This document shows, piece by piece, positions 1-64,000 of a stretch of 64,000 nucleotides of DNA; the first letter of the stretch is position 1, and the number at the start of each line of letters is the position of its first letter. The stretch covers positions 64,904 to 128,903 of the forward strand of contig DAIPJH010000006.1 in the NCBI GenBank assembly GCA_036770365.1. The letters are read 5' to 3'. Position numbers and translations under genes: made by a program. Source of the DNA: Rickettsiales bacterium. Its GTDB lineage: Bacteria; Pseudomonadota; Alphaproteobacteria; Rickettsiales; UBA998. The notes under the pieces were generated by a model. That model did not search any database. It saw only the letters and a list, made by a program, of their open reading frames with translations, and was not told the origin of the DNA.

Positions 1-2
1 AT

Positions 3-431
3 ACTCGAGCAGGTAATTTTCAGCTTGATGGCAATGGCGTACTTGCCACCGCCGCAGGATTTCCTGTTCTTGACCAAGGCGGTCAACCTATCCAATTTGA
101 TCCAGAAGATAAAGATGTTGTGATTTCAGATACAGGCCGCGTTGTTGTAAACGGCGAGGAACGTACTGCCTTGAATATTGTTGAGTTTGCCAATGCACAA
201 GACATGGTTCAAGAAGGCAACACTATGTATAAAACGGATGAGACGCCTGTTGTTGCAAGCAACAGCCGTGTTCTTCATGGTGTTTTGGAAAAATCAAACG
301 TAGAGCCGATCCGCGAGATCGTTGACATGACAGAGGTCAATCGCGCCGTGGGCAACACCGCTAAGTTCATTGAGGTGGCATATGATTTGCAACGTAAAGC
401 CAATAATGTCTATTCACAACAACAAGGCTAG
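3..431 (+). CDS. flgF: Flagellar basal-body rod protein FlgF (5'-truncated by window edge)
   Basis: Frame is open from base 3 (TRAGNFQLDGNG rod motif); C-terminal LEKSNVEPIREIVDM motif; lies directly upstream of flgG. Confidence 0.85.
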   Translation, partial: TRAGNFQLDGNGVLATAAGFPVLDQGGQPIQFDPEDKDVVISDTGRVVVNGEERTALNIVEFANAQDMVQEGNTMYKTDETPVVASNSRVLHGVLEKSNVEPIREIVDMTEVNRAVGNTAKFIEVAYDLQRKANNVYSQQQG

Positions 432-460
432 TAACTAGCTGTTAAAAACGGAGTAACACC

Positions 461-1246
461 ATGAGATCATTAAACATTGCCGCAACAGGGATGACAGCAC
501 AACAGCTCAATGTTGATACTACCTCCCATAACCTTGCCAACATGACCACCACTGGCTACAAACGTCAGCGTGCTGAGTTTCAAGATTTGATTTACCAAGA
601 TTTAAAACGTGCGGGCGCGAATTCTTCTGACAATGGTACGGTCGTACCAACAGGCGTTCAAATTGGTCTAGGGGTAAAAACAGGGGCGATTTTCCGTAAC
701 CATGGACAAGGCACGGTACAACAAACAGAAGGGCCGCTGGATGTCGCGATGCAAGGACGCGGCTTCTTCAAGATTCAAATGCCTGATGGATCAGATGCCT
801 ACACCCGTGATGGAACATTCCAGTTAAGCCCTGATGGACAGATTGTTACATCTGATGGTTATATTGTACAACCAAACATCACCATCCCCAATGATGCCGT
901 CAGTGTCAGTATCAGTGCAACGGGCGTTGTAGAAATCATTCAAACAGGGCAGATCAATCCCACTCAAGTAGGTCAACTCCAATTAGTGAGCTTTATCAAT
1001 GAACCGGGATTGCAAGCACAAGGAAATAACCTTTATACTGCCACCGCCGCCTCAGGTGATCCGATCGAGGGGCTTGCAGGTGATCCAGGTTTTGGATCAA
1101 TTTTACAAGGCTACGTAGAAAATTCGAACGTTGATCCTGTGACTGAAATTACCGATTTGATTGTCGCACAGCGTGCTTACGAGATGAACTCAAAAGTTAT
1201 CACTGCATCTGATGAAATGCTTCAATCTTTGGCACAATCAGCGTAA
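461..1246 (+). CDS. flgG: Flagellar basal-body distal rod protein FlgG
   Basis: MRSLNIAATGM..QQLNVDTTSHNLANMTTTGYK, YTRDG and ENSNVDPVTEITDLIVAQRAYEMNSK motifs; 261 aa. Confidence 0.97.
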   Translation: MRSLNIAATGMTAQQLNVDTTSHNLANMTTTGYKRQRAEFQDLIYQDLKRAGANSSDNGTVVPTGVQIGLGVKTGAIFRNHGQGTVQQTEGPLDVAMQGRGFFKIQMPDGSDAYTRDGTFQLSPDGQIVTSDGYIVQPNITIPNDAVSVSISATGVVEIIQTGQINPTQVGQLQLVSFINEPGLQAQGNNLYTATAASGDPIEGLAGDPGFGSILQGYVENSNVDPVTEITDLIVAQRAYEMNSKVITASDEMLQSLAQSA

Positions 1247-1404
1247 AAGTTGCTAGGGTTTAGGGGCTAGTATATGTTAGTACTTTAACTTCATGATTCA
1301 CCATTTTCTTGAGAATTATTACGTTAAACGACTATAGTTTTTTTCAAGTGTCGCGCTGTTGTAAAAAGCGCGGTTTTTTGGCAAAAGAAAGAAAACACAT
1401 CAAG

Positions 1405-2841
1405 ATGAAGCCGTCACACACACTAGTTTCCGCTGCGCTATGTTTGATCATGATGCCGCTATGCACATGGGCAGCAGAACCAATTCAAACAGAGAAATCC
1501 GCACAAGACGCCAGCTCTCAAGCCGAGCGTGAACGTATTGTCCGCGCCTTGGTAGAGGGAGATGACAAAACTGCTTCCTCTTTCCAAGATGTCACGCTAC
1601 CCACGGTGGAGACTCCCCCTTCCACCGCTACGACAACCACTACACCTGCCATCGCATCTGGAGAAAACGGAAAAACCTCACTCTTTGAGGTCACACGCCG
1701 CGATGCGGAAGCATCTGTTGGTATTGCCCTTGCCGCAGCAGGTGCTTCAGAACTTACAGAAGCAGACATCATCAAACCGATCAACACCATCCTCTACAAA
1801 CACGACAAACCTCTGAAAATTGAGGTAAAAACCTTGCAATTTGATCCAAAGTCCCATCTTTGGAATGGGAATCTATTGTTGATTGACGAAACAGGGAACG
1901 TGGTCACTGCCATGCCCGCGAGTGGGCGTTGGCAGGAACTAAAATCTGTGCCATCCCTTAAACATACCATTCGTGCGGGCGAGATGATCAAAGAAGAAGA
2001 CATTGTACAGATGCATTATCCCGCAAGCCGCTTGCACGACGATAATGTGGTGGACGCTTCGGAACTGATTGGCAAAACGCCACGTCGCTCCATTTCCAAC
2101 AGCCGCCCAATCCGCAAAAATGAAGTGCAAGCTCCAGCCATGGTCAAAAAAGGTGCGACCGTGACCATGCATTACAACACCCCTGCCATGAGCATAACGA
2201 CCATAGGCCAAACCCTCCAAGACGGCGGTAAAGGCGAGTTAATTCGCGTAAAGAACATCGACAGCAACGCCATTGTGCAAGCTAGTGTCCTCTCTGAAAA
2301 TGAAGTACAGGTTGGTGGCTTTGATGGCATCAACACCAACGTGCAGGCAGTGATTCTCTCACCTGCCAAAAAAGATGTTGTAGTGCAAGCTGGCAAAGAA
2401 GTCGCCATACCGCTAACGCCGACACCACAAACCACAGCATCTCCTGCGCCGGCAGCAACAGAAACACCTGCACCTGAGCCTCAGCAAGCGTTACCGACAG
2501 AAAATACCGCAGACTCGGCAAAATCTGCCGAGCCAGCTCAGTCTACGCTTGCCAATCCAACGCTTCAACAACCCATTCCCATCACACGGGGCGTCCCTTC
2601 TCGTGCTGACATTGACAAAGCATCTGAAGAAGAGAAGAAAAAACAAGAGCTTAAAGAAAAAATGGTGCGTGATGCCTTTATGAATGAAGAAGGGATGACC
2701 CCCACCAAAGCGTTAGAGAGTCTCAACCCAGATGACATGATTCTTGCACCAAAGAAGATGTTTACCTCACCAGAATTGCCAGATCTTGATCCCACCAAGC
2801 CTCGTGATCCCGCCAACCCGTTTAAAGGAATGACGCCATGA
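1405..2841 (+). CDS. flgA: Flagellar P-ring formation chaperone FlgA, extended form
   Basis: Signal peptide from ATG 1405; SAF-like core (GKTPRRSI..VKKGATVTM..GQTLQDGGKGELIRVKNIDS); lies between flgG and flgH. Confidence 0.8.
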   Translation: MKPSHTLVSAALCLIMMPLCTWAAEPIQTEKSAQDASSQAERERIVRALVEGDDKTASSFQDVTLPTVETPPSTATTTTTPAIASGENGKTSLFEVTRRDAEASVGIALAAAGASELTEADIIKPINTILYKHDKPLKIEVKTLQFDPKSHLWNGNLLLIDETGNVVTAMPASGRWQELKSVPSLKHTIRAGEMIKEEDIVQMHYPASRLHDDNVVDASELIGKTPRRSISNSRPIRKNEVQAPAMVKKGATVTMHYNTPAMSITTIGQTLQDGGKGELIRVKNIDSNAIVQASVLSENEVQVGGFDGINTNVQAVILSPAKKDVVVQAGKEVAIPLTPTPQTTASPAPAATETPAPEPQQALPTENTADSAKSAEPAQSTLANPTLQQPIPITRGVPSRADIDKASEEEKKKQELKEKMVRDAFMNEEGMTPTKALESLNPDDMILAPKKMFTSPELPDLDPTKPRDPANPFKGMTP

Positions 2842-3605
2842 AAAAGCTCTCCTCCACCACCACTCTGACTCTGTGCGCGGGCATCTTCATGTTGAGCGGC
2901 TTAAGCGGATGCGCCACTACTTTGAATAAGCTTGAAACCGTAGGAGACTCTCCTGCGATGACCAAAACCGAAGACCCAACCACACGCCCGAACTATCAGC
3001 CTGTAAGCTGGCCTGTGACCAAACAGCCTGTACCAAGTGAACGTCAAGCAAATTCGCTCTGGCAACCAGGGGCGCGAGCCTTTTTCCGTGACCAACGCGC
3101 CAGCCGTGTTGGCGATATTTTACGTGTACGCATTGCCATCAAAGATAAAGCCGAGCTGAACAATGAAACGCAGCGCAAGCGCGATACCAAAGAAAATGTT
3201 GGCGCGCCTGAAGTCTTTGGTATGGGTGGCAAACTAGGGCTGCTTACCCCCGGAAAACCAAATCCAGAGAGCCTGTTCGACATCACAGGGAAAACCGACA
3301 ATAAAGGTACGGGGACGGTGAAACGTCAGGAAAAGATTGAAACCCAAGTTGCTGCGCTCATCACCCAAGTACTTCCAAACGGCAACTACGTAATTTCAGG
3401 TTCGCAAGAGATGCGCATCAACTATGAAATTCGTGAAGTATCTGTCAGCGGCGTCGTTCGCCCCCAAGATATTGACATGGACAACACGGTAGATTCCTCA
3501 CAGATCGCCGAAGCACGCGTTATCTACGGTGGTCGCGGTCAACTCAGCGATGTCCAGCAACCGCGCTGGGGTTCTCAGGTGATTGATATTTTATCGCCGT
3601 TTTGA
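2838..3605 (+). CDS. flgH: Flagellar L-ring lipoprotein FlgH
   Basis: Lipobox LSGC; SLWQPGARAFFRDQRASRVGDIL, VLPNGN and QQPRWG motifs. Confidence 0.95.
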   Translation: MKKLSSTTTLTLCAGIFMLSGLSGCATTLNKLETVGDSPAMTKTEDPTTRPNYQPVSWPVTKQPVPSERQANSLWQPGARAFFRDQRASRVGDILRVRIAIKDKAELNNETQRKRDTKENVGAPEVFGMGGKLGLLTPGKPNPESLFDITGKTDNKGTGTVKRQEKIETQVAALITQVLPNGNYVISGSQEMRINYEIREVSVSGVVRPQDIDMDNTVDSSQIAEARVIYGGRGQLSDVQQPRWGSQVIDILSPF

Positions 3606-3611
3606 TGTCCT

Positions 3612-3644
3612 CGTCATAAAATTGTCATGTTTTTGCTATAGTAT
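3612..3644 (+). promoter_or_regulatory. Pho-box-like promoter
   Basis: CGTCAT-AAAAT-TGTCAT (3612-3628), 10 nt, then TAGTAT (3639-3644), upstream of ORF 3678. Confidence 0.6.
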
Positions 3645-3677
3645 GTTGCATGGAGACATCACAGTAAGGATATAACA

Positions 3678-4307
3678 ATGAGACGTGACGACGATTTGCA
3701 AAAACCTATTCTTGGTACAATTTCACAAACCATGCGGACAGACAGTGGGCATATTGCCCGTTATAGACATACTGTACGCGAGGGTGACTATGTGCCTATC
3801 GAACTAGCAAGACCTAAGGGGTATAAATCGCGCCAAAAAGAAAAGATGACCACCCATGAGGACGCCATGATTGAACATGTCGCTAACATTGGTCATGAAG
3901 CACTATCTGACTATGAACAAGGAACACAACAACTTCCTCATTATCCAAAACTGGACAAAACAACACACGATGACATTGAGGCACGACAAAACGAACATTT
4001 TCAGCGTATGGTTGATGCTGGTAATTTAAGGCATGAACTGGAATTTGGCGAACACAGAGAAAAATTAACAAACCTCTCGTGGGAAACAGGCCACCCTTTG
4101 CATGATTTGGATGCTACTCCCCAAGAACGTACCGTTCACGTGGGCAGCATTCCCCTAACACGACAAGAATACCCAATTCTGTCTCACACACCAGAAGAGT
4201 TTACTACCGCACTCCGCGATGCAAAGAAGCGTCATTTTGGTAGACATACGGGTAAGATCCTTGATGACATCACCTCCCCTCCTGAACCGTCACCGCGAGG
4301 CCGCTAA
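3678..4307 (+). CDS. Hypothetical protein, paralogue of 5470..6024
   Basis: 209-aa ORF with RBS AAGGA; shares a 54-aa C-terminal block with ORF 5470. Confidence 0.75.
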   Translation: MRRDDDLQKPILGTISQTMRTDSGHIARYRHTVREGDYVPIELARPKGYKSRQKEKMTTHEDAMIEHVANIGHEALSDYEQGTQQLPHYPKLDKTTHDDIEARQNEHFQRMVDAGNLRHELEFGEHREKLTNLSWETGHPLHDLDATPQERTVHVGSIPLTRQEYPILSHTPEEFTTALRDAKKRHFGRHTGKILDDITSPPEPSPRGR

Positions 4308-4318
4308 TATATACTCAC

Positions 4319-5176
4319 TTATGACCGTGGTGATATTGGTGGGGATGACTGTGCCTTGTTAATGACATGCGTTGCCATCAAGGGCTGTAAGCCAGCCATG
4401 AGTGTATCAAGCTCTTTATCATGTGCATCTAATATATTTTTCAATGCATCATCAGCAACATCCCTACCAAATTGTCCAGATGCCTTGGCTTGATTATGCG
4501 CATCCATTTGTACACATGCCAAGGCCGCATCAACATAAGATTCAATACGTTCGTCAGGCAACTCGCTTGCAATGAAGTGTTTTATGACACCACGTTCAGC
4601 ATCCACAATTTTTGTGATCATGGCATCATAACAAGGCTGAACGCTAGGACGCACACGGGCGGTTGCCTCAAAACAAAGCAATGTATCCTGCAGCCCAACA
4701 AGGGCGTCAATTTTGCTTCCAATATCACGAGGCAACCGCTGCTCTTGATACGTTTTTGCTGTTAGAAATCCATCTACAAGCCGCCCCACCCGTGCAAGAG
4801 CGGAAAAATCTTTTTGTGCAAATAAGGAAACAACCTCATCTGGTAAAAACGCAGCAAGCTCAGAAACGTCAACGCCATGAAGTAATTGTTGAACACCATC
4901 CTCAAAAAACGACGCGCTGCTAGGGTTTAAAATCAATGACTTCACTACATCATGATGATTTAAATAACTTTGAAAATCAAAATTATCAGCGCGATACGAA
5001 CGAATACCACTATCCCTCACATCCGCCTCACCAATAGCAAGATCAATCAATTTTGCAAACCCTTCAAGATTCCTTATCGCTTCCTTATCTTTACGATGTG
5101 CTAGCGCATGCTGATTCTTATGCAGAAAATCAAGATAATGATTGTAGTTCGCCACCATTCTTTCGGCAACACCCAT
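4319..5176 (-). CDS. Hypothetical helical protein
   Basis: 285-aa ORF with RBS AAAGGAG; no recognisable family. Confidence 0.75.
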   Translation of the reverse strand: MGVAERMVANYNHYLDFLHKNQHALAHRKDKEAIRNLEGFAKLIDLAIGEADVRDSGIRSYRADNFDFQSYLNHHDVVKSLILNPSSASFFEDGVQQLLHGVDVSELAAFLPDEVVSLFAQKDFSALARVGRLVDGFLTAKTYQEQRLPRDIGSKIDALVGLQDTLLCFEATARVRPSVQPCYDAMITKIVDAERGVIKHFIASELPDERIESYVDAALACVQMDAHNQAKASGQFGRDVADDALKNILDAHDKELDTLMAGLQPLMATHVINKAQSSPPISPRS

Positions 5177-5207
5177 CGCATGCTCCTTTTACTTTTAGAC
5201 AGTAACA

Positions 5208-5263
5208 TAGCACGTTAACTTTATAAGCTCCTATTTTTTGGAAATTATAAAGTTAACGTGCTA
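5208..5263. repeat. Perfect 19-bp inverted repeat with 18-nt spacer
   Basis: TAGCACGTTAACTTTATAA (5208-5226) / TTATAAAGTTAACGTGCTA (5245-5263). Confidence 0.9.
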
Positions 5264-5324
5264 GAAAATCATAAAGTTATGCTCGTTTGACTTCTTATAA
5301 AATACGTAGTTATTAAGTTAAACG

Positions 5325-5357
5325 ACTATAGAATAAAACGATGACAAGATGATGACA
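5325..5357 (-). promoter_or_regulatory. Pho-box-like promoter
   Basis: Minus strand TGTCAT-CATCT-TGTCAT (5357-5341), 10 nt, then TATAGT (5330-5325), facing ORF 4319..5176. Confidence 0.65.
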
Positions 5358-5388
5358 ATCATAAAAACCAACGTCTAATCAAAGCAGA

Positions 5389-5405
5389 TGTCACAAATAT
5401 TTCAT
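5389..5405 (+). promoter_or_regulatory. Weaker Pho-box-like direct repeat
   Basis: TGTCAC-AAATA-TTTCAT upstream of ORF 5470; no clean -10 at 10-nt spacing. Confidence 0.4.
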
Positions 5406-5469
5406 ACTTTTTAAAGAATAAATTTGTTAATATGTAGAGATATACAGCTTAATTATATGGGTTTATTTT

Positions 5470-6024
5470 ATGAGTGATGCAACAAAACATCCTATAGCCG
5501 ATGGTCCTTATACCCCTATTGGTGAAGCATCCTCAGTGGAGTATAGTGCTGCGCGTGACAAACAAAAAGCTATCATAGAGCATGAAGCGGCAACTGGCGT
5601 TGAATCAGTACGCAGAGCAGCACATAGCAACTATATGGATAGCAGTACAGAATTTTACGACGAAGGGCAGTATATGCTGCCTAAAGATAAGGCGGCACTA
5701 GTAGCATCAATGAATACGCAACAAGAGTTGTCAAGAGCTGCCCTTGAAGCTAGAGATGCCATCAAGGCAGGTGAACATGATGACACGCTCTCAAATCTAG
5801 GCAAAGACGGTCATCCAGTGGTTGATCTTACCGCCACACCTTCTGCTAAAGGCATCAAAGTCAAAGGAATTGAAGTCAGTCGTCTTGAGTATCCTGTTGT
5901 AGCACGTAACGCAGGCGAGTTTGGCGCAGCAGTAGCAACAGCAAAATCTGCAGTACTTGGTAAACATACAAGTGATTATGTATCACAGGCTGTTACAGCA
6001 GCCGAAGAAGGCTTAAAGCGTTAG
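5470..6024 (+). CDS. Hypothetical protein, paralogue of 3678..4307
   Basis: 184-aa ORF; shared GHP..DL.ATP..R.EYP..EF..AK..G.HT block. Confidence 0.75.
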   Translation: MSDATKHPIADGPYTPIGEASSVEYSAARDKQKAIIEHEAATGVESVRRAAHSNYMDSSTEFYDEGQYMLPKDKAALVASMNTQQELSRAALEARDAIKAGEHDDTLSNLGKDGHPVVDLTATPSAKGIKVKGIEVSRLEYPVVARNAGEFGAAVATAKSAVLGKHTSDYVSQAVTAAEEGLKR

Positions 6025-6029
6025 TAATA

Positions 6030-8261
6030 CTAAGAAAATTTATTATTTCTTGGGAAGCCAACAGGCGGTAAACGCCCCGAAGTGGCACGGTGTCCGTACC
6101 ATGGGGTAATGTCGGTTTCTGTGCGGGTTTTTGCGCCCAGACTCCAGCTTAAGCCATCTTCCTTTTTGAACAGTAAGATATCTGAAATATGACCGTCTTT
6201 ATATTTTTGCAGCATGACGCCCTGCCCACGCACCATTTCAGGAATCTCAGAAAGCGGAAAACACAGAAGTTTACGGTTTTTGCCAATGACTGCGACGGTA
6301 TCTTGACCCGCAATAATCGGGATACAAAATGCTGCTTTACCTGTGCCGACATTAAGAATCTGTTTGCCGCCTTTGGTGGAGGCAACAACTTGCTCTGCAT
6401 CGACCACAAACCCTCGCCCAGCGTCACTTACGACCAATAATTTTTGACCTTTTTCATGTGCAAGTGCGGTGATGATGTCAGCGTCATTCGGCAAATCCAT
6501 CATCAAGCGCAGCGGCTCACCAAAGCCTTTACCGCGTGCGATTCTATCACCTACAAGCGAATAAAAACGCCCGTTAGTAGCAAAAAACATCAAAGAATCT
6601 GTGGTGCGGGTTTTGAATGAAAACGCAACTTCATCACCCTCTTTCAGCTTCACATCAGAAATATCATCAAAATGTCCTTTAAGTGCGCGAATCCATCCCA
6701 TACGTGAGTAAATCACTGTAATAGGCTCTTTTTCAATAAAAGCTTCCACGTGAATTTCAGTAATCGTTGGAGCAGATTCAAACATCGTGCGGCGTTTACC
6801 AAGTGGAGTATCCACCCCAAAGCGTTTTTGGATGTCTTTAATTTCGCCACGAATCACGCCGCGAGCTTTGGTTTCATCAGTCAAAATTGCGCCCAGTTCT
6901 GCTGCTTCCGCTTCTAACTCGGCTTTTTCCTTTTGAATTTCCATCTCTTCAAGTTTACGCAAATTACGCAAGCGCATATTGAGAATAGCTTCAGCTTGCA
7001 CATCAGTTAAATCCCATTTCGTCATCATCACTTGTTTAGGATGATCTTCCTCACGAATGATACGGATGACTTCGTCAATATTAAGATACGCAACCAGCAA
7101 TCCGCCTAAAATTTCTAAACGCGCCTCAATTTTGCCCAAACGATAACGTGAACGGCGATACAGCACATCATAACGATGCGCGATGAAAGCCTCCAAGATT
7201 TCTTTCAAATCCATCACTTTCGGCATCCCAGACGCAGAAAGCACGTTCAGGTTAAAGTTAATGCGGCTTTGTAAGTCAGTGACTTTGAACAAAGATTCCA
7301 TTAACATTGCAGGATCGACCGAGCGTGATTTTGGCTCTAGCACCACACGCATGTCCTCAGCGGATTCATCACGTATATTAGCAAGCAACGGCAACTTTTT
7401 ATTTTTGAACAAATCTGCAATTTTTTCAATCAAACGCGACTTCGGCACTTGGTAAGGAATCTCAGTGATCACAATCTGATATAAACCATGTGATAACTGT
7501 TCAACCTCCCACTTCGCACGAATGCGCAGCGCACCGCGCCCTGTAGTGTAAGCATTTAAAATCGTAGCGCGTTCTTCGCAAATCGTGCCGCCCGTAGGGA
7601 AATCTGGGCCAGGCAAAACATCTAAAATCTCAGCAATGGTAGTGGTTGGTTTTTTAAGCAACAACAGCAATGCATCACACAACTCGCCAACATTATGCGG
7701 CGGCACCGAGGTTGCCATCCCAACTGCGATCCCCTCTGCGCCATTGGCAAGCAAATTCGGAAACGCCGCAGGCAGCACCACAGGCTCTTCTTCCGAGCCG
7801 TCATAGGTAGGGCGAAAATCCACCGTATCTTCGTCAATGCGCTCTAATAACGTCATTGCCACTTCGGTCAAACGTGCCTCAGTATAACGCATCGCAGCGG
7901 CATTATCACCGTCAATCGAGCCAAAATTGCCCTGACCATCCACCAGCGGGTAACGCACTGCAAAGGTCTGCGCCAAACGCACCATCGTGTCATAAACCGC
8001 AACATCGCCATGTGGGTGATATTTACCAATCACATCCCCGACCACACGGGCGCATTTTTTATAGCCCGAATCAGGATTGAGTTTCAGCAACAACATCGCA
8101 TAGAGCAAACGTCGATGCACAGGCTTCAAGCCATCACGCACATCTGGCAGTGAGCGCGAAGTAATAGTAGACATCGCGTACGCCAAATAACGCTCAGAAA
8201 TGGCATCCTTGAAGGATACAATCTGCGTGTCATCATGTTTTGTAGGTGTGGAAGCTGTCAT
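6030..8261 (-). CDS. parC: DNA topoisomerase IV subunit A
   Basis: RSLPDVRDGLKPVHRR, KYHPHGD and AAAMRYTEARL motifs; 743 aa with a short C-terminal domain typical of ParC rather than GyrA. Confidence 0.95.
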   Translation of the reverse strand: MTASTPTKHDDTQIVSFKDAISERYLAYAMSTITSRSLPDVRDGLKPVHRRLLYAMLLLKLNPDSGYKKCARVVGDVIGKYHPHGDVAVYDTMVRLAQTFAVRYPLVDGQGNFGSIDGDNAAAMRYTEARLTEVAMTLLERIDEDTVDFRPTYDGSEEEPVVLPAAFPNLLANGAEGIAVGMATSVPPHNVGELCDALLLLLKKPTTTIAEILDVLPGPDFPTGGTICEERATILNAYTTGRGALRIRAKWEVEQLSHGLYQIVITEIPYQVPKSRLIEKIADLFKNKKLPLLANIRDESAEDMRVVLEPKSRSVDPAMLMESLFKVTDLQSRINFNLNVLSASGMPKVMDLKEILEAFIAHRYDVLYRRSRYRLGKIEARLEILGGLLVAYLNIDEVIRIIREEDHPKQVMMTKWDLTDVQAEAILNMRLRNLRKLEEMEIQKEKAELEAEAAELGAILTDETKARGVIRGEIKDIQKRFGVDTPLGKRRTMFESAPTITEIHVEAFIEKEPITVIYSRMGWIRALKGHFDDISDVKLKEGDEVAFSFKTRTTDSLMFFATNGRFYSLVGDRIARGKGFGEPLRLMMDLPNDADIITALAHEKGQKLLVVSDAGRGFVVDAEQVVASTKGGKQILNVGTGKAAFCIPIIAGQDTVAVIGKNRKLLCFPLSEIPEMVRGQGVMLQKYKDGHISDILLFKKEDGLSWSLGAKTRTETDITPWYGHRATSGRLPPVGFPRNNKFS

Positions 8262-8314
8262 GCCCTATGTTTTACACATCTTCACACGAGAATAAAGCAG
8301 GAAATGACCTTCAT

Positions 8315-8347
8315 CTTCACGAAAATGTCATCTTTCTATGGCATGGT
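8315..8347 (+). promoter_or_regulatory. Degenerate Pho-box-like promoter
   Basis: CTTCAC-GAAAA-TGTCAT (8315-8331), 10 nt, then CATGGT; upstream of ORFs 8457 and 9178. Confidence 0.4.
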
Positions 8348-8456
8348 ACTTAAGCGTACGTGATAACGCATGCTGTCCTATGCCTTTTTAACACTTGAAT
8401 CTATGAGAAAACAATGAAGCAACCATGTGACATAGACACCAAAGGAAAATATTAAT

Positions 8457-9095
8457 ATGTCAAAAACTTACCTAAATTACATTCAATTCACATCAGACAG
8501 CCCATCAGTCACAATACATGTACTCGATGCGTCAGCAGCGCATACGCAATCTCCCATAGTAGCCCATGAGGAAGACATCATCACACAATTATCCGAGCAA
8601 TATCCCGCACCATCTCCTTTTAAGATGGCGCAAGCAACGGGGATCGCCAAAATGTTTCTTAAAGAAAAACTACCTGAAGCCATTGATGGTGTGGATAAAA
8701 CCACTTACATTAACAATAGCTTCTTTAGGTTAGAAAATGATGCAGCAGGCACATTAAGAACAGGCTACACCGAAGCGGGCAAAGATTTGATCCATGATGT
8801 TGTTGCAATCATGACAATCGAAGGCATATCAGCCGAAAAAGCAATGCTTACACTTGCGAGCGATCTTGCAGCTTCTACTTCCCCTATCACAGAAGAAGAA
8901 TTAGCCTCCTATGCTTTGAAGCACCCTGATATTGTCAAGCTAGGCACGGGACAAAACCAAGATGCGGCAACACCTTCGGCACAAAAACCAACCTCTACCT
9001 TACCATCCAAATATGATGCACACTATCTGCGTAGCTACGGCAAGCTACACCCTGATATTGTAACACTAGCTGATTCAAAAACACGAAACAGGTAA
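8457..9095 (+). CDS. Hypothetical protein with duplicated HPDIV motif
   Basis: 212-aa ORF with RBS AAGGA; YALKHPDIVKL and YGKLHPDIVTL. Confidence 0.7.
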   Translation: MSKTYLNYIQFTSDSPSVTIHVLDASAAHTQSPIVAHEEDIITQLSEQYPAPSPFKMAQATGIAKMFLKEKLPEAIDGVDKTTYINNSFFRLENDAAGTLRTGYTEAGKDLIHDVVAIMTIEGISAEKAMLTLASDLAASTSPITEEELASYALKHPDIVKLGTGQNQDAATPSAQKPTSTLPSKYDAHYLRSYGKLHPDIVTLADSKTRNR

Positions 9096-9177
9096 TCATT
9101 TTTAAAAAAAGTAGGGCATTATAAAGTTAAAGTGATATAGACTACCCACAACATATAATAAAAAAGACAAGAACATC

Positions 9178-11958
9178 ATGCGCACACAAATACTTTCTGA
9201 ACTTTCACAACGAGTCGGTGAAACACAACATGTACTGAGTACACTTTTGGCTGGTGGAAAATATGACCCCGCACAACATCCCTTACTCAAAAAACAACTT
9301 GGTTTTATGCATGATGATGGCTATGTACTGGCCGAGCCAAGCGCGTACGAACAAAAAAATAATGGCAAAGACATTGTCACGCGTCAAAACCCAATGCGCC
9401 ATACGCAACGTAACAACCGCAATCGTTTACTAGCAAAACTTGATGACAAAGACATCCAGTTTGTACATATTTTGGGTTCACAGGTACGCCAACGTACCAT
9501 TTCAGGTGAATCTATTCCTGAATATGCTAAGGTCTATATCTGCCCCAAAGCAGATATGTATGCGATGCGTGAAATGACAAGCATCATCAAAGCAAAACTT
9601 GATGCCTTACAATCAGGTGATACCGAAAACCCCATCATCAAAAAACCCCTGATCATTGTCAACCAAGACGTCAACGACCCTAAAGAAACCGCAAAATATT
9701 ATGATGCACTACTCGGCAACCTCAATATCAAAGGAGATATCAGAGACGAGCTGAACATCGTTACTGTGGATACCGTAAATGCGGCGGTCAGCCATGCCGA
9801 ACACGCCTTGTATGTCTTGCGCGATCTCGACACCCCTCCTCGCCCGAAACTTGATCCTGCACTCAAACCAGGAGATACGATTTTTATCCATACTACCACG
9901 GTAGAAAAACTACGTGATTACCAAGAAATTTTTCGTGAGCGTGGCATTACTGTACGGATGCTTTCTGCATTAGAGAGAATCGCAGAAAGTCCTGCGGAAC
10001 ATAGCCATAGTTTTGAAGGTAATGCCGAAGAAAAATTACGCGCTGCACAGAAAATGATTGCAGAGATCCCTGACGAAGTATTCACAACCAAATTTGGACT
10101 AAAACGTTCTCAGGTACATGTCATGGTTGATGATTCTGGCTTTTATATGAATGAACCACGCCTGCTAGATCATATGAACCTTGAAGATATGGGGGGGATC
10201 ATCAACAAGGATGAATGGAAACGCGATAAGATTCCCTTTCCCGGAGTCGAGCTTGGGCCACTGATGAATGCCTCTAACGGTCTTAAGAATTTTATGGATC
10301 GCATCATACAAGCGTTAGATGACATTGATGCACAATATAATGTTCCAGCAGATCGCAGCATGACCGACGTTTCTTGTTTAGCGATTTCCGCCGCCCCTGA
10401 TTATGATCCCTCCGTCAAAGACATCCCACTCGCAGAGTATAGGCCTAAAGTGATGGATTTTATGATGTACGCCAACAAAGATTTAAACTTCAAAGCACGC
10501 ACCGAAAAAAATCTACGATCAAGTGGCATTGACCCACGCCTTGTGGAATCCAAAGATTATCAAATGCCCGCGTATGATAACCCCAAAAATAAGACCATGG
10601 GTGAATTTGAAGCCGAAGACCCTTCATGGCGCGTGCGCAACCACGTGCGAGCCTTGGCCTCACGCGCCTTAATGAGCGAGCTTGGATTACCTGAGCGTAG
10701 TAAACACCCAGAACTTTACAAAGATTTCGACAATCAACGCCGCCAAACAGATACTCGCACTTTCACCATTTCCTTACAGGGCGCAAAACACGATAAGCTT
10801 GCTCATGCACTGATACAACAAGGTGTAGCGAGTCCACAACGTGATGAAGCGCATCCCTTACAAACTCTTTCAGAGATGGAAGACGTCATTAAAACAGCAG
10901 ATGGGTTTGTTTTATTACCACATAATGACAACAACGACCTTGCTGAGAAATGCGAAAAGGCTTTTCGCTTTTGGTCACTGCTTGTAGCTCGTCAAACTGA
11001 TCCTCGTGATAACGACAAACCTATTGTCATCTATAACCCTCATCATGAGTGGGATAAACATCTTGAAGAATACAAAGAACTCCACGCATTAGGCGCGGTG
11101 AAAGAGAAACCTGAATTAATGTTCAAAGTCATCAATGGCAAAGGTGAACATGGCATTAAGGAAATAACAACTTACCTCAAACAGCAACGTGAACAGCGCG
11201 ACCCTCCCATTAACTACGCAAATCACGGCGAAGATAACATCACCCCCAAAAACGACGTGAATCGTTTCAATGTGGCGATTTTTTGTTCTGCCAATTCCGA
11301 AAAAGAATCCTATCAAGCCGATGTTTATAACCTCTCTTATAATCTTTGTAAGGATGGGTTTGGCGTTGTGTATGGCGGTGGCAGTCGCTATATGATCGGT
11401 AAGATTGCAGATGGCGCGCAAGCCGCACAAAATGACGGTTTTGATGCATCCATCACAGGTTCTAGTATGGATCACCTTGTAATTCGTGAAGGTGTTCGTC
11501 CTAATATATTAAAAGAACAAGATTCGTATCACAGTGCGAAACATATCTATCAACGTATGGAATACATGATAGCATCCTCCGATGCGTTTGTGATTGCTCC
11601 GGGGGGCATCGGCACGTTACAAGAACTCTATGCACTCATGTTACTTCAAGCACAACATGCCAAAAATATGACTGGCAAAGAAATAGTGATCGTCAACAAA
11701 CAAGATGAGCATGGGCATGGTTTCTATGACCCGATCCTTGCGAATATCTCTCTTGAAGAACGTAAACAACTTGGCATCACTGTGGTTTCGACCGTGGAAG
11801 AAGCTAAAAACAAGGTAGATGAATTCCGCATACGCAGCGACAAGAATAAAAGCATCGAACATGCCACATCGCTACCGCCAGAAAATTCAAATTTTGTAGA
11901 CAGATTCACGCAGGAAAAGCTCGAAAAAGCACAAAAAACAGCTACAAGAGGCACATAA
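9178..11958 (+). CDS. Multidomain protein: HAM1/ITPase-like domain plus LOG/SLOG-like domains
   Basis: SFEGNAEEKLRAA, VDDSGF and FPGV (HAM1-like); VYGGG and YQRM..DAFVIAPGGIGTLQE (LOG family); 926 aa. Confidence 0.75.
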   Translation: MRTQILSELSQRVGETQHVLSTLLAGGKYDPAQHPLLKKQLGFMHDDGYVLAEPSAYEQKNNGKDIVTRQNPMRHTQRNNRNRLLAKLDDKDIQFVHILGSQVRQRTISGESIPEYAKVYICPKADMYAMREMTSIIKAKLDALQSGDTENPIIKKPLIIVNQDVNDPKETAKYYDALLGNLNIKGDIRDELNIVTVDTVNAAVSHAEHALYVLRDLDTPPRPKLDPALKPGDTIFIHTTTVEKLRDYQEIFRERGITVRMLSALERIAESPAEHSHSFEGNAEEKLRAAQKMIAEIPDEVFTTKFGLKRSQVHVMVDDSGFYMNEPRLLDHMNLEDMGGIINKDEWKRDKIPFPGVELGPLMNASNGLKNFMDRIIQALDDIDAQYNVPADRSMTDVSCLAISAAPDYDPSVKDIPLAEYRPKVMDFMMYANKDLNFKARTEKNLRSSGIDPRLVESKDYQMPAYDNPKNKTMGEFEAEDPSWRVRNHVRALASRALMSELGLPERSKHPELYKDFDNQRRQTDTRTFTISLQGAKHDKLAHALIQQGVASPQRDEAHPLQTLSEMEDVIKTADGFVLLPHNDNNDLAEKCEKAFRFWSLLVARQTDPRDNDKPIVIYNPHHEWDKHLEEYKELHALGAVKEKPELMFKVINGKGEHGIKEITTYLKQQREQRDPPINYANHGEDNITPKNDVNRFNVAIFCSANSEKESYQADVYNLSYNLCKDGFGVVYGGGSRYMIGKIADGAQAAQNDGFDASITGSSMDHLVIREGVRPNILKEQDSYHSAKHIYQRMEYMIASSDAFVIAPGGIGTLQELYALMLLQAQHAKNMTGKEIVIVNKQDEHGHGFYDPILANISLEERKQLGITVVSTVEEAKNKVDEFRIRSDKNKSIEHATSLPPENSNFVDRFTQEKLEKAQKTATRGT

Positions 11959-12033
11959 CTCTATTCCTTTTGACATCCTAAATCAAAAGGAGTACCACAC
12001 ACTCGAAAAATAAAAGTTGAGAGTGATCGCCTT

Positions 12034-14001
12034 ATGTCGCTACGTCAAATCAAGCATTTCCTGCTTGGGAAACCCCTGAACCCTTTTAAAAAAGAAACCA
12101 GACAACATATCGCTTTAGCGACATTTTTTGCATGGATAGGGCTTGGTGCTGACGGTATTTCATCCTCTGCATATGGACCTGAAGAAGCATTTCACGCGCT
12201 TGGTATGCATAATGACATGGCGATCTTTCTTGCGCTAGCGACGGGATTGACCGTTTTTTTGATCGCCCTTGCTTATTTACAAGTGATCATGCTGTTTCCT
12301 AACGGTGGCGGTGGTTATAAAGTTGCCTCTAAACTGCTCGGCGCAAAAGCAGGACTTGTCTCTGGCTCTGCTTTAATTGTGGATTATATTCTAACTATTG
12401 CCATTTCGATTGCATCGGCAATTGATTCTTTTTTCTCCGTGACACCGATTTCATGGCAACCCTATAAAATCTTTGCTGAATTATTTTTGATTGGTGTCCT
12501 GACCTACATGAATTTGCGGGGCGTAAAAGAATCCATCAAAATACTCATGCCCATCTTTTTAGGGTTCATCTTTGTCTATAGTTTCTTGATCATCTATGGA
12601 ATCGCCTTCCATTCTGAAGGTTTGACCGAACTCCTTCCGAATGCAGTGCATGAAGCGACTACCTCCGCACAATCTATTGGCTGGCTTGCAGTAATTGCCC
12701 TGTTCTTCAAAGCATTTTCACTTGGAGGCGGGACATATACAGGACTAGAAGCTGTCTCCAACAGCGTTCAGAGCCTTGCTGAACCTCGGGTGCGTACAGG
12801 TCGCAACACGATGCTTTGCGTCGCCGCTTCCCTCGCTTTTATGGCGGCAGGGATTATCATGATCTACCTGTTATGGGATGTAGAGCGTATTCCAGGCCAA
12901 ACCATGAACGCTACCGTATTTTCAAAAATCACGGCAGGTTGGGTCATTGCAGACGTCAATATTTCTGAGATGGTCGTTGCTATTGCCATGTTACTTACCG
13001 CTGGGCTATTATTCGTCGCTGGAAATACGGGCTTTATCGCAGGTCCAGCCGTTCTCGCAAATATGGCCCTTGATCGCTGGATGCCACATTTCTTTTCTGC
13101 TCTTTCTAGCCGCTTGGTCACCAAAAACGGAGTAATGTTGATGGGGATGGCGGCGGTGGTCGCACTCATCATTACGGGTGGTCGCGTTGATATGCTGGTG
13201 GTTTTATACTCCATCAACGTATTCCTTACCTTTACCCTTTCGATGGCAGGTGTTACGCGCTACCGTTGGCAACGACGCAGACAAAAAGGTGAACTCAAAC
13301 ATATCATTCTACCTGCTATATCCACCATTATTTGCGCGGGCATCTTATGCACCACCTTATTTGAAAAATTCCTGTTTGGAGGTTGGATGACATGCGTTAT
13401 CACAGGACTTTTCATCATCATCGGCTATTTGATCCACGACCACTATAATACGGTGAAGCAGAAAATCGACCGTACGGAAGGAGATCTTGATAGTGCTATG
13501 GAAAGCTTGGGACGCACTTCTGATGTCGTCAACGAACTTGATCCGAAAAAATCAACCGCGGTCTTTTTGGTTAGCGGCAGCAACGCAAGCGGCATGCATT
13601 GCTTCTTGTGGGTTCAACGTCTGTTTCCTAATGCCTTCCATAATTTTATTTTTGTATCCGTCGGTGAGATCGACACCGAAGAATTCGCAGATCATGAAAA
13701 ATGGCAGCTGTTACGCCGTGACACTAAAAAAATGTTAAAACGCTACGTTGAATTTTGCCACAACCGCGGATTAGCCGCTGAATATTATCATGATTTTGGC
13801 ACAGACGCCTTGGACAAACTCACAGATATTACCAATAAGATCTCCAAAGATTATCCTCGCTCTGTCTTTTTTGCCACCAAACTCATCTTTGAAGATGAAA
13901 GCCCAATTACGCAGTTGCTCCATAACCAAACCGCCTATATTATGCAACGACGTTTGCATAATGCTGGTCGCACAATGATCATCATGCCAATGAAGATATA
14001 A
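12034..14001 (+). CDS. APC-superfamily permease (YdaO/KimA-like) with cytosolic C-terminal domain
   Basis: GADGISSSAYGPEE, PNGGGGY and TGLEAVSN motifs; about 12 TM segments followed by a soluble tail. Confidence 0.85.
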   Translation: MSLRQIKHFLLGKPLNPFKKETRQHIALATFFAWIGLGADGISSSAYGPEEAFHALGMHNDMAIFLALATGLTVFLIALAYLQVIMLFPNGGGGYKVASKLLGAKAGLVSGSALIVDYILTIAISIASAIDSFFSVTPISWQPYKIFAELFLIGVLTYMNLRGVKESIKILMPIFLGFIFVYSFLIIYGIAFHSEGLTELLPNAVHEATTSAQSIGWLAVIALFFKAFSLGGGTYTGLEAVSNSVQSLAEPRVRTGRNTMLCVAASLAFMAAGIIMIYLLWDVERIPGQTMNATVFSKITAGWVIADVNISEMVVAIAMLLTAGLLFVAGNTGFIAGPAVLANMALDRWMPHFFSALSSRLVTKNGVMLMGMAAVVALIITGGRVDMLVVLYSINVFLTFTLSMAGVTRYRWQRRRQKGELKHIILPAISTIICAGILCTTLFEKFLFGGWMTCVITGLFIIIGYLIHDHYNTVKQKIDRTEGDLDSAMESLGRTSDVVNELDPKKSTAVFLVSGSNASGMHCFLWVQRLFPNAFHNFIFVSVGEIDTEEFADHEKWQLLRRDTKKMLKRYVEFCHNRGLAAEYYHDFGTDALDKLTDITNKISKDYPRSVFFATKLIFEDESPITQLLHNQTAYIMQRRLHNAGRTMIIMPMKI

Positions 14002-14041
14002 TGATATAACACTTTATACCGCGCTTTCGAGAAGGAACAAG

Positions 14042-14548
14042 TTGATGGCATATCTTCTAAGACTTTCTTGTTATTTATTGGTAATGATCATCGCCCTACC
14101 TTCTTACAGCTTTGAGCGACTACAAGCTCCTGTACCGTCTTTAAATGCGACTCCTGCTCCCCTAGTGAAACGCAGCGTTTTCATCCATAAACACAATGGT
14201 GAACTTATAAAACGCTCCCTTGAGATGGCAGATACACCAGAAAGCGCAGAAGCTGGCTTGATGTTTCGCCGCGAACTTGAAGCAGATGGGGGCATGGTCT
14301 TCAATTTTTCCAACTGTTCGCACCACGCTATGTGGATGAAAAACACTTATATTCCGCTCGATATGATTTTTGTGGGTTGTGACGGTACTATCACGCATAT
14401 TATTTCCAACGTCACGCCGCTCAGTGAAAAAATCATCACACCTCAAGAAAAATCCGCGGCAGTGATTGAACTTCATGCAGGAGAGAGCGCAAAGCTTGGT
14501 CTTGCGGTGGGTGACAAGGTTGAGATTCAACAGAGGATCATGCCATGA
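14042..14548 (+). CDS. DUF192 domain protein (exported)
   Basis: EMADTP..GLMFR..GGMVF..MWMKNTYIPLDMIFV..VIELHAG..GDKV. Confidence 0.88.
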   Translation: MMAYLLRLSCYLLVMIIALPSYSFERLQAPVPSLNATPAPLVKRSVFIHKHNGELIKRSLEMADTPESAEAGLMFRRELEADGGMVFNFSNCSHHAMWMKNTYIPLDMIFVGCDGTITHIISNVTPLSEKIITPQEKSAAVIELHAGESAKLGLAVGDKVEIQQRIMP

Positions 14549-15228
14549 GACACCTCCTTATACTCTGTCTCATAATACTATCTATCACCTCAGCCCATGC
14601 AAATGACATCATGCCTAATACTGACGGCACAGGGCAACTTATCTTTAGTCGTGACAAACTTGTGATTTATGCCACTGGCTCTATCCCCGTCGTCATGCCA
14701 GACATAGAAGCACCCAAGGATAAAGACCCTAAAAAAGATCTCAATGTTGGAGATAAAGACCCTAAAACGGGGCAAACCATCATCTTTAAAAAAGAAAGCA
14801 AAGAGACGCCTGCGCCTGATAATAAAACAGACAAAACTAAAATTGTTTATAGCAGCGAACCACGTGAAGTGAGTTTTTCTACTGAAGTACGCGATGAATC
14901 CGCATTTCAACTTGAATGGCTACCCAGTTTACATAATCTAACAAATAATTCTGCCTATTTGGTTCTACAACCTGTCGGTAATATGATTCACATCGGTGCG
15001 CTGCGCACCCCTGTTAAACTCGACATCGTCATTATCCGCCCTAATGGACGTGTACTTGCCATCATGCCTGATATTTCTCCTTCCAGCCTAGGAAATGATA
15101 TTGATGCTGGAGAAGATGTCCGTGGCATTCTCTTCCTAAAAGCAGGCATGGCGCAACTTCATGGTATACGCCCGAATGATGAAGTGCGTCATCATGGCTT
15201 CAACCTCGACCCGAAGGTATTAAAGTAA
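14545..15228 (+). CDS. Divergent DUF192-like exported protein
   Basis: Signal peptide; LDIVIIRPNGRV..ILFLKAG.AQLHGIRPNDEV resembles the DUF192 C-terminus; overlaps the stop of the upstream gene. Confidence 0.55.
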   Translation: MRHLLILCLIILSITSAHANDIMPNTDGTGQLIFSRDKLVIYATGSIPVVMPDIEAPKDKDPKKDLNVGDKDPKTGQTIIFKKESKETPAPDNKTDKTKIVYSSEPREVSFSTEVRDESAFQLEWLPSLHNLTNNSAYLVLQPVGNMIHIGALRTPVKLDIVIIRPNGRVLAIMPDISPSSLGNDIDAGEDVRGILFLKAGMAQLHGIRPNDEVRHHGFNLDPKVLK

Positions 15229-15433
15229 ACACAAGTATTTACTCTTGGAAAAAGAAAAAAAGTCAATAAAATAGGGGTGCGACCTCAAATCATATTTTAT
15301 ACCCATTGAAAATATAAGCTTTTCATACTATATCGCTAAGGTAATGACATCTATCCTCATCGCGCCTTCAATATACATACATTCTGAAGCGGCAATAGAG
15401 TGAATAGAAAAACAACTATGTAAGGAAAGCTCC

Positions 15434-16060
15434 ATGCCGATCGCCAACCCAAAACTTGTTACTCAAACAATTACACGCCCAAGCCGCGAACAGGCGATGG
15501 AGGCCGTGCGTACATTGATTGCTTGGGCAGGTGATGATATCACCCGCGAAGGATTGCTAGAGACCCCCAAGCGCGTGGTGGAAGCATACCGTGAATTTTT
15601 CCAAGGTTATGATGAAGACCCTGAAGCTGTCTTATCAAAAACCTTTGAAGAAGTAGAAGACTACGATGAGATGGTACTGCTGAAAAATATGCGCTTGGAG
15701 TCACACTGCGAACATCACATGGTAGCAATTATTGGTAAGGCGCATATTGCTTACGTTCCCAACAAGCGCGTTGTCGGCATCAGCAAGATCGCTCGTTTGG
15801 TGGATGTCTATGCCAAACGCCTGCAAACGCAAGAAACCTTAACTGCGCAGATTGCGGATACGCTGCAACGTGTACTTGAACCAAAAGGTGTCGCGGTTGT
15901 TATTGACGCCGCGCATCAATGCATGACCACACGCGGTGTCCATAAATCAGAAACTACTACTGTCACCAGCCGCTTGCATGGAATTTTTAAATCTGACCCA
16001 CGTACTCGCGCTGAATTTATGAATCTTGTGGCGTCACCTTCGGTTGGGAATATGAGTTAG
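15434..16060 (+). CDS. folE: GTP cyclohydrolase I
   Basis: REGLLETPKRV, SHCEHH, GISKIARLV, RLQTQE and HQCMTTRG motifs. Confidence 0.97.
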   Translation: MPIANPKLVTQTITRPSREQAMEAVRTLIAWAGDDITREGLLETPKRVVEAYREFFQGYDEDPEAVLSKTFEEVEDYDEMVLLKNMRLESHCEHHMVAIIGKAHIAYVPNKRVVGISKIARLVDVYAKRLQTQETLTAQIADTLQRVLEPKGVAVVIDAAHQCMTTRGVHKSETTTVTSRLHGIFKSDPRTRAEFMNLVASPSVGNMS

Positions 16061-16070
16061 TAGTTAGGTC

Positions 16071-16185
16071 TTGGATTTTAGGTTTTAGCGCAGATTTAAC
16101 TTGTGGTTAGCCTTGGCAAAACATCCAAATCCCAAAGATTTTTACATTCTTTCAAAAAGACGCTTTCCTAAAACCCAAAATCCAA
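16071..16185. repeat. 115-bp element with 18-bp near-perfect terminal inverted repeats
   Basis: TTGGATTTTAGGTTTTAG (16071-16088) / CTAAAACCCAAAATCCAA (16168-16185), one mismatch. Confidence 0.6.
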
Positions 16186-16195
16186 AACTTAAATT

Positions 16196-16765
16196 ATGAT
16201 CATCCTCGCCTCTGCCTCCACTATACGCTCTGCCATGCTGTCTAGCGCGGGGGTGCAGCATGAAGTTTTGCCGCCCGACGGGTTTGATGAAGAAGCACTT
16301 AAAGCCTCGCTTACAGATACTCCACCCAGACAAAAAGCCGTGATGCTCGCCAAGGGTAAAGCAGCCTATATCAGTGAGCTTCGTCCAGATACACTGGTGC
16401 TTGCCGCCGATCAGATATGCGCAATGGGGAACATGATTTTTAGCAAGCCAAAAACGCCTGAACATGCCTTTGAGCAACTTTTACAACTTCGTGGCAAGAC
16501 CCATCATCAATACAGCGCAGCATGTTTTTACCACCGTGGTGTATGTATATGGGAGCATGTCGAGACCGCAAGCCTAACCATGCGCACTCTTACCGACGCA
16601 GAAATTACAGCTTATATCGCACTAGATAATCCTCTTAATTCTTGTGGCGCATACATGTTTGAGCGTCACGGTAAGCACCTTTTTTCTCACGTCGAAGGCA
16701 CTGACGATGTCATTCAGGGCTTGCCGCTTACCGCGCTGCTAGAGGCACTTTACGCGGTAAGCTAG
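16196..16765 (+). CDS. maf: Maf family nucleoside triphosphate pyrophosphatase
   Basis: IILASAS..R, LAKGKA, VLAADQI, SKP, GAY.FE and VIQGLPL motifs. Confidence 0.9.
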   Translation: MIILASASTIRSAMLSSAGVQHEVLPPDGFDEEALKASLTDTPPRQKAVMLAKGKAAYISELRPDTLVLAADQICAMGNMIFSKPKTPEHAFEQLLQLRGKTHHQYSAACFYHRGVCIWEHVETASLTMRTLTDAEITAYIALDNPLNSCGAYMFERHGKHLFSHVEGTDDVIQGLPLTALLEALYAVS

Positions 16766-16781
16766 CGTTTCTTATTCATCC

Positions 16782-17864
16782 CTAGCCAATAATATTAGCA
16801 TCAGTTAGACTGTGAACATTCTTCAAGAAAATATCTAACAACATCTGACCTTCTGTATCAGACTGACTAACATGCAACCCTTTGCTAGAGTCCACCATTA
16901 CAAATCCTGCTGATCCGCCTGCATAAGCAGAAAAATCGAGATGATCCACAAGCGTATTAAAGTCATTAATGATAGCATACGCTGCGCCATACAATGCATT
17001 TTGCACAGCAAAACTATCCGCACCATCTCCACCCGCAAGCGTGGTTGTACCTACAGTAAAATATAAAGTATCATCACCTGCACCGCCGTTCAGTGATGCT
17101 ACGCCAACGTCTTGTAAAAGTGTATCACTACCGTCACCACCGCGTAGCGTATTTGTACCACCCGCCGCCGTTAAGCTATCATTACCAAGACCGCCATCAA
17201 GGGTTGCAACACCTATGCCAGAAGTGATATTGTCATCACCCGCATCACCAAAAAAAGCATATGTACCATCTTGTCCTGAGATCGCGTCGTTATCTTCCCC
17301 GCCGCGCACGGAAGCATATATACCCGCCGCGATGGAAATAACATCTAAACCTGCCCCACCATTGATGGTATTACCCGCTTCAAATACCTCCACAGTATCA
17401 TTACCAGCTTCGCCAAAGGTTGTGCCGTTATAAGTCCCTACGTAGAAGTAATCATCTCCATCACCACCACGCACCTTGACTTCAGAGCCATAAACAAAGA
17501 ATTCATCATTTCCAGCGTCGCCATAATAAACACCGAATTCACCGCTAATATTAAAGAAATCATTCCCCGCATTGCCGTGGAACAAATTATTGTTACCTGT
17601 AACGTCAAACACATCGTCACCGTCATCACTGTAAACAGTGTCATTATTAGAAAAAGAAAAAATACGGTCATCACCTGCTTCACCGCGAACGTAGGTTGCA
17701 TCACCAAATAACCAAATAAAATCTGAACCTTCACCTGCATAAACAGAATCAGCACCATAAGAAGCATTAATGGTATCATTGCCTGCATAACCATAGATTT
17801 TTTCAATATCTAGGGTATCGTCAATTATATCTGAATTGGTCGTACCACGAATAATGCTTACCAT
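16782..17864 (-). CDS. RTX-type calcium-binding repeat protein
   Basis: Many G-x-x-G-x-D nonapeptides; C-terminal IINDFNT..DHLDF..LLDIFLKNVHSLTDANII type I secretion-like tail; RBS GGAG before ATG 17864. Confidence 0.85.
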   Translation of the reverse strand: MVSIIRGTTNSDIIDDTLDIEKIYGYAGNDTINASYGADSVYAGEGSDFIWLFGDATYVRGEAGDDRIFSFSNNDTVYSDDGDDVFDVTGNNNLFHGNAGNDFFNISGEFGVYYGDAGNDEFFVYGSEVKVRGGDGDDYFYVGTYNGTTFGEAGNDTVEVFEAGNTINGGAGLDVISIAAGIYASVRGGEDNDAISGQDGTYAFFGDAGDDNITSGIGVATLDGGLGNDSLTAAGGTNTLRGGDGSDTLLQDVGVASLNGGAGDDTLYFTVGTTTLAGGDGADSFAVQNALYGAAYAIINDFNTLVDHLDFSAYAGGSAGFVMVDSSKGLHVSQSDTEGQMLLDIFLKNVHSLTDANIIG

Positions 17865-17888
17865 AATGACTCCAAAAAACATTAAAGG

Positions 17889-17903
17889 TTAAAAATCGGT
17901 TAA
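17889..17903 (-). promoter_or_regulatory. CtrA-type site TTAA-N7-TTAAC
   Basis: Minus strand TTAA-CCGATTT-TTAA-C, 25 bp upstream of the RTX gene start. Confidence 0.5.
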
Positions 17904-18097
17904 TGTTTATATACAAAAAACCATGTTTTTCAAGAAAAATTACTCACCCCACCCATATTGCTGCACTGCATCACATTATCTTGCTAAAAAATGACTGTTT
18001 TTTTACATGTCGCAGTTGTCTTTTGAATGGTTTACGCCTATATCGATGACAGGGTTTAGACAGCCACAAAACAGAAGTATTTTTACGGAGTAAATGC

Positions 18098-19282
18098 ATG
18101 ACACAGCCACAGGATATCGTTATTGTTGACGCCGTTCGTACCGCAATTGGTGCGTTTAATGGTGGCCTAGCTACCGTCCCCGCACATAAGCTTGGCGAAA
18201 CGGTGATTCGCGCTTTGATTGAACGCACAGGTGTAAAACCTGAAGCCATTTCAGAAGTTATCTTGGGTCAAGTACTCAGCACTGCGCAAGGACAAAACCC
18301 TGCACGTCAAGCGGCCTATAACGCAGGTTTAGGCAAAGACGTTCCTGCATGGGGTATCAATCAAGTCTGTGGATCTGGACTTCGCACCGTTGCGCTTGCG
18401 GCACAGGCAGTTGCGCTCGGTGATAGCGACATTGTGATTGCGGGTGGTCAAGAAAGCATGTCACTTTCGCCGCATGCCGTGCATATGCGCGCTGGTACAA
18501 AAATGGGCAACACAACGCTGATCGACACAATGATTACGGACGGTCTATGGGATGCGTTCAATAATTATCATATGGGTACAACAGCTGAAAACGTGGCAAA
18601 AAAATATGCTATTACACGCGAGGCGCAAGATGCGCTAGCACTTGGCTCACAACAAAAATATGCAGCGGCGGCGGCGGCGGGTAAGTTCGCTGATGAAATC
18701 GTCCCTGTCACAGTAGCGGGTCGCAAGGGTGATGTAATTATTGATAAAGACGAACATCCAAAAACAGATACCACCGCGGAAAGCCTTGCTGGTCTTCGCC
18801 CTGCCTTTGATAAAGCGGGGACGGTAACAGCAGGTAATGCATCTGGCATCAATGATGGTGCGGCGGCAGTGATGGTGATGACCCGTGCCAAAGCAGAATC
18901 GTTAGGCTTAAAACCACTTGCAACGATTAAATCATGGGCGCATGCAGGCGTTGAGCCAGAGATCATGGGTATTGGCCCGGTGGCAGCTTCGACCAAAGCA
19001 CTCAAAAAAGCGGGTTGGACGGTTGCTGACCTCGACCTTATCGAAGCTAATGAAGCTTTTGCTTCACAAGCCGCTGCGGTGAATAGTGAAATGGGTTGGG
19101 ACGTGGCGAAAGTCAACGTCAACGGTGGTGCAATTGCACTCGGTCATCCGATTGGGGCCTCAGGATGCCGTGTACTCGTTACTCTGCTGCATGAAATGAA
19201 ACGCCGTGACGCGAAAAAAGGTATTGCAACGCTGTGTATTGGTGGTGGTATGGGTGTTGCACTTTGTGTGCAGCGCGACTAA
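18098..19282 (+). CDS. phaA: Acetyl-CoA acetyltransferase (thiolase)
   Basis: INQVCGSGL, NEAFA, GHPIGASG and CIGGGMG motifs; adjacent to acetoacetyl-CoA reductase. Confidence 0.93.
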   Translation: MTQPQDIVIVDAVRTAIGAFNGGLATVPAHKLGETVIRALIERTGVKPEAISEVILGQVLSTAQGQNPARQAAYNAGLGKDVPAWGINQVCGSGLRTVALAAQAVALGDSDIVIAGGQESMSLSPHAVHMRAGTKMGNTTLIDTMITDGLWDAFNNYHMGTTAENVAKKYAITREAQDALALGSQQKYAAAAAAGKFADEIVPVTVAGRKGDVIIDKDEHPKTDTTAESLAGLRPAFDKAGTVTAGNASGINDGAAAVMVMTRAKAESLGLKPLATIKSWAHAGVEPEIMGIGPVAASTKALKKAGWTVADLDLIEANEAFASQAAAVNSEMGWDVAKVNVNGGAIALGHPIGASGCRVLVTLLHEMKRRDAKKGIATLCIGGGMGVALCVQRD

Positions 19283-19352
19283 AATTCTCCATTATTCCAT
19301 CGCAAGATGGAATAATCGTAAGAACGAACAACGAAAAACGAAAGACGAAAAA

Positions 19353-20078
19353 ATGTCAAGACTAGCACTCGTCACGGGCGGAACTCGTGGTATTGGTAAA
19401 GCGATCTCACTCGCACTCAAAGAAGCAGGCTATAAAGTCGTTGCAAACTATGCGCATAACGAAGAAGCAGCCGCAGAATTCAGCAAAGAAACAGGCATCC
19501 CTGTCTATAAATGGGATGTATCCCATTACGGTGAAAGCGAAGCAGTGATTCGCAAAATTGAAGCAGATATGGGGCAAACCGTTGAAATTCTTGTCAATAA
19601 TGCAGGTATCACCCGTGATGCCGCGATGCATAAAATGTCAGACCAGCAATGGGGTGACGTTATCACCACCAACCTTAATTCATGCTTTAATCTCTCACGT
19701 GCTGTAATTGATAATATGCGTGAGGCACGTTTTGGTCGTATCGTAAGTATCAGCTCGATCAATGGACAGGTCGGACAGTTTGGGCAAACCAATTACTCTG
19801 CGGCAAAAGCAGGTGTGCTTGGCTTCACCAAAGCTTTAGCGCGTGAAACAGCGGCGCGTGGTATCACTGTCAATGCGATTGCACCGGGCTATATCAAAAC
19901 CGACATGACTTCAAAGGTTGCTGGCAACGTGCTTCAACAAATCGTTGCGGGCATTCCTGTTGGACGTATGGGCGAAGCAGAAGAAATTGCACGCGCCGTA
20001 TTGTTCTTAGTTGCTGACGAAGCAGGCTTCATCACGGGGGAAACGTTGTCAATTAACGGCGGACAATTCATGGACTAA
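19353..20078 (+). CDS. phaB: Acetoacetyl-CoA reductase
   Basis: MSRLALVTGGTRGIG, NNAGITRD and GQFGQTNYSAAK (SDR, PhbB type). Confidence 0.92.
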   Translation: MSRLALVTGGTRGIGKAISLALKEAGYKVVANYAHNEEAAAEFSKETGIPVYKWDVSHYGESEAVIRKIEADMGQTVEILVNNAGITRDAAMHKMSDQQWGDVITTNLNSCFNLSRAVIDNMREARFGRIVSISSINGQVGQFGQTNYSAAKAGVLGFTKALARETAARGITVNAIAPGYIKTDMTSKVAGNVLQQIVAGIPVGRMGEAEEIARAVLFLVADEAGFITGETLSINGGQFMD

Positions 20079-20170
20079 AACTTTAGTTGTTTGACTATTG
20101 TTAAGGCACGTTTCACGATGTTTTTTATACTCACCTCAGAATAGAAAACAAACAACACAGGAGACATAAT

Positions 20171-20422
20171 ATGTTTAATGAGATCAAAAGCCTAGCTGAA
20201 GAATTTCCAGAGTTTAAAGAGACGATTCATACTCTAAAAACCTCTGATAATCATTTTGGTAAAAAGTTTGATGAATATGACGATGTGAACAAAGAATTGC
20301 ATCGTATTGCGGAAGAGATCGAGACTCCTTCGGATGACTATATTGAACAACTCAAGAAAAAACGCCTAGCACTTAAAGATGAGCTTTACGCTGCACTTAA
20401 GGCTAACGAAAAAGCGGCTTAA
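20171..20422 (+). CDS. DUF465/YdcH family protein
   Basis: EEFPEFKETIHTLK.SD.HF..KFDEY..LKKKRLALKDEL; RBS GGAG. Confidence 0.85.
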   Translation: MFNEIKSLAEEFPEFKETIHTLKTSDNHFGKKFDEYDDVNKELHRIAEEIETPSDDYIEQLKKKRLALKDELYAALKANEKAA

Positions 20423-20429
20423 TTTATCT

Positions 20430-20510
20430 GTCATACTGAGCGCAGCGAGGGATTTCTCCCAGTAACGCTCAGATGTGTGATTGGGGGTGCTTTGCTTCAC
20501 TCAGTATGAC
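20430..20510. repeat. REP-like palindromic pair between convergent genes
   Basis: GTCATACTGAG (20430-20440) / CTCAGTATGAC (20500-20510); left arm continues CGCAGCGAGGGATTTC. Confidence 0.75.
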
Positions 20511-21615
20511 GAGATGCCAACGTCAACCAAGCTTGCGTGAACGCTTCAATACTCTCTGGCGTAGTGTTCCAACCCACACTAACGCGCACCACGCCGCCAC
20601 GAGTGGCATCCATCCCCATCGCCTGCGCGACATGAGAATGCTCCATCCGCCCTGACGAACAAGCTGCGCCCGCACTGATACAAAACCCTTCAATATCAAA
20701 GCGCATAAGCTGCGTTTCGGCGGGAACACGCGGCATCACAATGCATGACGTATTGGGAAGTCGCAGCGCGTTTTTGCCTAAAATCACGCCTCCATGCGCC
20801 TCACACTGTGCTTCCATCACATCAAGCGCAGCACGCATTGGTTTTTGCCAAGTATCCTTCTGCGCCAGTTCGATGGCTTTAGCGAAACCAGTAATTGCGG
20901 CAATATTCTCTGTGCCTGCACGACGGCGCAGCTCTTGCCCGCCACCGCGTAATATTGGTTGAACCGTAACACCTTGACGCGCAATAAGAGCAGCCGCCCC
21001 CACAGCACCACCCATCTTATGAGCAGAGATTGTCATCATATCCACGCCGAGTACACCAACATCAACAGGAATTTTACCCAGTGCTTGAATCACATCCGTG
21101 TGCATCAGCGCACCATAACTTCGCGCAAGCGCAGCAATTTCAGCAATGTTTTGAATTACACCAGTTTCATTATTGGCCAGCATGATAGATACTAAACACG
21201 GCATTGGCGCATCTTTCAATAACGCTTCCAGCACGTCCATTTTGATAAGCCCATGTGCATCAACAGGGGCATAAAACACCGTGTTTCCCTGCGGTGCAGC
21301 CAGCACGGATGCATGTTCGGTCACACCAATAATTACGCTCTTGATCTCTGGCAAACCACATAGTGCAAGGTGATTCGCTTCCGTACCACTTGCGGTAAAA
21401 ATCACTTCCTGAGGCAAGCATGATACCGCGTCTGCAATCACACGCCGCGCTGTCTCTAACTTCGCCCGCGCTGCACGCCCCGCCGCATGAACCGAGGACG
21501 CATTATATGGAAGTGCCGAAACCAATATATCAGACATCACCGCCGCCACCTCTGCTCGCACAGGCGCGGTCGCGTTATAGTCAAGATAATAGGCTGTTTT
21601 TTTCTGTGTTCTCAT
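20497..21615 (-). CDS. Cysteine desulfurase (IscS/NifS class V PLP enzyme)
   Basis: YLDYNATAP, FTASGTEAN, MLANNETG, SAHKMGG, RRAGTEN and SAGAACSSG motifs. Confidence 0.93.
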   Translation of the reverse strand: MRTQKKTAYYLDYNATAPVRAEVAAVMSDILVSALPYNASSVHAAGRAARAKLETARRVIADAVSCLPQEVIFTASGTEANHLALCGLPEIKSVIIGVTEHASVLAAPQGNTVFYAPVDAHGLIKMDVLEALLKDAPMPCLVSIMLANNETGVIQNIAEIAALARSYGALMHTDVIQALGKIPVDVGVLGVDMMTISAHKMGGAVGAAALIARQGVTVQPILRGGGQELRRRAGTENIAAITGFAKAIELAQKDTWQKPMRAALDVMEAQCEAHGGVILGKNALRLPNTSCIVMPRVPAETQLMRFDIEGFCISAGAACSSGRMEHSHVAQAMGMDATRGGVVRVSVGWNTTPESIEAFTQAWLTLASRHTE

Positions 21616-21918
21616 TTCACTATAAAACCCTTAAAATCATCTAGGGTCAAGGGATAACAAATATGAAGATTTGATGACAATGTGGCTCTTTCTATTGTGC
21701 CACGCAACACGACAATGCTATATTAGCCGTTCTCTCTTTGAATCCTGTAATCATGCATGTTCGCATTCATGGTCGCATTCTTGAGGGATTAGCTCTTTTG
21801 GCTTTTCGCGCCTGTGAAACATCAAAAGGGAGTGTCCTTTTTGGTGCGAAGCAGGGTTCATACACAGCGGGTTGCAGAGAAATCTGACGAAGCTGTTTCG
21901 TTTTTTCAAGGAAACACC

Positions 21919-22722
21919 ATGTCCTTCCAAAACGTGCTTTCTTTCCTCGCCAACAACAACATCACCATCAACGATGGTTATGTTTATCACGGCGACACTC
22001 CCCTCATGTCAACGCCGTCCTTCTTCGACCTCTCGGCAATTGCCGCAGCGTTTGAAGAACTCGGTGGCGACGAAGACGAAGAATTCGTCTTTGGGGATGA
22101 CGCCCTCGACACTGCGCTTAATGCATTGATCGAGGCAGGCAATGATCTGAATGAAGCCCAATCGGATGCCGAAACGGCAATCGAGTTGGTCGAAGCCGCC
22201 AAGGCACAAGTCAAGGCAGCGTTGAATGGGTTGGAACAAGCAACCGCGGACACCTTGAAAGCAGCGCAAGCTGAAGCCAAGACCGCGCTGCAAGGCTTCA
22301 CCGATGCAGAATCGGAAGCCAATCAAGCGTGGACGTCCCTCTCGAACGCAGGTGTCGAAGCGAAAGCTGCGGCTGAGGCGTTTATCGAGCAGGTGCAACG
22401 GGTTGCCGATGACCTCGATGAGGAAGTGGGCAACGTACTGGGTGCTTTGAACGATGCCATCGGGGAGGCGGAAGTCGCCGTCGATGAGCTGAAGTCGCTG
22501 CTGGAACAGACCTCTGCTCCAGCCGCTGCCGAAAGTGGTGAAACCTTCCATGTGGTGGCATTATCTGGTGATCAGGTATTGCCCTTCCTTGCTGGTCTGC
22601 TTTCAGTGCTTGCCAAACCAGAAGCTGAAGGTGGTGAAGCTCCGGCTGCTGGTGATGGCTCTGCCGCCAACTCCGCTTCTGCGGAAGGCGATGAAGTCAT
22701 TTCCGCTGGTCTGAACAAGTAA
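21919..22722 (+). CDS. Highly acidic, Ala/Glu-rich helical hypothetical protein
   Basis: RBS AAGGA before ATG 21919; 267 aa; followed by a strong terminator. Confidence 0.8.
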   Translation: MSFQNVLSFLANNNITINDGYVYHGDTPLMSTPSFFDLSAIAAAFEELGGDEDEEFVFGDDALDTALNALIEAGNDLNEAQSDAETAIELVEAAKAQVKAALNGLEQATADTLKAAQAEAKTALQGFTDAESEANQAWTSLSNAGVEAKAAAEAFIEQVQRVADDLDEEVGNVLGALNDAIGEAEVAVDELKSLLEQTSAPAAAESGETFHVVALSGDQVLPFLAGLLSVLAKPEAEGGEAPAAGDGSAANSASAEGDEVISAGLNK

Positions 22723-22736
22723 GTCGTCATTTTTTG

Positions 22737-22772
22737 GGAAGCCTCAACCTTCGGGTTGGGCTTCCTTTTTTT
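22737..22772 (+). terminator. Rho-independent terminator
   Basis: GGAAGCCTCAACC-TTCG-GGTTGGGCTTCC followed by a T tract. Confidence 0.85.
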
Positions 22773-22814
22773 ATTTTGCCACCTTCCGCACCTCCTCCAC
22801 CTGCCCTTACTTAG

Positions 22815-24260
22815 GTGCTAATGCAGAGAGAATCTTATACACCACCTTTTGATATTGCCCCGCTGATGCTGCGCGCACGCGACGAAAGCCTGCGTTCGCA
22901 TTTTTCTGCCTTTATTGGCAAATGTTTTGCGGCGGTTGACCCTAGCACACCGTATTTGCATAATTGGCATATCGACGCGGTGGCGGAACATTTAGAAGCA
23001 ACCCGCCGCAGCGACATCACCCGCCTGATTATCAATATGCCACCACGTGCGCTAAAATCTGTGTGTGTCAGTGTCGCATGGCCAGCATGGCTGCTTGGAC
23101 ATCACCCGAATATGCGCATTATGGCGGCGAGTTATTCGCAATCGCTTAGTTTACGTCACGCGCTGGATACACGCCTGATTGTCAGCACACCATGGTTTGA
23201 ACGGATGTTTCCACGCTTCAATATTACGCATGGACAAAATGAAAAGCATAAATTCGTGACCACAGAACGCGGTTTTCGGTTTGCCACGTCAGTAGGCGGT
23301 ACGGCAACGGGTGAAGGAGGTGACGTACTGATTATCGACGACCCACTCAACCCCATCCAAGCTGCATCACGTATCGAACGCGAGTTTGCAAGTAGTTGGT
23401 TTGACCAGACCTTTGCCACACGCTTAAATGACAAGGCTCATGGGCGAATTGTCGTCGTTATGCAGCGTTTACATAAAGAAGATTTGACAGGACATTTGCT
23501 CGAAAAAGGTGGCTGGGAACATTTATGTTTACCTGCAATTGCTGAAACGCGCACGATTATTCCACTCTCTGGGCGTGAGTTTATACGCGAAATTGGCGAT
23601 ATTTTGCATCCTTCCCGCGAAGGCGAACTCTTACTTGCACGTGCCAAACGTGAACTCGGCAGTTTTGGTTTTGCCGCACAATATCAGCAAGCCCCCATCC
23701 TTAGCGACGGTGGGATGATTGAAGCCACATGGCTGCAAACCTACCCATCCACGCCGCCGCTGGACGCCTTTTCACGCATCACCCAAAGCTGGGATACCGC
23801 CATCAAAGCCGCTACGCATCATGATGCGAGCGTGTGCCTCACCTTTGGAGAGATGGATGGGCGGCATTATCTGCTGGACGCGCTGGCGATTCGCGCAGAA
23901 TATCCGCAGCTCAAGCGCACCATCACCGAACTTGCTTCGCGCTATCGTCCTAACGCCGTATTGATTGAGGATAAAGCAAGCGGACAATCACTCCTTCAAG
24001 ACCTTCGTCGTGAGTCTAACCTCAACCTTATCCCGCGTATGCCAAGGGGTGATAAGATTACCCGCCTCGCCGCCATCAGCCCGATGATAGAATCTGGTAA
24101 GCTCCTGCTGCCGCGCCACAGCACATGGCTAACAGATTTCCTCCAAGAACTCCTGAACTTCCCACACGCACCCCATGATGATTATGTCGATGCACTCACG
24201 CATTATTTAGGATGGGTACGTGATCAACAAGGAACGTCACAGAGGATTCGTCGGCTATAA
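22815..24260 (+). CDS. Phage/GTA terminase large subunit
   Basis: LIINMPPRALKS (Walker A region), LIIDDP (Walker B), VVVMQRLH, SWDTA and HDDYVDA nuclease motifs. Confidence 0.9.
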   Translation: MLMQRESYTPPFDIAPLMLRARDESLRSHFSAFIGKCFAAVDPSTPYLHNWHIDAVAEHLEATRRSDITRLIINMPPRALKSVCVSVAWPAWLLGHHPNMRIMAASYSQSLSLRHALDTRLIVSTPWFERMFPRFNITHGQNEKHKFVTTERGFRFATSVGGTATGEGGDVLIIDDPLNPIQAASRIEREFASSWFDQTFATRLNDKAHGRIVVVMQRLHKEDLTGHLLEKGGWEHLCLPAIAETRTIIPLSGREFIREIGDILHPSREGELLLARAKRELGSFGFAAQYQQAPILSDGGMIEATWLQTYPSTPPLDAFSRITQSWDTAIKAATHHDASVCLTFGEMDGRHYLLDALAIRAEYPQLKRTITELASRYRPNAVLIEDKASGQSLLQDLRRESNLNLIPRMPRGDKITRLAAISPMIESGKLLLPRHSTWLTDFLQELLNFPHAPHDDYVDALTHYLGWVRDQQGTSQRIRRL

Positions 24261-24262
24261 CA

Positions 24263-26188
24263 TTATTTACGTAATATATTATCTTTAACAGGTGGTATGT
24301 GATCAATATCTGAGACCGTATTATTCGGCGATTCTTCCACCAGCGCATCCGTAAGTTCCGCGTTCGCAATACTGCGTGGATTATCTTGATGCTCAACTTT
24401 TTTTGCTAAGGATACCTTCGTATACAGCTCCATCCAACGCTGCGGGTCACACTTCACCGCTTGCATCATCGTCAAGAAATTATCAAAGGAAGGCTTCATC
24501 CCTTCCCATGTTTTTATCTGAAAACCAAAATTTTTATTATGTTTAGACGTAGATGGCTTAGGTTTCACTCCTGCTTCAACCATAACATCCATCATCTCAG
24601 ATGCCGCGGCAACCTTACTCACCACTTTTTCAAGTTCTGACTTAGTAAGATGACCAAAACGAAAATCGTTTGCCGTCTTGCGCAATGCTCCTGCGGCTTG
24701 AGACATCACGTTGCGCGCCGCGTTCACATCAACACATGATGCGTCAAACTCATAGGTTTGTGGTGCGTCGGTAAACTGCTGCGCCGACCCGAAATAATCC
24801 GCCATCTGCCCTAACGCACTGCGCACTTCTTGCACCGCTTTCCTTTTTGATTCCGAGAAAAATATCTTCTCAATACGTTCTTTTGTTGCAGGGTCATCCA
24901 GAAAGACACTTGGTAAGCGTGAATGCACTAAGGTAGAAGACTTGATTGTGCCATGCTGACCTGCGCCGTTAAGCCATGCCGCATCAAAAACATCTGGATA
25001 CCGCTGCCATGACGCCGCGTCTGCCTTAATATCTTGCCAAAACTGTGCGGTTTTATACTGATATTCCCTCTTATAGAGATTAAGATACGATTTGGAGGCT
25101 GCCTCCACATCCTCAAATAACGGTTTGAAACGTGCATCTTCGCGCACTGGCGGTAGAAAAATATCTAAGATGGAGGCCACTTCCTCCATCGCCTTACCTG
25201 CCGCTTCTAATTGTCCAAGATTATTGCGTCCACGCGCATGAGGTAACATTAAATAGTGAGCATCACGTGGAATCTCATGAAGATGACGACTCGCAGAGTG
25301 TCCCATCTCAACCCCAACCGCCATCGCCTCTAAAAGATCAGGACGATGTTGCAATGAATCCCGCGCAGCTTGCACATACGCATTAAATTGTGGCATCAGA
25401 TCAAGATGATGATTATCTTGCAGTTCATAAAGTAAGTTGATCACATGTGTTTCAGCAGTAACATCATCATCCACACCATCACGATTTAACGTTTCAAACT
25501 CAATTGTTCCTGCACCATATTTCTTAAAACCCTGCGCCCCTACTTTGCCCCACAACATCTTAATGGCGCATTTGGGAATAAGTTCCCTACCTTCTTTATC
25601 TACAATCTTAAAAAGCTTATTTCCTGATCTATCCATCGCCCAAGCATTGGGTTCTCTATCTAAATTCGTAATTTCAGTACCACCAGCGAGAAGGTGTTTG
25701 CCGCCATAAGCGTCAACACATTCCACATCTTTACTGATAACAATACCACCAAACTTCAAAAGTTTATTGGTAAACGCCTCGCGCACACGCGGCACAAACC
25801 AAAAATCAACATCTTGCAAAGGGATATTGACCTGTTTGCCATCTAAAGTCGTTTGTAAGGTAAATCCTGCTTCACCCAATAAAGTAGGTGCTTTTAATGA
25901 CATTTCCAGCTCAGGTTTATGTACAAAATAAAATGCACCAAATAACCCTTCTTTTTTACGCATTGCAGCTGCTTTTGATTTCTCAGGTCCAAAAATAATA
26001 TAATCCACCAACGACTCTGACAGATCATTATAAGGTCCAGTGCCAGCAAGATTTTCTGCATGATCACGTTTTTTTGAAAGAACATTATCACGCGCAGAAG
26101 CAATCGCCTTCATCCCCTCAGCATAACGTGCAATTGCCTCACCATAATGACGTATTTCCAGTGGATCTTTGTAGGTCTTAACTGCCAT
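24263..26188 (-). CDS. Hypothetical protein, tandem paralogue of 26188..28047
   Basis: 641 aa; shares GLFGAFY..H.PELEMSL.AP.L.GEAG and MMQAV.CDP.RWM.LYTKV with its neighbour. Confidence 0.8.
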   Translation of the reverse strand: MAVKTYKDPLEIRHYGEAIARYAEGMKAIASARDNVLSKKRDHAENLAGTGPYNDLSESLVDYIIFGPEKSKAAAMRKKEGLFGAFYFVHKPELEMSLKAPTLLGEAGFTLQTTLDGKQVNIPLQDVDFWFVPRVREAFTNKLLKFGGIVISKDVECVDAYGGKHLLAGGTEITNLDREPNAWAMDRSGNKLFKIVDKEGRELIPKCAIKMLWGKVGAQGFKKYGAGTIEFETLNRDGVDDDVTAETHVINLLYELQDNHHLDLMPQFNAYVQAARDSLQHRPDLLEAMAVGVEMGHSASRHLHEIPRDAHYLMLPHARGRNNLGQLEAAGKAMEEVASILDIFLPPVREDARFKPLFEDVEAASKSYLNLYKREYQYKTAQFWQDIKADAASWQRYPDVFDAAWLNGAGQHGTIKSSTLVHSRLPSVFLDDPATKERIEKIFFSESKRKAVQEVRSALGQMADYFGSAQQFTDAPQTYEFDASCVDVNAARNVMSQAAGALRKTANDFRFGHLTKSELEKVVSKVAAASEMMDVMVEAGVKPKPSTSKHNKNFGFQIKTWEGMKPSFDNFLTMMQAVKCDPQRWMELYTKVSLAKKVEHQDNPRSIANAELTDALVEESPNNTVSDIDHIPPVKDNILRK

Positions 26189-28047
26189 TACCGTCCTCGT
26201 TCTTCATTAAGCGTAGCCGCCGGACAGCGCGCTAGTATTTCTGTGACCCTCGTATCAGGTTGTGACGATACGAGGGTATCCTGCATTTCTTTTGCCTTAG
26301 CAACCTTGGTATATAACTTCATCCACCGCTCTGGATCACACTCCACTGCTTGCATCATACCAATAAAATCATGCATAGTGGCTCGTTGCGCGTTCCAAGC
26401 ATCCATAGTCGCAGACACGTTATCACTACACATATGCTGCGCAACATAATCCATTGCCTCACATGCATCCGCACAACGCGCAACATGAAACGCTAACAGA
26501 GCTTTAGTCACTCTATCTTTACGCACACTATCTTCAAGCTGACGTAATGCGACCACCCCTTCATTAATAGTTGTCACCAGTTCGTCCCTTGTGGGTGCAT
26601 CAACAGTTGTAGCTGCCGTCATATCACTTTTTTGCAAATGCAACCCAATTGATTCCATCGGAATACTTGCATTTTCAAAGGCTGTAAGAATCTTTTGCTT
26701 CGCTGTACGACATAATGATGGCGCACCATGTTCCTGCACTATTTCTTGTATATTCACATTTTCAAGAAATCTTAGCGGTATTCCATGATAAAAATGTGAA
26801 TCCTGTGTGATCTTTGCAAAAGAAATGATCTGATTTCCCTCACCTCGCAACCACGCTTTGTCAAACGGTTGACTGCATTGATCAATAAAATGCAGGGGAG
26901 TTTTTTTAATATCAGCAAGCAATGTCTGCTCGGTATAATCATTGATGTGCGTAGTAAAAGCATCTGCCACGTTTTGAACGGCTTGTAATAAAGGTGCATA
27001 TGTTGGATTATGGCTCACATCAGGCAAAGACAATCCAAGTGCATCCGCTGTGTCGTTTATTTTTGCCGCTGCCGTGGAAATCGCTGCCAAGCCAATATAA
27101 TCATTGTGGGTATCATCCCCAGCAAATTGATAAAAATAAAAATTATTGGGGAGATTATCCATCACCGCCCGCACCTTCTGACTCATCGCAATAGCTGCCG
27201 ACATTGCTTCTAACATCTGAGGCTTATTTACAAGCGAGTCCCGTGCATGTGTTATCATCATATTAAACTCAGGCATTAGGTTGATGTGATGATGTTCCTT
27301 AAGCTCTAATAGCCAACTCACCATTGCACCCTCAGCATTAAAATCATCTTCAACACCGTCGGTTGCCAAAGTATTAAATCGCGGAGTGTCTTTGCCTTGA
27401 CGCTTAAGTCCTTCCTTTGCGCCAACATGCCCCCATAGCATCTTCACCGCATCAATATTGTTGATTTGCTTATCTTCTTTATCAACAATGGAAAAAAGTG
27501 TTTTTTTTCCATTCATAACCCATGAACGTCCGTTCGTAAGTACTGCACCAGCAGGCAAAATATGCGTTTTGCCGTCATCACCCTGCCACTGCGTCTCTTC
27601 CTCAAGAAAAATTTTACCTCGCACTGCACCGTCAGGTGATTGTTCATGAAAATCGATTTTAATATCTTGTAAAGGGAGATACATCGCCACCCCATCTACC
27701 TCTGCTTTAAGACGACAGCCAGCCTCACCCCATAATTTAGGGGCTTGTAACGACATCTCTAGTTCAGGACGATGCAAATAATAGAACGCACCAAATAACC
27801 CAGCTTTTGTTTGTTTGGCTGCTTCGCGCATAGCATCTTCGCCATACACTATATATTCTTCCTTCTGCGTGGCTTCGACGGTATTATAAGGTCCACGCCC
27901 GACCACTGTCTTTATCGCGTCCACATCCACCCTCAATGCAGACTGCGCAGCAGCAACTGCCTTCATTGCATCAGCATAGCGATTTAAAAGAATACCATAA
28001 TTCTTTATTTCAATAGGTTCTTCAAAATATTTTGGATCGTTAGCCAT
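26188..28047 (-). CDS. Hypothetical protein, tandem paralogue of 24263..26188
   Basis: 619 aa; stop overlaps the next start (TAATG). Confidence 0.8.
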   Translation of the reverse strand: MANDPKYFEEPIEIKNYGILLNRYADAMKAVAAAQSALRVDVDAIKTVVGRGPYNTVEATQKEEYIVYGEDAMREAAKQTKAGLFGAFYYLHRPELEMSLQAPKLWGEAGCRLKAEVDGVAMYLPLQDIKIDFHEQSPDGAVRGKIFLEEETQWQGDDGKTHILPAGAVLTNGRSWVMNGKKTLFSIVDKEDKQINNIDAVKMLWGHVGAKEGLKRQGKDTPRFNTLATDGVEDDFNAEGAMVSWLLELKEHHHINLMPEFNMMITHARDSLVNKPQMLEAMSAAIAMSQKVRAVMDNLPNNFYFYQFAGDDTHNDYIGLAAISTAAAKINDTADALGLSLPDVSHNPTYAPLLQAVQNVADAFTTHINDYTEQTLLADIKKTPLHFIDQCSQPFDKAWLRGEGNQIISFAKITQDSHFYHGIPLRFLENVNIQEIVQEHGAPSLCRTAKQKILTAFENASIPMESIGLHLQKSDMTAATTVDAPTRDELVTTINEGVVALRQLEDSVRKDRVTKALLAFHVARCADACEAMDYVAQHMCSDNVSATMDAWNAQRATMHDFIGMMQAVECDPERWMKLYTKVAKAKEMQDTLVSSQPDTRVTEILARCPAATLNEERGR

Positions 28048-28157
28048 GCCTGCCCTTAGACTCGTTTAACTTAATCACATCAATGATTGCGCAACTCCCA
28101 CGCATTTTCACTTACAAGAACGCGCCATTGTTAAGTGGAATAGCTATCATGCACGCT

Positions 28158-28190
28158 ACTTTAGCATCTAAACATGACAAAATGATGACA
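28158..28190 (-). promoter_or_regulatory. Pho-box-like promoter
   Basis: Minus strand TGTCAT-CATTT-TGTCAT (28190-28174), 10 nt, then TAAAGT (28163-28158), facing the paralogue pair. Confidence 0.65.
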
Positions 28191-28307
28191 CATACGTTTT
28201 TCTAGATTATGAAGTACAGCATTCTTGTCATACCTACGAAAATGGGTATCCAGAGATCTCTTTCCACTAAATTTCAGCGTGCGCTGGAATGACACACGAG
28301 TTATATC

Positions 28308-29060
28308 ATGCCCCACACCACCACAACCACCCATTTCGGATTCAAAGAAATCCCTGAGGATGCTAAAGAAGGTATGGTGCATGAGGTATTTGCGAGTGTC
28401 GCGTCTAAGTATGACGTGATGAATGACGCAATGAGCTTTGGAATGCACCGCGTGTGGAAAGATGATCTAATAGACAAGCTTCGCCCCCGTGCTGGAATGA
28501 AGCTGCTTGATGTGGCGGGAGGTACGGGCGACATTGCCTTTCGATTTCTCAAAGCGGGTGGTGGACATGTCACCGTATGCGATATCAATGCACACATGCT
28601 GGAAGAAGGCAAACGCCGCGCTGTGGATATGGGTATCACGCAGGGCATGGAATGGATTGAGGGTAATGCTGAGAAACTCCCCTTCCCTGATAATCATTTT
28701 GATGCGTTCACCATTGCGTTTGGCATTCGCAATGTCACTCACATAGATAAAGCACTCTCTGAGGCACACCGCGTCCTAAAAACAGGCGGACATTTTCTGT
28801 GTTTAGAGTTTTCACACCCGACCAGCGCACTGATGCGCACCGTATACGATAACTATTCATTTCACCTGATTCCGCGCATGGGCAGCATGATTGCTGGTGA
28901 TAAAGCATCCTATCAATATTTGGTCGAATCGATTCGTAAGTTTCCAACCGCCCCCAATTTTGTGAATATGATTGAACAAGCAAACTTCAAAAACGTGAGT
29001 TTTCGTCATATGACCGGCGGGATTGTAGCACTGCATAGCGGCTGGAAACTGAATGTATAA
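28308..29060 (+). CDS. ubiE: Ubiquinone/menaquinone biosynthesis C-methyltransferase
   Basis: [45 protein letters not shown] and LCLEFS motifs. Confidence 0.96.
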
Positions 29061-29099
29061 CCTATTTATAGTGATATTATGCTTTGCTGCACCGCGAAA

Positions 29100-29115
29100 T
29101 GTTACAGTTGTGTGA
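29100..29115 (+). promoter_or_regulatory. Conserved upstream motif of curlin gene 1
   Basis: TGTTACAGTTGTGTGA, starting 125 bp before the ATG; identical copy at 29815. Confidence 0.7.
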
Positions 29116-29224
29116 AGATTGTTAAATTTAATTAATATTTATTTGCAATTTTAAATAATTATGGCACAATTAAGTTATTAATTACTTGTAACACACTTTA
29201 ATTACTTCTTTTAAGGAGTTCGCG

Positions 29225-29704
29225 ATGCAGGGTCTCATCACACATTCTAAGGTCTATACACTCATGGCTGCCATTGCCATGCTAGGCTTTTCCTCTGCGG
29301 CGCAGGCACAAGATAATACCATGACCCTTGAGCAAGTTGGCAATAACAACCAAGCCACAACCACCCAAGAAGGCTCTGCCAATAGCGCAGCACTACATCA
29401 AAATGGTGACGCCAACAGCTTAATTGTCGCTCAAATTGGCAATCAAAACAGCATCAACGCTACTCAAGAAGGCAACAATAACGAAAGCAGAATCACCCAA
29501 ACAGGCAATAATAATGAGGCGACCATTCTGCAATCATCAACAGGTAATATTGTCGTCGTCGATCAAGCAGGTGATTCAGATATCGCTTCCATCACCCAAC
29601 AAGGTGACAACAATAGCATAAACCTACAACAACTTAGCTCTAATGACAGCGCATACCTCTCTCAACACGGCAGCGGCAACACCATCACCGCCATTCAAAG
29701 ATAA
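29225..29704 (+). CDS. Curlin-family amyloid subunit (short, CsgB-like)
   Basis: Sec signal peptide (..AAQA), then Q-x-G-x-x-N-x-A-x-x-x repeats. Confidence 0.85.
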   Translation: MQGLITHSKVYTLMAAIAMLGFSSAAQAQDNTMTLEQVGNNNQATTTQEGSANSAALHQNGDANSLIVAQIGNQNSINATQEGNNNESRITQTGNNNEATILQSSTGNIVVVDQAGDSDIASITQQGDNNSINLQQLSSNDSAYLSQHGSGNTITAIQR

Positions 29705-29731
29705 CTTTTCCTTTACTTCTTTGTTCCCCTT

Positions 29732-29759
29732 AAAAGGAGGCTTTATGCCTCCTTTTTTG
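29732..29759 (+). terminator. Rho-independent terminator (copy 1)
   Basis: AAAAGGAGGC-TTTAT-GCCTCCTTTTTTG. Confidence 0.85.
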
Positions 29760-29814
29760 GTTTTTATACAAGGTCAAAACGTTGAAAGATAATAAAAAAA
29801 AGACAAAGGAGAAT

Positions 29815-29830
29815 TGTTACAGTTGTGTGA
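29815..29830 (+). promoter_or_regulatory. Conserved upstream motif of curlin gene 2
   Basis: TGTTACAGTTGTGTGA, starting 126 bp before the ATG. Confidence 0.7.
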
Positions 29831-29940
29831 CATTTTAGTTAATTTTGTCGTTTTATAGTTTGAAGATAATAATAGTTATGAGATAATCACTTCAGTTAAG
29901 AAAATTAACTAAAATTAAAAAACATTAAAGGAGTTATTCC

Positions 29941-30882
29941 ATGCAGCGTTCTTTCAAACATACCATGTTCACACTTCTCGCCTCAGTCGCCATGATTGGG
30001 CTTACCAGTGCAGCACACGCGGAAGCGAATAGCCTTGCCATTGAGCAGGTTGGTAACAACAACCAAGCAGCAGTCACCCAAGAAGGCTCAAACAATAACA
30101 CCAACGTCAACCAACAAGGTGACGGCAACGCATATTCTGCGACAATTACTGGTGATGGCAACCAATCCACTGTGGCACAAGGTGGTTCAGCCAACAGCAT
30201 TACGTCCACGGTCACGGGTACTGGCAACGCTAGCAATATTACACAAAGTGGTGACAATAATACGGTCACCAGCGACGTAAGTGGTGATGGCAATAATTTG
30301 AACGTACAGCAATCAGGAGACCATAACGTTCTCTCATCAACACAAACAGGCACTGGTAACGATATCTTCACGGTTCAAGCAGGATCAGGAAGTGCTATCT
30401 CTGCAAACCAATCAGGCAACGGCAACCACATCACCGCCACCCAAGCGAATGGTGAAGGTAATAATCTCAATGCCCTACAAACAGGTGACAACAACACCCT
30501 TACATCAGGACAGTTTGGGAATGCCAACGATATCTTTACAGTTCAAGCAGGGACAGGAAATAACATTTCTTCCAATCAAACGGGTGACAATAACCATGTA
30601 ACTGCTGCACAAAATGGCAATGGAAACTATGCCGAGTTCAAGCAAGAAGGCAGTAACAACGAAGCAAGCATTACTCAAACCGACGACAATAATAATGGAT
30701 TAATCCTCCAAACTGGCAATAGCAATATTGGCAAAATCGATCAAAGTGGTGGCTTTAATCGAGCGACGATCGCTCAACAAGGCGACAGTAACAATGCGAC
30801 CATCCAACAAACCACAGCAAACAATGTTGCAAGCATTTCACAAAATGGTAGCGGCAACGTAGCAACCGCTGTACAACATTAA
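29941..30882 (+). CDS. Curlin-family amyloid subunit (long, CsgA-like)
   Basis: Signal peptide (..AAHA), then many QxGxxN repeats; 313 aa. Confidence 0.87.
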   Translation: MQRSFKHTMFTLLASVAMIGLTSAAHAEANSLAIEQVGNNNQAAVTQEGSNNNTNVNQQGDGNAYSATITGDGNQSTVAQGGSANSITSTVTGTGNASNITQSGDNNTVTSDVSGDGNNLNVQQSGDHNVLSSTQTGTGNDIFTVQAGSGSAISANQSGNGNHITATQANGEGNNLNALQTGDNNTLTSGQFGNANDIFTVQAGTGNNISSNQTGDNNHVTAAQNGNGNYAEFKQEGSNNEASITQTDDNNNGLILQTGNSNIGKIDQSGGFNRATIAQQGDSNNATIQQTTANNVASISQNGSGNVATAVQH

Positions 30883-30902
30883 CATTTCTTCCCTACCACG
30901 AG

Positions 30903-30930
30903 AAAAGGAGGCTTTATGCCTCCTTTTTTG
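30903..30930 (+). terminator. Rho-independent terminator (copy 2, identical to copy 1; probably bidirectional)
   Basis: AAAAGGAGGCTTTATGCCTCCTTTTTTG. Confidence 0.85.
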
Positions 30931-30955
30931 TGTCTAATTATCGACAACAAAAACA

Positions 30956-31885
30956 TTATGAAACCAAAGTACTATAGAGGTGCATGACGTTCTTATGCAA
31001 AAACCTACGAATTTGCATTTGCGGCTCTAACATTTCAATGATAGTGCCGAGTAACGGTGGATAGGCCTGCGTATGTGAGTTTAAAATTTGTTGCAATACA
31101 TCTTGCAGCATATCATGCGGGTATACTCTCAAACTCTGCATAAAATCCTCCATCAGGGCAGCTTTCTGATCTTTGTTGACTGCGGGATAACGCCTAAATA
31201 TATGCTGCACTATGCCGCATATTGCCTCTGATGTGATCGGTATAATCAACAACGCCGCTTCCCTTACCCCCGCTTCCACACGCCCTTTATGGCGCACATC
31301 TATTCTTTTCTGTGTACCACGAGTAGTAAAATACTTAAAATCAGTGAGATAAGGCGTAAGATAGGACAAATTAGGGCATGGCAAGGTTACCCGCTCACAT
31401 ACCCCATAATTACTTGATCCATAATTACTTGATATTGTTTTTAAAGAAAGAGTTGGATCTGGTTTATTGGATAATGGTTTATTGGATAATGGTTTATTGG
31501 ATGGTTGCAATGCGGCTGAAACGGTTTCACTATTTTTTAGGAGCTTAACCTCTCCCCGTATCTCTGCACTACGTTTTCCCTTCTCTCGCTGGCGTTCAAT
31601 TTTTTGCGCAACATCTTCCCATGTTTTATCTAACCTTTTTTGCCTCAAAACCCCATCTTTCACATGAAAAAAAGGCATGATTGAGCTACGGTTTCGCTTC
31701 CAACGCGCAAGGGGCAAACGCACGATTTTAGCAATTTCAACATCATCATCACGTACACCAATTCCATTATTGCGCCATATGTAAAGCAACAACAATAAAT
31801 AAATGCCATGCTGCTCAGTAGTTAAATGATGGGTATCACCCAGATATGCGTCGGTATAAAACGGCATGATTGGGGCTTGTGCCAT
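30956..31885 (-). CDS. DUF1376 (YdaU-like) phage-type replication initiator
   Basis: N-terminal MPFYTDAYLGDTHHLTTEQHGIYLLLL..LRQKRLDK..EKGKRSA; repetitive linker; C-terminal L..YP.D.L..V......AYPP..IIE segment. Confidence 0.75.
   Translation of the reverse strand: MAQAPIMPFYTDAYLGDTHHLTTEQHGIYLLLLLYIWRNNGIGVRDDDVEIAKIVRLPLARWKRNRSSIMPFFHVKDGVLRQKRLDKTWEDVAQKIERQREKGKRSAEIRGEVKLLKNSETVSAALQPSNKPLSNKPLSNKPDPTLSLKTISSNYGSSNYGVCERVTLPCPNLSYLTPYLTDFKYFTTRGTQKRIDVRHKGRVEAGVREAALLIIPITSEAICGIVQHIFRRYPAVNKDQKAALMEDFMQSLRVYPHDMLQDVLQQILNSHTQAYPPLLGTIIEMLEPQMQIRRFLHKNVMHLYSTLVS
31404..31433. repeat. 2 x 15-bp tandem repeat
   Basis: CCATAATTACTTGAT x2, inside the DUF1376 gene. Confidence 0.9.
31461..31502. 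repeat. About 2.8 x 15-bp tandem repeat
   Basis: GGTTTATTGGATAAT x2 plus GGTTTATTGGAT, inside the DUF1376 gene. Confidence 0.9.
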
Positions 31886-32046
31886 GAAATATCACTCCTT
31901 TTGTGTGACAAGTTAAGCAACAATCAAAACCTTACAGCCAGATTACAGGAAGAGGAAATCTGATAAATTGCTAAAGTCATTGCCAAGCATGGCGCGGAGC
32001 TGTAACGTTATAGCGATATCTATCTGAACCATTGACCCTGCACACT

Positions 32047-32403
32047 ATGACCTCACACACACCCTCATCTCCCCTCACTGAGTCAGAGTTCCGCGAGCGT
32101 GCAGATGCAACGCTGGAATATCTGTTTGAGAAGCTTGACGAAGAAGATATGGGCGGCGTTTTGGATCTAGATTTGCAAGAAGGTGTATTGTCTATTGCAA
32201 CCAACACAGGTCACGCTTTTGTGGTCAGCCGCCACGTCCCTAGCAAAGAAATATGGCTTTCTTCTCCACTCACAGGCGGGCTACATTTTGCTTACCCCTA
32301 CAAACAAGATGACTGGTGGCTGCGTGATGGCCGCACCCTCACCGTGGTACTTTCCGAAGAAATTAGTCAAACGACAGGCTGTGAATTCACGCTCGGCACA
32401 TAA
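32047..32403 (+). CDS. cyaY: Frataxin-like iron donor protein CyaY
   Basis: LDLQEGVLSI..FVVSRHVPSKEIWLSSPLTGGLHF..W..DG. Confidence 0.9.
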   Translation: MTSHTPSSPLTESEFRERADATLEYLFEKLDEEDMGGVLDLDLQEGVLSIATNTGHAFVVSRHVPSKEIWLSSPLTGGLHFAYPYKQDDWWLRDGRTLTVVLSEEISQTTGCEFTLGT

Positions 32404-33215
32404 AATGGTGCAAGTTCGTACATAGGCAAACTGGCGTCGCCATAAATAGGATCAGGCGGCGTAAGATGATGCGTTATACCATATGCAATACCTTGTAATA
32501 CCGCCGCGATCACATGTTCGATGTTGGCGTCTGCCCCTGCTACGCGATGCTCGATACGTCGCGCAGTGCTACGCGGTGACCCAGCAAGATGTTCCTTACC
32601 CTGAAGCAATCCTAACCCATCAGGGATACGTAATGCGGTGGTGCGGTTATTATAACCCCAACTAACAGTCACAGGAGCATGAAATCCTGACACTACCCGC
32701 CGCCATGATGCCTCTGATGGCATGAACACGTGAAGATAATCAGGCATCGTCACTAACAATCCCGCCAAGCTCTGCTGAAGCGGCGCACTCAGAACCCCTT
32801 CTTGTTTGATGTAAAGTAGATTACCACCATCGCCTTCGAGGTGGACATGGATATGAATTCCACTGCCATAATCTTGTGCAAATGGTTTGGCTGAGAAATC
32901 TGCCATGAAACCCATCTGTGAAGCGATATCCTGAGCAACGCCGCGGAGCGCACGTGCCTGCGCGACCAATATTTCAAGATCATTCGTTGGAAAAAGTGCA
33001 GCTTCAACCTGCCCCAAACCAGATTCTTCATTGACCGAATGAAGCAACAACCCAGCCTGCTGAATTCGCTCGAGATAGACCGCACGTGTAGCATTATCTG
33101 CAGGCATAGCATCATCAAGACGACGTAGATACCATTCCCACTCCAACGCAACACACGCCACCACGCCACAGCTTTGCTGTAACGCCAGCGACGCGTTATG
33201 CGCACTCAACAACAT
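32367..33215 (-). CDS. Glutamine synthetase-like catalytic domain only
   Basis: LEWEWY, EESGLGQVE, KPF..GSGIHIHVHL, SWGYNNRTTALRIP and RIEHRVAGADAN; no N-terminal beta-grasp domain. Confidence 0.8.
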   Translation of the reverse strand: MLLSAHNASLALQQSCGVVACVALEWEWYLRRLDDAMPADNATRAVYLERIQQAGLLLHSVNEESGLGQVEAALFPTNDLEILVAQARALRGVAQDIASQMGFMADFSAKPFAQDYGSGIHIHVHLEGDGGNLLYIKQEGVLSAPLQQSLAGLLVTMPDYLHVFMPSEASWRRVVSGFHAPVTVSWGYNNRTTALRIPDGLGLLQGKEHLAGSPRSTARRIEHRVAGADANIEHVIAAVLQGIAYGITHHLTPPDPIYGDASLPMYELAPFYVPSVNSQPVV

Positions 33216-33216
33216 A

Positions 33217-33540
33217 CTAAGCTACTTGAGACTCAATCCACTCTTTAAGCTGCCCCTTAGGGAGCGCACCAGCTTTAGTGGCGATCGGCTTACCATCCTT
33301 AAACAAGATCATGGTCGGGATCGCACGTACATTATATCTAGTTGGTGCTTCAGGATTTTGATCAATATTCATTTTTGCAATCGTCACTTTGCCTGCAAGC
33401 TCACCCGCAAGTTCATCCAAAATAGGCGAAAGCTGACGGCACGGCCCACACCACTCTGCCCAAAAATCGACCAACACTGCCCCTGATGCACCCAACACTT
33501 GCGCCTCAAAATTATCATCCGTTACATGCGTCGAAACCAT
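33217..33540 (-). CDS. trxA: Thioredoxin
   Basis: [11 protein letters not shown]; RBS GGAG before ATG 33540. Confidence 0.96.
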
Positions 33541-33689
33541 GTGTATCTCCCTTATTTTCAACGTTCAACTTCACCATAGATAGATAAGCCATCTCCACAA
33601 ATAGTCAAGCGGTAGCTGTATTTTTGTACGTCGCCGCAAACGGAAAATTAACTAATTTTAAGTATATTAAAGTATGATTTGCATCATAT

Positions 33690-33722
33690 TGTCATAAAAC
33701 TGTCATCGTGATACTTTAACAT
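33690..33722 (+). promoter_or_regulatory. Pho-box-like promoter
   Basis: TGTCAT-AAAAC-TGTCAT (33690-33706), 10 nt, then TAACAT (33717-33722). Confidence 0.7.
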
Positions 33723-33746
33723 GACTACTGGGTAATATTGTAAGGA

Positions 33747-34217
33747 TTGGGTTGTATGGTCGCTCCATTTGCAACGAAGACTGCCAAAACAGCGGCGGAA
33801 TTGGAAGAAGAAAAGTGCAAAAGCGTTGGCTTTGGCGCAAGCGAAGAAGATTTGGCGCGTGACGCCGCAGCTATTGAAGCAAAGCGCGCAGCAGAGGCAG
33901 CCGCCGCCGCAGAGAGGGCTAGAATCGAAAAAGAACAAAATCCTTCCTACGTACCACCTGCACTCGATATACTCGCAAACATCAGCTTTGATGCTCCCGC
34001 GACCTTTACAATGCCTGCGCCAATGTCACCACCGCAAAGCACCATGCTCGCCATGGATGAACTTGCCGCACAGGCACGCCTAAGATTCAATGAAGCGATC
34101 GACGCGAGTGCTGCGACGCCCGAAGCCAAAGCAACCGCAAAAGATGCGCTCGCATCAAAACCTGACGCCCTCATATTAGAGACCTATCACTACGCCATGA
34201 AGGACATTGCTGTATGA
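33747..34217 (+). CDS. Hypothetical Ala-rich protein
   Basis: 156-aa ORF; stop overlaps the next start. Confidence 0.6.
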   Translation: MGCMVAPFATKTAKTAAELEEEKCKSVGFGASEEDLARDAAAIEAKRAAEAAAAAERARIEKEQNPSYVPPALDILANISFDAPATFTMPAPMSPPQSTMLAMDELAAQARLRFNEAIDASAATPEAKATAKDALASKPDALILETYHYAMKDIAV

Positions 34218-35305
34218 CAACGGAAACAGAAAATAAAGCATTGTTAAATGCGCTAGATGAAAAAATGCCTGATGTTGGCGCACCACTTGCCGCGTCAGCA
34301 GCAAGTAATCAACCAAGCCAAGCAACAGCCCCAGCTGCACCAGAGACTGTCACCTCCGCAGCACCACAATATGCACCTTCTTCTGTCAATTTAGACGAAA
34401 TGAATTATGATGTGCCTGCCAAAGCAGCATCGCCTACTCTTGCACAAGCCAACCCTCAAGATGTTGACTTTGATAAACCTTATACTGCTGCCGATAAAAC
34501 CAGAGATCAAGCAGCGACCATTCGCAAAGAACTGGATGGCACGATCGAGCAAGCACTCAAAGACCCTAATCTTACACAAGAACAAAAAGATAAATTGCGT
34601 GATATCCAGCAAAATGTCGGAAGAATGAACGACGCTGAGCTGGTAACCAAATATGAAGCCGCACAAAAACAAGCGGAACAAACAGCGCAAGGACAAGGTC
34701 AAAGCCAAGGTCAAGAAGGTCCAAAAGACAAAACGCGTGATGTTCTCTCTGCTGCTGCCGCGATGTTCCCAGAATTGGCAATTGCCATTGCCATTTATGA
34801 TATGTTCGCAGATGAACAGAAAAAAAATGTTGCCGCTGTCACTCCTGCTGCGGGAGAAAAAACCGCGGAAGCAGATAAAGTCACTCCCGCTGCTGGCGAA
34901 ACACCCACAGCCCCTCCCCCAGAAAAGAAACTTAAGGTCGATGGTGAAGAATCAAATAAACCCATAGCAACAGCGCAAGCACACGCGACGACTACACCAC
35001 CTACCGCTGCAACGAACACTGGTCAAGACCGCGTTACAGAAGGTGAAAACTATGATCATGAAGGACGCAATCACCCTGCAAAACAACCCAAGCAATCCGA
35101 ACCTGTGATTTTACGCACCGCAGATCATACCTCAACCAAAGGACTTCCTCCCTATGAGGCTGATGCTGCAAAGCAAGAAGGTAACGAGATGGCGAATAAA
35201 GGTGTGAGCATGGACAAAAATGCACCGCAAAACCTCACCATGGACGATGTTCGCGCACCAACATTTGCGGGCGTTGGAAAAACAGAAGAACGTGGCGTTG
35301 CCTAA
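34214..35305 (+). CDS. Hypothetical low-complexity (Ala/Thr/Pro/Gln/Glu) protein
   Basis: 363 aa; VTPAAGE repeated twice; a single hydrophobic stretch AAAAMFPELAIAIAIY. Confidence 0.75.
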   Translation: MTTETENKALLNALDEKMPDVGAPLAASAASNQPSQATAPAAPETVTSAAPQYAPSSVNLDEMNYDVPAKAASPTLAQANPQDVDFDKPYTAADKTRDQAATIRKELDGTIEQALKDPNLTQEQKDKLRDIQQNVGRMNDAELVTKYEAAQKQAEQTAQGQGQSQGQEGPKDKTRDVLSAAAAMFPELAIAIAIYDMFADEQKKNVAAVTPAAGEKTAEADKVTPAAGETPTAPPPEKKLKVDGEESNKPIATAQAHATTTPPTAATNTGQDRVTEGENYDHEGRNHPAKQPKQSEPVILRTADHTSTKGLPPYEADAAKQEGNEMANKGVSMDKNAPQNLTMDDVRAPTFAGVGKTEERGVA

Positions 35306-36684
35306 TTTTTTACTTGTTTTCTGGCTTTCCATACGACAATCAAGAACAGAACTCCGCCGATGATGGCGAGCAGTCCACCGAGTCCCATGATTCCCATAAA
35401 GACTTTTGCGCCCATCTCTCCACCAGGGACTTCTCCAGGGGTTTTACGTAGCACCTCATAGCCGCCTGAAAAAAACAATCCTGAGATGTGGAGCAACTGC
35501 CCAAAACCATAAAGCATCGGCTGCCATATGGCGAGCTTCCAACGACTCACATCAGCGTAACCTAATGTCGGTAACAACACAAACATCACCCCCATAAAGG
35601 CAAGCGAAACACCAATGATAGAGCCGTGATAATGTGCAGGGATGCGAACATTCGGCCCATCAATCAACATCCCAAAAACACCCCCCACACCAAACAACAA
35701 GATCGACATCATCAGCGCACTAACCAAAGCGGGACGCTCTGCCCATAACTTTTTAACGCAGGAAAGAATCGCCCACAGCGTCCACGGCGCAAGCAGCATC
35801 GCCGCTGTACCACCCGCATGGATCATATGCTTGGTGAAAAAATCAGTAAACTCATAATCATATATTTTATACTGCATAAATGCCATCGGCGTTCCGAGTA
35901 CTGCCAACAACCCTACCATCATAAGCATCACTAATAAGACTGGTTTTGTTTTTGGTAATGTAACACCACACGCAGACAGCAACACAAGCCACGAGACCAA
36001 CATTAATTCTGTATGCGTAAATTGGACAATATGCCCACCTGCCCAAAACAGATGTTCAAAATAAACCTGACCTATAATACCTTCTCCCTGTAGCAACACA
36101 TACGACGCCACCAAAGCAATACACGCAACCACATAGATGAACGCAGAGATAAACACACCGAGCGACCATATACCCGCGGATGTACGTAACCACTCCCTAG
36201 TGATAGTTGGGACGCTACGGATCACTGTCCACACAGCATGCACACATGATGACACCAGCAACAATCGAATGGCACTAATGAATAATGGGCTGTCTAATAC
36301 GGGAATATAATTATTCAAATAAGGCTGCGGCGCATGGGAAAATGGCGCATAGGCAAGTAGTAAAAGCCCTGCGACGAAGATATTTCGCAACAAATTCTCC
36401 AAAAACGGTACACGTTCTCCGCCCAGCATACTCCAAAACATATTGGCACAGCCAAAGAACCAGCCGACCACCAGCAAATCCACATGCACGATCAAGCTCG
36501 TGTGGAACACTTCTTTAAATGGCAATATACTGGTGATTTTTGGGGTACGTGCCAGCACAATAATAATCGAGTACACGCCCGACATTGCAAGTGCCAAGAT
36601 TGCAACCCACAACCAGCGACGCACAGCACCTAAGGTTAGCACATCTTGCTGTTCTGACGTTGCAGACTCTAGCCACATGACCAT
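35302..36684 (-). CDS. Divergent heme-copper oxidase subunit I-like membrane protein
   Basis: About 12 TM segments; IVHVDL, WAGGHIVQF, HMIH and PAHYHG histidine motifs. Confidence 0.65.
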   Translation of the reverse strand: MVMWLESATSEQQDVLTLGAVRRWLWVAILALAMSGVYSIIIVLARTPKITSILPFKEVFHTSLIVHVDLLVVGWFFGCANMFWSMLGGERVPFLENLLRNIFVAGLLLLAYAPFSHAPQPYLNNYIPVLDSPLFISAIRLLLVSSCVHAVWTVIRSVPTITREWLRTSAGIWSLGVFISAFIYVVACIALVASYVLLQGEGIIGQVYFEHLFWAGGHIVQFTHTELMLVSWLVLLSACGVTLPKTKPVLLVMLMMVGLLAVLGTPMAFMQYKIYDYEFTDFFTKHMIHAGGTAAMLLAPWTLWAILSCVKKLWAERPALVSALMMSILLFGVGGVFGMLIDGPNVRIPAHYHGSIIGVSLAFMGVMFVLLPTLGYADVSRWKLAIWQPMLYGFGQLLHISGLFFSGGYEVLRKTPGEVPGGEMGAKVFMGIMGLGGLLAIIGGVLFLIVVWKARKQVKN

Positions 36685-36799
36685 AACACCCCACTATTTT
36701 CATCAAGAATGATTGGATGCAGTTAGCACAGCATCAACGTTTAGCACAGCATTATTTAATTAGTATCATCAAATTCCACCAACTCCCACCGCAAATAAG

Positions 36800-36814
36800 T
36801 TAACAAATAATTAA
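36800..36814. promoter_or_regulatory. CtrA-type site
   Basis: G-TTAA-CAAATAA-TTAA in the divergent promoter region upstream of RTX gene 36886. Confidence 0.5.
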
Positions 36815-36885
36815 TATTATAATTGACAATACGATGAAAATTCATAATATCCCCCAGCAATGAACATAACATCACAGGTAATAAC

Positions 36886-38013
36886 ATGAGCAATTCTCGC
36901 GGCGATAGCAGTGCAAACACGTTAGACGGCAGCACTTCTGCTGATGAACTTTACGGTGATGGTGGCAACGATACATTAACGGGCTTTGCAGGTAGTGATA
37001 TTCTGGCTGGTGATACAGGCAACGACTCTGTATATGGTGGCGATGGCGATGATACGCTTGATGGCGGCGAAGACAATGACCTTGTCACTGGCGATAACGG
37101 TAATGATGATATTGACGGCGGCAAAGGCAACGATACCATCACGGGTGGCGCGGGTGCAGATACCATCGAAGGCAATACGGGCATTGACTCTATCAACGCA
37201 GGGGCAGACAATGATAGTGTGCTTGGTGGCGATGAAGCTGACACCATCTACGGTGGCGCAGGCGCAGACTGGTTAGAGGGTGGCGCAAGTACGGATAGTA
37301 TTTATGGCGGAACAGGTGCAGTTGATCCTTTTGATGGCGCAGACTATATCAAAGGCGGTGCAGGCAGTGACGCTATTTATGGTAATGGTGGCAATGATAC
37401 TATTTTAGGCGGCACAAACACTTTTGATCCTACAGATGGCAATGACACCATTTACGGTGGCGCAGGTACGGATGCCGTTTATGGCAACGGCGGTAGCGAT
37501 ATGCTTTTTGGTGGCGGCAGTAATGTTGACCCAAATGATGGCGCAGACACCGTCTATGGCGGCGCAGGTTCAGACACCGTCTATGGCAACGGTGGAAACG
37601 ATTCTCTCTATGGTGGCGGCGCAGTAGCAGACCCTAACGATTCCGCTGACATCATCATTGCAGGGGACGGCGATGACTTTGTCTTTGGTAACGGTGGCAA
37701 TGATAGCATCTACGGCAACACAGGCAATGATACCTTTACAGGTGGCAATGGCAATGATTATTTCTACCTCGCAGGTTATGACGGTACAGATCATATCACT
37801 ACATTTGAAAATGCGGGTATCGCGGCGGGCGACACCATCATGATTCTGAGCAATATCAACAACTCAGGCATTATATCTGCAAGTGATGTTCTTGGTCACA
37901 TCAGCTATACTGGCGGCGCAGCGACTATCAACCTTGGTGCATCTATACTCATCATTGATAGCATCACAACAAATAGCCTAACCGCAGACGATTTCAGTAT
38001 TTTTACTGCATAA
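36886..38013 (+). CDS. RTX-type calcium-binding repeat protein
   Basis: Dense GGxGxD repeats with recurring D(P)xDGADxIYG units; C-terminal LTADDFSIF tail. Confidence 0.9.
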   Translation: MSNSRGDSSANTLDGSTSADELYGDGGNDTLTGFAGSDILAGDTGNDSVYGGDGDDTLDGGEDNDLVTGDNGNDDIDGGKGNDTITGGAGADTIEGNTGIDSINAGADNDSVLGGDEADTIYGGAGADWLEGGASTDSIYGGTGAVDPFDGADYIKGGAGSDAIYGNGGNDTILGGTNTFDPTDGNDTIYGGAGTDAVYGNGGSDMLFGGGSNVDPNDGADTVYGGAGSDTVYGNGGNDSLYGGGAVADPNDSADIIIAGDGDDFVFGNGGNDSIYGNTGNDTFTGGNGNDYFYLAGYDGTDHITTFENAGIAAGDTIMILSNINNSGIISASDVLGHISYTGGAATINLGASILIIDSITTNSLTADDFSIFTA

Positions 38014-38033
38014 TTTTTATTTTTCTACAGACT

Positions 38034-38069
38034 AAAACCACGCTTACTCTGACGTAAGCGTGGTTTTTT
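38034..38069 (+). terminator. Rho-independent terminator
   Basis: AAAACCACGCTTAC-TCTGAC-GTAAGCGTGGTTTTTT. Confidence 0.88.
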
Positions 38070-38129
38070 GTGCGTCGCGCAAAAAATCGCACACATTACC
38101 CTTAATTTTATTAAATTGCCGGCAATAAA

Positions 38130-38144
38130 TTAACTATTTATTAA
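38130..38144. promoter_or_regulatory. CtrA-type site in long intergenic region
   Basis: TTAA-CTATTTA-TTAA. Confidence 0.35.
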
Positions 38145-38641
38145 TGATTGCCTTATTAAGATAGACCCCGTCAGCACGCATACAACATATGATATAGTCA
38201 TATAATCAGAAACGCATGGTTATTCCGATGTATATTCACACACGCCAAACACACACTGACTCGCCACCGTGCAACACAACCGATGAACAAGCTCATCATC
38301 CTTGGTTTTATCAGCGACAAAAGGGAATCACTTAGATTTACCAACACAACAAACAGTTACTTTAGTCATTTTTAGTGAATTCCCCCCTTCCAGAACCAGC
38401 AAAACTTCATCACAGTGTCACTATGTTGTCGTGCAACATAAACAACACACTCTGTTAAAATAAACCAGAAAAACAACTATAGATTTATTAAAAAGAAAAA
38501 TGCTATTTTTGCGTGTTTACTTTTTAAATATTTCACTTTATAGCTGTTTTAATGGAAACATCTTAAACCTTAGGATGTATCCATGCTTACACGTTTGTGT
38601 AAGTTCTCGCGCTACAAAATACATCAAAAAGGAGTAGTCCG

Positions 38642-39106
38642 ATGCAGCAAGCTTTTGTTTCCTCTATGCCGTCCAACCCACACTATGCGGGTAGTTCACC
38701 TACCACATTCTTGGGTTCACCTGTGACCGTCCAAAGCAATAATCCAGCCCATATAACCTCGAATGGAGATATTTACCCCGAAGATTCCTATAATCCTGTA
38801 CACCATGAACAATCTATGTGGCGTGCTGTAATCGTACAAGCTTTAATGGACGCATCAAGTTCCAGCCAAAAATCTGAAGCTTTAACATGGAAACGCGAAG
38901 CAGAAATCTGGCTGCGCGGTAATAGCCCTGATTTTCATACTGTATGTTTTTATGCAGACCTAGACCCAGATTTTGTCCGTGAGGTCGCGGCCAAATCCCT
39001 ACAAAAAGGTTGTGTTTGGCGTGCTGCACCAGGTACAGGCCCTATGAAAAAAGATCCACGTCGCACCGCCACACGTTCACCACGTCATTTCACACAACGG
39101 AGATAA
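38642..39106 (+). CDS. Hypothetical protein with a small helical domain
   Basis: RBS AGGAG; MWRAVIVQALMDA..EAEIWL..DFHTVCFYADLDPDFVRE. Confidence 0.7.
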   Translation: MQQAFVSSMPSNPHYAGSSPTTFLGSPVTVQSNNPAHITSNGDIYPEDSYNPVHHEQSMWRAVIVQALMDASSSSQKSEALTWKREAEIWLRGNSPDFHTVCFYADLDPDFVREVAAKSLQKGCVWRAAPGTGPMKKDPRRTATRSPRHFTQRR

Positions 39107-39205
39107 CTTTTATTGTACATACTACTCTCTATAAGATTCTCTGCAACATGACGTCTGATAGGAAACCTATTGCCAAAGCCCCACTTTCTCTTCTAATAAC
39201 AAAAC

Positions 39206-39850
39206 ATGTTTACGCAATTATTAGATCATATCATCACATGGCTAGACGTTATCGGCGTGATGGCATTTGCCATCTCAGGTGCGCTAGAAGCTTCACGACG
39301 TCAAATGGATGTAGTCGGCTTCATTTTGATCGCCACGGTAACGGGGCTTGGTGGCGGGACAATACGCGATCTTGTGCTGGGCATCAGCCCTGTGACGTGG
39401 GTCAGCAATCCCATGCCATTAGTGCTGTGTGCAGGGGTTGCCCTTGTGATATTCTTTACCGCGCATATCGTAGAGTCACGATTTAAGGCTCTCATTTGGT
39501 GTGATGCGGTAGGACTCGCGATATGCTGCGTGATTGGCACAGAAAAAGCACTCGCCCACGGCGTATCAGGCGTAGTTGCCATCTTAATGGGGGTTATGAC
39601 AGCAACCTTTGGCGGGCTGGTACGCGATACCTTATGCAACGAAGTGCCTTTGATTCTTCGCAAAGAAATTTATGCCACTGCCGCTGCCGCGGGTTCATGC
39701 ATTTATGTCATACTTGCACAGCTCGCCACTCCTCGCCCTGTGATGGTTACGGCGGCATTTTTAACAGCGTTCCTCATCCGTGCCTTTGCGTTACGTTATC
39801 ATCTTTCTTTACCAAGCTATAAAAGCAGAGCGGGAAGAAAAATTGAATAG
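39206..39850 (+). CDS. UPF0126/YadS (trimeric intracellular cation channel family) membrane protein
   Basis: AFAISGA..GLGGGTIRD and TATFGGLVRD duplicated motifs. Confidence 0.9.
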   Translation: MFTQLLDHIITWLDVIGVMAFAISGALEASRRQMDVVGFILIATVTGLGGGTIRDLVLGISPVTWVSNPMPLVLCAGVALVIFFTAHIVESRFKALIWCDAVGLAICCVIGTEKALAHGVSGVVAILMGVMTATFGGLVRDTLCNEVPLILRKEIYATAAAAGSCIYVILAQLATPRPVMVTAAFLTAFLIRAFALRYHLSLPSYKSRAGRKIE

Positions 39851-39894
39851 AAGATTAAAGGCTTAAGCAGAACGTTAAAAGCTTAGACATAACA

Positions 39895-40755
39895 CTAACT
39901 ATTTAAACATTCGCGTACCGCAATGTTGTCAATCAAGCGTGTACCACCGAGCCGTGCCGCTACAAACACACGACTCTCATCAGTAAAATGATCTTGAAAA
40001 ATAAGATCATTACCATCGCGCACTTCAAGATAATCAACACTATCAAAGCCTGCTGACAATAATTTTTCTCGCCCAAGCTCCACCAGATATGGCACACCAT
40101 GTAACATGCGATTACGTCCAATCCACTGTAAGGTTTCATATAAGATAGGAGCAACACGACGCTGTTCTTCAGACAAATAACGATTGCGCGAGGATAATGC
40201 CAAGCCATCCCCTTCACGTACTGTTGCCACAGGCACAATTTCACCGCTTAAATGTAAATCTCTGTGAATATGGCGGATCACCTGCACCTGCTGGTAATCT
40301 TTTTCACCAAAATAACTATAATCAGGTCGAATGATATTCAGCAACATCGTCACCACCGTTGCCACGCCATCAAAATGCCCAACACGACTTGCACCACATA
40401 AACAATCCGTCACACCGCTCACACTAACCTTTGTTGCGTATCCTTGTGGATACATGTCATGCACATCAGGTAAGAATACAAGGTCGCCGCCATATTCTGC
40501 AATCAAATCATAATCACGATCAAAACTACGCGGATATTTTGCCAAATCCTCGTTTGCTCCAAACTGCATAGGATTCACAAATATACTGACCACTACCTTA
40601 TCACACTGCGCTCTCGCGCTGTCTATCAACGCCATATGCCCTGCGTGTAACGCGCCCATTGTCGGCACAAAACCAACCGTTGCCCCTTCAGCACGAAAAC
40701 CGGCAATCACCTGTTTGACTTCTGATGGGGTGCGTTCTATGAGGGGAGAAGACAT
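39895..40755 (-). CDS. panC: Pantoate--beta-alanine ligase
   Basis: FVPTMGALHAGH, SIFVNPMQF, HFDGVATVV, FGEKDYQQ, GLALSSRN and RLIDN motifs; start uncertain. Confidence 0.96.
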   Translation of the reverse strand: MSSPLIERTPSEVKQVIAGFRAEGATVGFVPTMGALHAGHMALIDSARAQCDKVVVSIFVNPMQFGANEDLAKYPRSFDRDYDLIAEYGGDLVFLPDVHDMYPQGYATKVSVSGVTDCLCGASRVGHFDGVATVVTMLLNIIRPDYSYFGEKDYQQVQVIRHIHRDLHLSGEIVPVATVREGDGLALSSRNRYLSEEQRRVAPILYETLQWIGRNRMLHGVPYLVELGREKLLSAGFDSVDYLEVRDGNDLIFQDHFTDESRVFVAARLGGTRLIDNIAVRECLNS

Positions 40756-40828
40756 AAAGAAAACCTTCACTTTTTAAGCGTAGAATCACCGAGTTTATTT
40801 TATAAAGCTGACATATACATGAAATACC

Positions 40829-41965
40829 ATGCCTGACAATCCCATATCACGTTATACCCGCCTTGTAGAACAATGCGAAATCAGACAAGATGCCATGCAA
40901 CGTGAAATGGTGCTGCATCTACAACGTCTCTTTGACCTCGTGACCGAACCGCATTTCTTTATTCCTCCTTCTGCGGGCGCGAAATTACTCTCAGGGTTAT
41001 TTTCTCGCCATAAAAATTCAACCAACAACAAACGCCCTTATGGCATGTATATTTGGGGTGATGTTGGACGCGGTAAGTCTATGATTATGGATGTATTTTA
41101 CCACGCGCTTCCCTTTGCTATACCCAAGAAAAAACGCCTACATTTCCTACAATTCATGCTGGATGTGCATGGACGCATCCACACGCATCGTAAAGAAAAA
41201 CGTGATGGTGACCCTATTTTAGCCGTCGCAAAGGAAATTGCGTCAGAGTGTCATATTCTATGTTTTGATGAATTTCAGGTGCATGATATCACCGACGCCA
41301 TGATCTTATCACGACTTTTCACGGCATTATTCAATGCAGGCATGGTGGTGGTTTTCACCTCAAATCGCCCACCAGAATCATTATATTTAAATGGCTTACA
41401 ACGTGAGCGATTTGTGCCATTCATCCACTTGTTGCGCGAACGCATGGAAATATATGAGCTTGCATCCCAACAAGATTACCGCTTGGGACGCCTCCATGCA
41501 CTTTCGAAAACATACAATGTGGTGCAAGGTCAGCCCTCCCAGACCTTTTTAGACGAAGTATTTGCAACCTTATCTCAACACACGCCACCCAATACATTGG
41601 ACATTCCTGTTAGTGGACGGGTCTTACATGTCAGTGCGATGTGTCGAGATATTGCACGGTTCACCTTTGAAGAACTCTGCGCCCGCCCACTAGGCGCACT
41701 CGACTATATGGCACTCACCGCCCTTTTCACTACATTTATCATCAGTGATATTCCACAGCTTACACCTGAGAAACGCAATGAAGCCAAACGCTTTGTCACC
41801 CTCATTGATGTTCTCTACGAAGCTCATGCGACCTTGATCTGCACCGCTGCCACATCACCACAAGAACTTTACCCGCATGGTGACGGTAGTTTTGAGTTTG
41901 AACGCACCGTATCACGACTGATGGAAATGCAGTCTGAGGATTGGTTGGAATCTCCGTCATCCTGA
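40829..41965 (+). CDS. zapE: AFG1/ZapE family ATPase
   Basis: YIWGDVGRGKS, CFDEFQVHDITDAMIL, TSNRPP..LY.NGLQRERF and FERTVSRLMEM motifs. Confidence 0.93.
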   Translation: MPDNPISRYTRLVEQCEIRQDAMQREMVLHLQRLFDLVTEPHFFIPPSAGAKLLSGLFSRHKNSTNNKRPYGMYIWGDVGRGKSMIMDVFYHALPFAIPKKKRLHFLQFMLDVHGRIHTHRKEKRDGDPILAVAKEIASECHILCFDEFQVHDITDAMILSRLFTALFNAGMVVVFTSNRPPESLYLNGLQRERFVPFIHLLRERMEIYELASQQDYRLGRLHALSKTYNVVQGQPSQTFLDEVFATLSQHTPPNTLDIPVSGRVLHVSAMCRDIARFTFEELCARPLGALDYMALTALFTTFIISDIPQLTPEKRNEAKRFVTLIDVLYEAHATLICTAATSPQELYPHGDGSFEFERTVSRLMEMQSEDWLESPSS

Positions 41966-41984
41966 ACGTAGTGAAGGATCTCCC
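41956..41984 (+). repeat. REP-like element (single arm)
   Basis: GTCATCCTGAACGTAGTGAAGGATCTCCC, same family as 20430; contains the zapE stop codon. Confidence 0.7.
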
Positions 41985-42107
41985 TCAGTAAGGCATGGGC
42001 GCATAGACTCGTCATCTCATTTTAATTAAAGAAAAAGTTGCTTCATCATAAAAGGTTAATGATTTGCGTGTAATAATAAGACATAAATACATAGTTGGAA
42101 ATAATTT

Positions 42108-43040
42108 ATGGCTGGTTCACCTGAATATAGACGTGCGAATGGCGATCGTTACACATTAATACGTGACACCACCTCAACACCAATGATGCTCGAATCAAAA
42201 TACAATGAAATAGCATCAGGCATTCGCACGGCAATAGGCAAATCTCCGAGTGTTGCAACACTATTAGACAATTACGAAGCCGCATCAAAACGCCCCAACT
42301 TTAATCCTAGTGAATATGTAAAACAAAACCCCGCCCTATCAACATTATTAAAAGATACAGGCGCAACACTTGAAAATCTAGCTGATGTACGTGCAGACAC
42401 AAAAAAACCTGATTCACTTCGTCAAGGGACGAAGTTTGCTGTTCAAACATCAAATGGAATACCAAGTCGTCCCGATAGAATAGTTCATACAGCTACGCCT
42501 GAGAAACCCAACGTACCTGCGATGCGAGTTCCAGCAAAGGTACTCAGCGTTGCACCTGTTGCGCTTCAAGCACTTGCAAGTGTAGCAGGCTTTGGCGCAG
42601 ACATGAGAGAAGTTTCACACGATTTTGAAGCTATTAATGCTGGACGAAAAGAACAGCTTCCTCAAGAAGCACTTGAAGCATATAAAGACTATGCCATCAA
42701 AGCGCGCATGGAAGAAAAAATGAGCATGAGCATGATGCATGGTATGGGGACACAAGCTCTTATTGAACTTGGAAAGAAATATAATATCCCCCCTGAAGAA
42801 CTTGCAAAAATGCAAGTCACCGACAAAAAACTAACAGCTGATGAACTATCTTCTCGTATGAATAATGGTGCGATTGTGGCAAGCGCAGATACTCCACCTG
42901 TAACTTCTCACAACGCGCATTTAGAGCAAGCTGCCAATGCTCGTCCACAGACACATATGCAGGTTGCTCATGTTGAAACGCAATCAAGACCGAATGCTCC
43001 TGCACCAAGCCCTTCTGAACAAGGCGTTTCTTTAGCATAA
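42108..43040 (+). CDS. Hypothetical protein
   Basis: 310-aa ORF; central hydrophobic segment VLSVAPVALQALASVAGFG; disordered tail. Confidence 0.75.
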   Translation: MAGSPEYRRANGDRYTLIRDTTSTPMMLESKYNEIASGIRTAIGKSPSVATLLDNYEAASKRPNFNPSEYVKQNPALSTLLKDTGATLENLADVRADTKKPDSLRQGTKFAVQTSNGIPSRPDRIVHTATPEKPNVPAMRVPAKVLSVAPVALQALASVAGFGADMREVSHDFEAINAGRKEQLPQEALEAYKDYAIKARMEEKMSMSMMHGMGTQALIELGKKYNIPPEELAKMQVTDKKLTADELSSRMNNGAIVASADTPPVTSHNAHLEQAANARPQTHMQVAHVETQSRPNAPAPSPSEQGVSLA

Positions 43041-43103
43041 ACTTCCCCTTGCCTCTTGGCTTTCTCATCTCTAAACTGCGCCGCATAAAAAGCGAGTGCT
43101 ATC

Positions 43104-44027
43104 ATGCAAATTATTCTCTGTGAACCGCGTGGATTTTGCGCTGGGGTAGAACGTGCGATTGAGATCGTAGAACGTGCCTTAAAAAAATACGGCGCACCGA
43201 TTTACGTGCGCCATGAAATTGTTCATAATCAATGGGTAGTAAATGACCTCAAGAGTCGAGGAGTGATTTTTGTTGATCATGTGATGGATATTCCTGATGG
43301 CGCATGGACGGTCTTTAGCGCACACGGCATATCAGAAGCTGTAGAGATGAGCGCAAAAGCAAGAAATCTTCCTATCATTGACGCGACCTGCCCGCTGGTG
43401 ACCAAAGTGCATAACGAAGCACAACGCTATGAACGCGAGGACTTGCAAATCATTTTAATTGGTCATGCGGGACACCCTGAAGTCGAAGGCACAAGCGGAC
43501 GCGTTAAACAAGAAGTGCTGCTCGTCTCTCAGGTTGAAGATGTCGCCACACTCAACGTCAAAGACCCTGATAAATTAGCCTATGTTACACAAACCACACT
43601 CAGCGTGGATGATACACGTGTCATTATCGCTGCGCTTAAAGCACGCTTTCCTGCCATTACAGGGCCTGATGTCCGTGATATCTGTTATGCCACCCAAAAC
43701 CGCCAGAACGCCGTGAAGGATTTAGCTGGAAAAGTGGATTTATTATTAGTAGTTGGCGCAACCAACAGCTCCAATTCGTCTCGATTACGTGATTTAGGGG
43801 ACGAACTTGGTATAGAATCATATCTGATTGCTGATGCTTCACAGTTGCAATCTTCATGGTTAGAGCGTAAAAGCGCGGTAGGTATCACTGCGGGCGCATC
43901 TGCACCTGAACATTTAGTGGAAGATGTGGTTGCACAATTACAAACTTGGCATGATTGCACTATCACAACGCATATCGCTGCACGTGAGAATGTGCATTTT
44001 AAATTGCCTGAACAAGTGAGGGACTAA
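43104..44027 (+). CDS. ispH: 4-hydroxy-3-methylbut-2-enyl diphosphate reductase
   Basis: PRGFCAGVERAI, FSAHG, DATCPLVTKVH, ICYATQNRQ and GITAGASAPE motifs. Confidence 0.97.
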   Translation: MQIILCEPRGFCAGVERAIEIVERALKKYGAPIYVRHEIVHNQWVVNDLKSRGVIFVDHVMDIPDGAWTVFSAHGISEAVEMSAKARNLPIIDATCPLVTKVHNEAQRYEREDLQIILIGHAGHPEVEGTSGRVKQEVLLVSQVEDVATLNVKDPDKLAYVTQTTLSVDDTRVIIAALKARFPAITGPDVRDICYATQNRQNAVKDLAGKVDLLLVVGATNSSNSSRLRDLGDELGIESYLIADASQLQSSWLERKSAVGITAGASAPEHLVEDVVAQLQTWHDCTITTHIAARENVHFKLPEQVRD

Positions 44028-44100
44028 ATTCCTTCTCCAATCTAGGGAGGATAGGGAGTTTTAGCTTCGCTAAAACAAGTATGAAATAAAAAGGAATACC

Positions 44101-45045
44101 ATGAATCTAGCATCCACAAAAAAAGAGGGTGAACTTAGTTGGTTTGCAAAGCTCAAGGCTGGACTTTCTAAAACGTCGAACCAAATCTCTGATGGCATCA
44201 CCAGTATTTTTACCAAGCGTAAACTGGATGCGGGCATGGTCGAAGAGTTAGAAGAATTATTGATTCTCTCCGACATGGGTGCGACGACGGCGGCAAAAAT
44301 TGTTACAGGTTTTAGCAAAGGTCGTTTTGATAAAGAATTATCCCCTGAAGATGTAAAAACTGCACTGGCGGCTGAGATCACCCCCCTACTCGCCCCCTAT
44401 GCGCAGGAAATGGTGCTAGACACCAAAGCCGCACCACATGTTATCTTAGTTGTTGGTGTTAACGGTAATGGCAAAACCACCACTATGGGAAAAATGGCAT
44501 ACCGCCTCCGCGAAGATGGATTTTCAGTCATGATGGCAGCAGCGGATACCTTCCGCGCAGCAGCAACAGAACAATTGGTCATTTGGGGACAACGCAGCGG
44601 CGTTCCTGTTATCACAGCAGCAGACGGTGCGGACGCGGCTAGCGTAGCATTTCGCGCTTACGAAGAAGCAAAGGCAAAAGGCGTAGATGTCTTATTGATT
44701 GACACCGCAGGGCGACTCAACAACAAAGATAACTTAATGAAAGAACTAGAGAAAATAGCTCGCGTCCTTAAAAAACTAGACGCAAACGCCCCGCATACAG
44801 TTTTGCAGATTTTAGATGGCACAACAGGACAAAATGCCCTCGCGCAAGTGGAAGCATTCAAATCTATTGTCAACGTCTCTGGACTGGTCGTGACCAAACT
44901 TGATGGCACAGCCAAAGGCGGCATTGTTGTGGCTCTTGCTGAAAAATTCAAACTCCCAATCTATGCCATTGGCGTCGGCGAAGGTATCCATGATCTACGC
45001 GAATTCAGCGCAGAAGATTTCGCAAAATCACTGGTGGGATGTTGA
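44101..45045 (+). CDS. ftsY: Signal recognition particle receptor FtsY
   Basis: GVNGNGKTTT, DTFRAAA, DTAGR and TKLDGTAKGG motifs. Confidence 0.97.
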   Translation: MNLASTKKEGELSWFAKLKAGLSKTSNQISDGITSIFTKRKLDAGMVEELEELLILSDMGATTAAKIVTGFSKGRFDKELSPEDVKTALAAEITPLLAPYAQEMVLDTKAAPHVILVVGVNGNGKTTTMGKMAYRLREDGFSVMMAAADTFRAAATEQLVIWGQRSGVPVITAADGADAASVAFRAYEEAKAKGVDVLLIDTAGRLNNKDNLMKELEKIARVLKKLDANAPHTVLQILDGTTGQNALAQVEAFKSIVNVSGLVVTKLDGTAKGGIVVALAEKFKLPIYAIGVGEGIHDLREFSAEDFAKSLVGC

Positions 45046-45114
45046 AGTATACAGCCGCTCCACCTGAAACAAGACGTTTTTAGAGTGGAGTATGATGATA
45101 TCTATAGTATACAT

Positions 45115-45140
45115 GCCATTCCCGCGAAAGAGGGATCTAG
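45115..45140 (+). repeat. Degenerate palindromic repeat of the GTCATTCCCGCGAAAGCGGGAATC class
   Basis: GCCATTCCCGCGAAAGAGGGATCTAG in the ftsY-ABC intergenic region. Confidence 0.45.
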
Positions 45141-45201
45141 GAAGGATAGTTCCAACTACCAGCTTTCGCTGGTATGAAAGACGAAAAGTGAAAGAAAAAC
45201 A

Positions 45202-47001
45202 ATGCGCATATCTGGTGAAACAAAGATACCTTCTGAATCAGAAGAAAAACCCAAAGGTAACATCAAAAGCTTGAGATTACTGGGGAATTATCTGCGTCCT
45301 TATCGCCTGCAAATCACAGGTGCGATTATTGCACTATTTTTTACCTCTGGCGCGGTACTTGGCATGGGTACGGGAGTCCGTCATCTTGTAAATGAGGGTT
45401 TAAGCAAAGGCAATTCTGAGCTTCTCAATCAATCATTCTATGTGATTTACGGTGTGATTTTTGTGCTAGCACTAGCGACCTACGCACGTTATTCCTTGGT
45501 GTCATGGGTAGGTGAAAAGGTGGTTGCGGACATTCGTAACGACATCTACCAAAACATCGTGCGCCTCCATACTGGTTATTTTGAAACCACCCGCACAGGC
45601 GAGCTAATGTCACGCCTGACTACCGACACAACCTTACTACAAACAGTAGTCGGCAGCTCGGTTTCTATCGCACTCCGCAATGGATTGATGTTAATAGGAG
45701 GGCTTATCATGCTGATGTGGACAAGCCCACGCCTGACCCTCTTTGTCTTATTGATGGTTCCTGTCGTTGTTGCACCCATTATCATCATGGGGCGCAAAGT
45801 TCGCGCACTCTCACGAGCATCTCAGGATAAAATTGCGGACATAAGCTCTCATGCAGGTGAGACGATCTCTTCCATTCATACCATCCAAGCTCTCTCTCTC
45901 GAAGAACGAGAAAGCCAGCGTTTTGCTGGCTATGTACACGATGCACTCACCACGGCCATAACGCGTATTCGTATTCGCGCCGTACTGACCGCCATCGTCA
46001 TCACCTTGGTGCTTGGGGCGATCATGGGAGTGTTATGGACAGGTGGTGAGGATGTCATACAAGGTAAACTCAGTGCTGGAGAACTCACCTCGTTCGTATT
46101 CTATGCCATGGTTGTCGCAGGCTCGACAGGCGCACTCAGTGAGATCATGGGCGATCTTCAACGCGCCGCAGGTGCGGCTGAACGCCTGATGGAACTCCGT
46201 TCACTTGTCTCTGAGATCACCCCCCCCGAACACCCACAAGCACTACCAGAAAAACTACGTGGTGAGATACATTTTGATCACGTCACCTTTTTTTACCCTT
46301 CTCGCCCTAAAGACAAAGCCTTGTACGACCTTGATCTACATATCAATGCAGGAGAAAAAATCGCACTTGTAGGCCCTTCTGGCGCAGGAAAAAGCACTAT
46401 TTTTCACCTTTTGCTACGCTTTTATGACCCACAGTCAGGTGCGATCTCGCTGGATGGGATAAACCTCAAAGACCTTGACCCACAGGCTTTCCGTCGCCAT
46501 ATTGGGCTTGTCCCTCAAGACCCCGTCATCTTTTCAACCAATGCATGGGAAAATATTCGTTACGGTCGTCCACAAGCAAGTAATGAAGAGGTCTTAATGG
46601 CAGCAAAGCAAGCTGAAGCATTAGAGTTTTTAGAAACATTACCACAAGGACTAAACAGTTATCTTGGCGAGCGTGGCGTACGCCTCTCTGGCGGACAAAA
46701 ACAACGTATCGCCATTGCACGTGCTATCGTACGCAACCCTGATATCTTACTGCTTGATGAAGCGACCTCTGCACTTGATTCTGAGAATGAACGCCGCGTA
46801 CAGTCTGCGCTAGATACATTGATGCAAGGACGTACAGCTCTCATTATTGCCCATCGTTTAGCCACTGTGCAGCATGTTGATCGCATTCTTGTAATGAACG
46901 AAGGACGTATTGTGGCGAGTGGCACACATGACGAACTCATTAAATCATCACCACTTTATGCCAATCTCGCACACTTACAATTTAGTGTAGCGGCAGCGTA
47001 A
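45202..47001 (+). CDS. MsbA-like ABC exporter (TMD-NBD fusion)
   Basis: 6-TM domain; GPSGAGKS, LSGGQKQRIAIARA, LLDEATSALD and IAHRL motifs. Confidence 0.93.
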   Translation: MRISGETKIPSESEEKPKGNIKSLRLLGNYLRPYRLQITGAIIALFFTSGAVLGMGTGVRHLVNEGLSKGNSELLNQSFYVIYGVIFVLALATYARYSLVSWVGEKVVADIRNDIYQNIVRLHTGYFETTRTGELMSRLTTDTTLLQTVVGSSVSIALRNGLMLIGGLIMLMWTSPRLTLFVLLMVPVVVAPIIIMGRKVRALSRASQDKIADISSHAGETISSIHTIQALSLEERESQRFAGYVHDALTTAITRIRIRAVLTAIVITLVLGAIMGVLWTGGEDVIQGKLSAGELTSFVFYAMVVAGSTGALSEIMGDLQRAAGAAERLMELRSLVSEITPPEHPQALPEKLRGEIHFDHVTFFYPSRPKDKALYDLDLHINAGEKIALVGPSGAGKSTIFHLLLRFYDPQSGAISLDGINLKDLDPQAFRRHIGLVPQDPVIFSTNAWENIRYGRPQASNEEVLMAAKQAEALEFLETLPQGLNSYLGERGVRLSGGQKQRIAIARAIVRNPDILLLDEATSALDSENERRVQSALDTLMQGRTALIIAHRLATVQHVDRILVMNEGRIVASGTHDELIKSSPLYANLAHLQFSVAAA

Positions 47002-47098
47002 AGAGTCGACGATTTAAAAGGTAACTTTCAATCTCTACTATACATTTACTATTATTTGTTTTATTTTGCAGCCGCACAATAACTTATAGGGTTTGACC

Positions 47099-49171
47099 AT
47101 GACCGAGACCGCCGAACAAACAACTGAAAAAAAAGAAGCATCATGCTCAACATCGACATGCTGCTATAAACGCCCAATTCCACTTGCATTGCTTGGCACT
47201 GCCGTTGTGCTGGTTGCTGGATACAGCATGCTCTGGTTTAAGCAAGCAGGTCAGCTCAAGGCGGAAGTTGAAAAAACGATTGCGGGATGGAACGATAGTG
47301 CCGTCACAGGTCTTGCTAAAGAAGATTTCTTATTTAGCTATGAAAGCCTCTCAACCACTGGATTTCCTTCAGAGGTTGCGGTACGCATCAACAAACCAAA
47401 ACTCCATTATACAGGCAAAGCCTTTAAGACCGCGGTAGATGCATGGGCTGCTAAAGCACAAGCTCAAACACAAACCGATGGCACGCAAGCAGCACCACTC
47501 CCGACGGCACTTACTAACTTTCCACTTTTACCAAACTGGGTTGAAGATGTTGAAAGCGCAGGCTCTATCTATCTTGGCGGCAACTATTTTTCCCGCACCC
47601 TACGCGTAAAACTTGAAGGTAACACCAGTGGGACGTCAAGCTTTGGCGAACAAAAACTTCCTTGGGCAACCAAAACAGACGGTGGACTTGCATGCGAAGT
47701 GAAATTGACCAGTGCTGCGGGCTTATTTCTTCTAAAAGGCAACTTGCTTACAACGGCAAGCGACACCAAAGAAGCGGCTAAATATATAGAACACGCGGCG
47801 TGTGGCACAAACCCTTATGAATTGATCGCCAGTGATACACAAGAATCCCTACTCTCTTCTGCAGGTACAAAATTTGGGGTGTATAATAACCCTGAAAAAG
47901 ACGACAGCATTATGAATGTTGATTTAGTAGTGAATGTCAAAGATTCTGAATTTGGCAAACGCTTTAATGATTATTATCGCTCTCTTAGCGAAGCATTTGC
48001 TGCTGCTAGCCCCGAAGCCGCATTCTACAGTGTCAAGCAAGCGAGTATGCTAGGCAAACAAAACATCGACATCAACATTCACTATCGCGCACCTAAAGTA
48101 ATGGACCAAAGCGCGGTGGGTGACGCTGATATCGTCTTCAAAAGCTTCAAAATCAACAATGGTGCGATGAGCTTTGATTGGCCATTGAACATACATTTCT
48201 CACATGGCAAAGAAAATTCTTCCTTTTCAATTGATGGGGATATGCGTCTCAAATTCACCAAAGAGTATGATGATGCGTTGGCAGAAGGCATTAAAGGTTT
48301 GCCAAGCTTGATGCAGGGCAAATCTGCGCCGCTTGCACAATCACTTGCAACAGCTGAAAAAAATGCGGGTGGGCGTGAAAAACTAGAAGCTGCACTAGCT
48401 AACCTTGCACCGCGCATGAGCGAACTTGGCACAATTCGCCTGACGACCAAAGCCGAATTCAAAGGTGCAAACCCACGCGAAGGCATTGCTCCAACAGGTT
48501 CACTCAAAGCAGATGTTATTCAATTCATGACCGATAAATACGGCATTCAGCTCAGCGGTAACGCGGTGTTGGATACGGTCAAGGTCGATCTTTCATTACG
48601 TTGTGTGAACTGCGATAGCATGGTGGATGACACAATTGGTTATCTCGTTGCAGCACAAGACGTGCTGGCATGGGCAGATCCAAGCCTCAAAAGCCACATG
48701 CTTGATAGCAGCACCCCATCTAAACTGAAAAAGTTCATTGCTGCTGTCAGTACTACAGATGACAAAGAGCCTACCACTCGCGTCGTAACCATCAAGGATA
48801 ATGGACAAGGTGATGTACGTATCTCAGGTAAAGGCATGCTAGAAGTGATGATGCAATGGATGCAAGCTTTCCTTCCTAATGGTGGGCCGGCAGCAGACAT
48901 GCAAAAACAAATGATGATGCATCCGCCGGTAGAAAACAGTGAAGCACCAGCAGGATATAAAGATGATGAAACTCACATTGATCCTATGACAGGTCAACCT
49001 GTCATTGTACCAGAAGGAAAAGAAACTGCTCCAGCTTCTTCTAAAGCCGAGCAGCCTTCTACCGAAGCAACTCCTGAAGGTGAAGCGGAAGCTCCTGATA
49101 TGTCTCAGGCACAACCTACCGCAAAAGAGATTGAATCAGAAGCACAAGAAGCATTTGATAAAAAACAATAA
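47099..49171 (+). CDS. Hypothetical membrane-anchored periplasmic protein
   Basis: N-terminal TM segment (IPLALLGTAVVLVAGYSMLW); acidic disordered C-terminus; about 690 aa. Confidence 0.75.
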   Translation: MTETAEQTTEKKEASCSTSTCCYKRPIPLALLGTAVVLVAGYSMLWFKQAGQLKAEVEKTIAGWNDSAVTGLAKEDFLFSYESLSTTGFPSEVAVRINKPKLHYTGKAFKTAVDAWAAKAQAQTQTDGTQAAPLPTALTNFPLLPNWVEDVESAGSIYLGGNYFSRTLRVKLEGNTSGTSSFGEQKLPWATKTDGGLACEVKLTSAAGLFLLKGNLLTTASDTKEAAKYIEHAACGTNPYELIASDTQESLLSSAGTKFGVYNNPEKDDSIMNVDLVVNVKDSEFGKRFNDYYRSLSEAFAAASPEAAFYSVKQASMLGKQNIDINIHYRAPKVMDQSAVGDADIVFKSFKINNGAMSFDWPLNIHFSHGKENSSFSIDGDMRLKFTKEYDDALAEGIKGLPSLMQGKSAPLAQSLATAEKNAGGREKLEAALANLAPRMSELGTIRLTTKAEFKGANPREGIAPTGSLKADVIQFMTDKYGIQLSGNAVLDTVKVDLSLRCVNCDSMVDDTIGYLVAAQDVLAWADPSLKSHMLDSSTPSKLKKFIAAVSTTDDKEPTTRVVTIKDNGQGDVRISGKGMLEVMMQWMQAFLPNGGPAADMQKQMMMHPPVENSEAPAGYKDDETHIDPMTGQPVIVPEGKETAPASSKAEQPSTEATPEGEAEAPDMSQAQPTAKEIESEAQEAFDKKQ

Positions 49172-49203
49172 CATTCAATAAAGACGACAAAGATAATAAG
49201 GGG

Positions 49204-50484
49204 ATGATGCACATGCACCTACACGCGCATGATTGGTGTCATCCCCTTGATTGTTTGCATTCCCTTGCCGCGCAGTACCCTACCCTCGCATTCCTTTATT
49301 CTGGACTTAAAACCAGCTATTCAGGAGATATGTCATGGCTAGGCTTTGATGCGATAGAACAGTTTGAAGGTGATGATCCTACCTTGTTACGTCACGCCAC
49401 CTCTACCTCTCACGCAACACTCCCTTCATGGTTTGGCTATCTATCCTATGAGTTTGGACGCACGATCCCTACAACCATTAAACCTTCAACGATTTCCCTA
49501 CCCAAACTTCGCCTCACACGCTTTCGCCATGTTTTGCAATTTGACCATGTGAGGCAAACCATTAGACGCCATAGCGTTGATAATTCTTCCTTTGACTTGC
49601 AACGCTACATCGCACCTAAAGAGCTGGATTTTACACCACCACACGTTACATCTATCAGCTCCAACATGAACCAAAGTTACTACCGTCAACATATCGAAGA
49701 AACGCTAGAAGCCATTCGTTCTGGTAGCTTTTACCAAGCGAATATCACCCGTAAATTTATGGGACGGTGGGGCGATATTCCTTCACGTGAGGAAATGAGC
49801 CAGCTTTTCCACCAGCTAAGTTATGTCAGCCCTGCACCCTATAGCGCATTCATTACCTACCCTGATACCACTATCCTCTCCTCATCACCTGAACAATTTT
49901 TAAAAATAGATGCAGACGGTACACTCACAACTCGTCCTATCAAAGGCACAAGCAGCTTAGATAACCAAGCGGATACGCTCGCTAGCAGCCTTAAAAACCG
50001 CGCAGAAAATCTTATGATCGTGGATTTGATGCGCAATGATTTTGCCAAAGTGACCAACCTTGGCTCAGTCCGTGTTCCCCATCTTTTTGAAGTGGATAAT
50101 TTTAAAACATTACGTCACCTCTCCTCAACCATCACAGGCAAACTTCGCCCAGACCTCACAATTGCCGACGCGATACTTGCTTGTTTTCCCGCGGGATCCA
50201 TGACAGGCGCACCCAAACAGCGCGTGATACAATGGTGCGAAAAAACAGAAGGTATACAACGTGGCGTCTATAGCGGCGCAATAGGATGGTTATCACGCCA
50301 CACCTGTGAGTTTTCCGTGGTCATTCGCACACTCATCGCCCAAAACGATCAATTTGAATTTCAAGTGGGTGGAGGCATCGTCAACGACTCCGACGCCTAT
50401 GACGAATGGGAAGAAACCATGACCAAATCACGTGGGATAGCACAAGCACTCGGCATCCACCTTGAAGATCTACGCAATATTTAA
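49204..50484 (+). CDS. pabB: Aminodeoxychorismate synthase component I (chorismate-binding)
   Basis: FYQANIT, SPAPYSA, SSSPEQF, RPIKGT, KNRAENLMIVDLMRND and FPAGSMTGAPK motifs. Confidence 0.88.
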   Translation: MMHMHLHAHDWCHPLDCLHSLAAQYPTLAFLYSGLKTSYSGDMSWLGFDAIEQFEGDDPTLLRHATSTSHATLPSWFGYLSYEFGRTIPTTIKPSTISLPKLRLTRFRHVLQFDHVRQTIRRHSVDNSSFDLQRYIAPKELDFTPPHVTSISSNMNQSYYRQHIEETLEAIRSGSFYQANITRKFMGRWGDIPSREEMSQLFHQLSYVSPAPYSAFITYPDTTILSSSPEQFLKIDADGTLTTRPIKGTSSLDNQADTLASSLKNRAENLMIVDLMRNDFAKVTNLGSVRVPHLFEVDNFKTLRHLSSTITGKLRPDLTIADAILACFPAGSMTGAPKQRVIQWCEKTEGIQRGVYSGAIGWLSRHTCEFSVVIRTLIAQNDQFEFQVGGGIVNDSDAYDEWEETMTKSRGIAQALGIHLEDLRNI

Positions 50485-50586
50485 CTCAACAGCACTGTAT
50501 TTAAACGCGTATTTCTTCAGTCCTACAGCAAGTTAGCAGCATCATTACTTTAATAAACAAAATAACTAAAAAAAGAACTTGAAATA

Positions 50587-50601
50587 TTAATAAAAAATTA
50601 A
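50587..50601. promoter_or_regulatory. CtrA-type site
   Basis: TTAA-TAAAAAA-TTAA about 200 bp upstream of the AlgE-like gene. Confidence 0.4.
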
Positions 50602-50798
50602 TATATTCCTGTACACGCAAAACAGAAGCAAGCCACAACAATGATTATGAATCAATTAAAATACGCTTGCATGTCTTTGTAAATTAGCATAACAACCCAG
50701 ACAAAATACCACCTATTCAGCTAGGTCTTTATATTCAAGCTTTTGCTGACGGTCGGCTGTATGGTTTTAAATAACAACAAATATAGGCTTGTGTGATT

Positions 50799-53264
50799 AT
50801 GACAACGTTCAATGTGAAAGATTTCGGTGCTAAAGGTGATGGCGTAACCAATGATACCGCAGCAGTTCAAGCTGCGCTTGATGCTGCGCATGCAGCGGGC
50901 GGCGGCACAGTATATGCCCCAACAGGTACGTATATCGTAACAGGTCACACCGAGCCATCCGATGGCGCATTACTCATCTATAGCAACACCACCTTTTATG
51001 GTGATGGCATGGGCCTTACCAATATTAAAGTGGCTGATGGCTGGAATATGAAAATGACAGGCGTCGTGCGCACTCCATTCAACGTTGAGTCCACTAATGT
51101 CAACGTCAATAACCTGACCATTGATGGTAATCGTGATAATATTTCTCCATCTGTTAAGATCGATGGCTGGTTTAATGGTGTTTACCCTGATCACCCAGGT
51201 CAATGCAGCAATATTACACTTGATCGCATGGAAATCAAAAATTGCTCTGGCTATGGCTTTGATCCACACGAACAAACTGTGAATCTTAGCATCACCAACA
51301 GCGTTGCTCATGGCAACCATTTGGATGGTTTCGTGGCAGATTACATCATTGGTGGCGTTTACAGCAATAACGTAGCCTATAACAACGATCGCCATGGATT
51401 TAATGTTTGTACTAGCTCAAAAGACATCACGATTTCGAACAACGTATCGTATGACAATGGCGCGAACGGTATTATGGTGCAACGTGGCAGCGAAAATATC
51501 GCATGGCCTAAAAACATTTCCATTCATGATAACGAGGTTTACGGCAATACACTTGAGGGTGTTTTAGTGAAGCTTGCCAATTACACTGATGTGTATAACA
51601 ACCTTATCCATCACAATGGCAAAGCAGGTGTCCGCCTTTACGGAACAGACCATGATAATGTCCATGATAACCACATCTATAGCAATTCCACCAGCTCACC
51701 TGCTTCTTATGAAGGTATTCGCCTTGAAGCATATGACGATACCTCAGGTGTTTCTGGCAAATATTATAACACCACGAACAATAAAGTGACCAACAACGTG
51801 ATTGAATCTGGCAATGTTGCTGCTTATTACGGTGTACGCGAAGGCGCAGGCACGGACTATAACACCCTTACAGGCAACACCATCACTGGCTTTAAGACCT
51901 CTGTCGCTCTAACAGGTTCACACAGCACATGGGATCATTTTGGATCAATTGATTATTCACAGGCCAATAATCTTCTTGGCACAACAGGTGCGGACGACAT
52001 TAATGGGTTTGCGGGCAATGACACTATTGACGGTGATGCAGGACGCGACACACTTACAGGTGGCACAGGATTAGATAATTTCAAATTCAGTCATCTCGGT
52101 GACAGCACCCGCGTTGCCGCAGATAAGATCATGGATTTTGCCTCTGGTCAGGATGTGATTGATGTCCGCGATCTTGGTTTCACCAGTTTTATTGGTAGCG
52201 GCAATACAACGTTGCTGAATGAACTACGCATCAGTTATAGCAGCAGCACCAACACCAGCTATATCAAAAATGATGAAACAGGCTTTGAAGTTGCGCTCGT
52301 TGGCGATTTACGCAACACGCTCAAAGCAAGTGACTTTCTCTTTAACACAGGCAATATTGCCGACGACAACTTCTTCATTGGCTCATCACGCAACGACCTC
52401 TTCAACGGTGGACTTGGCAATGACACCATCGACGGTAGCGCGGGGCGTGACACACTCACAGGTGGCGTAGGTGCAGATGTTTTCCGTTTTAGCAACACAA
52501 ACGATAGCCTCTTCACAGGTAGTATGTATGATCGCATCACTGATTTTGAAGCAGGGGTCGATAAAATTGATTTAAGTGGTCTAGGATTTACAACACTTAC
52601 CACCAACAAAACAACCGCAGCAGGTGAATTACGCGTTGCGTATAGTGTGACATCAGACCGCAGCTATATTCGTAGCGAACAATCTGATTTTGAATTTTAC
52701 CTTTCTGGTGACTATCGTGGCAAACTCACCAACAGCGATTTCATCTTTTCTAAATCAACCGTTGCAGGTCAAACCTTTAATGGCGTAGGCGCAGACGAAA
52801 CCTATACGGGCGGCAATGGAGACGATACCATCAAGGGGAATGGCGGCAGCGATTCTCTTAGCGGTGGCGCAGGTCATGATAGCATCAATGGCGGTTCGGG
52901 TAACGACACCGTTTATGGCGGCATCGGTAATGATACTATCAATGGCAATGATGGTTTTGATAGCCTCTTTGGTGGCGATGGCAATGATCGCATTTATCTT
53001 GCAGCTGATACGGACACAGCAACAGGTGGTGCGGGCGGCGACATTTTCACATTTACGGCGACCAGTGGTGTGATCACAGACTTTGATGTGGCGCATGACG
53101 TAATTGATTTGCGTAACTACGCAGTGACCTATGCTAATCTCACCATAGCAACGGTGGCAACAGATACAGTCATCGACGTGACCGTTGGCAGTTCGAACAT
53201 TTCACACATCATACTGACTGGCATCACTAGCGACACATTACTTGATACCGACTTTATTTTTTAA
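50799..53264 (+). CDS. Secreted AlgE-type mannuronan C5-epimerase/lyase (A-module, R-modules, RTX)
   Basis: NVKDFGAKGDG, DGWFNG, YGFDPHEQT, DGFVADY, NDRHGFNV, VQRG and DDTSGVSGKYYNT match the Azotobacter AlgE A-module; DFxxGxDxIDLSGLGF R-module segments follow. Confidence 0.88.
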   Translation: MTTFNVKDFGAKGDGVTNDTAAVQAALDAAHAAGGGTVYAPTGTYIVTGHTEPSDGALLIYSNTTFYGDGMGLTNIKVADGWNMKMTGVVRTPFNVESTNVNVNNLTIDGNRDNISPSVKIDGWFNGVYPDHPGQCSNITLDRMEIKNCSGYGFDPHEQTVNLSITNSVAHGNHLDGFVADYIIGGVYSNNVAYNNDRHGFNVCTSSKDITISNNVSYDNGANGIMVQRGSENIAWPKNISIHDNEVYGNTLEGVLVKLANYTDVYNNLIHHNGKAGVRLYGTDHDNVHDNHIYSNSTSSPASYEGIRLEAYDDTSGVSGKYYNTTNNKVTNNVIESGNVAAYYGVREGAGTDYNTLTGNTITGFKTSVALTGSHSTWDHFGSIDYSQANNLLGTTGADDINGFAGNDTIDGDAGRDTLTGGTGLDNFKFSHLGDSTRVAADKIMDFASGQDVIDVRDLGFTSFIGSGNTTLLNELRISYSSSTNTSYIKNDETGFEVALVGDLRNTLKASDFLFNTGNIADDNFFIGSSRNDLFNGGLGNDTIDGSAGRDTLTGGVGADVFRFSNTNDSLFTGSMYDRITDFEAGVDKIDLSGLGFTTLTTNKTTAAGELRVAYSVTSDRSYIRSEQSDFEFYLSGDYRGKLTNSDFIFSKSTVAGQTFNGVGADETYTGGNGDDTIKGNGGSDSLSGGAGHDSINGGSGNDTVYGGIGNDTINGNDGFDSLFGGDGNDRIYLAADTDTATGGAGGDIFTFTATSGVITDFDVAHDVIDLRNYAVTYANLTIATVATDTVIDVTVGSSNISHIILTGITSDTLLDTDFIF

Positions 53265-53319
53265 TCAATATATTGAACAAGAATTCTATTCTACAACATT
53301 CAATTAAGGAGGTATCATT

Positions 53320-54246
53320 ATGGCACAGATCATGGGTAGCAATTTTTCAAGTGATTATTTGTTTGGCACTGATCAAAGCGACTCCATCTGGGGCGGATCT
53401 GGGAATGATACCCTGATCGGCAACGGCGGTGACGATACACTCGTTGGTGGGCTTGGCCTTAACATCATGGATGGTGGCAATGGTAATGACAGCATCACAG
53501 GTGGCTCTAATCAAGACAGCATTATTGGTGGTAAAGGCAATGACACGTTACTTGGTGGGTGGAGCTTTGACACCATTTATGGTGGCGATGGTTATGACAC
53601 CATAAATGGCGGTGTAAGTCCTGATGAATTACATGGTGATACTGGCAATGATAGTATTATTGGCGAAAACGGTGGTGACAGTATTTGGGGTGGCACAGGC
53701 AACGACACGATCGATGCTGGCGATAATGATGACAGAATATACGGCGAAGACGGCGCAGATTCTATATTAGGCGGCAAAGGTAATGACAGCATTGATGCTG
53801 GTACGGCGAATGATACCATTGACAGCGGAGCAGATAAAGACACCATTAATGGTGGCACGGGGCTTGACCTTATTCACGGTGGTGCAGGCAATGACGTTGT
53901 CCATGGTGATGGCTCGAATGACGTAATTTATGGCGATGATGGTAACGACTTTGTCTATGGTGACGGCGGCGCAGATACGGTGTATGGCGGTATCGGCTTA
54001 GATACACTTTACGGCGGAAGTGAAGTTGACCGCTTTGTTGTACAGTACGATAGTGACACCATTCGTGATTTTACCAAAGGCGAAGTCATCGATGTAACCT
54101 ACTTCGCAACCAATTTTGCGAGCTTTACTCAAAGCCATGTTGGTGCAAATACTATGGTTGATTTCACCACTACAGGCGGTACAGCAGTGCATCTTATACT
54201 AGAAAATTATCTTGTAGATGTTGCAGCAACAGATTTTGCATTCTAA
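53320..54246 (+). CDS. RTX-type calcium-binding repeat protein
   Basis: Continuous GGxGxD repeats; tail LILENYLVDVAATDFAF; RBS AGGAGG. Confidence 0.9.
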   Translation: MAQIMGSNFSSDYLFGTDQSDSIWGGSGNDTLIGNGGDDTLVGGLGLNIMDGGNGNDSITGGSNQDSIIGGKGNDTLLGGWSFDTIYGGDGYDTINGGVSPDELHGDTGNDSIIGENGGDSIWGGTGNDTIDAGDNDDRIYGEDGADSILGGKGNDSIDAGTANDTIDSGADKDTINGGTGLDLIHGGAGNDVVHGDGSNDVIYGDDGNDFVYGDGGADTVYGGIGLDTLYGGSEVDRFVVQYDSDTIRDFTKGEVIDVTYFATNFASFTQSHVGANTMVDFTTTGGTAVHLILENYLVDVAATDFAF

Positions 54247-54320
54247 CAATTTGCTAGGTGATCTGTCGCTTAAGCTTAAACGGCTATAGTATTACATGCC
54301 TTACAAAAGGCACACTCGCA

Positions 54321-54343
54321 GGGGGAGCATCGCTCCCCCTTTT
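54321..54343 (+). terminator. Rho-independent terminator
   Basis: GGGGGAGC-ATC-GCTCCCCC-TTTT. Confidence 0.8.
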
Positions 54344-54376
54344 GTGTTTGTATCACAATCAATTACCTTAAGTCAT

Positions 54377-54391
54377 TTAAGTAAATTTTAA
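54377..54391. promoter_or_regulatory. CtrA-type site
   Basis: TTAA-GTAAATT-TTAA, about 54 bp upstream of ORF 54445. Confidence 0.45.
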
Positions 54392-54444
54392 TTAATGTAT
54401 CATAGAATAAACTATGAAAAAATATTTTAAGGTAACATCACGTC

Positions 54445-56388
54445 ATGACTACACGTGTTACTGAAATTAACCGCTTGTCCACTAGCGTTGCAGAAACGCA
54501 AGGCAATGACTATAGCTCTGGTGGCATATTTTCACCTGACGAGGACACAGTTCTTTTTTCTAGCTATGCCAATAACCTCGTTGCAAATGACACCAATGGT
54601 GTAGCTGACATCTTTATTAAAGATATTAACTCAGGTATTATCACCAGAATTTCAACAGACGTAACGGACGCACAAGCAAACAATAACTCACTTGACGCCG
54701 TTTTTTCTCCTGATGGCAGCCAAATCGCATTCACAAGTACAGCCACCAATCTGATTGCAGGCGACACCAATGGTCAATCAGATATTTTTGTTAAAGACCT
54801 AGGCACAGGTGTCGTCACACGCTTTTCAACGAGCGCGGCAGGAGTCCAAGGGAATTTCGGGTCTTCCAACGCAATATTTTCCCCTGACGGCACAAAAATA
54901 GCATTTGAAAGTAATGCTAACAATTTGGTCGCGGGCGACACCAATTTTTCAAAAGATATTTTTATCAAAGATCTAGGAACAGGTGCAATAACACGCGTTT
55001 CCACAGATATTGCAAGTACAGAAAGTGATGGGGATTCCTATTATGCACAATTTTCTCCAGATGGTAGCTCTATTGCTTTTGTGAGTACCGCCACAAATTT
55101 GATTGCAGGAGATACCAATGGGGTAGCAGATGTCTTTATTAAAGATCTAGGCACAGGCACGGTAACACGCGTATCTACAGACGCAACGGGCGCAGAAGGC
55201 AACCAAGACTCAAGCATTTATTCAACGTACACAGATGCTTACCACTTAGCCTTTTCCCCCGATGGCAACAAGATCGCCTTTACCAGCTACGCTGATAATT
55301 TAGTGACGGGCGACATAAATAATGATGCAGATGTTTTTGTTAAAGATTTAAATACAGGTACTATTACCAATATTTCTGCTAACGTTGCAGAAGAATTTTA
55401 TGAATCTTATAATTCTGTCTTTTTACCAGACGGCAACAGTATTGCTTTTTTAAAACGCATAGAATTATTAGGATTTGGAACTCCCCCTCTAGAGCAAACC
55501 TATATTTACCTTAAAAACCTTACATCAGGCGCGCTCACCCTTATTTCTAAAAATGTCGATGGAGCTATCGCCAACAGTGAATTCAATGATATCAATTTTT
55601 CTACTGACGGCATGCATTTTATTGCCTCTAGCTATGCAACCAATTTAGTTGGAAGTGATACCAATGCCACGCAAGATATCTTTCTCTTTACGCTAGAAGA
55701 CATAATACCTACCCCATCACACATAGGACTCACACTGTACGGTAGCTCATCCAACCGTGAAATCACTGGCTCATCAGATGATGACCTACTTTTTGGTGGC
55801 ACAGGATATTATGATCCAGAAGACGATGCAGATATTCTTGATGGTGGTAAAGGCAATGATCGTATCTATGGTAATGGCGGCAATGACAAGCTCATCGGTG
55901 GCTACGGACATGACAAGCTTTATGGCGGCGAAGGTGATGACCTGATATTTGGTGGCAACAATCGTATTGTAGACCCTACAGATGATGCAGATACTATTGA
56001 TGGCGGCGGTGGCGAAGATACCATTTATGGTAATGGCGACAATGATATCATTTCTGGTGGTACTGGCAATGACCTGATATTTGGTGGATACGGCAATGAC
56101 ACCATCTATTTAGGTGTTGGTAACGACACACTATACGGGAATGAAGACCTCGATCGTTTCTATATTGATAGCAACAATGGTCATGACAGCATCATGGATT
56201 TTTCAAAGGGTGATATACTCATCATCCGCCCAGATATTAATCACGGTGACATCGTGAATATCGACGACGTCCTCGATCACACCACTTACACCAATGAAGG
56301 AGCATGGATCGACCTTGGAAATGGCAACAACGTACTACTGCACGCTGTTACCAGCCTTTCAGAACACGATATCACCATGTGGAGCTAA
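54445..56388 (+). CDS. TolB/PD40-like beta-propeller plus RTX repeat protein
   Basis: Repeats of FSPDG..IAF.S.A.NL.AGDTNG..DIFIKDL.TG..TRVST, followed by GGxGxD repeats. Confidence 0.88.
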   Translation: MTTRVTEINRLSTSVAETQGNDYSSGGIFSPDEDTVLFSSYANNLVANDTNGVADIFIKDINSGIITRISTDVTDAQANNNSLDAVFSPDGSQIAFTSTATNLIAGDTNGQSDIFVKDLGTGVVTRFSTSAAGVQGNFGSSNAIFSPDGTKIAFESNANNLVAGDTNFSKDIFIKDLGTGAITRVSTDIASTESDGDSYYAQFSPDGSSIAFVSTATNLIAGDTNGVADVFIKDLGTGTVTRVSTDATGAEGNQDSSIYSTYTDAYHLAFSPDGNKIAFTSYADNLVTGDINNDADVFVKDLNTGTITNISANVAEEFYESYNSVFLPDGNSIAFLKRIELLGFGTPPLEQTYIYLKNLTSGALTLISKNVDGAIANSEFNDINFSTDGMHFIASSYATNLVGSDTNATQDIFLFTLEDIIPTPSHIGLTLYGSSSNREITGSSDDDLLFGGTGYYDPEDDADILDGGKGNDRIYGNGGNDKLIGGYGHDKLYGGEGDDLIFGGNNRIVDPTDDADTIDGGGGEDTIYGNGDNDIISGGTGNDLIFGGYGNDTIYLGVGNDTLYGNEDLDRFYIDSNNGHDSIMDFSKGDILIIRPDINHGDIVNIDDVLDHTTYTNEGAWIDLGNGNNVLLHAVTSLSEHDITMWS

Positions 56389-56391
56389 CAA

Positions 56392-56658
56392 TTACGCTGC
56401 TTCGTCCATCTGCGGTAACATCCCCAGCGCACGCAGGTAGACATCCAGCAAATGCTCTTCTTCATCACGATCAGATGCATTCATTTTACGAAGTTTCAAG
56501 ACCTTACGAATGATCTTGACATCATAGCCGTTACCTTTTGCTTCCGCACAAACATCACGAATATCCGCTGCGATGTTTGCTTTATCTTCTTCCAAGCGTT
56601 CAATACGCTCAACATAGCTGCGAAGCTGCTCTGCCGTCACATTGCCAATTACTGTCAT
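56392..56658 (-). CDS. gapR: Nucleoid-associated protein GapR (DUF2312)
   Basis: QLRSYVERIERLEEDK..DIRDV.AEAKGNGYDVKIIRKVLKLRK..LDVYLRALGM. Confidence 0.92.
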   Translation of the reverse strand: MTVIGNVTAEQLRSYVERIERLEEDKANIAADIRDVCAEAKGNGYDVKIIRKVLKLRKMNASDRDEEEHLLDVYLRALGMLPQMDEAA

Positions 56659-56679
56659 GATGTTTCCCTTTTCATGTTT

Positions 56680-56786
56680 TATACTTATTTGAGAAAGGAA
56701 ATCCCTAAAGAAAGCAAGGCGATGTGTAGTAAAACCTACATGAGCCGAAGCCTGACAATGAGGAAAACTTAAATCAAATAAGTATA
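56680..56786 (-). other. Putative structured RNA leader upstream of gapR
   Basis: 13-bp perfect inverted repeat (56680-56692 / 56774-56786) enclosing two hairpins, one with a cUUCGg loop on the minus strand. Confidence 0.4.
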
Positions 56787-56870
56787 TTTTGCAAATTTTG
56801 ATGAACTATGCTTATCCTCCCCACAGAGTTTTGGCAATCAACAAAGTAACCAATAGCGCGAAAAACAGGC

Positions 56871-57548
56871 ATGAAAATTCCAAAACATCCTACACAATGG
56901 TACACTAAAATCACGTTTGGCATCGTAGGACTGTTCGGCTTCCTTTTCATCTATGACTGCCTCTTTCCACCCATCTCCACTTTAATGCTAGCGCGCTACG
57001 TCACCTTCTCACATACGGAACGTGAATTTATACCACTTAGCCATATTTCTCGAAGTATAATCCGCGCCGTGATTGCTGCGGAAGATGGACAATTTTGTAA
57101 TCATAATGGGGTGGACACCAAAGCGTTAGAGCGCGAACTACGCAAAGTCACAGGCGACGCTAAAGGAACAGCAAAAGGCGCATCCACCATCACTATGCAG
57201 ACCGTCAAAAACCTTTTTTTATGGAATGGGCGTTCCTTCATCCGTAAAGGATTAGAGATTCCCCTCGCTTTCATCATCGATATGCTCTGGAGCAAGCACC
57301 ATATTTTAGAAAGTTACCTCAATATCGCCGAATTTGGTGAAGGAATTTTTGGTGTGGAAGCCGCCGCCCAGCATTATTTTCACACCTCAGCACGCAATTT
57401 GAATGCGGGACAAGCAGCTCTTCTCGCTGCTACGCTCCCTAATCCACTGGAACGCAACCCCGCCAAACCCTCGCACTATGTCCGTGCTTATGCCAATAAT
57501 ATTCAGGCGCGCATGGGACATGAACTGCCGCTGGAATGTTTGAAATAA
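56871..57548 (+). CDS. mtgA: Monofunctional biosynthetic peptidoglycan transglycosylase
   Basis: AAEDGQF..HNGVD, GASTITMQTVKNLFLW, RKGLEIP, ILESYLNIAEFG and LPNP motifs. Confidence 0.95.
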   Translation: MKIPKHPTQWYTKITFGIVGLFGFLFIYDCLFPPISTLMLARYVTFSHTEREFIPLSHISRSIIRAVIAAEDGQFCNHNGVDTKALERELRKVTGDAKGTAKGASTITMQTVKNLFLWNGRSFIRKGLEIPLAFIIDMLWSKHHILESYLNIAEFGEGIFGVEAAAQHYFHTSARNLNAGQAALLAATLPNPLERNPAKPSHYVRAYANNIQARMGHELPLECLK

Positions 57549-57579
57549 AAAAAGGCGACTCGTATAAGCCGCCTTTTTC
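57547..57579. terminator. Bidirectional terminator between mtgA and the capsid gene
   Basis: AAAAAAAGGCG..CGCCTTTTT. Confidence 0.7.
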
Positions 57580-57593
57580 TTATAACGCTGCGC

Positions 57594-58790
57594 TTACGCC
57601 GCCAATTTCAGAAGTTTTAATGCTTCATAATTGACCACTTCACCGCCGACACGACGAGTAGTATAGAATTTTACAAATGGTTTATCTGTAAACGGATCAC
57701 GCAAAATACGTAATCCAATGCGGTCAACGATCAAATATGCCTGAGAAAAATCGCCCACTGCAACCGAAAGTGAATTCGCCGCTGCGACAGGCATATCCGA
57801 CGCTTGATGCACAGGAATCCCCATCAACGTATCTGGTGCGCCTGCGGCTAAACCCGGTTGCCACAAATACTGATTGGTGGTAGATTCTTTAAGCAAACGC
57901 ACCGCTTGCACCACGCTGCGATTCATCAAGAAACTTGCGCCGCGTGCGTACGATTCTTTTAAACTATAGTAGAGTGCGATAAGGCTGTCTGCCGTGACAA
58001 CGGCTGATGTGCCAGAATTAATCTGTTCAACTTGTCCCCAACTTGTCCCCGCCGCATAGGACAAAATCCCTTTAGGCTGACCAGAACCCGAACCTGAGAT
58101 AAACGCGGTCGCCTCCATACGCGCAAATTTATTAGCGACCTTCTCTGCCACCCACGCTTCGACATCAATTGCCGCATCATCAAGCAATTTCTGCGTAGCT
58201 TTTGGCTGTGCATACATCTCAAAGGTTGCCACAGAATGCTTACCAATTTGTGGGGTGGTGGTATCGCTGACCGCACCTGTTTCCGTCGTCCAGTTCGCCG
58301 CAGAATCGCCGGTATCTTCAATGACATCCAATGTATCCGTAGAAATGGTCTCAACACGAGCAAGACCACGAAGTGGTGATGACTCACGGATAATCTTCGC
58401 AACACCCACACTCATCTCATTCGTCACAAGATAACCGCCATCCGCATCTACCCCACGCGAAAGTGATTTCACCTGCAACGCTTCCAGCCCACCGTCCATG
58501 CCTTTGCGAAGATAGTTCACGAAGGCTTTCTTATATTCACTGGTCTCTGGCGTTGTATACGCATGGGTTTTTAAACCAACATCAGGACGTAGACTCGCTG
58601 TTTCCAAACGAGATATTTGCTCCTTAACGTTATCAATGGTTTCGTTCATGCGTGCCATGTTCACGTCATGAAGCGGATCCGAAAAACCACGAGTTTTTTT
58701 CTCGCGTTCCTTCAGTTCATTCTGCGAACGCATATTTTCCCATGCATTACTGATCTCATTAAGCTTTGATACAACTTGATATTCACTCAT
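57594..58790 (-). CDS. HK97-fold major capsid protein (RcGTA g5-like)
   Basis: RBS GAGG before ATG 58790; delta-domain DPL segment; DGGYLV, SPLR, ATQKLLDD, LWQPG, RDPFTDKPFVKFYTTRRVGG and ALKLLKL motifs. Confidence 0.93.
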   Translation of the reverse strand: MSEYQVVSKLNEISNAWENMRSQNELKEREKKTRGFSDPLHDVNMARMNETIDNVKEQISRLETASLRPDVGLKTHAYTTPETSEYKKAFVNYLRKGMDGGLEALQVKSLSRGVDADGGYLVTNEMSVGVAKIIRESSPLRGLARVETISTDTLDVIEDTGDSAANWTTETGAVSDTTTPQIGKHSVATFEMYAQPKATQKLLDDAAIDVEAWVAEKVANKFARMEATAFISGSGSGQPKGILSYAAGTSWGQVEQINSGTSAVVTADSLIALYYSLKESYARGASFLMNRSVVQAVRLLKESTTNQYLWQPGLAAGAPDTLMGIPVHQASDMPVAAANSLSVAVGDFSQAYLIVDRIGLRILRDPFTDKPFVKFYTTRRVGGEVVNYEALKLLKLAA

Positions 58791-58930
58791 AATAAACCTC
58801 ATAAAAACGTGGATAAAAGTATTATTCTTAATAAAAATGTACAACCTTCACAAAAACTTCATTTTTCTATTGTGTTAATGATTGGTAATAGTTATCTTAG
58901 TAGTGAAGCGATGAGACGTTCGGAGAACCC

Positions 58931-59398
58931 ATGAAAATTACGACCAGTTTATTGACCCACCGCGTTAGCATGTCCGATTCTTACAACCCATCATTTCAGT
59001 CAGAGTCTCCTGCCGATGTCATGGCACGCAAGGCCTGTGAAAAAGCCGCGATGAAACAAAATGCCCTTGCTTTTTCCATCAGCCAAGATGATGTGGTCAT
59101 CACCGCTGTTTCCGCTGCCCTCTCTCGCGCACTCACCGACCCCAAATTCAATGCCCTGCCGGAAAAACAAAAAACAGAAGCCGCTTCACGTTTGGCAGAG
59201 CAATACATGCATGGACAACGTTTGGTACAAGCTCTCACTAGTGCAATGAACAACCCTTCAACACTAGCAACCCAGCTAAAGTTCAATTCTCGTGAAGATG
59301 ATACAATTGCCAATGTCTTTGAAACCATCATTGATTCTACTCGTCCAAAGCTAACTCCCGAATCGTCGCAAATGGCATTCATTGGGATAATGCAGTAG
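58931..59398 (+). CDS. Hypothetical protein inserted in the head module
   Basis: 155-aa helical ORF on the opposite strand, overlapping the protease stop. Confidence 0.55.
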   Translation: MKITTSLLTHRVSMSDSYNPSFQSESPADVMARKACEKAAMKQNALAFSISQDDVVITAVSAALSRALTDPKFNALPEKQKTEAASRLAEQYMHGQRLVQALTSAMNNPSTLATQLKFNSREDDTIANVFETIIDSTRPKLTPESSQMAFIGIMQ

Positions 59399-59924
59399 CC
59401 TCCTGAATCAAACGCAGCAAACGATCTGCCGCTTGTATAAATTCTGGTGAGGTCTCATCATATGCATTGGAATGTGCCGTTTTTACCACCGTTACCTTAG
59501 CCTCTGGATTAGATGGAAACGTCACCAATGAAATTTCCCACAATTTAAGGGATTTGATTTCACGCACGCGAGTATCTGGATTCATGACATAGCGCACCGG
59601 CGAATAACCGATCGATAACCCTGTGATCGCACCACTTTTCAATAATGCATACGCATCCCGCGCCCGCGTCACGTCTAATAGCAACCGACCTCGCATAAAA
59701 AGCCCATGCGTATCTTCGTAAAGCTGCTCAATCACACCAATTGGCTCCGCCGTATCATGTTGCCATAACAATTTGATATCTTCAGGACGTGTAAATGCGA
59801 GTGTTTCGGCAAATGCACCACGCATCACCACATCACGTTGCGCATCGACCACATCAAAGACGCTACCATACCCCACAAATACTCCCACCTCATCAACAGA
59901 TTTAATGGATAGCTCACAGGACAT
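59379..59924 (-). CDS. HK97-family prohead protease (RcGTA g4-like)
   Basis: FVGYGSVFD..D.V.RGAF, LLWQHD..PIG, GLSIGY and EISLVTFPSN motifs; start uncertain. Confidence 0.93.
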   Translation of the reverse strand: MSCELSIKSVDEVGVFVGYGSVFDVVDAQRDVVMRGAFAETLAFTRPEDIKLLWQHDTAEPIGVIEQLYEDTHGLFMRGRLLLDVTRARDAYALLKSGAITGLSIGYSPVRYVMNPDTRVREIKSLKLWEISLVTFPSNPEAKVTVVKTAHSNAYDETSPEFIQAADRLLRLIQEATALSQ

Positions 59925-60041
59925 TGTCGCATGTTCACACATCGACTGACTAATTTTTCGTTCGTAAAACATATAACTCTCCAGTTACAAGTTGTAAGTT
60001 ATGCGTTATGATTATGCTTACTGAGAACTCAGGACTCATAA

Positions 60042-61280
60042 CTAATTAACACCAAACACCAGCTTTCTCTTCTCATCCGCCGACAGGAAATCTGCATCCT
60101 TGACACGACTCCACAGACTTTCACGACGCGGACTAAGTGCGCTGATAGACTCTGTATCCGCACTTAAGGTCAGACGGTGGTCAAACATGGGACATAACCA
60201 CCCATTGAGCGACGACAACGTATTGTCTAACATTGGCAAAATGGTCTGCTCCCATAACGCAAGCCGTGCTTCTGCCAAATTCGCATAAGTATTATCCCCT
60301 GTAATCCCCAAGAGTTGCGGCGGCACTCCAAATGCCAGCGCGATCTCACGCGCCGCAGCATTACGCGCTTCTAAAAAATCCATATCTTTCGGACTAAGGC
60401 TCATTTCACGCCAATCCAATCCACCTTCTAAGAGCAGTGGACGCCCCGCATTATGCGAGCCTGAGAATTGTTCATCGACTTGCGTTTTGATACGATAATA
60501 TTGATCTTCCGTGAGTTGACCACTACCGCCATCCCCCGCACGCACCACCAACGCACCACTTGGACGCGCACCATTTTGCAAGAGTGCCTGATTCCATGCG
60601 GATGATTGATTATGCTGATCAATACTATAGGCAGCAGCCTCCACGGGCGATAACCCATACCAATCATCGTTCGGATGAAACTCTTTGATATGCAATACTC
60701 GTGATACACCAGTAATGCTATCAACAGGAAAATCCGTGGCATTTTCTCCCACTTGATAACGATACGCTGCGGGAACACCACCTCGTCCTGCTAAAATCGT
60801 CACACGGTCGGGGCGCAACAAATGCAATTCACGTGGAGCTTCCCCCATAGGCGATACTGCCTGAATATAAACATTTCCCGCGATCAAACGATAATGCGTC
60901 AATTTTTCAAAAAAACCTTTACCAGATTCTAGTGGTGACGGCTTAGCGATCAACGCAGCAAGAGGATGGCTGGCATCCACCACCCGCCCATCACCATCGC
61001 GCACCAACACAGTAACACTTGCCAACCCCTTTGCGATCATCATCATCGCCGCATGGGCAACCACGTTACGCGTATAGGCTTCCTCAGCGAAACGGCGATA
61101 GGTACGCCCAGACCACACAGGCTGCATTGGCGGTTGAAGATAGGATTGCACCGAACCATACCAGCTTGGCACAGCCATCTTAACATCAGGCGGCGTCGCC
61201 ACTGCCTGCTTATTGAATAATATCTGTGATAATCTTTCAGAGAACCGCGTCCTCTGTTGTAATGTTGCCGCCATAGCCAC
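60042..61280 (-). CDS. HK97-family portal protein (RcGTA g3-like)
   Basis: LHLLRPDRV, FHPNDDWYGLSP, ALLQNGARPSGAL, LLEGGLDW, SPKDMDF and FGVPPQLLG motifs. Confidence 0.94.
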   Translation of the reverse strand: MAMAATLQQRTRFSERLSQILFNKQAVATPPDVKMAVPSWYGSVQSYLQPPMQPVWSGRTYRRFAEEAYTRNVVAHAAMMMIAKGLASVTVLVRDGDGRVVDASHPLAALIAKPSPLESGKGFFEKLTHYRLIAGNVYIQAVSPMGEAPRELHLLRPDRVTILAGRGGVPAAYRYQVGENATDFPVDSITGVSRVLHIKEFHPNDDWYGLSPVEAAAYSIDQHNQSSAWNQALLQNGARPSGALVVRAGDGGSGQLTEDQYYRIKTQVDEQFSGSHNAGRPLLLEGGLDWREMSLSPKDMDFLEARNAAAREIALAFGVPPQLLGITGDNTYANLAEARLALWEQTILPMLDNTLSSLNGWLCPMFDHRLTLSADTESISALSPRRESLWSRVKDADFLSADEKRKLVFGVN

Positions 61281-61340
61281 CCCTTCTCGTTACTGCTTTA
61301 GTAACACTTATGGGGTGAAGTTACGGCTATGCGGAAGGGA

Positions 61341-63017
61341 CTATTTTAAAGGCCCATATTTCCCCAGTGCGTTAGCAAGCGGCGCAAGCTGTTTTTCATA
61401 AAGCCGCCATTTTTCTACCGAGGTATTATAGAGCGGTTTTTTAACCTGACCCGCACTTGCAGTCATCACACTACGTTCAGTTTTATGAAATTCTAAGACC
61501 GCATCATTCCAAGGAAGCTCACAAAAATCTAATAACTTCCGAGCCTCTTCTTCAAAATTACCGACAAAGGTTTCATAATGCACATCGTGAATCCAATCCG
61601 GATAGATCTCATGCCAAAAATCCATTAAGGCACGGTATTCTTGATAGTAATGCCCAATATTTTCTAGATCATAGGCATAATCATGCCGCCCGCCAAAACT
61701 ATAACTGTAGATCGACAAACCGTTATCCATAGGATTACGCGTACAATGAATGATCTTTGCATTAGGGAAGATGCGCTTAATAACCCCGAGATACAAGAAA
61801 TTCTGGGGCATTTTATCAACCACAATTGGCAAACCAGCAGAACGTTTTTTAGCTTCTGTGGCATAAGATTGCGCCATTTTATTCAACATGGGCTTACCCA
61901 TTTCATCCAGCGATGTAATATAGAGTGGATAAGGAACAGGAAAGGATGGCGCAATATCTTGTGCTATCATTTTATGCATGTAAGGTAACTCTCCTGCACC
62001 AAACACTCCTTCCACAGTAGATAGCACCTGCTCAGTCAACGACGTACCAGAACGCGGCATCCCAACAATGAAAATGGGTTTAAAATCAGGGATTTCATCT
62101 GCCACCACGTAACCTTGCTCATGCGCCGCTTTAAAATGCTGTTTGGTCTGCCGAAACAACATGTCAAAGCTTTCACGATCATAAGTAAAAGTACTTTGGC
62201 GCAAGCGATTACCAATATCCAAACATTCAAATGCCTTGTCATAAAGTTTATGTTTTTGATACAGATGAAACATAGCAAATGCCAAATTGATCATATTCAA
62301 AAACTGTGTATCCTTACCATGGAGCAACTTTTCCGCATGCACAACCAAAGGATCATCCAATTCCAATTTATCTGTATAAATTAAAGTCTTAATAAAGTCC
62401 GTTTGATCTGGGTGCAACGCGATCTGATGGCGACATATCTCCGCTGCTTCTTCCAATTTTCCCGCAACATAATAGGCATTCGATAACATCACCCCAAGGT
62501 CACTATCTTGAGGATAAAATTTCATCCCCATACCATAGATTTTAATCGCCGATTCATAATCACCTTTTTCTGAGAAGGCGTGTGCCAAATGCAAAAAATT
62601 CTCAGCAGATTGATGAATCTTCAATGCTTGGTTAAATGCATGCACAGCTTCATCCATCGCAAGTAATGACTGTAAAACGACCCCGTATTGACGCCACAAC
62701 ACCTCATCATTCGCCCGAATTGCCACCGCACGCTTAAAATAATTGGCAGCCTCCCAAAAATCACCTCGTGAAACCGTGACCATCGCCAAAAAATGGAGTG
62801 CATCCACATCATTAGGATTGGCTTTAAGAGCGGCCTTCATAGAGTCAACACGCTCCAAGCCACTACTAATATCAGACATGGCCTTTTGCATGCGCAATTT
62901 GATCTCATGGGCTTTATCCATATTCCCAAGCTGCTCATAAAAATTGATCTCGTTCTTAAAACAATTCACATGTTCTTCGAGCGTCAGTCTTCTGTTATGT
63001 ACGGATGTCGCAACCAT
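61341..63017 (-). CDS. TPR-repeat sulfotransferase
   Basis: N-terminal TPRs; IFIVGMPRSGTSLTEQ (PAPS binding), DKMPQNF and IIHCTRNPMD motifs. Confidence 0.9.
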   Translation of the reverse strand: MVATSVHNRRLTLEEHVNCFKNEINFYEQLGNMDKAHEIKLRMQKAMSDISSGLERVDSMKAALKANPNDVDALHFLAMVTVSRGDFWEAANYFKRAVAIRANDEVLWRQYGVVLQSLLAMDEAVHAFNQALKIHQSAENFLHLAHAFSEKGDYESAIKIYGMGMKFYPQDSDLGVMLSNAYYVAGKLEEAAEICRHQIALHPDQTDFIKTLIYTDKLELDDPLVVHAEKLLHGKDTQFLNMINLAFAMFHLYQKHKLYDKAFECLDIGNRLRQSTFTYDRESFDMLFRQTKQHFKAAHEQGYVVADEIPDFKPIFIVGMPRSGTSLTEQVLSTVEGVFGAGELPYMHKMIAQDIAPSFPVPYPLYITSLDEMGKPMLNKMAQSYATEAKKRSAGLPIVVDKMPQNFLYLGVIKRIFPNAKIIHCTRNPMDNGLSIYSYSFGGRHDYAYDLENIGHYYQEYRALMDFWHEIYPDWIHDVHYETFVGNFEEEARKLLDFCELPWNDAVLEFHKTERSVMTASAGQVKKPLYNTSVEKWRLYEKQLAPLANALGKYGPLK

Positions 63018-63097
63018 AATATTTACCTAATCATGCATGTTGATATGTCTAACTAGACATGAGACAAAACACTTTGCAAGAAAAATGCCGCAAGACA

Positions 63098-64000
63098 TCA
63101 CGAGAAGGCATAGGCAAGATCTTCCAACAGATCTTCTGCCTGTTCAATACCAACAGACAAACGTATCAACCCATCATCAATGCCGATTTTATGTCGTATT
63201 TCCGCGGGGATCGAAGCATGTGTCATCAATGCTGGAGACTCTATCAAACTTTCAATACCACCCAAACTTTCTGCAAGCGTAAACACATGAGTACGGGTCA
63301 GCGCACGCTGCGCCGCTTCCAACCCTCCTTTTAGCACCACCGAGATCATCCCGCCAAAACCATACATTTGTTTAAGTGCGAGCGCATGCTGTGGATGCGA
63401 TGGCAAACCGGGATAAAACACGCGTGCCACCGCGGAGTGCTGCTCCAACCACTGCGCAAGAATAAGTGCATTGCTCGTATGACGTTCCATACGCAGCCCC
63501 AAAGTTTTAACACCACGATGCGCCAAAAAACTATCGAACGGACTTGCGATCGCCCCCACCGCATTTTGCAAAAACCCTATTTTGTCACGTAAAGCAGGGT
63601 TATCCCCTACTACTGCCATGCCGCCAATAATGTCTGAATGTCCGTTGATATATTTGGTAGCAGAATGCACGACAACATCAAACCCATGAGATAACGGTCT
63701 TTGAATATAGGGTGTTGCAAACGTATTATCCGCCACACTTATCACCCCATACTCTTTGGCAATCGTCGCCACCGCCTCTAAATCCACTAATTTTAACAAA
63801 GGATTGGTGGGGGTTTCCACCCAAAGCATCTTGGTGTTAGGACGCATAGCCGCACGAAGCAACTCAGGATCAGTCAAATCCACATAAGATACCTCCAAAT
63901 GAGCAGAATATTTACGCACTCGCTCAAACAAACGGTACGTCCCACCGTAAAGATCATCCATCGCGATCACATGCGACCCCGCCTCTAACAATTCCAGCAC
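63098..64000 (-). CDS. Cystathionine gamma-synthase/lyase (Cys/Met metabolism PLP enzyme), 5'-truncated by window edge
   Basis: LYGGT, VETPTNP, DNTFATP, HSATKYINGHSD, AESLGG and IRLSVGIE motifs. Confidence 0.93.
   Translation of the reverse strand: MLELLEAGSHVIAMDDLYGGTYRLFERVRKYSAHLEVSYVDLTDPELLRAAMRPNTKMLWVETPTNPLLKLVDLEAVATIAKEYGVISVADNTFATPYIQRPLSHGFDVVVHSATKYINGHSDIIGGMAVVGDNPALRDKIGFLQNAVGAIASPFDSFLAHRGVKTLGLRMERHTSNALILAQWLEQHSAVARVFYPGLPSHPQHALALKQMYGFGGMISVVLKGGLEAAQRALTRTHVFTLAESLGGIESLIESPALMTHASIPAEIRHKIGIDDGLIRLSVGIEQAEDLLEDLAYAFS

Follow-up and report, generated by a model that had tools for sequence, protein, structure and literature searches.

Four intergenic sites in the 64-kb stretch of DNA analyzed here (hereafter, the window) carry a tandem repeat of the Pho-box type, and they are probably PhoB-dependent, phosphate-starvation promoters of the units A1, B, C1-C2 and D1-D2. 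Given PhoB-type sites at these four promoters, exhaustion of phosphate probably induces the six unannotated proteins encoded behind them. All four sites lie at the coordinates and on the strands given by the original prediction:

3612..3644, + strand: Pho-box promoter 1, CGTCATAAAATTGTCAT-N10-TAGTAT, units CGTCAT-AAAAT-TGTCAT, -10 at 3639-3644
5325..5357, - strand: Pho-box promoter 2, TGTCATCATCTTGTCAT-N10-TATAGT, units TGTCAT-CATCT-TGTCAT, -10 at 5330-5325
28158..28190, - strand: Pho-box promoter 3, TGTCATCATTTTGTCAT-N10-TAAAGT, units TGTCAT-CATTT-TGTCAT, -10 at 28163-28158
33679..33722, + strand: Pho-box promoter 4, TGTCATAAAACTGTCAT-N10-TAACAT, units TGTCAT-AAAAC-TGTCAT (from 33690), -10 at 33717-33722

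Promoter 1 begins 7 nt past the flgH stop codon, promoter 3 is divergent from ubiE, and promoter 4 has an extra weak unit, TTGCAT, upstream, from 33679. The sites score 11-12 of the 12 core positions of TGTCAY-N5-TGTCAY, over which the weak sites described below were also scored, and the spacers between the cores are A/T-rich (AAAAT, CATCT, CATTT and AAAAC). YGTCAT-N5-TGTCAT has four exact matches in the window compared to 0.06 expected, and none of 100 shuffles of the window reached that count. All four matches fall in intergenic DNA, which makes up ~9.5% of the window, and each faces a start codon at a distance of 30-145 nt. The predicted TAnnnT at exactly 10 nt was found at 4/4 sites (p ~9e-7, calculated from the occurrence of TAnnnT at 3.1% of intergenic positions). 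At 16-18 nt from these -10 elements, no -35 hexamer matched at more than 3/6 positions. A generic sigma-70 scan contributed nothing at the sites, and a search of the window with Rfam returned no match. As a control, we examined the parC surroundings in other alphaproteobacteria; these 1.44 Mb contained zero 12/12 sites and five 11/12 sites.

A Pho box is defined as a pair of CTGTCAT repeats separated by 4 nt of A/T-rich sequence, and the definition has been applied to rhizobia too (PMC3131613, PMC4415409). PhoB sites also keep strict spacing to the core promoter elements (PMC10294691). Comparison with the E. coli promoters (NC_000913) bears out the proposed likeness to the PhoB box: the pstS promoter, CTGTCATAAAACTGTCAT ... 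CTGTCAC-N10-TATTTT, and the phoB promoter, TTTCATAAATCTGTCAT-N10-CATAAT, have a layout equal to that of the window sites, and the site 4 17-mer TGTCAT-AAAAC-TGTCAT is also found in E. coli pstS. Alphaproteobacterial pstS promoters were taken from PLSDB. Those of Skermanella (CGTCATCCAAATGTCAT-N10-TATGCT), two Azospirillum strains (...CGTCAC-N10-TATGGT) and Pararhizobium (CGTCATTAAAATGTTAA-N10-TACGAT) carry the box at the same distance from the -10; among the other pstS promoters examined, the Shinella box was weaker and Tistrella was ambiguous. Like Pho regulon promoters (E. coli pstS, phoB and phoA; Sinorhizobium and Rhizobium), the window sites consist of at least two 11-bp units with the core (C/T)TGTCA(T/C), and both sets have the last unit 10 bp before the -10, no -35 and units co-directional with the gene. 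Unlike the classic Pho regulon, the window genes encode uncharacterized soluble proteins rather than transporters, phosphatases or phosphonate functions. Neither the window nor the fetched loci contained a pst or pho gene, and none of the window sites precedes a gene with a known link to phosphate.

The genes behind the sites are arranged as follows:

3678..4307, + strand: gene A1, 209 aa, hydrophilic, without a family match
5470..6024, + strand: gene A2, 184 aa, an A1 paralog
4319..5176, - strand: gene B, 285 aa, without a family match
5208..5263, - strand: strong hairpin in the gene B leader, with 24-nt arms that are 92% complementary
26188..28047, - strand: gene C1, 619 aa, from an uncharacterized family of ~600 aa
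24263..26188, - strand: gene C2, 641 aa, a C1 paralog
33747..35305, + strand: genes D1 and D2, with a 4-nt overlap, without a family match

The genes behind the strong sites had been described as unannotatable, and indeed no Pfam, NCBIfam, PHROG or PADLOC match passes the curated cut-off. Searches of the PDB with A1, B and D2 using phmmer gave no match, and a word-indexed protein search with gene B returned the query alone. The genes are mutually unrelated except for the paralogous pairs A1/A2 (31% identity, E 1e-20) and C1/C2 (31% identity, E 1e-97). A1 has AAGGA ~7 nt ahead of its ATG. The gene B leader is ~140 nt long, and the unit TTATAAAGTTAAC is repeated at 5245, 5266 and 5310, with the last copy overlapping the promoter 2 -10. 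D1 (156 aa) starts with TTG at 33747 or ATG at 33756, and D2 (363 aa) is low-complexity and rich in A, P, Q and T. Because the C2 start overlaps the C1 stop, C1-C2 probably forms one operon. We also fetched parC loci, seeking a closer relative for footprinting of sites 1 and 2. The best ParC reached 65% identity among genomes and 69% among metagenomes, and none of the 160 loci had a homolog of the orphans beside parC.

The original prediction also held that the products are possibly secreted, which the sequences do not support. In A1, A2, B, C1, C2, D1 and D2 we saw no hydrophobic N-terminus resembling a signal peptide and no clear membrane segment; hydropathy over 19 residues peaks at 1.86, in D2. 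No secretion-system genes lie next to these genes. Judged by these features, the six products are probably soluble cytoplasmic proteins, which might still leave the cell by non-classical export.

C1 and C2 had been taken for an orphan pair, and this view must be revised. A profile search gave ~25 distant homologs, which HMMER and tblastn detect at E 1e-40 to 1e-82. Word-indexed protein searches with C1, or with a 16-sequence C-family profile, returned only the queries; such searches are blind to the C homologs, a sensitivity limit, and an "orphan" label obtained from them can mislead. Searches of genome, metagenome and viral contigs with C1 or with C-family alignments yielded no confirmed locus. 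The AF2 model of C1 has a pLDDT of 85.9; a first model built from two sequences (pLDDT 42.6) was discarded. Foldseek searches of PDB and BFVD with the C1 model found nothing below E 0.2, and the C-family profile found only coiled-coil noise among PDB sequences. The family has invariant H, D and K residues within the N-terminal 300 aa, among them H92, D189, K215, D234 and D235, and therefore may be an enzyme, which is a guess.

A Pho-like box scoring at least 9/12 is present in the short upstream intergenic region of 7 of 10 C-family homolog loci (L081, L083, L084, L086, L088, L091 and L092); it was not found at L082, L087 and L089. Fisher-combined shuffle p values were 6e-9 for the 10 loci and 1.9e-5 for 7 independent lineages. 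In the syntenic ortholog alignments A3 and A4, the spacer has diverged, and conservation is highest over the box together with a TAnAnT that follows 21 nt downstream. Most homolog promoters have the -10 not at 10 nt but at 21-22 nt past the second good unit, a spacing that we explain by a degenerate third unit. C-family genes retain the box in genomes that range from 33 to 64% GC, a distribution that suggests a widely conserved regulator.

Weaker boxes are also found in the window:

5389..5433, + strand: probable weaker Pho-box promoter, TGTCACAAATATTTCAT, with TGTCAC-AAATA-TTTCAT (11/12) and TAATAT at 5428-5433
8315..8331, + strand: weak box, CTTCACGAAAATGTCAT, 10/12, 125 nt ahead of the 8457/9178 (Ham1-LOG) operon
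40792..40824, - strand: candidate weak box before panC, TTTCATGTATATGTCAG, 10/12, followed at exactly 10 nt by TAAACT
21679, - strand: weak box, 10/12, before a cysteine desulfurase gene
18062, - strand: weak box, 10/12, before an RTX gene
36839, - strand: weak box, 10/12, before a COX1-like gene

We counted 17 intergenic sites scoring at least 10/12, compared to 1.43 expected from dinucleotide shuffles of the window. Weak intergenic sites are thus in excess as a class, and single weak sites cannot be called individually. Both weaker versions that had been proposed, 5389(+) and 8315(+), are present, with scores of 11/12 and 10/12. The 5389(+) box has a degenerate third unit and places TAATAT 22 nt past the second unit, a layout that recurs in several C-family homolog promoters, and it is a probable weaker promoter divergent from promoter 2. 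The 8315(+) site lacks TAnnnT at 10 nt and at 21-22 nt. With a score of 10/12 and a -10 hexamer at neither known spacing, this site does not sustain the proposal that the HAM1-SLOG enzyme belongs to the regulon. The box had further not been noticed before housekeeping genes; its absence there holds for the strong sites and not for the 10/12 matches, which precede panC and the cysteine desulfurase, RTX and COX1-like genes. A regulon made only of orphan genes is likewise too broad a description, because weaker boxes precede annotated genes and the survey covers 64 kb of one genome. We considered whether the class V aminotransferase behind 21679 is a phosphonate gene (PhnW) and rejected this assignment; the protein is a NifS/IscS-type cysteine desulfurase. 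The window carries RTX and curlin-repeat genes, and the host looks like a flagellated alphaproteobacterium.

We propose that the four strong sites are sigma-70-type promoters that depend on an activator: a tandem PhoB site would replace the -35 element and end 10 bp short of the -10. Under phosphate scarcity, phosphorylated PhoB would bind the two units head-to-tail, and the bound protein would contact sigma region 4 to recruit RNA polymerase. The predicted outcome is that A1, B, C1-C2 and D1-D2 are switched on, and probably A2 as well. From sequence we infer that the regulator is the host's own PhoB and that phosphate is the signal, together with the points at which transcription starts. In E. 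coli, 65 PhoB-bound regions are distributed over 4.6 Mb (PMC10294691), and the density of strong sites in the window is above this average for PhoB. Four correctly placed sites in 64 kb are dense by this measure, which could indicate a broader or different regulator. It is possible, though we hold the idea only tentatively, that in poorly sampled alphaproteobacteria PhoB or a close paralog runs an expanded regulon of largely lineage-specific soluble proteins, of which the C family would be a conserved and unrecognized component.

PmrA of Legionella pneumophila and Coxiella burnetii is an OmpR-family regulator that acts through a tandem repeat just upstream of the -10 of scattered lineage-specific genes; its repeat is TTAAT-based, and the PmrA-controlled effectors are type IV secretion substrates. 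The window sites resemble PmrA regulons in having an OmpR-family-type tandem repeat near the -10 of scattered uncharacterized genes, but the repeat is TGTCAT, and we saw no type IV secretion system or secretion signal. Another OmpR/PhoB-family regulator, for instance a paralog of PhoB or an envelope/division regulator of the CenR type, might likewise have PhoB-like specificity and control lineage-specific genes when it senses some non-phosphate cue. We regard this as rather unlikely, although the high density of strong and weak sites, the lack of phosphate-related genes behind them, and the position of the C-family gene between ftsA and ftsZ in L088 and L092 would all be in keeping with it. 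Against it, the core agrees exactly with the TGTCAT of PhoB sites, the exact box and spacing occur in pstS promoters of several alphaproteobacteria, and the conservation of the box before C-family genes in genomes of widely different GC content suggests a widely conserved regulator. CenR of Rhodobacter and Caulobacter, an OmpR-family protein whose targets are tied to cell division and the envelope, has a motif that is likewise an 11-bp-phased direct repeat, TGA-N8-TGA (PMC9275681). Its sites, however, have the form T(G/C)AC...GTGA and sit upstream of the -35 instead of replacing it, whereas the window sites carry the core TGTCAT on the coding strand and overlap the -35 position. CenR targets are also mostly envelope proteins with signal peptides (PMC9275681), unlike the window products.

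That the box is instead a repressor operator, or a -35-like element of an alternative sigma factor, is highly improbable. PhoB can also act as a repressor, depending on site position (PMC10294691), and the reverse complement ATGACA resembles TTGACA. The geometry, however, is an activating one: a tandem repeat with an 11-bp period runs in the direction of the gene and stops 10 nt short of a -10-like hexamer, and no -35 is present. Moreover, the units lie 10 and 21 nt from the -10, which does not fit the 16-18 nt spacer of a sigma factor. Least credible of all is an origin of the sites by chance, or by the copying of a duplicated or mobile stretch of DNA. TGTCAT by itself is somewhat over-represented in the window (82 compared to 51 expected), but this stands against the excess of tandem sites (4 compared to 0.06) and the recurrence of the box before distant C-family homologs elsewhere. 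The flanks of the four sites have nothing in common beyond the box and -10, indicating that the sites are not copies of one duplicated segment; the -10 offset is fixed, and the downstream genes are unrelated save for A1/A2 and C1/C2. Site count, flanks, offset and homolog statistics effectively refute this explanation.

Activation by PhoB, the reading we favor, involves a regulatory element that is not itself new, as Pho boxes are textbook biology. The analysis adds a functional handle on six unannotated proteins, whose production is predicted to accompany phosphate limitation. C1/C2 and their ~25 distant relatives combine a confident model and no match to a solved or viral structure with a recurring regulatory site, which makes the family a concrete place to look for a new activity in the physiology of phosphate starvation. 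In some genomes its gene lies between ftsA and ftsZ, a hint that cell division may be tied to phosphate status.

Four strong boxes, each made of two TGTCAT-type units with an 11-bp period, were found in the window exactly as the original prediction had described them in coordinates, strand, sequence and the 10-nt gap to the -10 element. Each site is oriented towards a start codon lying 30-145 nt ahead of it, and the transcription units that follow (A1, B, C1-C2 and D1-D2) consist of genes without annotation.

Site 1, 3612 (+): box CGTCATAAAATTGTCAT, 10 nt, -10 TAGTAT; transcription unit A1, 3678-4307
Site 2, 5357 (-): box TGTCATCATCTTGTCAT, 10 nt, -10 TATAGT; transcription unit B, 4319-5176, minus strand
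Site 3, 28190 (-): box TGTCATCATTTTGTCAT, 10 nt, -10 TAAAGT; transcription unit C1-C2, 28047-24263, minus strand, C1 stop and C2 start overlapping
Site 4, 33690 (+): box TGTCATAAAACTGTCAT, 10 nt, -10 TAACAT; transcription unit D1-D2, 33747-35305, genes overlapping by 4 nt

The sequence YGTCAT-N5-TGTCAT occurs four times in the window compared to 0.06 expected, and none of 100 shuffles reached four. All four strong sites fall in intergenic DNA, which makes up only 9.5% of the window (roughly 6 kb). TAnnnT is present at 3.1% of intergenic positions, which gives p about 9e-7 for its occurrence at one fixed offset from all four boxes. The flanks are unrelated beyond the box and the -10, and the downstream genes are mutually unrelated, which means that the sites did not arise by duplication of a single segment. 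These site statistics exclude chance matches and duplication as explanations. The best match to a TTGACA -35 hexamer at 16-18 nt from the strong-site -10 elements was at most 3/6, and therefore these promoters need an activator. The gene B leader (roughly 140 nt) contains a 24-nt inverted repeat (5208-5231 / 5240-5263; 92% complementary, RNA fold z = -5.6) and the unit TTATAAAGTTAAC at 5245, 5266 and 5310, the last copy overlapping the -10 of promoter 2. This repeat/hairpin region (5208-5334) may act as a second operator or as a control element within the leader RNA.

Work with rhizobia and E. coli has defined the Pho box as two CTGTCAT repeats with a 4-nt A/T-rich spacer (PMC3131613, PMC4415409), and strict spacing to the core promoter has been stressed for PhoB sites (PMC10294691). 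The strong sites have all the sequence-level features of a Pho box. Site 4 has a 17-mer in common with the E. coli pstS promoter (CTGTCATAAAACTGTCAT ATTCCTTACATATAA CTGTCAC, 10 nt, TATTTT), and the E. coli phoB promoter reads TTTCATAAATCTGTCAT, 10 nt, CATAAT. Among alphaproteobacterial pstS promoters, the same layout is seen in Skermanella rosea (CGTCATCCAAATGTCAT-N10-TATGCT), Pararhizobium (CGTCATTAAAATGTTAA-N10-TACGAT) and two Azospirillum strains, which carry four phased units ending in CGTCAC-N10-TATGGT; the Shinella box is weaker than these, and the Tistrella promoter is ambiguous. Control DNA from around parC in other alphaproteobacteria (1.44 Mb) contained no site scoring 12 of the 12 core positions and five scoring 11/12, and metagenomic parC loci (another 0.66 Mb) contained two at 11/12. 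The core of the original prediction, a Pho-box-type promoter, is well supported.

Weaker sites were sought by scoring every position against TGTCAY-N5-TGTCAY, with dinucleotide shuffles of intergenic DNA as background.

Intergenic matches in the window (maximum score 12)
Score of at least 10: 17 observed, 1.43 expected
Score of at least 11: 7 observed, 0.10 expected
Score of 12: 3 observed, 0.002 expected

About nine weaker loci remain once the strong sites, together with their own hits at shifted positions, are set aside. The most credible is 5389(+) (TGTCACAAATATTTCAT, 11/12), one of the two weaker sites of the original prediction, which diverges from site 2 ahead of A2, a paralog of A1; TAATAT lies 22 nt past its second unit, a layout also found in promoters of the distant homologs that form the C family with C1 and C2. 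Other matches score 10/12:

40824 (-): before panC, with TAAACT at exactly 10 nt
21679 (-): before a cysteine desulfurase gene (an assignment as PhnW was rejected)
18062 (-): before an RTX gene
36839 (-): before a COX1-like gene
8315 (+): the other weaker site of the original prediction, ahead of the 8457/Ham1-LOG operon, no TAnnnT at 10 or 21-22 nt

The proposal that the promoter marks only orphan genes therefore stands for the strong sites and is unsupported for the regulon as a whole, since the first four of these boxes precede recognizable genes. Inclusion of the HAM1-SLOG enzyme is unsupported given the 8315 box. This 926-aa protein (9178-11958, +) contains a partial Ham1-like (XTP/dITP pyrophosphatase) region at residues 234-324 and a LOG/TIGR00730 Rossmann domain at residues 697-862, with no assignment for the remainder, and its gene is preceded by a 212-aa gene without a match.

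None of A1, A2, B, C1, C2, D1 and D2 matched Pfam or NCBIfam past the curated cut-off, and PHROG and PADLOC gave nothing meaningful. All seven lack an N-terminal hydrophobic stretch, and D2 alone has a moderately hydrophobic internal segment, so that the suggested secretion of these proteins finds no support. For C1 and B, a word-indexed protein search recovered nothing beyond the query itself, and likewise for C1 with a 16-sequence profile. By contrast, HMMER with a C1+C2 profile against 1.84 billion representatives recovered 25 further proteins, mostly of 520-690 aa, with E down to 3e-82, and C homologs were found at E 1e-40 to 1e-82 by HMMER (representative library) and tblastn. An empty word-indexed search alone is therefore no evidence of orphan status, and for A, B and D that status refers to this weaker search only.

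The C family is real and conserved and has no detectable structural relative in PDB and BFVD, because it has HMMER homologs, invariant positions and a confident model without a Foldseek match. Sixteen positions are invariant in a 16-sequence alignment (G50, N55, G83, G86, F88, H92, P94, G110, L126, D189, W205, K215, D234, D235, A238 and F261). The AlphaFold2 model of C1 built from this alignment is confident (mean pLDDT 85.9, pTM 0.70), and Foldseek against PDB and BFVD gave nothing below E 0.2. No Pfam domain was detected in any member.

We examined the contigs of ten C-family homologs (designated L081 to L092) and found a Pho-like box in the short upstream intergenic region at seven.

L081: ATTCATGGAATTGTCAT
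L083: CTTCACAAAACTGTAAC
L084: TGTCACGAAATCTTCAC
L086: TTTCACGAAACTGTCAT
L088: TTTCATACAATTGTCAT
L091: TTTCATCGAAATGTCAT
L092: CTTCATCAAAATGTCAT

L082, L087 and L089 had no upstream box. When each true intergenic region was shuffled with dinucleotides kept and only the same strand was scored, p values per locus went down to 3e-4, and the Fisher-combined p was 6e-9 over ten loci. Two syntenic groups are present, one with the order acyl-CoA synthetase - C gene - ahcY (L084/L085, L086, L091) and one with ftsA - C gene - ftsZ (L088, L092); with these collapsed to give seven lineages, the combined p was 1.9e-5. When syntenic orthologs were aligned, conservation within the otherwise diverged spacers was highest at the box and at a TAnAnT about 21 nt downstream of it. 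The -10 of most C-homolog promoters lies 21-22 nt past the second good unit, one helical turn beyond the window sites, with a degenerate third unit in between, and the pstS promoters of E. coli and Azospirillum follow the same multi-unit logic. In L091 (5452-5504), the -10 TAGATT ends 6 nt ahead of the annotated ATG, which predicts a leaderless mRNA for the C gene if the start codon has been called correctly. The overall box excess across the C-family contigs is modest. Pho-like boxes also precede further genes without Pfam matches at L081 1004(-) (988-1004; TGTCATTATACTGTCAC-N10-TATTCT), L086 3102(+) (3102-3134; CGTCATAAAACCGTCAC-N10-TAGGAT), L083 6892(-) and L084 12031(-), the first two having TAnnnT at exactly 10 nt. 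These four genes have no homology to the window A, B or D proteins.

It is very likely that a regulator of the OmpR/PhoB family activates these promoters. The best-supported reading is that phospho-PhoB would do so, probably by class-II-type activation during phosphate limitation. Regulator identity, inducing signal and transcription start sites are predictions, since the window does not include the host pst/pho loci, no fetched locus contained pst/pho genes and the collections searched gave no close relative. The main rival, another OmpR/PhoB-family member with PhoB-like specificity, is unlikely; in its favor are the high density of sites, the absence of phosphate-related targets from the window and the position of the C gene between ftsA and ftsZ in two genomes. 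CenR, the obvious alphaproteobacterial candidate, is a misfit, as it recognizes T(G/C)AC...GTGA upstream of the -35 and mostly targets envelope proteins that are exported. The regulatory element is of a known kind, and the novelty lies in the genes that it marks, above all the conserved C family, which has a recurrent Pho-like box in distant bacteria.

The window comes from a bacterial chromosome (GC about 45%) and contains no tRNA genes and no Rfam matches. The nearest ParC proteins, from Kiloniellales- and Rhodospirillales-like alphaproteobacteria, are only 65-69% identical (about 185,000 species genomes plus JGI metagenomes), and the host is therefore a poorly sampled alphaproteobacterium.

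120-3605: flgF (end)-flgG-flgA-flgH
6030-8261 (-): parC
16782-17882 (-), 36886-38013 (+), 50793-56388 (+): at least five RTX calcium-binding repeat proteins
22815-24260 (+): GTA/phage-type (large) terminase
29225-30882: two curlin-repeat genes
57594-61280 (-): portal-protease (prohead)-major capsid set
Also recognizable: folE, maf, thiolase, reductase, cysteine desulfurase, ubiE, trxA, panC, ispH, ftsY

Head genes resembling those of a phage or gene transfer agent lie in two places, with the terminase alone and the portal, protease and capsid genes 33 kb away amid housekeeping genes. A 628-bp region (38014-38641) without an ORF of at least 80 aa or an Rfam match contains a perfect 14-nt terminator-like hairpin (38034-38067) and three 11-bp-phased half-sites, CTTCAT, TGTCAC and TGTCGT (38405-38432), with no recognizable -10. 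The RTX proteins, whose genes contain 27-nt tandem repeats, include one with a pectate-lyase-like beta-helix and another with a PD40 beta-propeller.

Follow-up and report, generated by a model that had tools for sequence, protein, structure and literature searches.

Genetic work in yeast puts Log1p downstream of Ham1p when non-canonical purine and pyrimidine nucleotides are broken down, and the two proteins have been proposed to prevent the entry of non-canonical purines and pyrimidines into nucleic acids, an efflux pump serving as the sink (Carlsson et al. 2018, PMC5940212). LOG enzymes are also known to release cytokinin bases, and it is through dimerisation that their active sites become complete (PMC4979012). 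In bacteria, PpnN (YgdH), a pyrimidine/purine nucleotide 5'-monophosphate nucleosidase, is a multidomain enzyme built around a LOG core which cleaves ordinary NMPs, and bioRxiv 10.1101/2025.04.13.648610 describes it as being under (p)ppGpp regulation. HAM1-like and SLOG domains occur in defence systems as well, as in the HAM1-like KomB of Kongming (PDB 8zsg) and the SLOG sensors of the ThsA type. The locus studied here encodes a protein of 926 aa that carries both a HAM1-type and a LOG-type module, and its resemblance to the two families is far beyond chance. Neither chemistry is new, nor is the system new in kind; the predicted activities and their order (NTP to NMP to base) are those of the Ham1p-Log1p route. 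In yeast, however, these are two separate proteins linked by genetic evidence only, whereas the fusion is a single bacterial polypeptide with two additional pseudo-LOG modules.

The complete ORF, which begins with ATG, spans positions 9178-11958 on the + strand of the window (the whole 64,000-nucleotide stretch of DNA that was analysed), and all the modules below are given in the coordinates of that strand. From the N-terminus onwards the protein consists of a helical segment, a degenerate half-LOG (N), the HAM1-like module, a degenerate LOG-like domain (MID), the catalytic LOG and a C-terminal tail. A first-pass annotation made from the letters alone had recognised a HAM1-like pyrophosphatase together with three LOG-like domains, one of them intact and two degenerate, and profile searches, fold comparison and hhalign all upheld these calls. 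Its coordinates are correct, with PGGIGTLQE at residues 808-816 (11599-11625) and the interval 9871-10680 equal to residues 232-501, and every peptide it quoted is present in the translation. These are IFIHTTTVEKLRDY, SFEGNAEEKLRAA, VDDSGF, FPGV and KTMGEF..NHVRALA for the HAM1-like part, YQRM for the LOG signature, KPLIIVNQD, YYDALLGNL and IVTVDTV for the N segment with KEIVIVNKQD, FYDPILANI and ITVVSTV as their counterparts in the LOG module, and ADGFVLLP and KPIVIYNP for the middle segment. An AlphaFold2 (AF2) model computed from 113 sequences has pLDDT 94 and pTM 0.92 and depicts one compact multidomain chain; a run with 6 sequences gave pLDDT 62, with the HAM region unusable. The N-terminal segment (residues 1-90, 9178-9447), helical according to the secondary structure of the model, belongs to no recognisable family and has no similarity to the other modules of the protein in a module-versus-module comparison. 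The helical tail (residues 889-926, 11842-11955) is modelled with lower confidence and is poorly conserved. A promoter-like site (GTGATA, 16 nt spacer, TATAAT; 9132-9159, + strand), which is a consensus match only (10 of 12 positions), lies 19 nt 5' of the ATG.

The HAM1/RdgB/ITPase-like NTP pyrophosphatase module (residues 232-501, 9871-10680) was delimited by profile, Foldseek and conservation. HAM1/RdgB proteins of ~200 aa are homodimers; here, by comparison, the module is one of four in a single chain and contains ~100 residues of insertions beyond the ~190-residue Pfam Ham1 profile. For the window sequence alone membership of PF01725 is marginal, its 23.8 bits only just exceeding the gathering threshold of 22.5, over profile positions 2-71 of 186, whereas by the family profile it is clear: PDB structures of HAM1/RdgB are matched at E values from 2.3e-9 to 1e-5 (3tqu at 2.3e-9, 2pyu at 8e-7), with both the N- and C-terminal parts covered, and a profile of the HAM module only likewise aligns with both parts of 3tqu and 1k7k. 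The predicted structure of 9871-10680, which the first-pass annotation had singled out as the place to check for this fold, does give it, as Foldseek relates the module to 3tqu_A (E 1.2e-5, TM 0.72), 2pyu (TM 0.67), 1k7k (TM 0.67) and 4bnq (TM 0.63), and the top BFVD matches of the model are viral HAM1 proteins. The model and profiles describe a true HAM1/RdgB fold, though one that has diverged far and gained many insertions.

With the HAM1/RdgB/ITPA enzymes, which are non-canonical purine NTP pyrophosphatases, the module shares the N-terminal Thr-x-x-x-x-Lys, the Glu, 'xxGNxxxK', 'DDSG', the invariant Lys/Glu/Lys/Asp set and, at the C-terminus, a helix ('T-x-A-E ... S-x-R') that aligns with their 'TAAEL...SHRG'. 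The phosphate- and Mg2+-binding residues, matched to those of RdgB through the HAM-only profile alignment, are K244 (9907-9909; 111 of 111 relatives), E274 (9997-9999; 112 of 112), K286 (10033-10035; 113 of 113) and D319 (10132-10134; 112 of 112), to which N282 can be added (112 of 113), so that the active centre looks functional. Also conserved is P355-G356-x-E358, this 'PGVE' standing at the position of what we take to be 'PGIYSAR' in RdgB. The base pocket is different. As had been noticed at the outset, the FGYDP and SHR motifs are altered, to 'VESKDYQMP' and H489-V490-R491 in the window; across the family the 'GYDP' base-binding loop is replaced by 'HF/Y-L-V-P', the His of SHR is absent, and its positions hold Ser in 73, Pro in 36 and Arg in 53 of ~110 relatives, that is, the Arg is kept in ~47%. 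Neither the window protein nor the family has the hypoxanthine/xanthine-specific pocket (the aromatic residue with the 'GYDP' loop, and 'SHR'), and the module is therefore not to be filed as ITP/XTP-specific. The Arg is present in about half of the family only and the GYDP-type loop is replaced; the substrate and even the product cannot be read from the sequence. The substrate range probably departs from the ITP/XTP range of the classical enzymes, and it may be broader or pyrimidine-directed.

The LOG module (residues ~695-888, 11260-11841) is of the cytokinin-riboside/nucleotide 5'-monophosphate phosphoribohydrolase type. That it carries the intact signature agrees with its match to PF03641 (49.4 bits, cut-off 27, E 6.6e-13), with the match of the family profile to the LOG structure 2a33 (E 2.5e-27) and with the Foldseek hits to 5zbk (E 4.9e-7, TM 0.79), 7w2i_B (TM 0.83) and 3qua (TM 0.83). 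The fold is thus common to the LOG/TIGR00730 proteins (5zbk, 7w2i, 2a33, 5its; TM 0.79-0.83), and the conserved elements are PGGxGTxxE, GGGxxGxMG, the Ser that binds phosphate and the two catalytic residues, Arg and Glu. The corresponding residues are S704 (107 of 110 relatives), GGG at 733-735 (G733 in 109 of 109), R793 (11554-11556; 108 of 108) and, within PGGIGTLQE, G810 (107 of 109), G812 (109 of 109), T813 (98 of 108) and E816 (108 of 108). Their counterparts in the C. glutamicum enzyme, with residue roles from PMC4979012, are Ser19, Arg99, Gly116-Thr119 and Glu122. From the near-invariance of S704, G733, R793, G810, G812 and E816 this active centre, too, looks functional. The module differs from the LOG/TIGR00730 proteins in falling below the trusted cut-off of TIGR00730, a narrower subfamily model than PF03641 (72.4 against 96.35 bits), in having 20-40 extra residues inserted behind the GGG helix, and in having Gln (82 of 108 members) at the position matching the adenine-contacting Glu121.

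This last substitution bears on whether the protein could make a free modified base as a cytokinin-like signal, in which case a modified NMP would be the substrate of the LOG module. The liberation of cytokinin bases by LOG enzymes (PMC4979012) and the gene adjoining the fusion in one relative (P0034), of the IPPT/MiaA family, are in keeping with such a role. But the Gln is found where adenine-binding Glu121 would be expected, cytokinin synthesis has no use for a fused NTP pyrophosphatase, and miaA is present in none of the other loci examined. In P0034 it lies beside serB, with hflK/C-like and degP-like genes further upstream, which we read as ordinary housekeeping synteny. We consider this role highly improbable, and it was rejected with the single miaA neighbour taken as ordinary synteny.

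The two remaining modules are related to LOG. The N module (residues ~91-215, 9448-9822) is a degenerate C-terminal half of a LOG/SLOG Rossmannoid domain, in which 'PKADMYAMRE' occupies the PGGxGTxxE position and 'KPLIIVN' pairs with the LOG strand 'KEIVIVN'. In agreement with the alignment given in the first-pass annotation, hhalign joins this segment (residues 116-209) with the LOG module (residues 800-882) at a probability of 97.4% and an E value of 9e-12 over 82 columns, and in several relatives the region is cross-matched by the LOG HMM. MID (residues ~525-675, 10750-11202) is a small Rossmannoid LOG-like domain of five strand-helix units, defined by hhalign and the model; the proposal that it is a third degenerate copy holds, with a probability of 96% and E 4e-9 for residues 563-630 against LOG residues 790-855, and with the catalytic loops gone. 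Its conserved residues are V603, Q606 and K614 ('SLLVARQ...DKPIVIYN'). The homology of N and MID to LOG was also tested with a 6-sequence alignment, and the HAM module, as a negative control, gave ~0% against any other module. In the family alignment the equivalents of the GGG and GGxGT loops are conserved in neither copy, the N loop following P-x-(G/A)-D-x-x-A and that of MID being variable. Judged by these alignments, N and MID are LOG-derived domains whose catalytic loops have been lost.

What such copies might do depends on how the LOG site is built. Because dimerisation completes the active sites of LOG enzymes (PMC4979012), a structural pseudo-dimer role for N and MID seems at least as likely as a sensor role, and the partner 'subunit' of the LOG module is probably supplied in cis by the degenerate copies and not by homodimerisation; allosteric nucleotide binding by them is possible. 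The sensor role would be central if the protein were a regulated nucleosidase of the PpnN type, in which LOG is the sole metabolic catalyst and the HAM1-like, N and MID modules sense nucleotides or alarmones and switch LOG on, e.g., during starvation or the stringent response. PpnN structures are among both the sequence and the fold matches, the (p)ppGpp regulation of PpnN described in bioRxiv 10.1101/2025.04.13.648610 offers a precedent, N and MID are LOG copies no longer capable of catalysis, and MID-LOG also exists without the other modules, as proteins of 350-450 aa. Set against this, the NCBIfam PpnN model (NF038390) scores 13.2 bits against a cut-off of 450 and matches the LOG core only, the PpnN-specific flanking domains were not detected, the flanking domains of the two proteins being different, and PpnN is without a HAM1 module. 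Moreover, the Lys/Glu/Lys/Asp set of the HAM module, invariant in 111-113 sequences, is expected of a working pyrophosphatase and not of a mere binding domain. We regard a PpnN-type enzyme as unlikely.

The genomic neighbourhood of the fusion gene is that of a housekeeping gene. Its neighbours in the window are parC, a permease, DUF192, folE and maf, and in relatives sucB..lpdA, prs, radA-purF, miaA-serB and msrAB; every locus examined (~12 distinct) is of this kind and syntenic within its clade. Neighbourhoods vary among clades, so no operon partner defines the pathway family-wide. In the window the gene is followed, 75 nt downstream, by an APC-superfamily permease of 655 aa (12034-14001, + strand). 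No terminator-like site was found in the 75-nt gap, the linkage is retained in orthologue loci of 58% and 42% identity, and the permease may be co-transcribed with the fusion gene. Just as the yeast route has a transporter as its sink, the window clade has this permease gene after the fusion. In Micavibrio clades (L001-L003 and L009-L013), a yeast-type (Fcy1-type) cytosine deaminase gene lies directly upstream in the same direction, its product matching PDB 1ysd at E 4e-41, and a ~320-aa CDA-fold paralogue family flanks the fusion gene in L002, L012 and L016. By tblastn, neither the cytosine deaminase nor the ~320-aa CDA-like gene is present in the 64-kb window, and Rfam and tRNA scans of the same sequence returned nothing.

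This setting also bears on the defence or effector role that had been put forward for the protein. Depletion of nucleotides is a known defence logic in principle. A defence or toxin effector depleting the nucleotide pool on a trigger, with the degenerate SLOG copies sensing the signal, would follow that logic, and it would combine the superfamilies found in KomB and in ThsA-type sensors. The KomB match is a marginal one, however (E 0.003-0.008), and the fusion has no SIR2/TIR or other effector and no partner genes. PADLOC-DB 2.0 contains no family matching the fusion protein or its six neighbours at E<=0.01, and in the ~12 distinct loci there are no partner effector or sensor genes, no mobile-element or integrase-bounded borders and no defence-island features, the gene instead being syntenic, inside each clade, with adjoining core genes. 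Such integrase-family genes as lie nearby are paired with DUF484, and we read them as candidate chromosomal xerC-type recombinases. The proposed role, rejected on the negative PADLOC search, is in our assessment very improbable.

Nor do we expect the protein to be secreted. Micavibrio is an epibiotic predator, and relatives of the fusion come from Micavibrio-labelled MAGs, which would suit an effector that is secreted or injected by a predatory or host-associated bacterium and destroys the nucleotides of prey or host. Ankyrin, Sel1 and TPR genes on the contig of one relative, type IV secretion genes on that of another and an RTX protein encoded in the window could be taken in the same direction. 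Yet no signal peptide is evident by eye in the translated N-terminus, the gene has a conserved place among core metabolic genes, and its link to a cytosine deaminase of the cytoplasm suggests that the pathway runs inside the cell, which makes export of the protein decidedly unlikely.

The function that we favour, with moderate confidence, is that of a cytoplasmic, housekeeping, single-chain enzyme that degrades nucleotides in two steps. Judging from its fold and from the conservation of its catalytic residues, the HAM1/RdgB-like module would convert NTP to NMP and PPi, and by the same kind of evidence the LOG module would then cut the N-glycosidic bond of the NMP, giving free base and ribose-5-phosphate. 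N and MID would most likely take over, within the chain, the part that the second subunit plays in the obligate LOG dimer, and would keep the modules joined. The net effect would be the irreversible removal of surplus or unwanted (d)NTPs as base and ribose-5-phosphate, either as pool sanitation or as salvage and catabolism. This two-step scheme, already proposed in the first-pass annotation, is reasonable because both active centres are near-invariant across 108-113 divergent relatives, and it fits the Ham1p-Log1p pathway proposed from yeast genetics (PMC5940212). Cytosine probably makes up at least some of the base set free in the Micavibrio clades, given that the yeast-type cytosine deaminase gene is directly upstream. 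A more far-reaching version, which we put forward as tentative, sees in the protein a 'nucleotide shredder' that would take (d)NTPs to base and ribose-5-phosphate on one chain. Its dead LOG copies would form an internal pseudo-oligomer that completes the LOG active site and also senses nucleotides or alarmones, and the enzyme would be a lineage-defining core enzyme turning acquired nucleotides into carbon and bases, notably cytosine nucleotides, whose product would be handed to the Fcy1-type deaminase in prey- or host-dependent Micavibrio-like alphaproteobacteria.

For the favoured enzyme, the physical linkage of HAM1-type and LOG-type activities on one chain is a 'Rosetta-stone' fusion. As such it constitutes independent comparative-genomic support for the Ham1p-Log1p route, so far argued only from gene-dosage genetics in yeast (PMC5940212), and it lends support to the view that LOG enzymes originally served nucleotide clean-up and not cytokinin synthesis. 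Within one chain, moreover, a normally dimeric enzyme has been triplicated and two of the copies inactivated, which makes the protein a candidate case of pseudo-enzyme scaffolding. A literature search, the survey of SLOG proteins by Burroughs et al. (2015) not being among its sources, found no described HAM1-LOG fusion.

When sequences are clustered at 50% identity, at least 113 clusters, from Micavibrio-like Alphaproteobacteria, contain the HAM1-like module, and the HAM-MID-LOG fusion is kept in at least 113 that share only ~20-25% identity with the window protein, which argues for selection on the combination. The family is thus recurrent and so far unannotated in these alphaproteobacteria. 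With regard to the possibility that the architecture is already a common annotated family, the recurrence is borne out by the clusters but the annotation is not: the source databases label the members 'hypothetical' or 'LOG family' only, and the LOG part alone is annotated. One hidden HAM1 and two hidden pseudo-LOG domains are hereby exposed in more than 100 protein clusters, which improves the annotation of Micavibrio-like genomes. A scan of genome contigs with a narrow peptide pattern found 3 loci and under-samples the taxonomic breadth. Extreme rarity of the family, as a word-index homologue search with 6 proteins had suggested, was discarded after an exhaustive HMM search yielded 134 representatives at E<=1e-30.

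The 926-aa product of the fusion gene (9178-11958, + strand) is best read as a cytoplasmic two-step enzyme, in which a HAM1-like module would turn an NTP or dNTP into its monophosphate and PPi, and a LOG module would then split the monophosphate into the free base and ribose-5-phosphate, as suggested by fold and invariant catalytic residues. The ORF runs from its ATG start without interruption, a promoter-like site with a TATAAT lies upstream (9132-9159), and no terminator-like hairpin was found between it and the next gene, 75 nt downstream. All peptides quoted in the first-pass annotation are found in the ORF and the nucleotide coordinates convert correctly, with nt 9871-10680 corresponding to residues 232-501 (the HAM1-like module, HAM) and nt 11599-11625 to residues 808-816 (PGGIGTLQE).

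PF01725 matches the window protein at 23.8 bits, just above its gathering cut-off (22.5), and only profile positions 2-71 are covered; an equally weak Ham1 match is present at the same place in independent, very divergent relatives. The profile of the family (113 relatives with the HAM module) matched HAM1/RdgB structures (3tqu, E 2.3e-9; also 6wwd, 2pyu, 1k7k and 4bnq), and a HAM-only profile aligns with the solved enzymes in both their halves, N-terminal ('ATxNxxK...E..TF.ENA..KA') and C-terminal ('F.VP...T.AEL...SHR..AL'). In this alignment, K244 is the Lys of motif 1, E274 the metal-binding Glu, N282 and K286 the Asn and Lys of 'ENAxxK', and D319 the second Asp of 'DDSG'. These positions are invariant in the 113 relatives (K244 111/111, E274 112/112, N282 112/113, K286 113/113 and D319 112/112), most of which share only 20-28% identity with the window protein, and P355 and E358 are almost invariant. 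A structure model built from six sequences was poor (pLDDT 62), whereas that from the 113-sequence alignment was excellent (pLDDT 94, pTM 0.92); Foldseek against PDB retrieved LOG enzymes (TM 0.79-0.83) and HAM1 enzymes (3tqu 0.72, RdgB 0.67 and S. aureus Ham1 0.63). The refuting outcome named in the first-pass annotation, a region that lacks a HAM1 fold, did not arise, because Foldseek and profile searches both recover HAM1 enzymes and the fold is present in the model. The top matches among viral models were a dITP/XTP pyrophosphatase, a phage LOG protein and HAM1-bearing potyvirid polyproteins. One BFVD match, A0A8S5RY51 (Myoviridae sp. ctNQV2), is a 363-aa phage 'dITP/XTP pyrophosphatase' with 420 columns aligned to the model, more than a plain HAM1 domain would span; it may carry an additional domain.

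The LOG module was recognized from the single sequence by Pfam (PF03641, E 6.6e-13) and by the PDB LOG structure 5zbj (E 3e-9), with a TIGR00730 score (72 bits) under the 96-bit cut-off; the family profile matched LOG structures at E 2.5e-27. R793 and E816 are each conserved in 108/108 relatives, and S704, G733, M740, G810, G812 and T813 are also conserved. In the C. glutamicum LOG, Ser19 and Gly116-Thr119 bind phosphate and Arg99 and Glu122 are catalytic (PMC4979012), and all of these are matched by conserved LOG-module residues of the family. Strong purifying selection acts on both active centres, HAM and LOG. In the HAM pocket, however, the base side is unconserved, with the 'GYDP' loop replaced across the family and the SHR positions variable (S 73, P 36 and R 53 of about 110 sequences), and the position equivalent to the adenine-contacting Glu121 of the C. 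glutamicum LOG is Gln in 82/108 members. The enzyme probably acts on a different base from the one used by classical ITPases or by cytokinin LOGs.

When slices of the family alignment were compared profile against profile, the N segment (residues 116-209) matched LOG residues 800-882 (probability 97.4%, E 9e-12) and the MID segment (563-630) matched LOG residues 790-855 (96%, E 4e-9), while HAM, the negative control, gave about 0% against any other module; the trend was the same with 6 sequences. LOG-slice HMMs likewise matched the N region of several relatives. In the model's secondary structure, MID is a small five-unit beta-alpha Rossmannoid and N matches roughly the C-terminal half of one. 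Both are without glycine-rich loops, having 'PKADMYAMRE' and 'LLPHNDNNDLAE' at the expected place of PGGxGTxxE, and thus only the last of the three LOG-derived modules is catalytically equipped, in agreement with the domains called in the first-pass annotation. LOG enzymes need dimerisation to complete their active sites (PMC4979012), so MID and N, both dead copies, would most plausibly serve the LOG module as in-cis partners and scaffold; the sensor role proposed in the first-pass annotation is no more than a possibility.

Of 5.8 billion proteins, a fast word-index search recovered only six, whereas exhaustive scanning of 1.84 billion representatives with an HMM gave 3070 matches at E<=1e-3, of which 134 had E<=1e-30; many are about 900-980 aa long and span the whole profile. 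Even with the 113-sequence profile as query, the word-index search yielded those 6 proteins again, and a judgement of rarity on that basis would have been badly wrong. Among 154 sequences (150 of the HMM matches, as listed, plus first-round homologues), 113 were found to have the HAM module; about 45, of about 750 aa, are without the N part and about 20 consist of MID-LOG only. By the scan and these counts, the architecture is recurrent, and its HAM1 part is unannotated. Named members are labelled 'hypothetical protein [Micavibrio sp.]', 'LOG family protein' or 'predicted Rossmann-fold nucleotide-binding protein', and the genome matches are in Alphaproteobacteria MAGs, among them the complete chromosome of an uncultured Micavibrio. 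Our literature search found no paper describing a HAM1-LOG fusion. What is new is the fusion, recurrent and so far unannotated, together with its internal pseudo-enzyme copies; it is not a new system type, and recognising it improves annotation for a poorly studied lineage.

The gene order in the window, parC (-), an orphan ORF, the fusion gene, an APC-family permease (12034-14001, +, 655 aa), two tandem DUF192-type genes (14042-14548 and 14545-15228, +, 4-nt overlap), folE (GTP cyclohydrolase I; 15434-16060, +) and maf (16196-16765, +; TIGR00172, 119 bits), is kept at a 58%-identical orthologue locus, and its fusion gene-permease-DUF192 part at a 42%-identical one. folE and maf, the latter a second house-cleaning nucleotide pyrophosphatase, lie 3.5-4 kb downstream of the fusion gene. 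The permease has about 200 additional C-terminal residues beyond Pfam coverage. In Micavibrio clades, the fusion gene lies between sucB and lpdA. Directly upstream in the same direction is a 149-151-aa gene, homologous over its full length to the cytosine deaminase Fcy1 of yeast (PDB 1ysd, E 4e-41), and a divergent CDA-fold gene of about 320 aa, conserved among distantly related members, also flanks the fusion gene. The latter's product has a HAE...PCxxC deaminase motif, and no solved relative of it was found. The pair is at 9141-9596 (+) and 8024-9043 (-) of L002 and recurs in L001, L003 and L009-L013 (loci of relatives in other genomes); L016 has paralogues at 5847-6794 and 9232-10158. Other relatives have prs, radA-cvpA-purF, miaA-serB or msrAB as neighbours. 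Given the linkage to cytosine deaminase, the substrates in Micavibrio clades may include cytosine nucleotides.

The domains and two-step chemistry of the earlier interpretation agree with the fold and invariant residues, but its defence or effector role does not stand: PADLOC models matched neither the fusion protein nor its neighbours, and none of the loci examined looked like a defence island or mobile element. In yeast, gene-dosage and epistasis data led to the proposal that Ham1p and then Log1p remove purine and pyrimidine nucleotides that are non-canonical, a transporter serving as sink (PMC5940212); the step order proposed here is exactly the same. The fusion seen in bacteria is comparative evidence for joint action of the two activities, a clean and testable Rosetta-stone link.

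Elsewhere in the window, parC (6030-8261, -) translated from its first ATG has no exact sequence in the protein collection, unlike folE and thiolase, and its public annotation may start elsewhere. Four ORFs of 184-285 aa around parC (3678-4307, +; 4319-5176, -; 5470-6024, +; 8457-9095, +) had no Pfam match, and the last three none in NCBIfam or PADLOC. No tRNA genes or Rfam families reached threshold across 1-64000. GC content is 41-53% with persistently negative GC skew. A 366-aa protein (16782-17882, -) has RTX calcium-binding nonapeptide repeats (PF00353, E 9e-19). The flagellar basal-body genes flgG, flgA and flgH (461-3605, +) suggest that the organism is probably motile.

Follow-up and report, generated by a model that had tools for sequence, protein, structure and literature searches.

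We analysed a 64,000-nucleotide stretch of a Rickettsiales genome, here called the window, around a gene that we designate gene B (30956..31885, minus strand). Gene B is a 309-aa open reading frame that, from its Pfam match and its full-length orthologs, is a homolog of the DUF1376/YdaU-type replication initiators of phages. On reading of the sequence, the Shine-Dalgarno motif AGGAG (31895..31899, minus strand) stands 9 nt 5' of its ATG. Which genes surround it? It is flanked by two curlin-repeat genes on one side and, on the other, by cyaY, a Gln-synt_C gene and a thioredoxin gene. Annotation of these flanks bears out the original prediction of a lone gene between curlin and cyaY: no phage gene adjoins gene B, helicase, loader and primase genes were also not found next door, and the gene immediately downstream is a convergent curlin gene, not a helicase or loader. 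Between gene B and this curlin gene, a GC-rich hairpin between an A run and a T run (30903..30929) is probably a bidirectional terminator, as read from its sequence; consensus scans for promoters and terminators around gene B gave no useful signal, and the hairpin is not among their hits.

The N-terminal domain of the protein, residues 7-87 (31625..31867, minus strand), matches PF07120 (DUF1376) with an E-value of 5.4e-13 and 49.6 bits against a Pfam cut-off of 30.1, covering positions 3-83 of the 86 in the profile, which confirms the DUF1376-type N-terminus first read from the translation. This is the sole DUF1376 match in a six-frame search of the 2.2-Mb genome, and PHROG families annotated as "primosomal protein" match the N-terminal half of gene B only. 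In the AlphaFold model the domain has a pLDDT of 85-96 and is followed by a long helix (residues 83-120). The weak PDB matches of the model are all winged-helix regulators (MarR, IclR, LexA, DtxR), and the N-domain is predicted to adopt a winged-helix DNA-binding fold. Its first 41 residues are nearly invariant among the orthologs.

The C-terminal domain, residues 166-309 (30959..31390, minus strand), is modeled as a five-helix domain with a pLDDT of 93.1 and a pTM of 0.81. It had originally been likened to helicase-loader segments, a likeness that our searches do not support: no Pfam family is significant for the C-terminus (one ortholog matches G39P at E 0.054), and searches of the PDB gave no loader or helicase-binding fold. 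Foldseek with the C-domain model returned no match to the PDB, with none at E below 0.7; a profile search of PDB sequences returned none for the C-terminus; and Foldseek with the whole model matched winged-helix proteins through the N-domain only. The domain is nevertheless part of a sizeable family. It matches 397 representative proteins, and the 12 at E<=1e-30 are nearly all about 280-330 aa long, as is gene B. Small ORFs that encode a homolog of this domain by itself also lie downstream of DUF1376 genes in phages (L085, L088).

That gene B is of phage initiator type, as predicted, is upheld by its DUF1376 domain, by the position of ydaU in the Rac prophage and by its best full-length structural matches, which are phage DUF1376 proteins. 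In the Rac prophage of E. coli, the place of lambda O is taken by ydaU, with ydaS/ydaT ahead of it and the DnaC-like ydaV behind it, and the prophage origin oriJ is active (PMC3945230). There is almost no literature on the function of DUF1376 or YdaU, and we found nothing in it that locates oriJ with respect to ydaU. A crude and unreliable scan, which also missed YdaV of Rac, placed a Walker-A ORF downstream of 9 of 58 phage DUF1376 genes, and tblastn with YdaV and with the DnaC-like protein of a prophage on contig C27 gave no matches in the phage loci. On several phage contigs a DnaA domain IV-like gene adjoins the DUF1376 gene.

A conserved DNA array within gene B

Between the two domains lies a linker-coding segment, residues 121-165 (31391..31525, minus strand), which holds all of the repeats and is predicted to be disordered (model pLDDT below 50). 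Tandem Repeats Finder reports two perfect 15-bp repeats at 100% identity, in agreement to 1 base with the two sets claimed originally. The first, ATCCAATAAACCATT on the gene strand, has 2.9 copies (31460..31502, minus strand) and encodes SNKPL-SNKPL-SNKP; the second, ATCAAGTAATTATGG on the gene strand, has 2.0 copies (31404..31433, minus strand) and encodes SSNYG-SSNYG. Their complete identity points to recent slippage. The mid-gene linker is also AT-rich, as had been stated: nt 421-480 of the gene are 25% GC per 60 nt, which puts them among the 1.4% of 60-nt segments of the 64-kb window with the lowest GC. In 11 of the 14 chromosomal orthologs described below, the GC minimum of the gene falls at or near the linker-coding segment (nt 391-451).

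This minimum coincides with an array of eight A[AT]CCA units, located by motif positions and spaced by about 7 nt at gene nt 380-432 (31454..31506, minus strand). The array occupies the same gene position in 14/14 chromosomal orthologs. In the first 10 orthologous genes the motif occurs 6.7 times per 100 nt in the linker window versus 0.08 elsewhere, and the four further orthologs carry the same array. Where gene B has the perfect 31460..31502 repeat, the orthologs have non-identical heptamers, and the repeat arose by expansion, in this lineage, of a double unit (7+8 nt) of the array. The 31404..31433 repeat duplicates an SNYG segment that is single-copy in P0002-P0004; for this segment the window, L011, L014 and L015 share the same DNA, AGTAATTATGG. 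A separate observation is that the AT-rich dip beside the array is weaker in GC-rich orthologs.

Is the array maintained as peptide or as DNA? Its reading frame differs among the orthologs, so that INH, KPL, ITIIHD or SRIQDPESSIQ is encoded, and the codons used are rare ones. Proline is encoded by CCA in 27 of 34 instances within the array versus 23 of 181 outside it, and histidine by CAT in 15 of 16 within the array, even in genes of 61% GC. Synonymous-codon resampling gives an expectation of 12.8±2.7 motifs from peptide and codon usage, with a maximum of 23 in 5000 trials, against 55 observed, an excess of about fourfold. Its constant position, independence of frame, rare codons and excess over peptide expectation show the array to be a conserved cis-DNA element within the initiator gene, and it is a candidate initiator-binding site or origin core. 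The earlier claim of iteron-like repeats within the gene therefore stands for the conserved, 7-nt-spaced A[AT]CCA array and falls for the perfect 15-bp copies, which the orthologs lack. A spacing of 7 nt is unusual for double-stranded iterons.

Phage DUF1376 genes carry repeats, of 11 nt and of 6 nt, in the same part of the gene. Among 62 distinct genes, 24 have repeats with a period of 10-13 nt at nt 300-420 and 37 have 5-8-nt repeats at nt 360-480; the phage closest to gene B in the N-domain has TTATCCATAAACCA at the corresponding spot. Periods such as 5 nt and 11 nt imply that these are not all peptide repeats. The chromosomal family keeps the short-period repeats and mostly lacks those of 11 nt, and the putative origin in gene B may therefore be incomplete.

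Linkage to GTA genes and distribution

A GTA-type large terminase gene, TerL (22815..24260, plus strand; Terminase_6C, E 3.9e-17), lies 6.7 kb from gene B. The GTA head genes, detached from TerL here, occupy 57594..61280 on the minus strand and comprise the HK97-type capsid (57594-58844; Phage_capsid, 2e-82), the prohead protease (59379-59972; Peptidase_S78, 4e-37) and the portal (60042-61280; Phage_portal, 5e-79), all by Pfam. Gene B is thus situated between the terminase and the head genes, as first described. A third element of the locus is gene A (38642..39106, plus strand), which encodes 154 aa and, by BLAST between loci and alignment, is a homolog of the gene directly ahead of gene B in an operon of relatives. 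It lies 7 kb from gene B, so that terminase, B and A together occupy 16 kb in the window, and in L011 it is 71% identical and syntenic. In the prophage of contig C27, a paralog of gene A comes after the gene for the DnaC-like protein.

In relatives the arrangement is tighter. Genes A, B and C form an overlapping operon with B in its center in L013, L016-L020, L115 and L116, and some 4-9 kb separate TerL from B in the window, L018, L020 and L111, the last with a TerL split by an insert. Genes A and C are present without B in most genomes. In L117 and L118 they are adjacent and lie about 2-3 kb from a TerL that heads a contiguous terminase-portal-protease-capsid cluster. Across the order, TerL orthologs are found in 226 of 301 genomes and gene C in 108 of 301, and the C of the A-C pair is less than 10 kb from TerL in 38 of the 46 genomes with both on one contig. 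The GTA link is therefore stronger than had been claimed, through the A-B-C operon of relatives and through a pair tied to TerL across the order. A search of the source genome for gene C found it absent; with A 7 kb away, the operon is dismantled in this genome, which counts against an origin here.

Gene B has 14 chromosomal orthologs, full-length and 30-55% identical in amino acid sequence, and the open reading frame is intact in 13 of them, the exception being L020, in which a frameshift or stop interrupts it. There are 27 invariant residues among them, located in both domains. Together with the confident models of both domains, this speaks for selection on the protein. The nearest ortholog is 53% identical, and synonymous sites are consequently saturated. 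The window and L011 keep gene B at the same site beside cyaY despite 47% protein divergence. The family is present in 5 of the 301 genomes of the order, and the source's own taxonomic family includes 17 further genomes, all of which lack gene B. The description of gene B as domesticated and conserved accordingly holds only in part, given the 5 genomes in 301, the absence from all 17 family-mates and the operon broken up here.

Candidate readings of the locus

Which known systems does the locus resemble? Lambda O consists of a DNA-binding N-terminal domain and a C-terminal domain that binds partner proteins, joined by a flexible linker, an architecture that is predicted for gene B as well. Lambda ori lies within gene O and has repeated sites and an AT-rich stretch, with a GC dip, in linker-coding DNA. 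Both of these features of an origin embedded in an O-type gene are found in gene B, namely repeated sites conserved as DNA in the linker-coding part and an AT-rich stretch beside them. The two proteins differ in that Phage_rep_O and DUF1376 are unrelated families, and the sites differ in that lambda has four 19-bp iterons whereas gene B has units of about 7 nt. Lambda also has a P-like loader gene downstream, while gene B is chromosomal and solitary and has none. Rac YdaU shares with gene B the N-terminal Pfam family, and its gene takes the place of O in a lambdoid replication module. It differs from gene B in its C-terminal part, in having the DnaC-like YdaV after it and in belonging to a recognizable prophage.

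In Bartonella, BaGTA adjoins a run-off origin that is situated within an O-like gene showing repeats and a GC dip (PMC3610622, PMC5496983). Like the candidate origin in gene B, the origin of that locus (ROR, brrA-G) derives from a phage, is placed inside or at an O-like gene and has been retained in the chromosome close to a GTA, where genes for secreted and host-interaction proteins abound (PMC3610622, PMC5496983), and the conserved physical linkage to GTA genes that an origin of this type calls for is also seen for gene B. The ROR remnant comprises 6-7 genes, among them those for an exonuclease, a helicase, a TOPRIM protein and a Q-like antiterminator, and its amplification has been demonstrated; the gene B locus is a single gene plus A and is associated with an RcGTA-type GTA instead of BaGTA. 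No such remnant of exonuclease, helicase, TOPRIM or antiterminator genes was found in the flanks of gene B, and relatives add only A and C. With these differences, the gene B locus can be viewed as a putative analog of the Bartonella run-off origin.

Small genes derived from replication proteins also control GTAs elsewhere. In Caulobacter, the protein GafY, which activates the GTA, is identical with HdaB, and overexpressing it increases copy number at some loci (PMC9632790). The A-C pair is linked to a GTA as gafYZ might be; unlike GafA/GafYZ, however, A and C lack similarity to DnaA domain IV, and gene B is no relative of GafA. We tried A and C as GafYZ and rejected the assignment as far as homology can be detected, hhalign of their profiles against a DnaA domain IV alignment giving a probability of about 0.1%.

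We propose that gene B is a domesticated DUF1376/YdaU-class initiator, analogous to lambda O, with its cognate site inside its own gene and firing at GTA induction, a reading whose truth we regard as evenly balanced. The cognate site would be the array of A[AT]CCA units spaced by about 7 nt, followed by the AT-rich stretch, in the linker-coding DNA. The N-domain would bind the array, the AT-rich DNA beside it would open, and the C-domain might then recruit host-encoded DnaB with DciA, so that replication would begin locally inside gene B. Since the A-C pair is physically linked throughout the order to the terminase gene of the RcGTA type, GTA induction would be the most likely time of firing, and the GTA-proximal region would be over-replicated. 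A GTA-linked local replication origin at gene B is plausible but unproven, and the first reading of the locus is partly supported. Cumulative GC skew in the window has no inflection at 31.4 kb, a point against the proposal.

Could gene B instead be a functionless, decaying relic, left behind by a prophage's replication module or by that of the GTA-ancestor phage, its repeats no more than tolerated linker slippage? The rarity and patchiness of the family (5/301), the loss of C and displacement of A here, the lack of an adjacent helicase or loader, the recent slippage behind the 15-bp repeats and the disrupted L020 copy would all fit such decay, as would the reduction of the array to two clean units in L011, the closest ortholog, and the retention in G194 and G290 of a C-domain-only gene between A and C. 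We nonetheless think it unlikely: at 30-55% identity, 13 of the 14 orthologs still have an unbroken reading frame, and both domains contain invariant residues; the window and L011 have kept B beside cyaY through their divergence, and the array is conserved as DNA, independently of frame and beyond what the peptide explains, which a neutral relic would not show.

We are likewise doubtful that gene B is a co-opted DNA-binding protein that has ceased to start replication and acts with A and C as a regulator or adaptor of the GTA genes, or regulates itself, the array being its operator and not an origin. Such a role would suit an operon with A and C that is attached to the GTA terminase gene, and an N-domain of the winged-helix type seen in many repressors. 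Regulators of GTAs derived from replication proteins are known, GafY being DnaA domain IV-like (PMC9632790), and in Bartonella the antiterminator BrrG is a product of the ror locus (10.1101/2024.11.20.624540). The 2.2-Mb genome, however, holds two arrays of at least four units, the other being an unrelated AACCAG repeat on C22; our search for further arrays as regulatory targets found no relevant one, which leaves gene B with no target beyond its own coding sequence. Because most genomes have A and C without B, B would moreover be dispensable for their function, and a site in the linker beside an AT-rich stretch is the classic layout of an origin.

The notion that the repeats are purely coding, a PSINHxP-like stretch serving as flexible linker or short peptide motif and neutral as DNA, we consider highly improbable. 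They are in frame and within a disordered linker, and many phage homologs have (PT)n encoded by CCCACA repeats in a constant frame; yet among the orthologs one DNA motif is read in different frames as different peptides, the codon choice in the array is extreme, resampling never reaches the observed count, and the 5-nt and 11-nt periods of the phage genes cannot encode peptide repeats, so that this explanation is strongly disfavored. It is scarcely credible that gene B replaces the chromosomal helicase loader in normal chromosome replication, a domestication of phage initiator or loader genes for which there is precedent (Brezellec and colleagues in 2017 reportedly proposed it for the lambda-derived DopE), and we rejected gene B as a DciA replacement, since this genome already encodes a DciA (59.5 bits, exceeding the cut-off) and nearly all relatives, lacking gene B, already imply normal replication without it.

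What would an origin at gene B mean for the GTA? RcGTA-type GTAs are thought to package host DNA randomly and to have lost all replication functions. To our knowledge, Bartonella is the one case in which a separate phage origin biases GTA transfer. If gene B is what we propose, an initiator with an origin-like element in a terminase-tied pair would be a second, independent route to biased gene transfer, and possibly a living trace of the replication module of the GTA ancestor. The broader idea is that some RcGTA-type GTAs own a dedicated origin: a DUF1376 initiator, its origin embedded in it and built into the GTA-linked A-C locus, would fire at induction and over-replicate the region near the GTA, rich in secreted proteins, whose genes would then be over-represented in particles. 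It is a tentative idea that we hold to be rather improbable; were it true, the locus would be either a convergent, independent counterpart of Bartonella ROR/BaGTA or what survives of the replication module that the phage ancestor of the GTA carried.

Two aspects are of note whatever the function of gene B. The compound repeat element in DUF1376 linker-coding DNA predicts the origin sites of many alphaproteobacterial phages, and the unannotated A-C pair constitutes a widespread GTA-linked locus. Searches of Pfam, NCBIfam and PHROG gave no family match for gene A or gene C, and gene C has no ATPase motif. Over about 40 residues, the profile of the A family matches PDB entry 5i8l, "Lysozyme" (E 3.9e-5).

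A DUF1376 gene between curlin genes and cyaY

Gene B (30956-31885, minus strand) is an open reading frame of 309 aa with a good Shine-Dalgarno sequence, and the 2.2-Mb genome, which is 99% complete, has no other DUF1376 gene. The Pfam DUF1376 model matches residues 7-87 with a score above threshold, which confirms the N-terminus assigned in the original prediction, and the N-terminal half of the product matches PHROG families labelled 'primosomal protein', while NCBIfam gave no match. An AlphaFold model, computed with an alignment of 18 orthologs as input, consists of a winged-helix N-domain, a long helix (residues 83-120), a disordered linker that holds both 15-bp repeats (residues 121-165) and a compact helical C-domain. 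Modelled by itself, the C-domain reaches a pLDDT of 93 and a pTM of 0.81; it matches no solved structure and no Pfam family, so the helicase-loader resemblance proposed for this end of the protein was not borne out. The best matches among predicted viral structures are phage DUF1376 proteins at full length. In Rac, a prophage of E. coli, the cro/cII-like genes ydaS and ydaT are followed by ydaU (DUF1376) and then the DnaC-like ydaV, placing ydaU in the slot held by O in lambda, and this prophage has an active origin, oriJ (PMC3945230). Given the structural matches, the position of ydaU and the active Rac origin, the assignment of gene B as a phage-type initiator is well founded.

As originally described, gene B is flanked by a pair of curlin-repeat genes and, at its other end, by cyaY, which is accompanied by a Gln-synt_C gene and a thioredoxin gene; it lies between the GTA-type large terminase (TerL, 22815-24260) and the capsid, prohead protease and portal genes (57594-61280). 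A homologue of gene A, which flanks B in relatives, is found 7 kb from B (38642-39106). No helicase or loader gene adjoins B, and GC skew has no local inflection at the locus. Directly downstream of the terminase gene, and convergent with it, two adjoining genes (24263-28047, minus strand) encode paralogues (641 and 619 aa) that share 31% identity and have no Pfam match. The 282-aa product of 32367-33215 (minus strand) comprises only a segment of the glutamine-synthetase catalytic domain (Gln-synt_C positions 76-278 of 344); since 57% identity and synteny are kept in L011, a relative's locus, this is a maintained truncated GlnA-like gene and not a fresh pseudogene.

Repeats within DUF1376 genes

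Tandem Repeats Finder returns exactly the two predicted sets of perfect 15-bp repeats, with 2 copies at 31404-31433 and 2.9 copies at 31460-31502. In the protein alignment, SNKPL (three times in the window) and SSNYG (twice) are single copies in orthologs, so the perfect repeats are lineage-specific, recent duplications. In every ortholog, A[AT]CCA units with 7-nt spacing cluster at a shared position (gene nt ~380-440), as in CCATAAACCATAAACCACTAAACCATAAACCA from L017 and GGATCCAGGATCCAGAATCCAGTATCCAA from L116, and the window unit ATCCAATAAACCATT is a double unit (7+8 nt) of this array. What stands of the proposed iteron-like repeats is the old, conserved heptamer array that one 15-bp repeat expands; the 15-bp copies themselves are young, and the other repeat duplicates a segment conserved in the closest orthologs only.

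Is the array a property of the protein or of the DNA? The motif density is 6.7 per 100 nt inside the cluster versus 0.08 elsewhere in the genes, and units in different frames encode different peptides (INH, KPL, ITIIHD, SRIQDPESSIQ). CCA encodes 27 of the 34 prolines within the cluster and 23 of 181 outside it, CAT encodes 15 of the 16 histidines in the array, and rare AT-rich codons are used there even where gene GC is 61%. When synonymous codons were redrawn from each gene's own usage with the peptide kept constant, 12.8±2.7 A[AT]CCA motifs were expected (maximum 23 in 5000 draws) and 55 are observed. The gene's GC minimum coincides with the array in 11 of 14 orthologs, and the whole genome has only one other array of at least four units. 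Together, these properties show that constraint acts on the DNA, and the array is a conserved cis-acting element in the linker-coding part of the initiator gene, a layout shared with lambda O/ori. In the window, a 25%-GC stretch follows it.

A scan of viral contigs detected 72 DUF1376 loci, all of which match the N-domain and helix only; the full-length family is therefore not seen in viral contigs. In 24 of the 62 distinct phage genes, gene nt 300-420 hold repeats with a 10-13-nt period (among them ATGCGAACGCA, TTCAACGGCTG and GGATGCCCGGC), and in 37 of the 62, nt 360-480 hold repeats with a 5-8-nt period (CCCACA in 20 genes; also TCCATA, AACCAT and CCCTT). Across L032-L103 (nt ~300-480), genes commonly have both classes, the 11-nt-period class (2.4-3.8 copies) coming first and the 5-8-nt class after, with CCCACA commonest. 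Neither an 11-nt nor a 5-nt period is compatible with repeats of a peptide. TCCATA (Ser-Ile) and AACCAT (Asn-His) are one [AT]CCATA hexamer in two frames, and L032, the phage whose N-domain is closest, carries TTATCCATAAACCA at the corresponding gene position. An embedded repeat element thus characterizes the DUF1376 class as a whole, and the chromosomal family retains mainly its short-period part. The linker-coding repeats predict the location of these phages' replication origins.

In two phage contigs, the ORF after the DUF1376 gene resembles the C-domain. Only 9 of 58 phage DUF1376 genes had a Walker-A ORF beside them in a crude scan for helicase or loader genes, a result of little weight since Rac's DnaC-like YdaV escaped the scan as well. 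In the viral loci L053, L054/L103, L080 and L088, DUF1376 genes adjoin small genes of DnaA domain IV-like (HdaB/GafY-like) type, which links this GTA-activator protein class to this type of phage replication module.

Gene B in relatives and the GTA neighbourhood

Database searching for B yielded only 22 relatives, of which the 13 full-length ones share 30-53% identity with it; further relatives were drawn from genome and metagenome contigs. The closest ortholog, in L011 (53% identity), is syntenic with the window, with B divergent from cyaY and Gln-synt_C, thioredoxin and glycine-transporter genes close by. Every other lineage has B in the middle of a compact A-B-C operon whose genes often overlap (L013, L016-L020, L115, L116). 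Gene A has a core of ~110 aa and gene C encodes ~170 aa with the motif RRGRPK...GTPEL...HLRWLYTxRYG; neither matches Pfam, PHROG or NCBIfam. Gene C is widespread, with >729 database relatives and a single copy in each of 108 of the order's 301 genomes; the window's own genome lacks it.

Coordinates were compared across the order for the 46 genomes with both genes on one contig: in 38 of them C is less than 10 kb from TerL, mostly at 1-3 kb and in divergent orientation. The B-TerL distance is ~4-9 kb in the window, L018, L020 and L111. Two complete-looking chromosomes have A and C adjoining without B, ~2-3 kb from TerL and divergent from a contiguous terminase-portal-protease-capsid cluster; A-C pairs of this kind lie at 7618-8522 of L117 and about 7590-8537 of L118. 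In genomes G194 and G290, a short gene for the C-domain of B only, lacking DUF1376, sits between A and C (L120 3802-4506; L121 3067-3513), and a prophage on contig C27 of the window's genome has a paralogue of A after its initiator and DnaC-like genes. DUF1376 fused to the C-domain is present in a minority of these loci only. Together, these neighbourhoods identify A-(B)-C as a module of phage early/replication type that is joined to the RcGTA-type cluster, with the A-C pair a candidate GTA-associated locus.

The C-domain-only gene of L121 has a low-complexity ISN/ITS repeat as its N-terminal part. The C27 element (L110, ~4000-14300) is a genuine prophage with cI/cro-like genes, a 359-aa initiator-like gene, a DnaC/IstB-like gene, the gene A paralogue, and small and large terminases. 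In L111 (17426-20721), a ~2-kb insert with several small ORFs divides the GTA-type terminase gene into an N- and a C-part.

Possible functions of the B locus

The best-supported reading, to which we give about an even chance, is that B is a domesticated initiator that recognizes the array in its own gene and can start local replication, most plausibly at GTA induction. Such a protein would still recognize the origin-like array and would initiate with host DnaB/DciA, firing most plausibly when the GTA is induced. That B is a relic without function is unlikely: one orthologous copy is disrupted, but conservation at both the DNA and protein level weakens this explanation. It is likewise improbable that B is a co-opted regulator with the array as its operator, an explanation weakened by the lack of other target arrays. 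Purely coding repeats are rejected by the codon test and deserve very little credence. A replacement helicase loader is the least credible proposal and is rejected, since the genome encodes its own DciA, so that B is not the chromosomal loader, and the distribution is patchy: of the order's 301 genomes, 5 (families f1, f12 and f18) carry full-length B, and the 17 other genomes in the family to which the window belongs all lack it. In a whole-library search, the 397 proteins sharing the C-domain of B, most of them short, include 12 representatives at E<=1e-30, nearly all of ~280-330 aa like gene B.

We file the B locus as a phage-derived initiator and candidate origin retained beside a GTA, a variant of a known pattern. 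The original prediction is partly supported: its GTA link is real as a gene neighbourhood, and run-off function is hypothetical. A parallel is the Bartonella ROR beside BaGTA, where the origin falls within an O-like gene that has repeats and a GC dip (PMC3610622, PMC5496983). A second parallel is GafY/HdaB, a GTA activator of Caulobacter that increases copy number at some loci (PMC9632790). Genes A and C were considered as GafY-like and rejected, having no detectable relation to DnaA domain IV. The A-family profile (alignment A2) matches ~40 residues of PDB 5i8l_A, a 145-aa 'Lysozyme' chain, with an E-value of 3.9e-5.

Follow-up and report, generated by a model that had tools for sequence, protein, structure and literature searches.

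The predicted epimerase gene and its surroundings

The stretch of DNA analysed here (64 kb, referred to below as the window) carries a plus-strand gene for an AlgE-type protein, followed by the gene for a small protein built of RTX repeats only (Table 1). The open reading frame comprises 823 codons, from a GTG at 50793 to 53264, and contains an in-frame ATG at 50799. We consider this ATG the likely start because it agrees with a database protein that is 100% identical to the 821-aa product (P0001) and with the N-termini of the homologues. The gene itself, the YGFDPHE motif and the equivalent of AlgE4 D178 lie exactly at the positions given in the preliminary description. Three minus-strand reading frames within the gene (50970-51395, 52259-52609 and 52755-53096) had no support and are regarded as shadow ORFs. 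A second copy or a fragment of the A-module was looked for across the 64 kb and none was found.

Table 1. Features of the epimerase locus, with positions in the window
Feature	Position	Strand	Basis or remark
Sigma-70-like promoter match, 10/12	50579..50607	+	Consensus match only; within the 314-nt gap after pabB
AlgE-type protein gene, 821 aa	50799..53264	+	ATG start preferred; stop codon 53262-53264
A-module, aa 1-380, right-handed parallel beta-helix with (predicted) catalytic site	50799..51938	+	phmmer vs PDB and AF2 model
YGFDPHE, aa 152-158, equivalent to AlgE4 Y149-E155 (catalytic Y, D, H)	51252..51272	+	A-module alignment
Codon of D181 in FVADY, equivalent to AlgE4 D178	51339..51341	+	A-module alignment
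R-module 1, aa 385-518	51951..52352	+	2ml2 (AlgE6 R-module), query 394-519, E 6.5e-16
R-module 2, aa 519-655	52353..52763	+	2agm (AlgE4 R), query 521-655, E 1.2e-16; also 2ml1
RTX block, aa 656-750, ~9 GGxGxD nonapeptides	52764..53048	+	CyaA RTX match, E 5e-24
C-terminal non-repeat tail, aa 751-821, ends ...DTDFIF	53049..53261	+	Presumed type I secretion signal region
RTX-repeat-only protein, 308 aa, 55 nt downstream of the epimerase gene	53320..54246	+	Pfam; pairing kept in relative L002
Terminator-like hairpin, strong (9-bp stem, 7 GC pairs, T-run)	54320..54340	+	After the RTX gene

Between the epimerase gene and the 308-aa RTX gene no terminator-like site was found, and the two genes are probably co-transcribed. 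The gene order unknown-pabB-epimerase recurs in two relatives (L002 and L004), the first of which also keeps the RTX gene, with a product 57% identical to the small RTX protein described here. Identity to the syntenic orthologues is 69% and 63% for the A-module, compared with 59% and 47% for the neighbouring pabB product, and this better conservation of the A-module points to purifying selection. As for the host, the best named relatives of ParC belong to MAGs labelled 'Rickettsiales bacterium' and 'Alphaproteobacteria bacterium'; the taxonomy is thus taken from the labels of MAGs whose ParC is 66-71% identical. The window also carries GTA-like head genes; both lines of evidence agree with the alphaproteobacterial host that had been proposed beforehand.

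Modules, fold and active site of the predicted protein

The succession of an AlgE-type A-module, R-modules and RTX repeats had been read from the sequence earlier, and this was borne out by phmmer searches against the PDB as well as by superposition of a structural model. Residues 6-380 matched the A-modules of AlgE6 (5lw3, E = 3.5e-119) and AlgE4 (2pyg, E = 6.7e-113), and the alignment with AlgE A-modules runs from end to end (6-380 versus 3-373) with two short gaps only. The region that follows (~394-519 and ~521-657) matched the R-module structures 2ml2, 2agm, 2ml1 and 2ml3 with E values of ~1e-16, and the two R-modules are 48% identical to each other (E = 3e-31). Residues 660-756 resemble RTX beta-rolls in the same search, and the RTX block at aa 656-750 is a generic beta-roll that is distinct from the AlgE R-module. 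The overall module order is A-R-R-RTX. The Pfam matches were PF12708, PF13229, PF05048, Peptidase_M10_C and HemolysinCabind (7 matched stretches); the phmmer and Pfam scores lie far beyond chance. The tail of the downstream RTX protein, which ends in ...ATDFAF, resembles the tail of the epimerase.

The A-module was folded with AF2 from a 17-sequence alignment (pLDDT 95.4); a single-sequence AlphaFold model of the full-length protein reached a pLDDT of 34 and was discarded. The A-module model superposed on 5lw3 with a TM-score of 0.95 and an rmsd of 1.2 Å (1.2-1.7 Å over 5lw3 and 2pyg, at the same TM-score). The next-best unrelated folds reached TM-scores of at most 0.75, and AlgG reached 0.58. 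A generic pectate-lyase-like or GH28 beta-helix was therefore rejected: GH28 enzymes, pectin lyases and tailspikes gave E values of at least 1e-10 and TM-scores of at most 0.75, compared with 1e-37 and 0.95 for AlgE6. The assignment to AlgE survived this check, with AlgE6 and AlgE4 as the best matches both by sequence and by fold.

The catalytic residues Y149, D152, H154 and D178 (AlgE4 numbering) are all kept in the predicted epimerase, and the alignment with AlgE proteins indicates that the hydrogen-bond network of D119, D173, R195 and H196 is kept as well (network and groove residues as listed in the AlgE7 paper, PMC8824271). The residue that precedes YGFDPHE is glycine 151, which corresponds to the epimerase-type G148. 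At AlgE positions 117, 119, 122, 148-155, 172, 173, 178, 195 and 196 the protein reads K-D-F-G-YGFDPHE-L-D-D-R-H, a signature shared exactly with AlgE6, AlgE1 and AlgE2.

Proposed function, substrate and competing explanations

We propose, with a probability of roughly 0.7, that the gene product is an AlgE-type uronate C-5 epimerase that is secreted, depends on calcium and acts at the polymer level. Against this proposal, identity to characterised A-modules is no more than 53-58%, and membership of the family is no guarantee of activity, as AlgY (below) illustrates. By analogy with AlgE4, AlgE6 and AlgE7, a polymannuronate or alginate chain would be held in the groove of the beta-helical A-module, the His of YGFDPHE would remove H-5 of a mannuronate residue and the Tyr would re-protonate C-5 from the opposite face to yield guluronate, with the carboxylate neutralised by the two Asp residues. 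Ca2+ would be bound by both R-modules and by the RTX block, and the R-modules may also aid polymer binding, again by analogy. The analysis itself shows homology, fold, conserved residues, module order, synteny and composition; from these we infer the Ca2+ dependence, the secretion route, the substrate and the product alike.

AlgE-type enzymes leave the cell via a type I secretion system (EexDEF-like), with a C-terminal signal and no N-terminal signal peptide. The N-terminus of the predicted epimerase has no hydrophobic stretch and no signal peptide is visible in it; the C-terminal tail may direct export, and the type I system for this would lie in another part of the genome. A type I ABC/MFP/OMP set was sought in the 64-kb window and was absent. 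An ABC transporter at 45202-47001 was rejected as part of such a system: it satisfies the MsbA-related model TIGR02204, and its scores for the type I secretion models are far under the cut-offs.

Can the lineage supply its own substrate? Alginate or mannuronan synthesis genes were sought in the 64 kb and none was found, which confirms what had been said of the window before, and in the literature covered alginate production is documented for Azotobacter and Pseudomonas only, with no alphaproteobacterial producer (PMC4444821). Alg44-like (PilZ plus MFP), Alg8-like and AlgD-like genes occur in MAGs of Alphaproteobacteria and in marine metagenomes, and the Alg8-like synthase family is labelled 'mannuronan synthase' by JGI. 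In two related loci (the L005/L090 lineage) an AlgE-like gene adjoins such an Alg44/Alg8/AlgD-like cassette in divergent orientation; such a pairing is seen in the 'Rickettsiales' MAG STL-PRO43. The best PDB match of the cassette's AlgD-like protein is GDP-mannose 6-dehydrogenase (E = 1.3e-76; 262 bits versus 190 bits for UDP-glucose dehydrogenase), and one related cassette additionally encodes PMM and GDP-mannose pyrophosphorylase. A general linkage of AlgE-like and Alg8-like genes was rejected, as none of 80 metagenomic Alg8-like cassettes had an A-module within ~10 kb; the linkage holds for the L005/L090 lineage only. A self-made substrate for the predicted epimerase is plausible, and the enzyme may act either on mannuronan of its own cell or on foreign alginate. 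We suggest only tentatively that the lineage makes its own gel-forming, G-block alginate: a minimal, c-di-GMP-controlled mannuronan synthase of the Alg44/Alg8/AlgD type, with its genes outside the window, would work together with secreted AlgE-type epimerases. If this is true, enzymatically G-tailored bacterial alginate would reach beyond Azotobacter and Pseudomonas as a wider trait of uncultured, often aquatic Alphaproteobacteria.

The lack of alginate genes in the window and the narrow range of documented producers would also suit an enzyme that applies the same fold and chemistry to another polymer, namely an exopolysaccharide that contains glucuronate or another uronate and is not mannuronan. 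Such a substrate would be in keeping with the position of the protein in a separate lineage of the family, and with the finding that AlgE-like genes outside the Gammaproteobacteria mostly stand without polysaccharide genes nearby (none were found near the Phenylobacterium AlgE-like genes L086, L087 and L088). We nevertheless consider it unlikely, since the tested catalytic and groove-network residues all agree with the residues of proven mannuronan epimerases and the fold is nearly identical to that of AlgE4 and AlgE6, and since the AlgE-adjacent alphaproteobacterial cassettes point to mannuronan by their dehydrogenase, and by the mannuronan synthase/Alg8 label of their synthase family, as does a related cassette by its PMM and GDP-mannose pyrophosphorylase genes.

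The catalytic tetrad is identical to that of AlgE7, and the preliminary description had pointed out that these residues can support beta-elimination, so that the enzyme might be a bifunctional epimerase/lyase or a dedicated AlgE7-type alginate lyase used for degrading alginate or detaching from it. The lyase determinants of AlgE7 are E117, Y122, R148 and K172, of which R148 is decisive: R148G alone abolishes lyase activity, although quadruple mutants of AlgE7 retain a trace of it (PMC8824271). All four are replaced here by K117, F122, G148 and L172, as in all pure epimerases, and epimerisation without chain cleavage is therefore predicted. Among the sequences aligned, the E/Y/R/K signature was confined to five from the Azotobacter group, and the four of these kept in the tree formed a clade with 100% bootstrap, far from our protein. 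From its sequence we thus predict an epimerase and not a lyase, and a lyase role appears quite improbable.

Still less probable, in our view, is a catalytically silent homologue acting as a calcium-binding surface, matrix or adhesin protein. A precedent exists in AlgY of A. vinelandii, a member of the AlgE family that is inactive on mannuronan, and the gene stands in a run of RTX proteins, five of which are encoded in the window. However, the residues known to be necessary for activity are all conserved, and the A-module is the best-conserved part of the locus among the orthologues, which would not be expected of a mere scaffold.

That the gene was acquired horizontally in recent times, from Azotobacter or Pseudomonas, can be given hardly any credence and is largely refuted: the AlgE family has a patchy phyletic distribution and the identity to characterised, gammaproteobacterial A-modules (~53-58%) is fairly high across classes, but the composition of the gene (GC 0.458, GC3 0.438, codon-usage distance 0.785) matches the window means (0.467, 0.419 and 0.951), the gene keeps its neighbours in both syntenic relatives and diverges in step with them, and in the A-module tree it belongs to a separate clade with 93% bootstrap, which lies apart from those of Azotobacter and Pseudomonas and is not nested within the gammaproteobacterial one. 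The earlier suggestion of a horizontally acquired enzyme thus does not hold as a recent event, and the epimerase gene is a long-standing resident of an uncultured alphaproteobacterial lineage. The sister relation of its clade received 11% bootstrap, and an ancient transfer between classes is conceivable.

Comparison with characterised epimerases

To our knowledge, all characterised AlgE-type epimerases come from Azotobacter and Pseudomonas. The preliminary description had given AlgE1-7 and PsmE as the known range of the family, which is incomplete: we found numerous uncharacterised AlgE-like homologues, in 231 clusters (50% identity, E<=1e-30), among them sequences from Phenylobacterium, Asticcacaulis and Rickettsiales MAGs. 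The AlgE-type family is therefore much wider than the literature states. A scan of GTDB genomes with the A-module of the window alone found no close relative among the species representatives. A scan with the family alignment returned 325 relatives, and because the best 80 of the 325 were almost all from Pseudomonas, it says little about alphaproteobacteria.

With AlgE6 and AlgE4 of A. vinelandii (5lw3, 2pyg/2pyh; R-modules 2agm, 2ml1-3), to which its A-module is 53% and ~49% identical, the predicted epimerase has in common the catalytic tetrad, D119/D173/R195/H196 and K117/F122/G148/L172, as well as the order of A- and then R-modules, the RTX Ca2+ motifs and the missing N-terminal signal peptide. 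It differs from them in a two-residue insertion after position 115 and in its architecture, with two R-modules, an extra RTX block and a tail, where AlgE4 is A-R and AlgE6 is A-R-R-R. The host is also different: it is an uncultured alphaproteobacterium (~46% GC), and the 64-kb window lacks alg genes.

The closest A-modules of a characterised lineage (55-58% identity) are those of PsmE from Pseudomonas syringae and of 1350-aa Pseudomonas homologues. PsmE likewise has a separate RTX module in addition to its A and R modules, but our protein lacks its M module and its N (SGNH acetyl-hydrolase) module, and deacetylation of the substrate is therefore not expected of it. The bifunctional enzymes AlgE7, AcAlgE2/3 and 8ja4 share the fold, the catalytic tetrad and the R-module (E = 3e-106) and differ at the four determinants, where AlgE7-like proteins carry E-Y-R-K; 8ja4, annotated as 'alginate epimerase/lyase', has R and K at the positions of our G and L.

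AlgG is a periplasmic, Ca2+-independent mannuronan C-5 epimerase. It resembles the predicted enzyme in its beta-helix fold, reaction and active-site logic, and the structural match is remote (~12% identity at the TM-score given above); an NCBIfam search with our protein gave no AlgG match. Unlike AlgG, the protein is without a signal peptide and is encoded outside any alg operon.

AlgE-type epimerases are tools for tailoring the G-block content, and hence the gelling, of alginate, and a divergent member from a low-GC, uncultured alphaproteobacterium, with each tested catalytic position intact, could show a new epimerisation pattern. Its occurrence raises the question whether alginate-like polymers arise and mature outside Pseudomonadaceae, via the widespread Alg44/Alg8/AlgD-like cassettes. 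In comparison with the known systems, the predicted epimerase is a well-preserved relative within an established enzyme family and not a new mechanism or type of system.

Family membership and predicted activity of the AlgE-type protein

The 50.8-53.3 kb interval of the window contains a single long ORF, which lies on the + strand, opens with GTG 50793 and closes with the stop codon at 53262-53264. Because the database copy of its product (P0001, 821 aa, 100% identical) begins at ATG 50799 and homologues begin with MTTFNV, MATYNV or MALFNV, we took 50799 as the start. The preliminary description, made from the sequence alone, had chosen the same start and had placed YGFDPHE (aa 152-158, nt 51252-51272) and the Asp of FVADY (aa 181, first nt 51339) exactly. 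Minus-strand ORFs within the gene lacked support and were rejected as shadow ORFs. No second copy or fragment of the catalytic A-module was found by tblastn of this module against the window.

Is this an AlgE-type protein or a generic pectate-lyase-like beta-helix? In sequence searches of the PDB, residues 6-380 aligned end to end with the A-modules of AlgE6 (5lw3, E 3.5e-119) and AlgE4 (2pyg, E 6.7e-113), residues ~394-519 and ~521-657 matched AlgE6/AlgE4 R-modules (2ml2, 2agm, 2ml1; E ~1e-16) and residues 660-756 matched the RTX beta-rolls of CyaA and lipases. Pfam assigned PF12708, Beta_helix and NosD, together with Peptidase_M10_C in two stretches and HemolysinCabind in seven. The structure model covers the A-module only (AlphaFold with a 17-sequence family alignment; pLDDT 95.4, pTM 0.93), as a single-sequence run of the whole protein gave a pLDDT of 34 and was discarded. 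Foldseek placed the model on AlgE6 (TM 0.95, rmsd 1.2 Å) and AlgE4 (TM 0.95, 1.3-1.7 Å), and the next, unrelated folds (phage tailspikes, GH28 enzymes, AlgG) reached TM <=0.75 with E >=1e-10. Given the module matches and this structural fit, the AlgE-type identity proposed earlier holds and the pectate-lyase-like alternative falls.

The preliminary description had allowed for a lyase as well as an epimerase. According to work on AlgE7 (PMC8824271), bifunctional enzymes invariably carry E117, Y122, R148 and K172, positions at which K, F, G and L stand in pure epimerases, and R148G alone removes the lyase activity of AlgE7. Among 129 aligned A-modules, numbered on AlgE6, the window protein has the signature K-D119-F-G-YGFDPHE-L-D173-D178-R195-H196, which is identical to that of AlgE6, AlgE1 and AlgE2 and common to 94 of the modules. 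The E/Y/R/K (or A/Y/R/K) signature occurred in only five sequences, of the Azotobacter group, and the four of these kept in a neighbor-joining (NJ) tree formed one clade (100% bootstrap). The solved 'alginate epimerase/lyase' 8ja4 likewise has R and K at the lyase-determining positions in the PDB-search alignment. Since the window signature is of the epimerase type and R148G abolishes lyase activity in AlgE7, a lyase is disfavoured, and a monofunctional epimerase is predicted from these residues. AlgY is a precedent for an inactive AlgE homologue.

Coordinates of modules, neighbouring genes and related loci
Feature	Position	Remarks
A-module	aa 1-380
R1	aa 385-518
R2	aa 519-655	48% identical to R1, E 3e-31
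Generic RTX block	aa 656-750	~nine GGxGxD nonapeptides
Non-repeat tail	aa 751-821	ends DTDFIF
Promoter-like site	50579-50607	10/12; inside 314-nt gap after pabB
308-aa protein	53320-54246	RTX repeats only; directly 3' of epimerase
Strong hairpin + T-run	54320-54340	3' of 308-aa RTX gene
647-aa protein	54445-56388	PD40/TolB-like beta-propeller + RTX repeats
Two further RTX-repeat proteins	16782-17882 (-), 36886-38013 (+)
Two curlin-repeat proteins	29225-29704, 29941-30882	CsgA/CsgB-type
ABC transporter	45202-47001	passes MsbA-related model
692-aa protein	47093-49171	no significant Pfam/NCBIfam match; sub-threshold DUF2125, E 0.028; N-terminal hydrophobic segment; acidic Pro/Glu-rich C-terminus
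HK97-type major capsid, prohead protease, portal genes	57594-61280 (-)	alone beside mtgA; no tail genes
Terminase-like gene	22815-24260 (+)	~34 kb from capsid/protease/portal genes
282-aa ORF	32367-33215 (-)	covers only positions 76-278 of 344 of glutamine synthetase catalytic-domain profile
102-aa ORF, L004	9562-9870	between pabB and epimerase gene; faint PF12708 similarity; no window counterpart
L005 (= L018; JAXMDT010000008.1)	3780-12082	P0067 gene, four genes divergently adjoining
Alg44-like gene, L005		392 aa; MFP/HlyD-like C-terminal part, weak PilZ match
Alg8-like gene, L005		536-aa GT2; JGI homologue names 'mannuronan synthase'/'glycosyltransferase Alg8', 47-60% identity
AlgD-like gene, L005		nucleotide-sugar dehydrogenase; best solved relative P. 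aeruginosa GDP-mannose 6-dehydrogenase AlgD, E 1.3e-76
RTX protein gene(s), L005		fourth member of adjoining set
L090	2271-11952	same arrangement as L005
L089	236-5372	canonical PilZ motifs RxxxR, DWSLGG; dehydrogenase fused to receiver domain
L109	3565-13366	PilZ match above Pfam threshold; AlgC-like phosphomannomutase (PMM), AlgA-like GDP-mannose pyrophosphorylase/PMI; RTX+DUF4114 protein directly after synthase
L086 (Phenylobacterium terrae JBHUEY010000001.1)	4563-14158	two tandem giant AlgE-like proteins, 1758 + 1385 aa

Expression, secretion and origin of the gene

The epimerase gene has the promoter-like site upstream, the 55 nt that separate it from the 308-aa RTX gene hold nothing terminator-like, and the hairpin follows the RTX gene; the two genes thus likely form an operon. 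Secretion, as claimed earlier, is still probable: the window protein has no hydrophobic N-terminal signal and its tail resembles that of its RTX neighbour (...ATDFAF). AlgE proteins of A. vinelandii are exported via the EexDEF type I secretion system (T1SS), according to PMC6140867 and PMC6959600. T1SS genes are absent from the 64-kb window; its ABC transporter was rejected as a T1SS component in favour of the MsbA-related model. The five RTX proteins encoded in these 64 kb suggest that the organism relies heavily on type I secretion. The curlin-repeat proteins hint at amyloid fibres as a matrix component, encoded by the genome that also carries the putative alginate-modifying enzyme.

In keeping with the earlier assignment, the host belongs to the Alphaproteobacteria and is uncultured. 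The closest matches of ParC (88-92% identity) are unnamed metagenome proteins, and the best-matching proteins with a name (66-71%) come from 'MAG: Rickettsiales bacterium' and 'Alphaproteobacteria bacterium'. The HK97-type and terminase-like genes resemble a head module, dispersed or reduced, of a GTA-like element (or a remnant of a prophage); scattered GTA-like genes of this kind are typical of Alphaproteobacteria. The window also carries ordinary chromosomal genes (flgG, flgA, flgH, parC, folE, phaA, phaB, ubiE, panC, zapE, ispH, ftsY, the MsbA-related ABC exporter, pabB and mtgA). The glutamine synthetase-like ORF is possibly part of a gene that has been truncated or split.

Was the epimerase gene acquired horizontally, as had been proposed? 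Its GC (0.458), GC3 (0.438) and codon-usage distance (0.785) compare with window means of 0.467, 0.419 and 0.951. The order unknown protein (616-692 aa; in the window, the 692-aa protein), pabB, epimerase recurs in the syntenic relatives L002 and L004, with respective identities of 56% and 31%, 59% and 47%, and 66% and 57% (A-module 69% and 63%), and in L002 the 308-aa RTX gene is retained as well (57%). By these identities the epimerase gene has co-diverged with its neighbours, and constraint within the locus is strongest on the A-module. In the NJ tree, a simple distance tree in which most leaves lack taxonomy, the window protein and five metagenomic sequences form a group (93% bootstrap) outside the Azotobacter/Pseudomonas clade, to which this group is sister with only 11% support. 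Composition, synteny with co-divergence and the separate clade argue against a recent acquisition; long ago the gene may have passed between classes, one way or the other. The small ORF in L004 could be what is left of an A-module N-terminus that was once duplicated.

Mannuronan-synthase cassettes and the source of substrate

As described earlier, the window contains no alg genes, and tblastn with Alg8-, Alg44- and AlgD-like queries was also empty. A synthase cassette does adjoin the gene for P0067, an AlgE-like protein of the 'Rickettsiales' MAG STL-PRO43 whose A-module is 53% identical to that of the window protein. The dehydrogenase of this locus (L005) scores 262 bits to AlgD versus 190 bits to the best UDP-glucose dehydrogenase. 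At L005 and the related contig L090 the Alg44-like description comprises a PilZ-like N-terminus, a TM segment and an MFP part; the called start at L005 is probably too far downstream, the true N-terminus with QRRHFR lying upstream. The arrangement has the look of a minimal locus for making and epimerising mannuronan, here in the MAG of an alphaproteobacterium.

On the gene content of L005, L090, L089 and L109, cassettes assignable to the Alg44/Alg8/AlgD type exist in Alphaproteobacteria and marine metagenomes, and one lineage physically couples such a cassette to an AlgE-type gene. This coupling is not general. Among 80 metagenomic Alg8-like loci (L091-L170), 69 have an Alg44-like gene and 34 an AlgD-like one, but no A-module lies within ~10 kb of any of the 80; many of the loci with both Alg44- and Alg8-like genes are apparently marine. 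The examined part of these cassettes showed no recognisable AlgK, AlgG, AlgX or AlgL, and three other AlgE-like contexts contained no polysaccharide genes. The window organism may either make its own substrate or act on a foreign one.

Breadth of the family and comparison with known enzymes

When 1.84 billion cluster representatives were scanned in full with HMMER, 231 clusters reached E<=1e-30 and 1163 reached E<=1e-10. A word-indexed search gave 475 proteins at E<=1e-20, including some from Phenylobacterium terrae, Asticcacaulis sp. AC402 and Rickettsiales and other Alphaproteobacteria MAGs, as well as a single protein from a eukaryote dataset. GTDB species genomes contained 325 relatives, the best 80 of which were almost all from Pseudomonas. 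Such homologues carry generic names ('glycosyl hydrolase family 28-related', 'parallel beta-helix repeat protein'), and in the searchable literature characterised AlgE-type enzymes come from Azotobacter and Pseudomonas only. The window protein is a so far uncharacterised addition to this known family. P0105, a eukprot protein of 1116 aa with an A-module 58% identical to that of the window protein and He_PIG and Endonuclease_1-type domains, reflects either bacterial contamination or transfer into a eukaryote.

We give a probability of about 70% to the reading that the gene is native to this lineage and encodes a monofunctional mannuronan C-5 epimerase that depends on Ca2+ and is exported by a T1SS. 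This keeps the AlgE-type, alphaproteobacterial and probably secreted parts of the original interpretation and drops the lyase and, as a recent event, the horizontal acquisition. Such an enzyme might be of use in alginate tailoring, and it prompts a question that can be tested, whether alginate-like polymers occur outside Pseudomonadaceae. Each giant protein of L086 has two A-modules with He_PIG Ig-like domains between them, an architecture not described for the Azotobacter enzymes. The A-R-R-RTX order of the window protein recalls the layout of PsmE (PMC4444821), minus its M and N modules.
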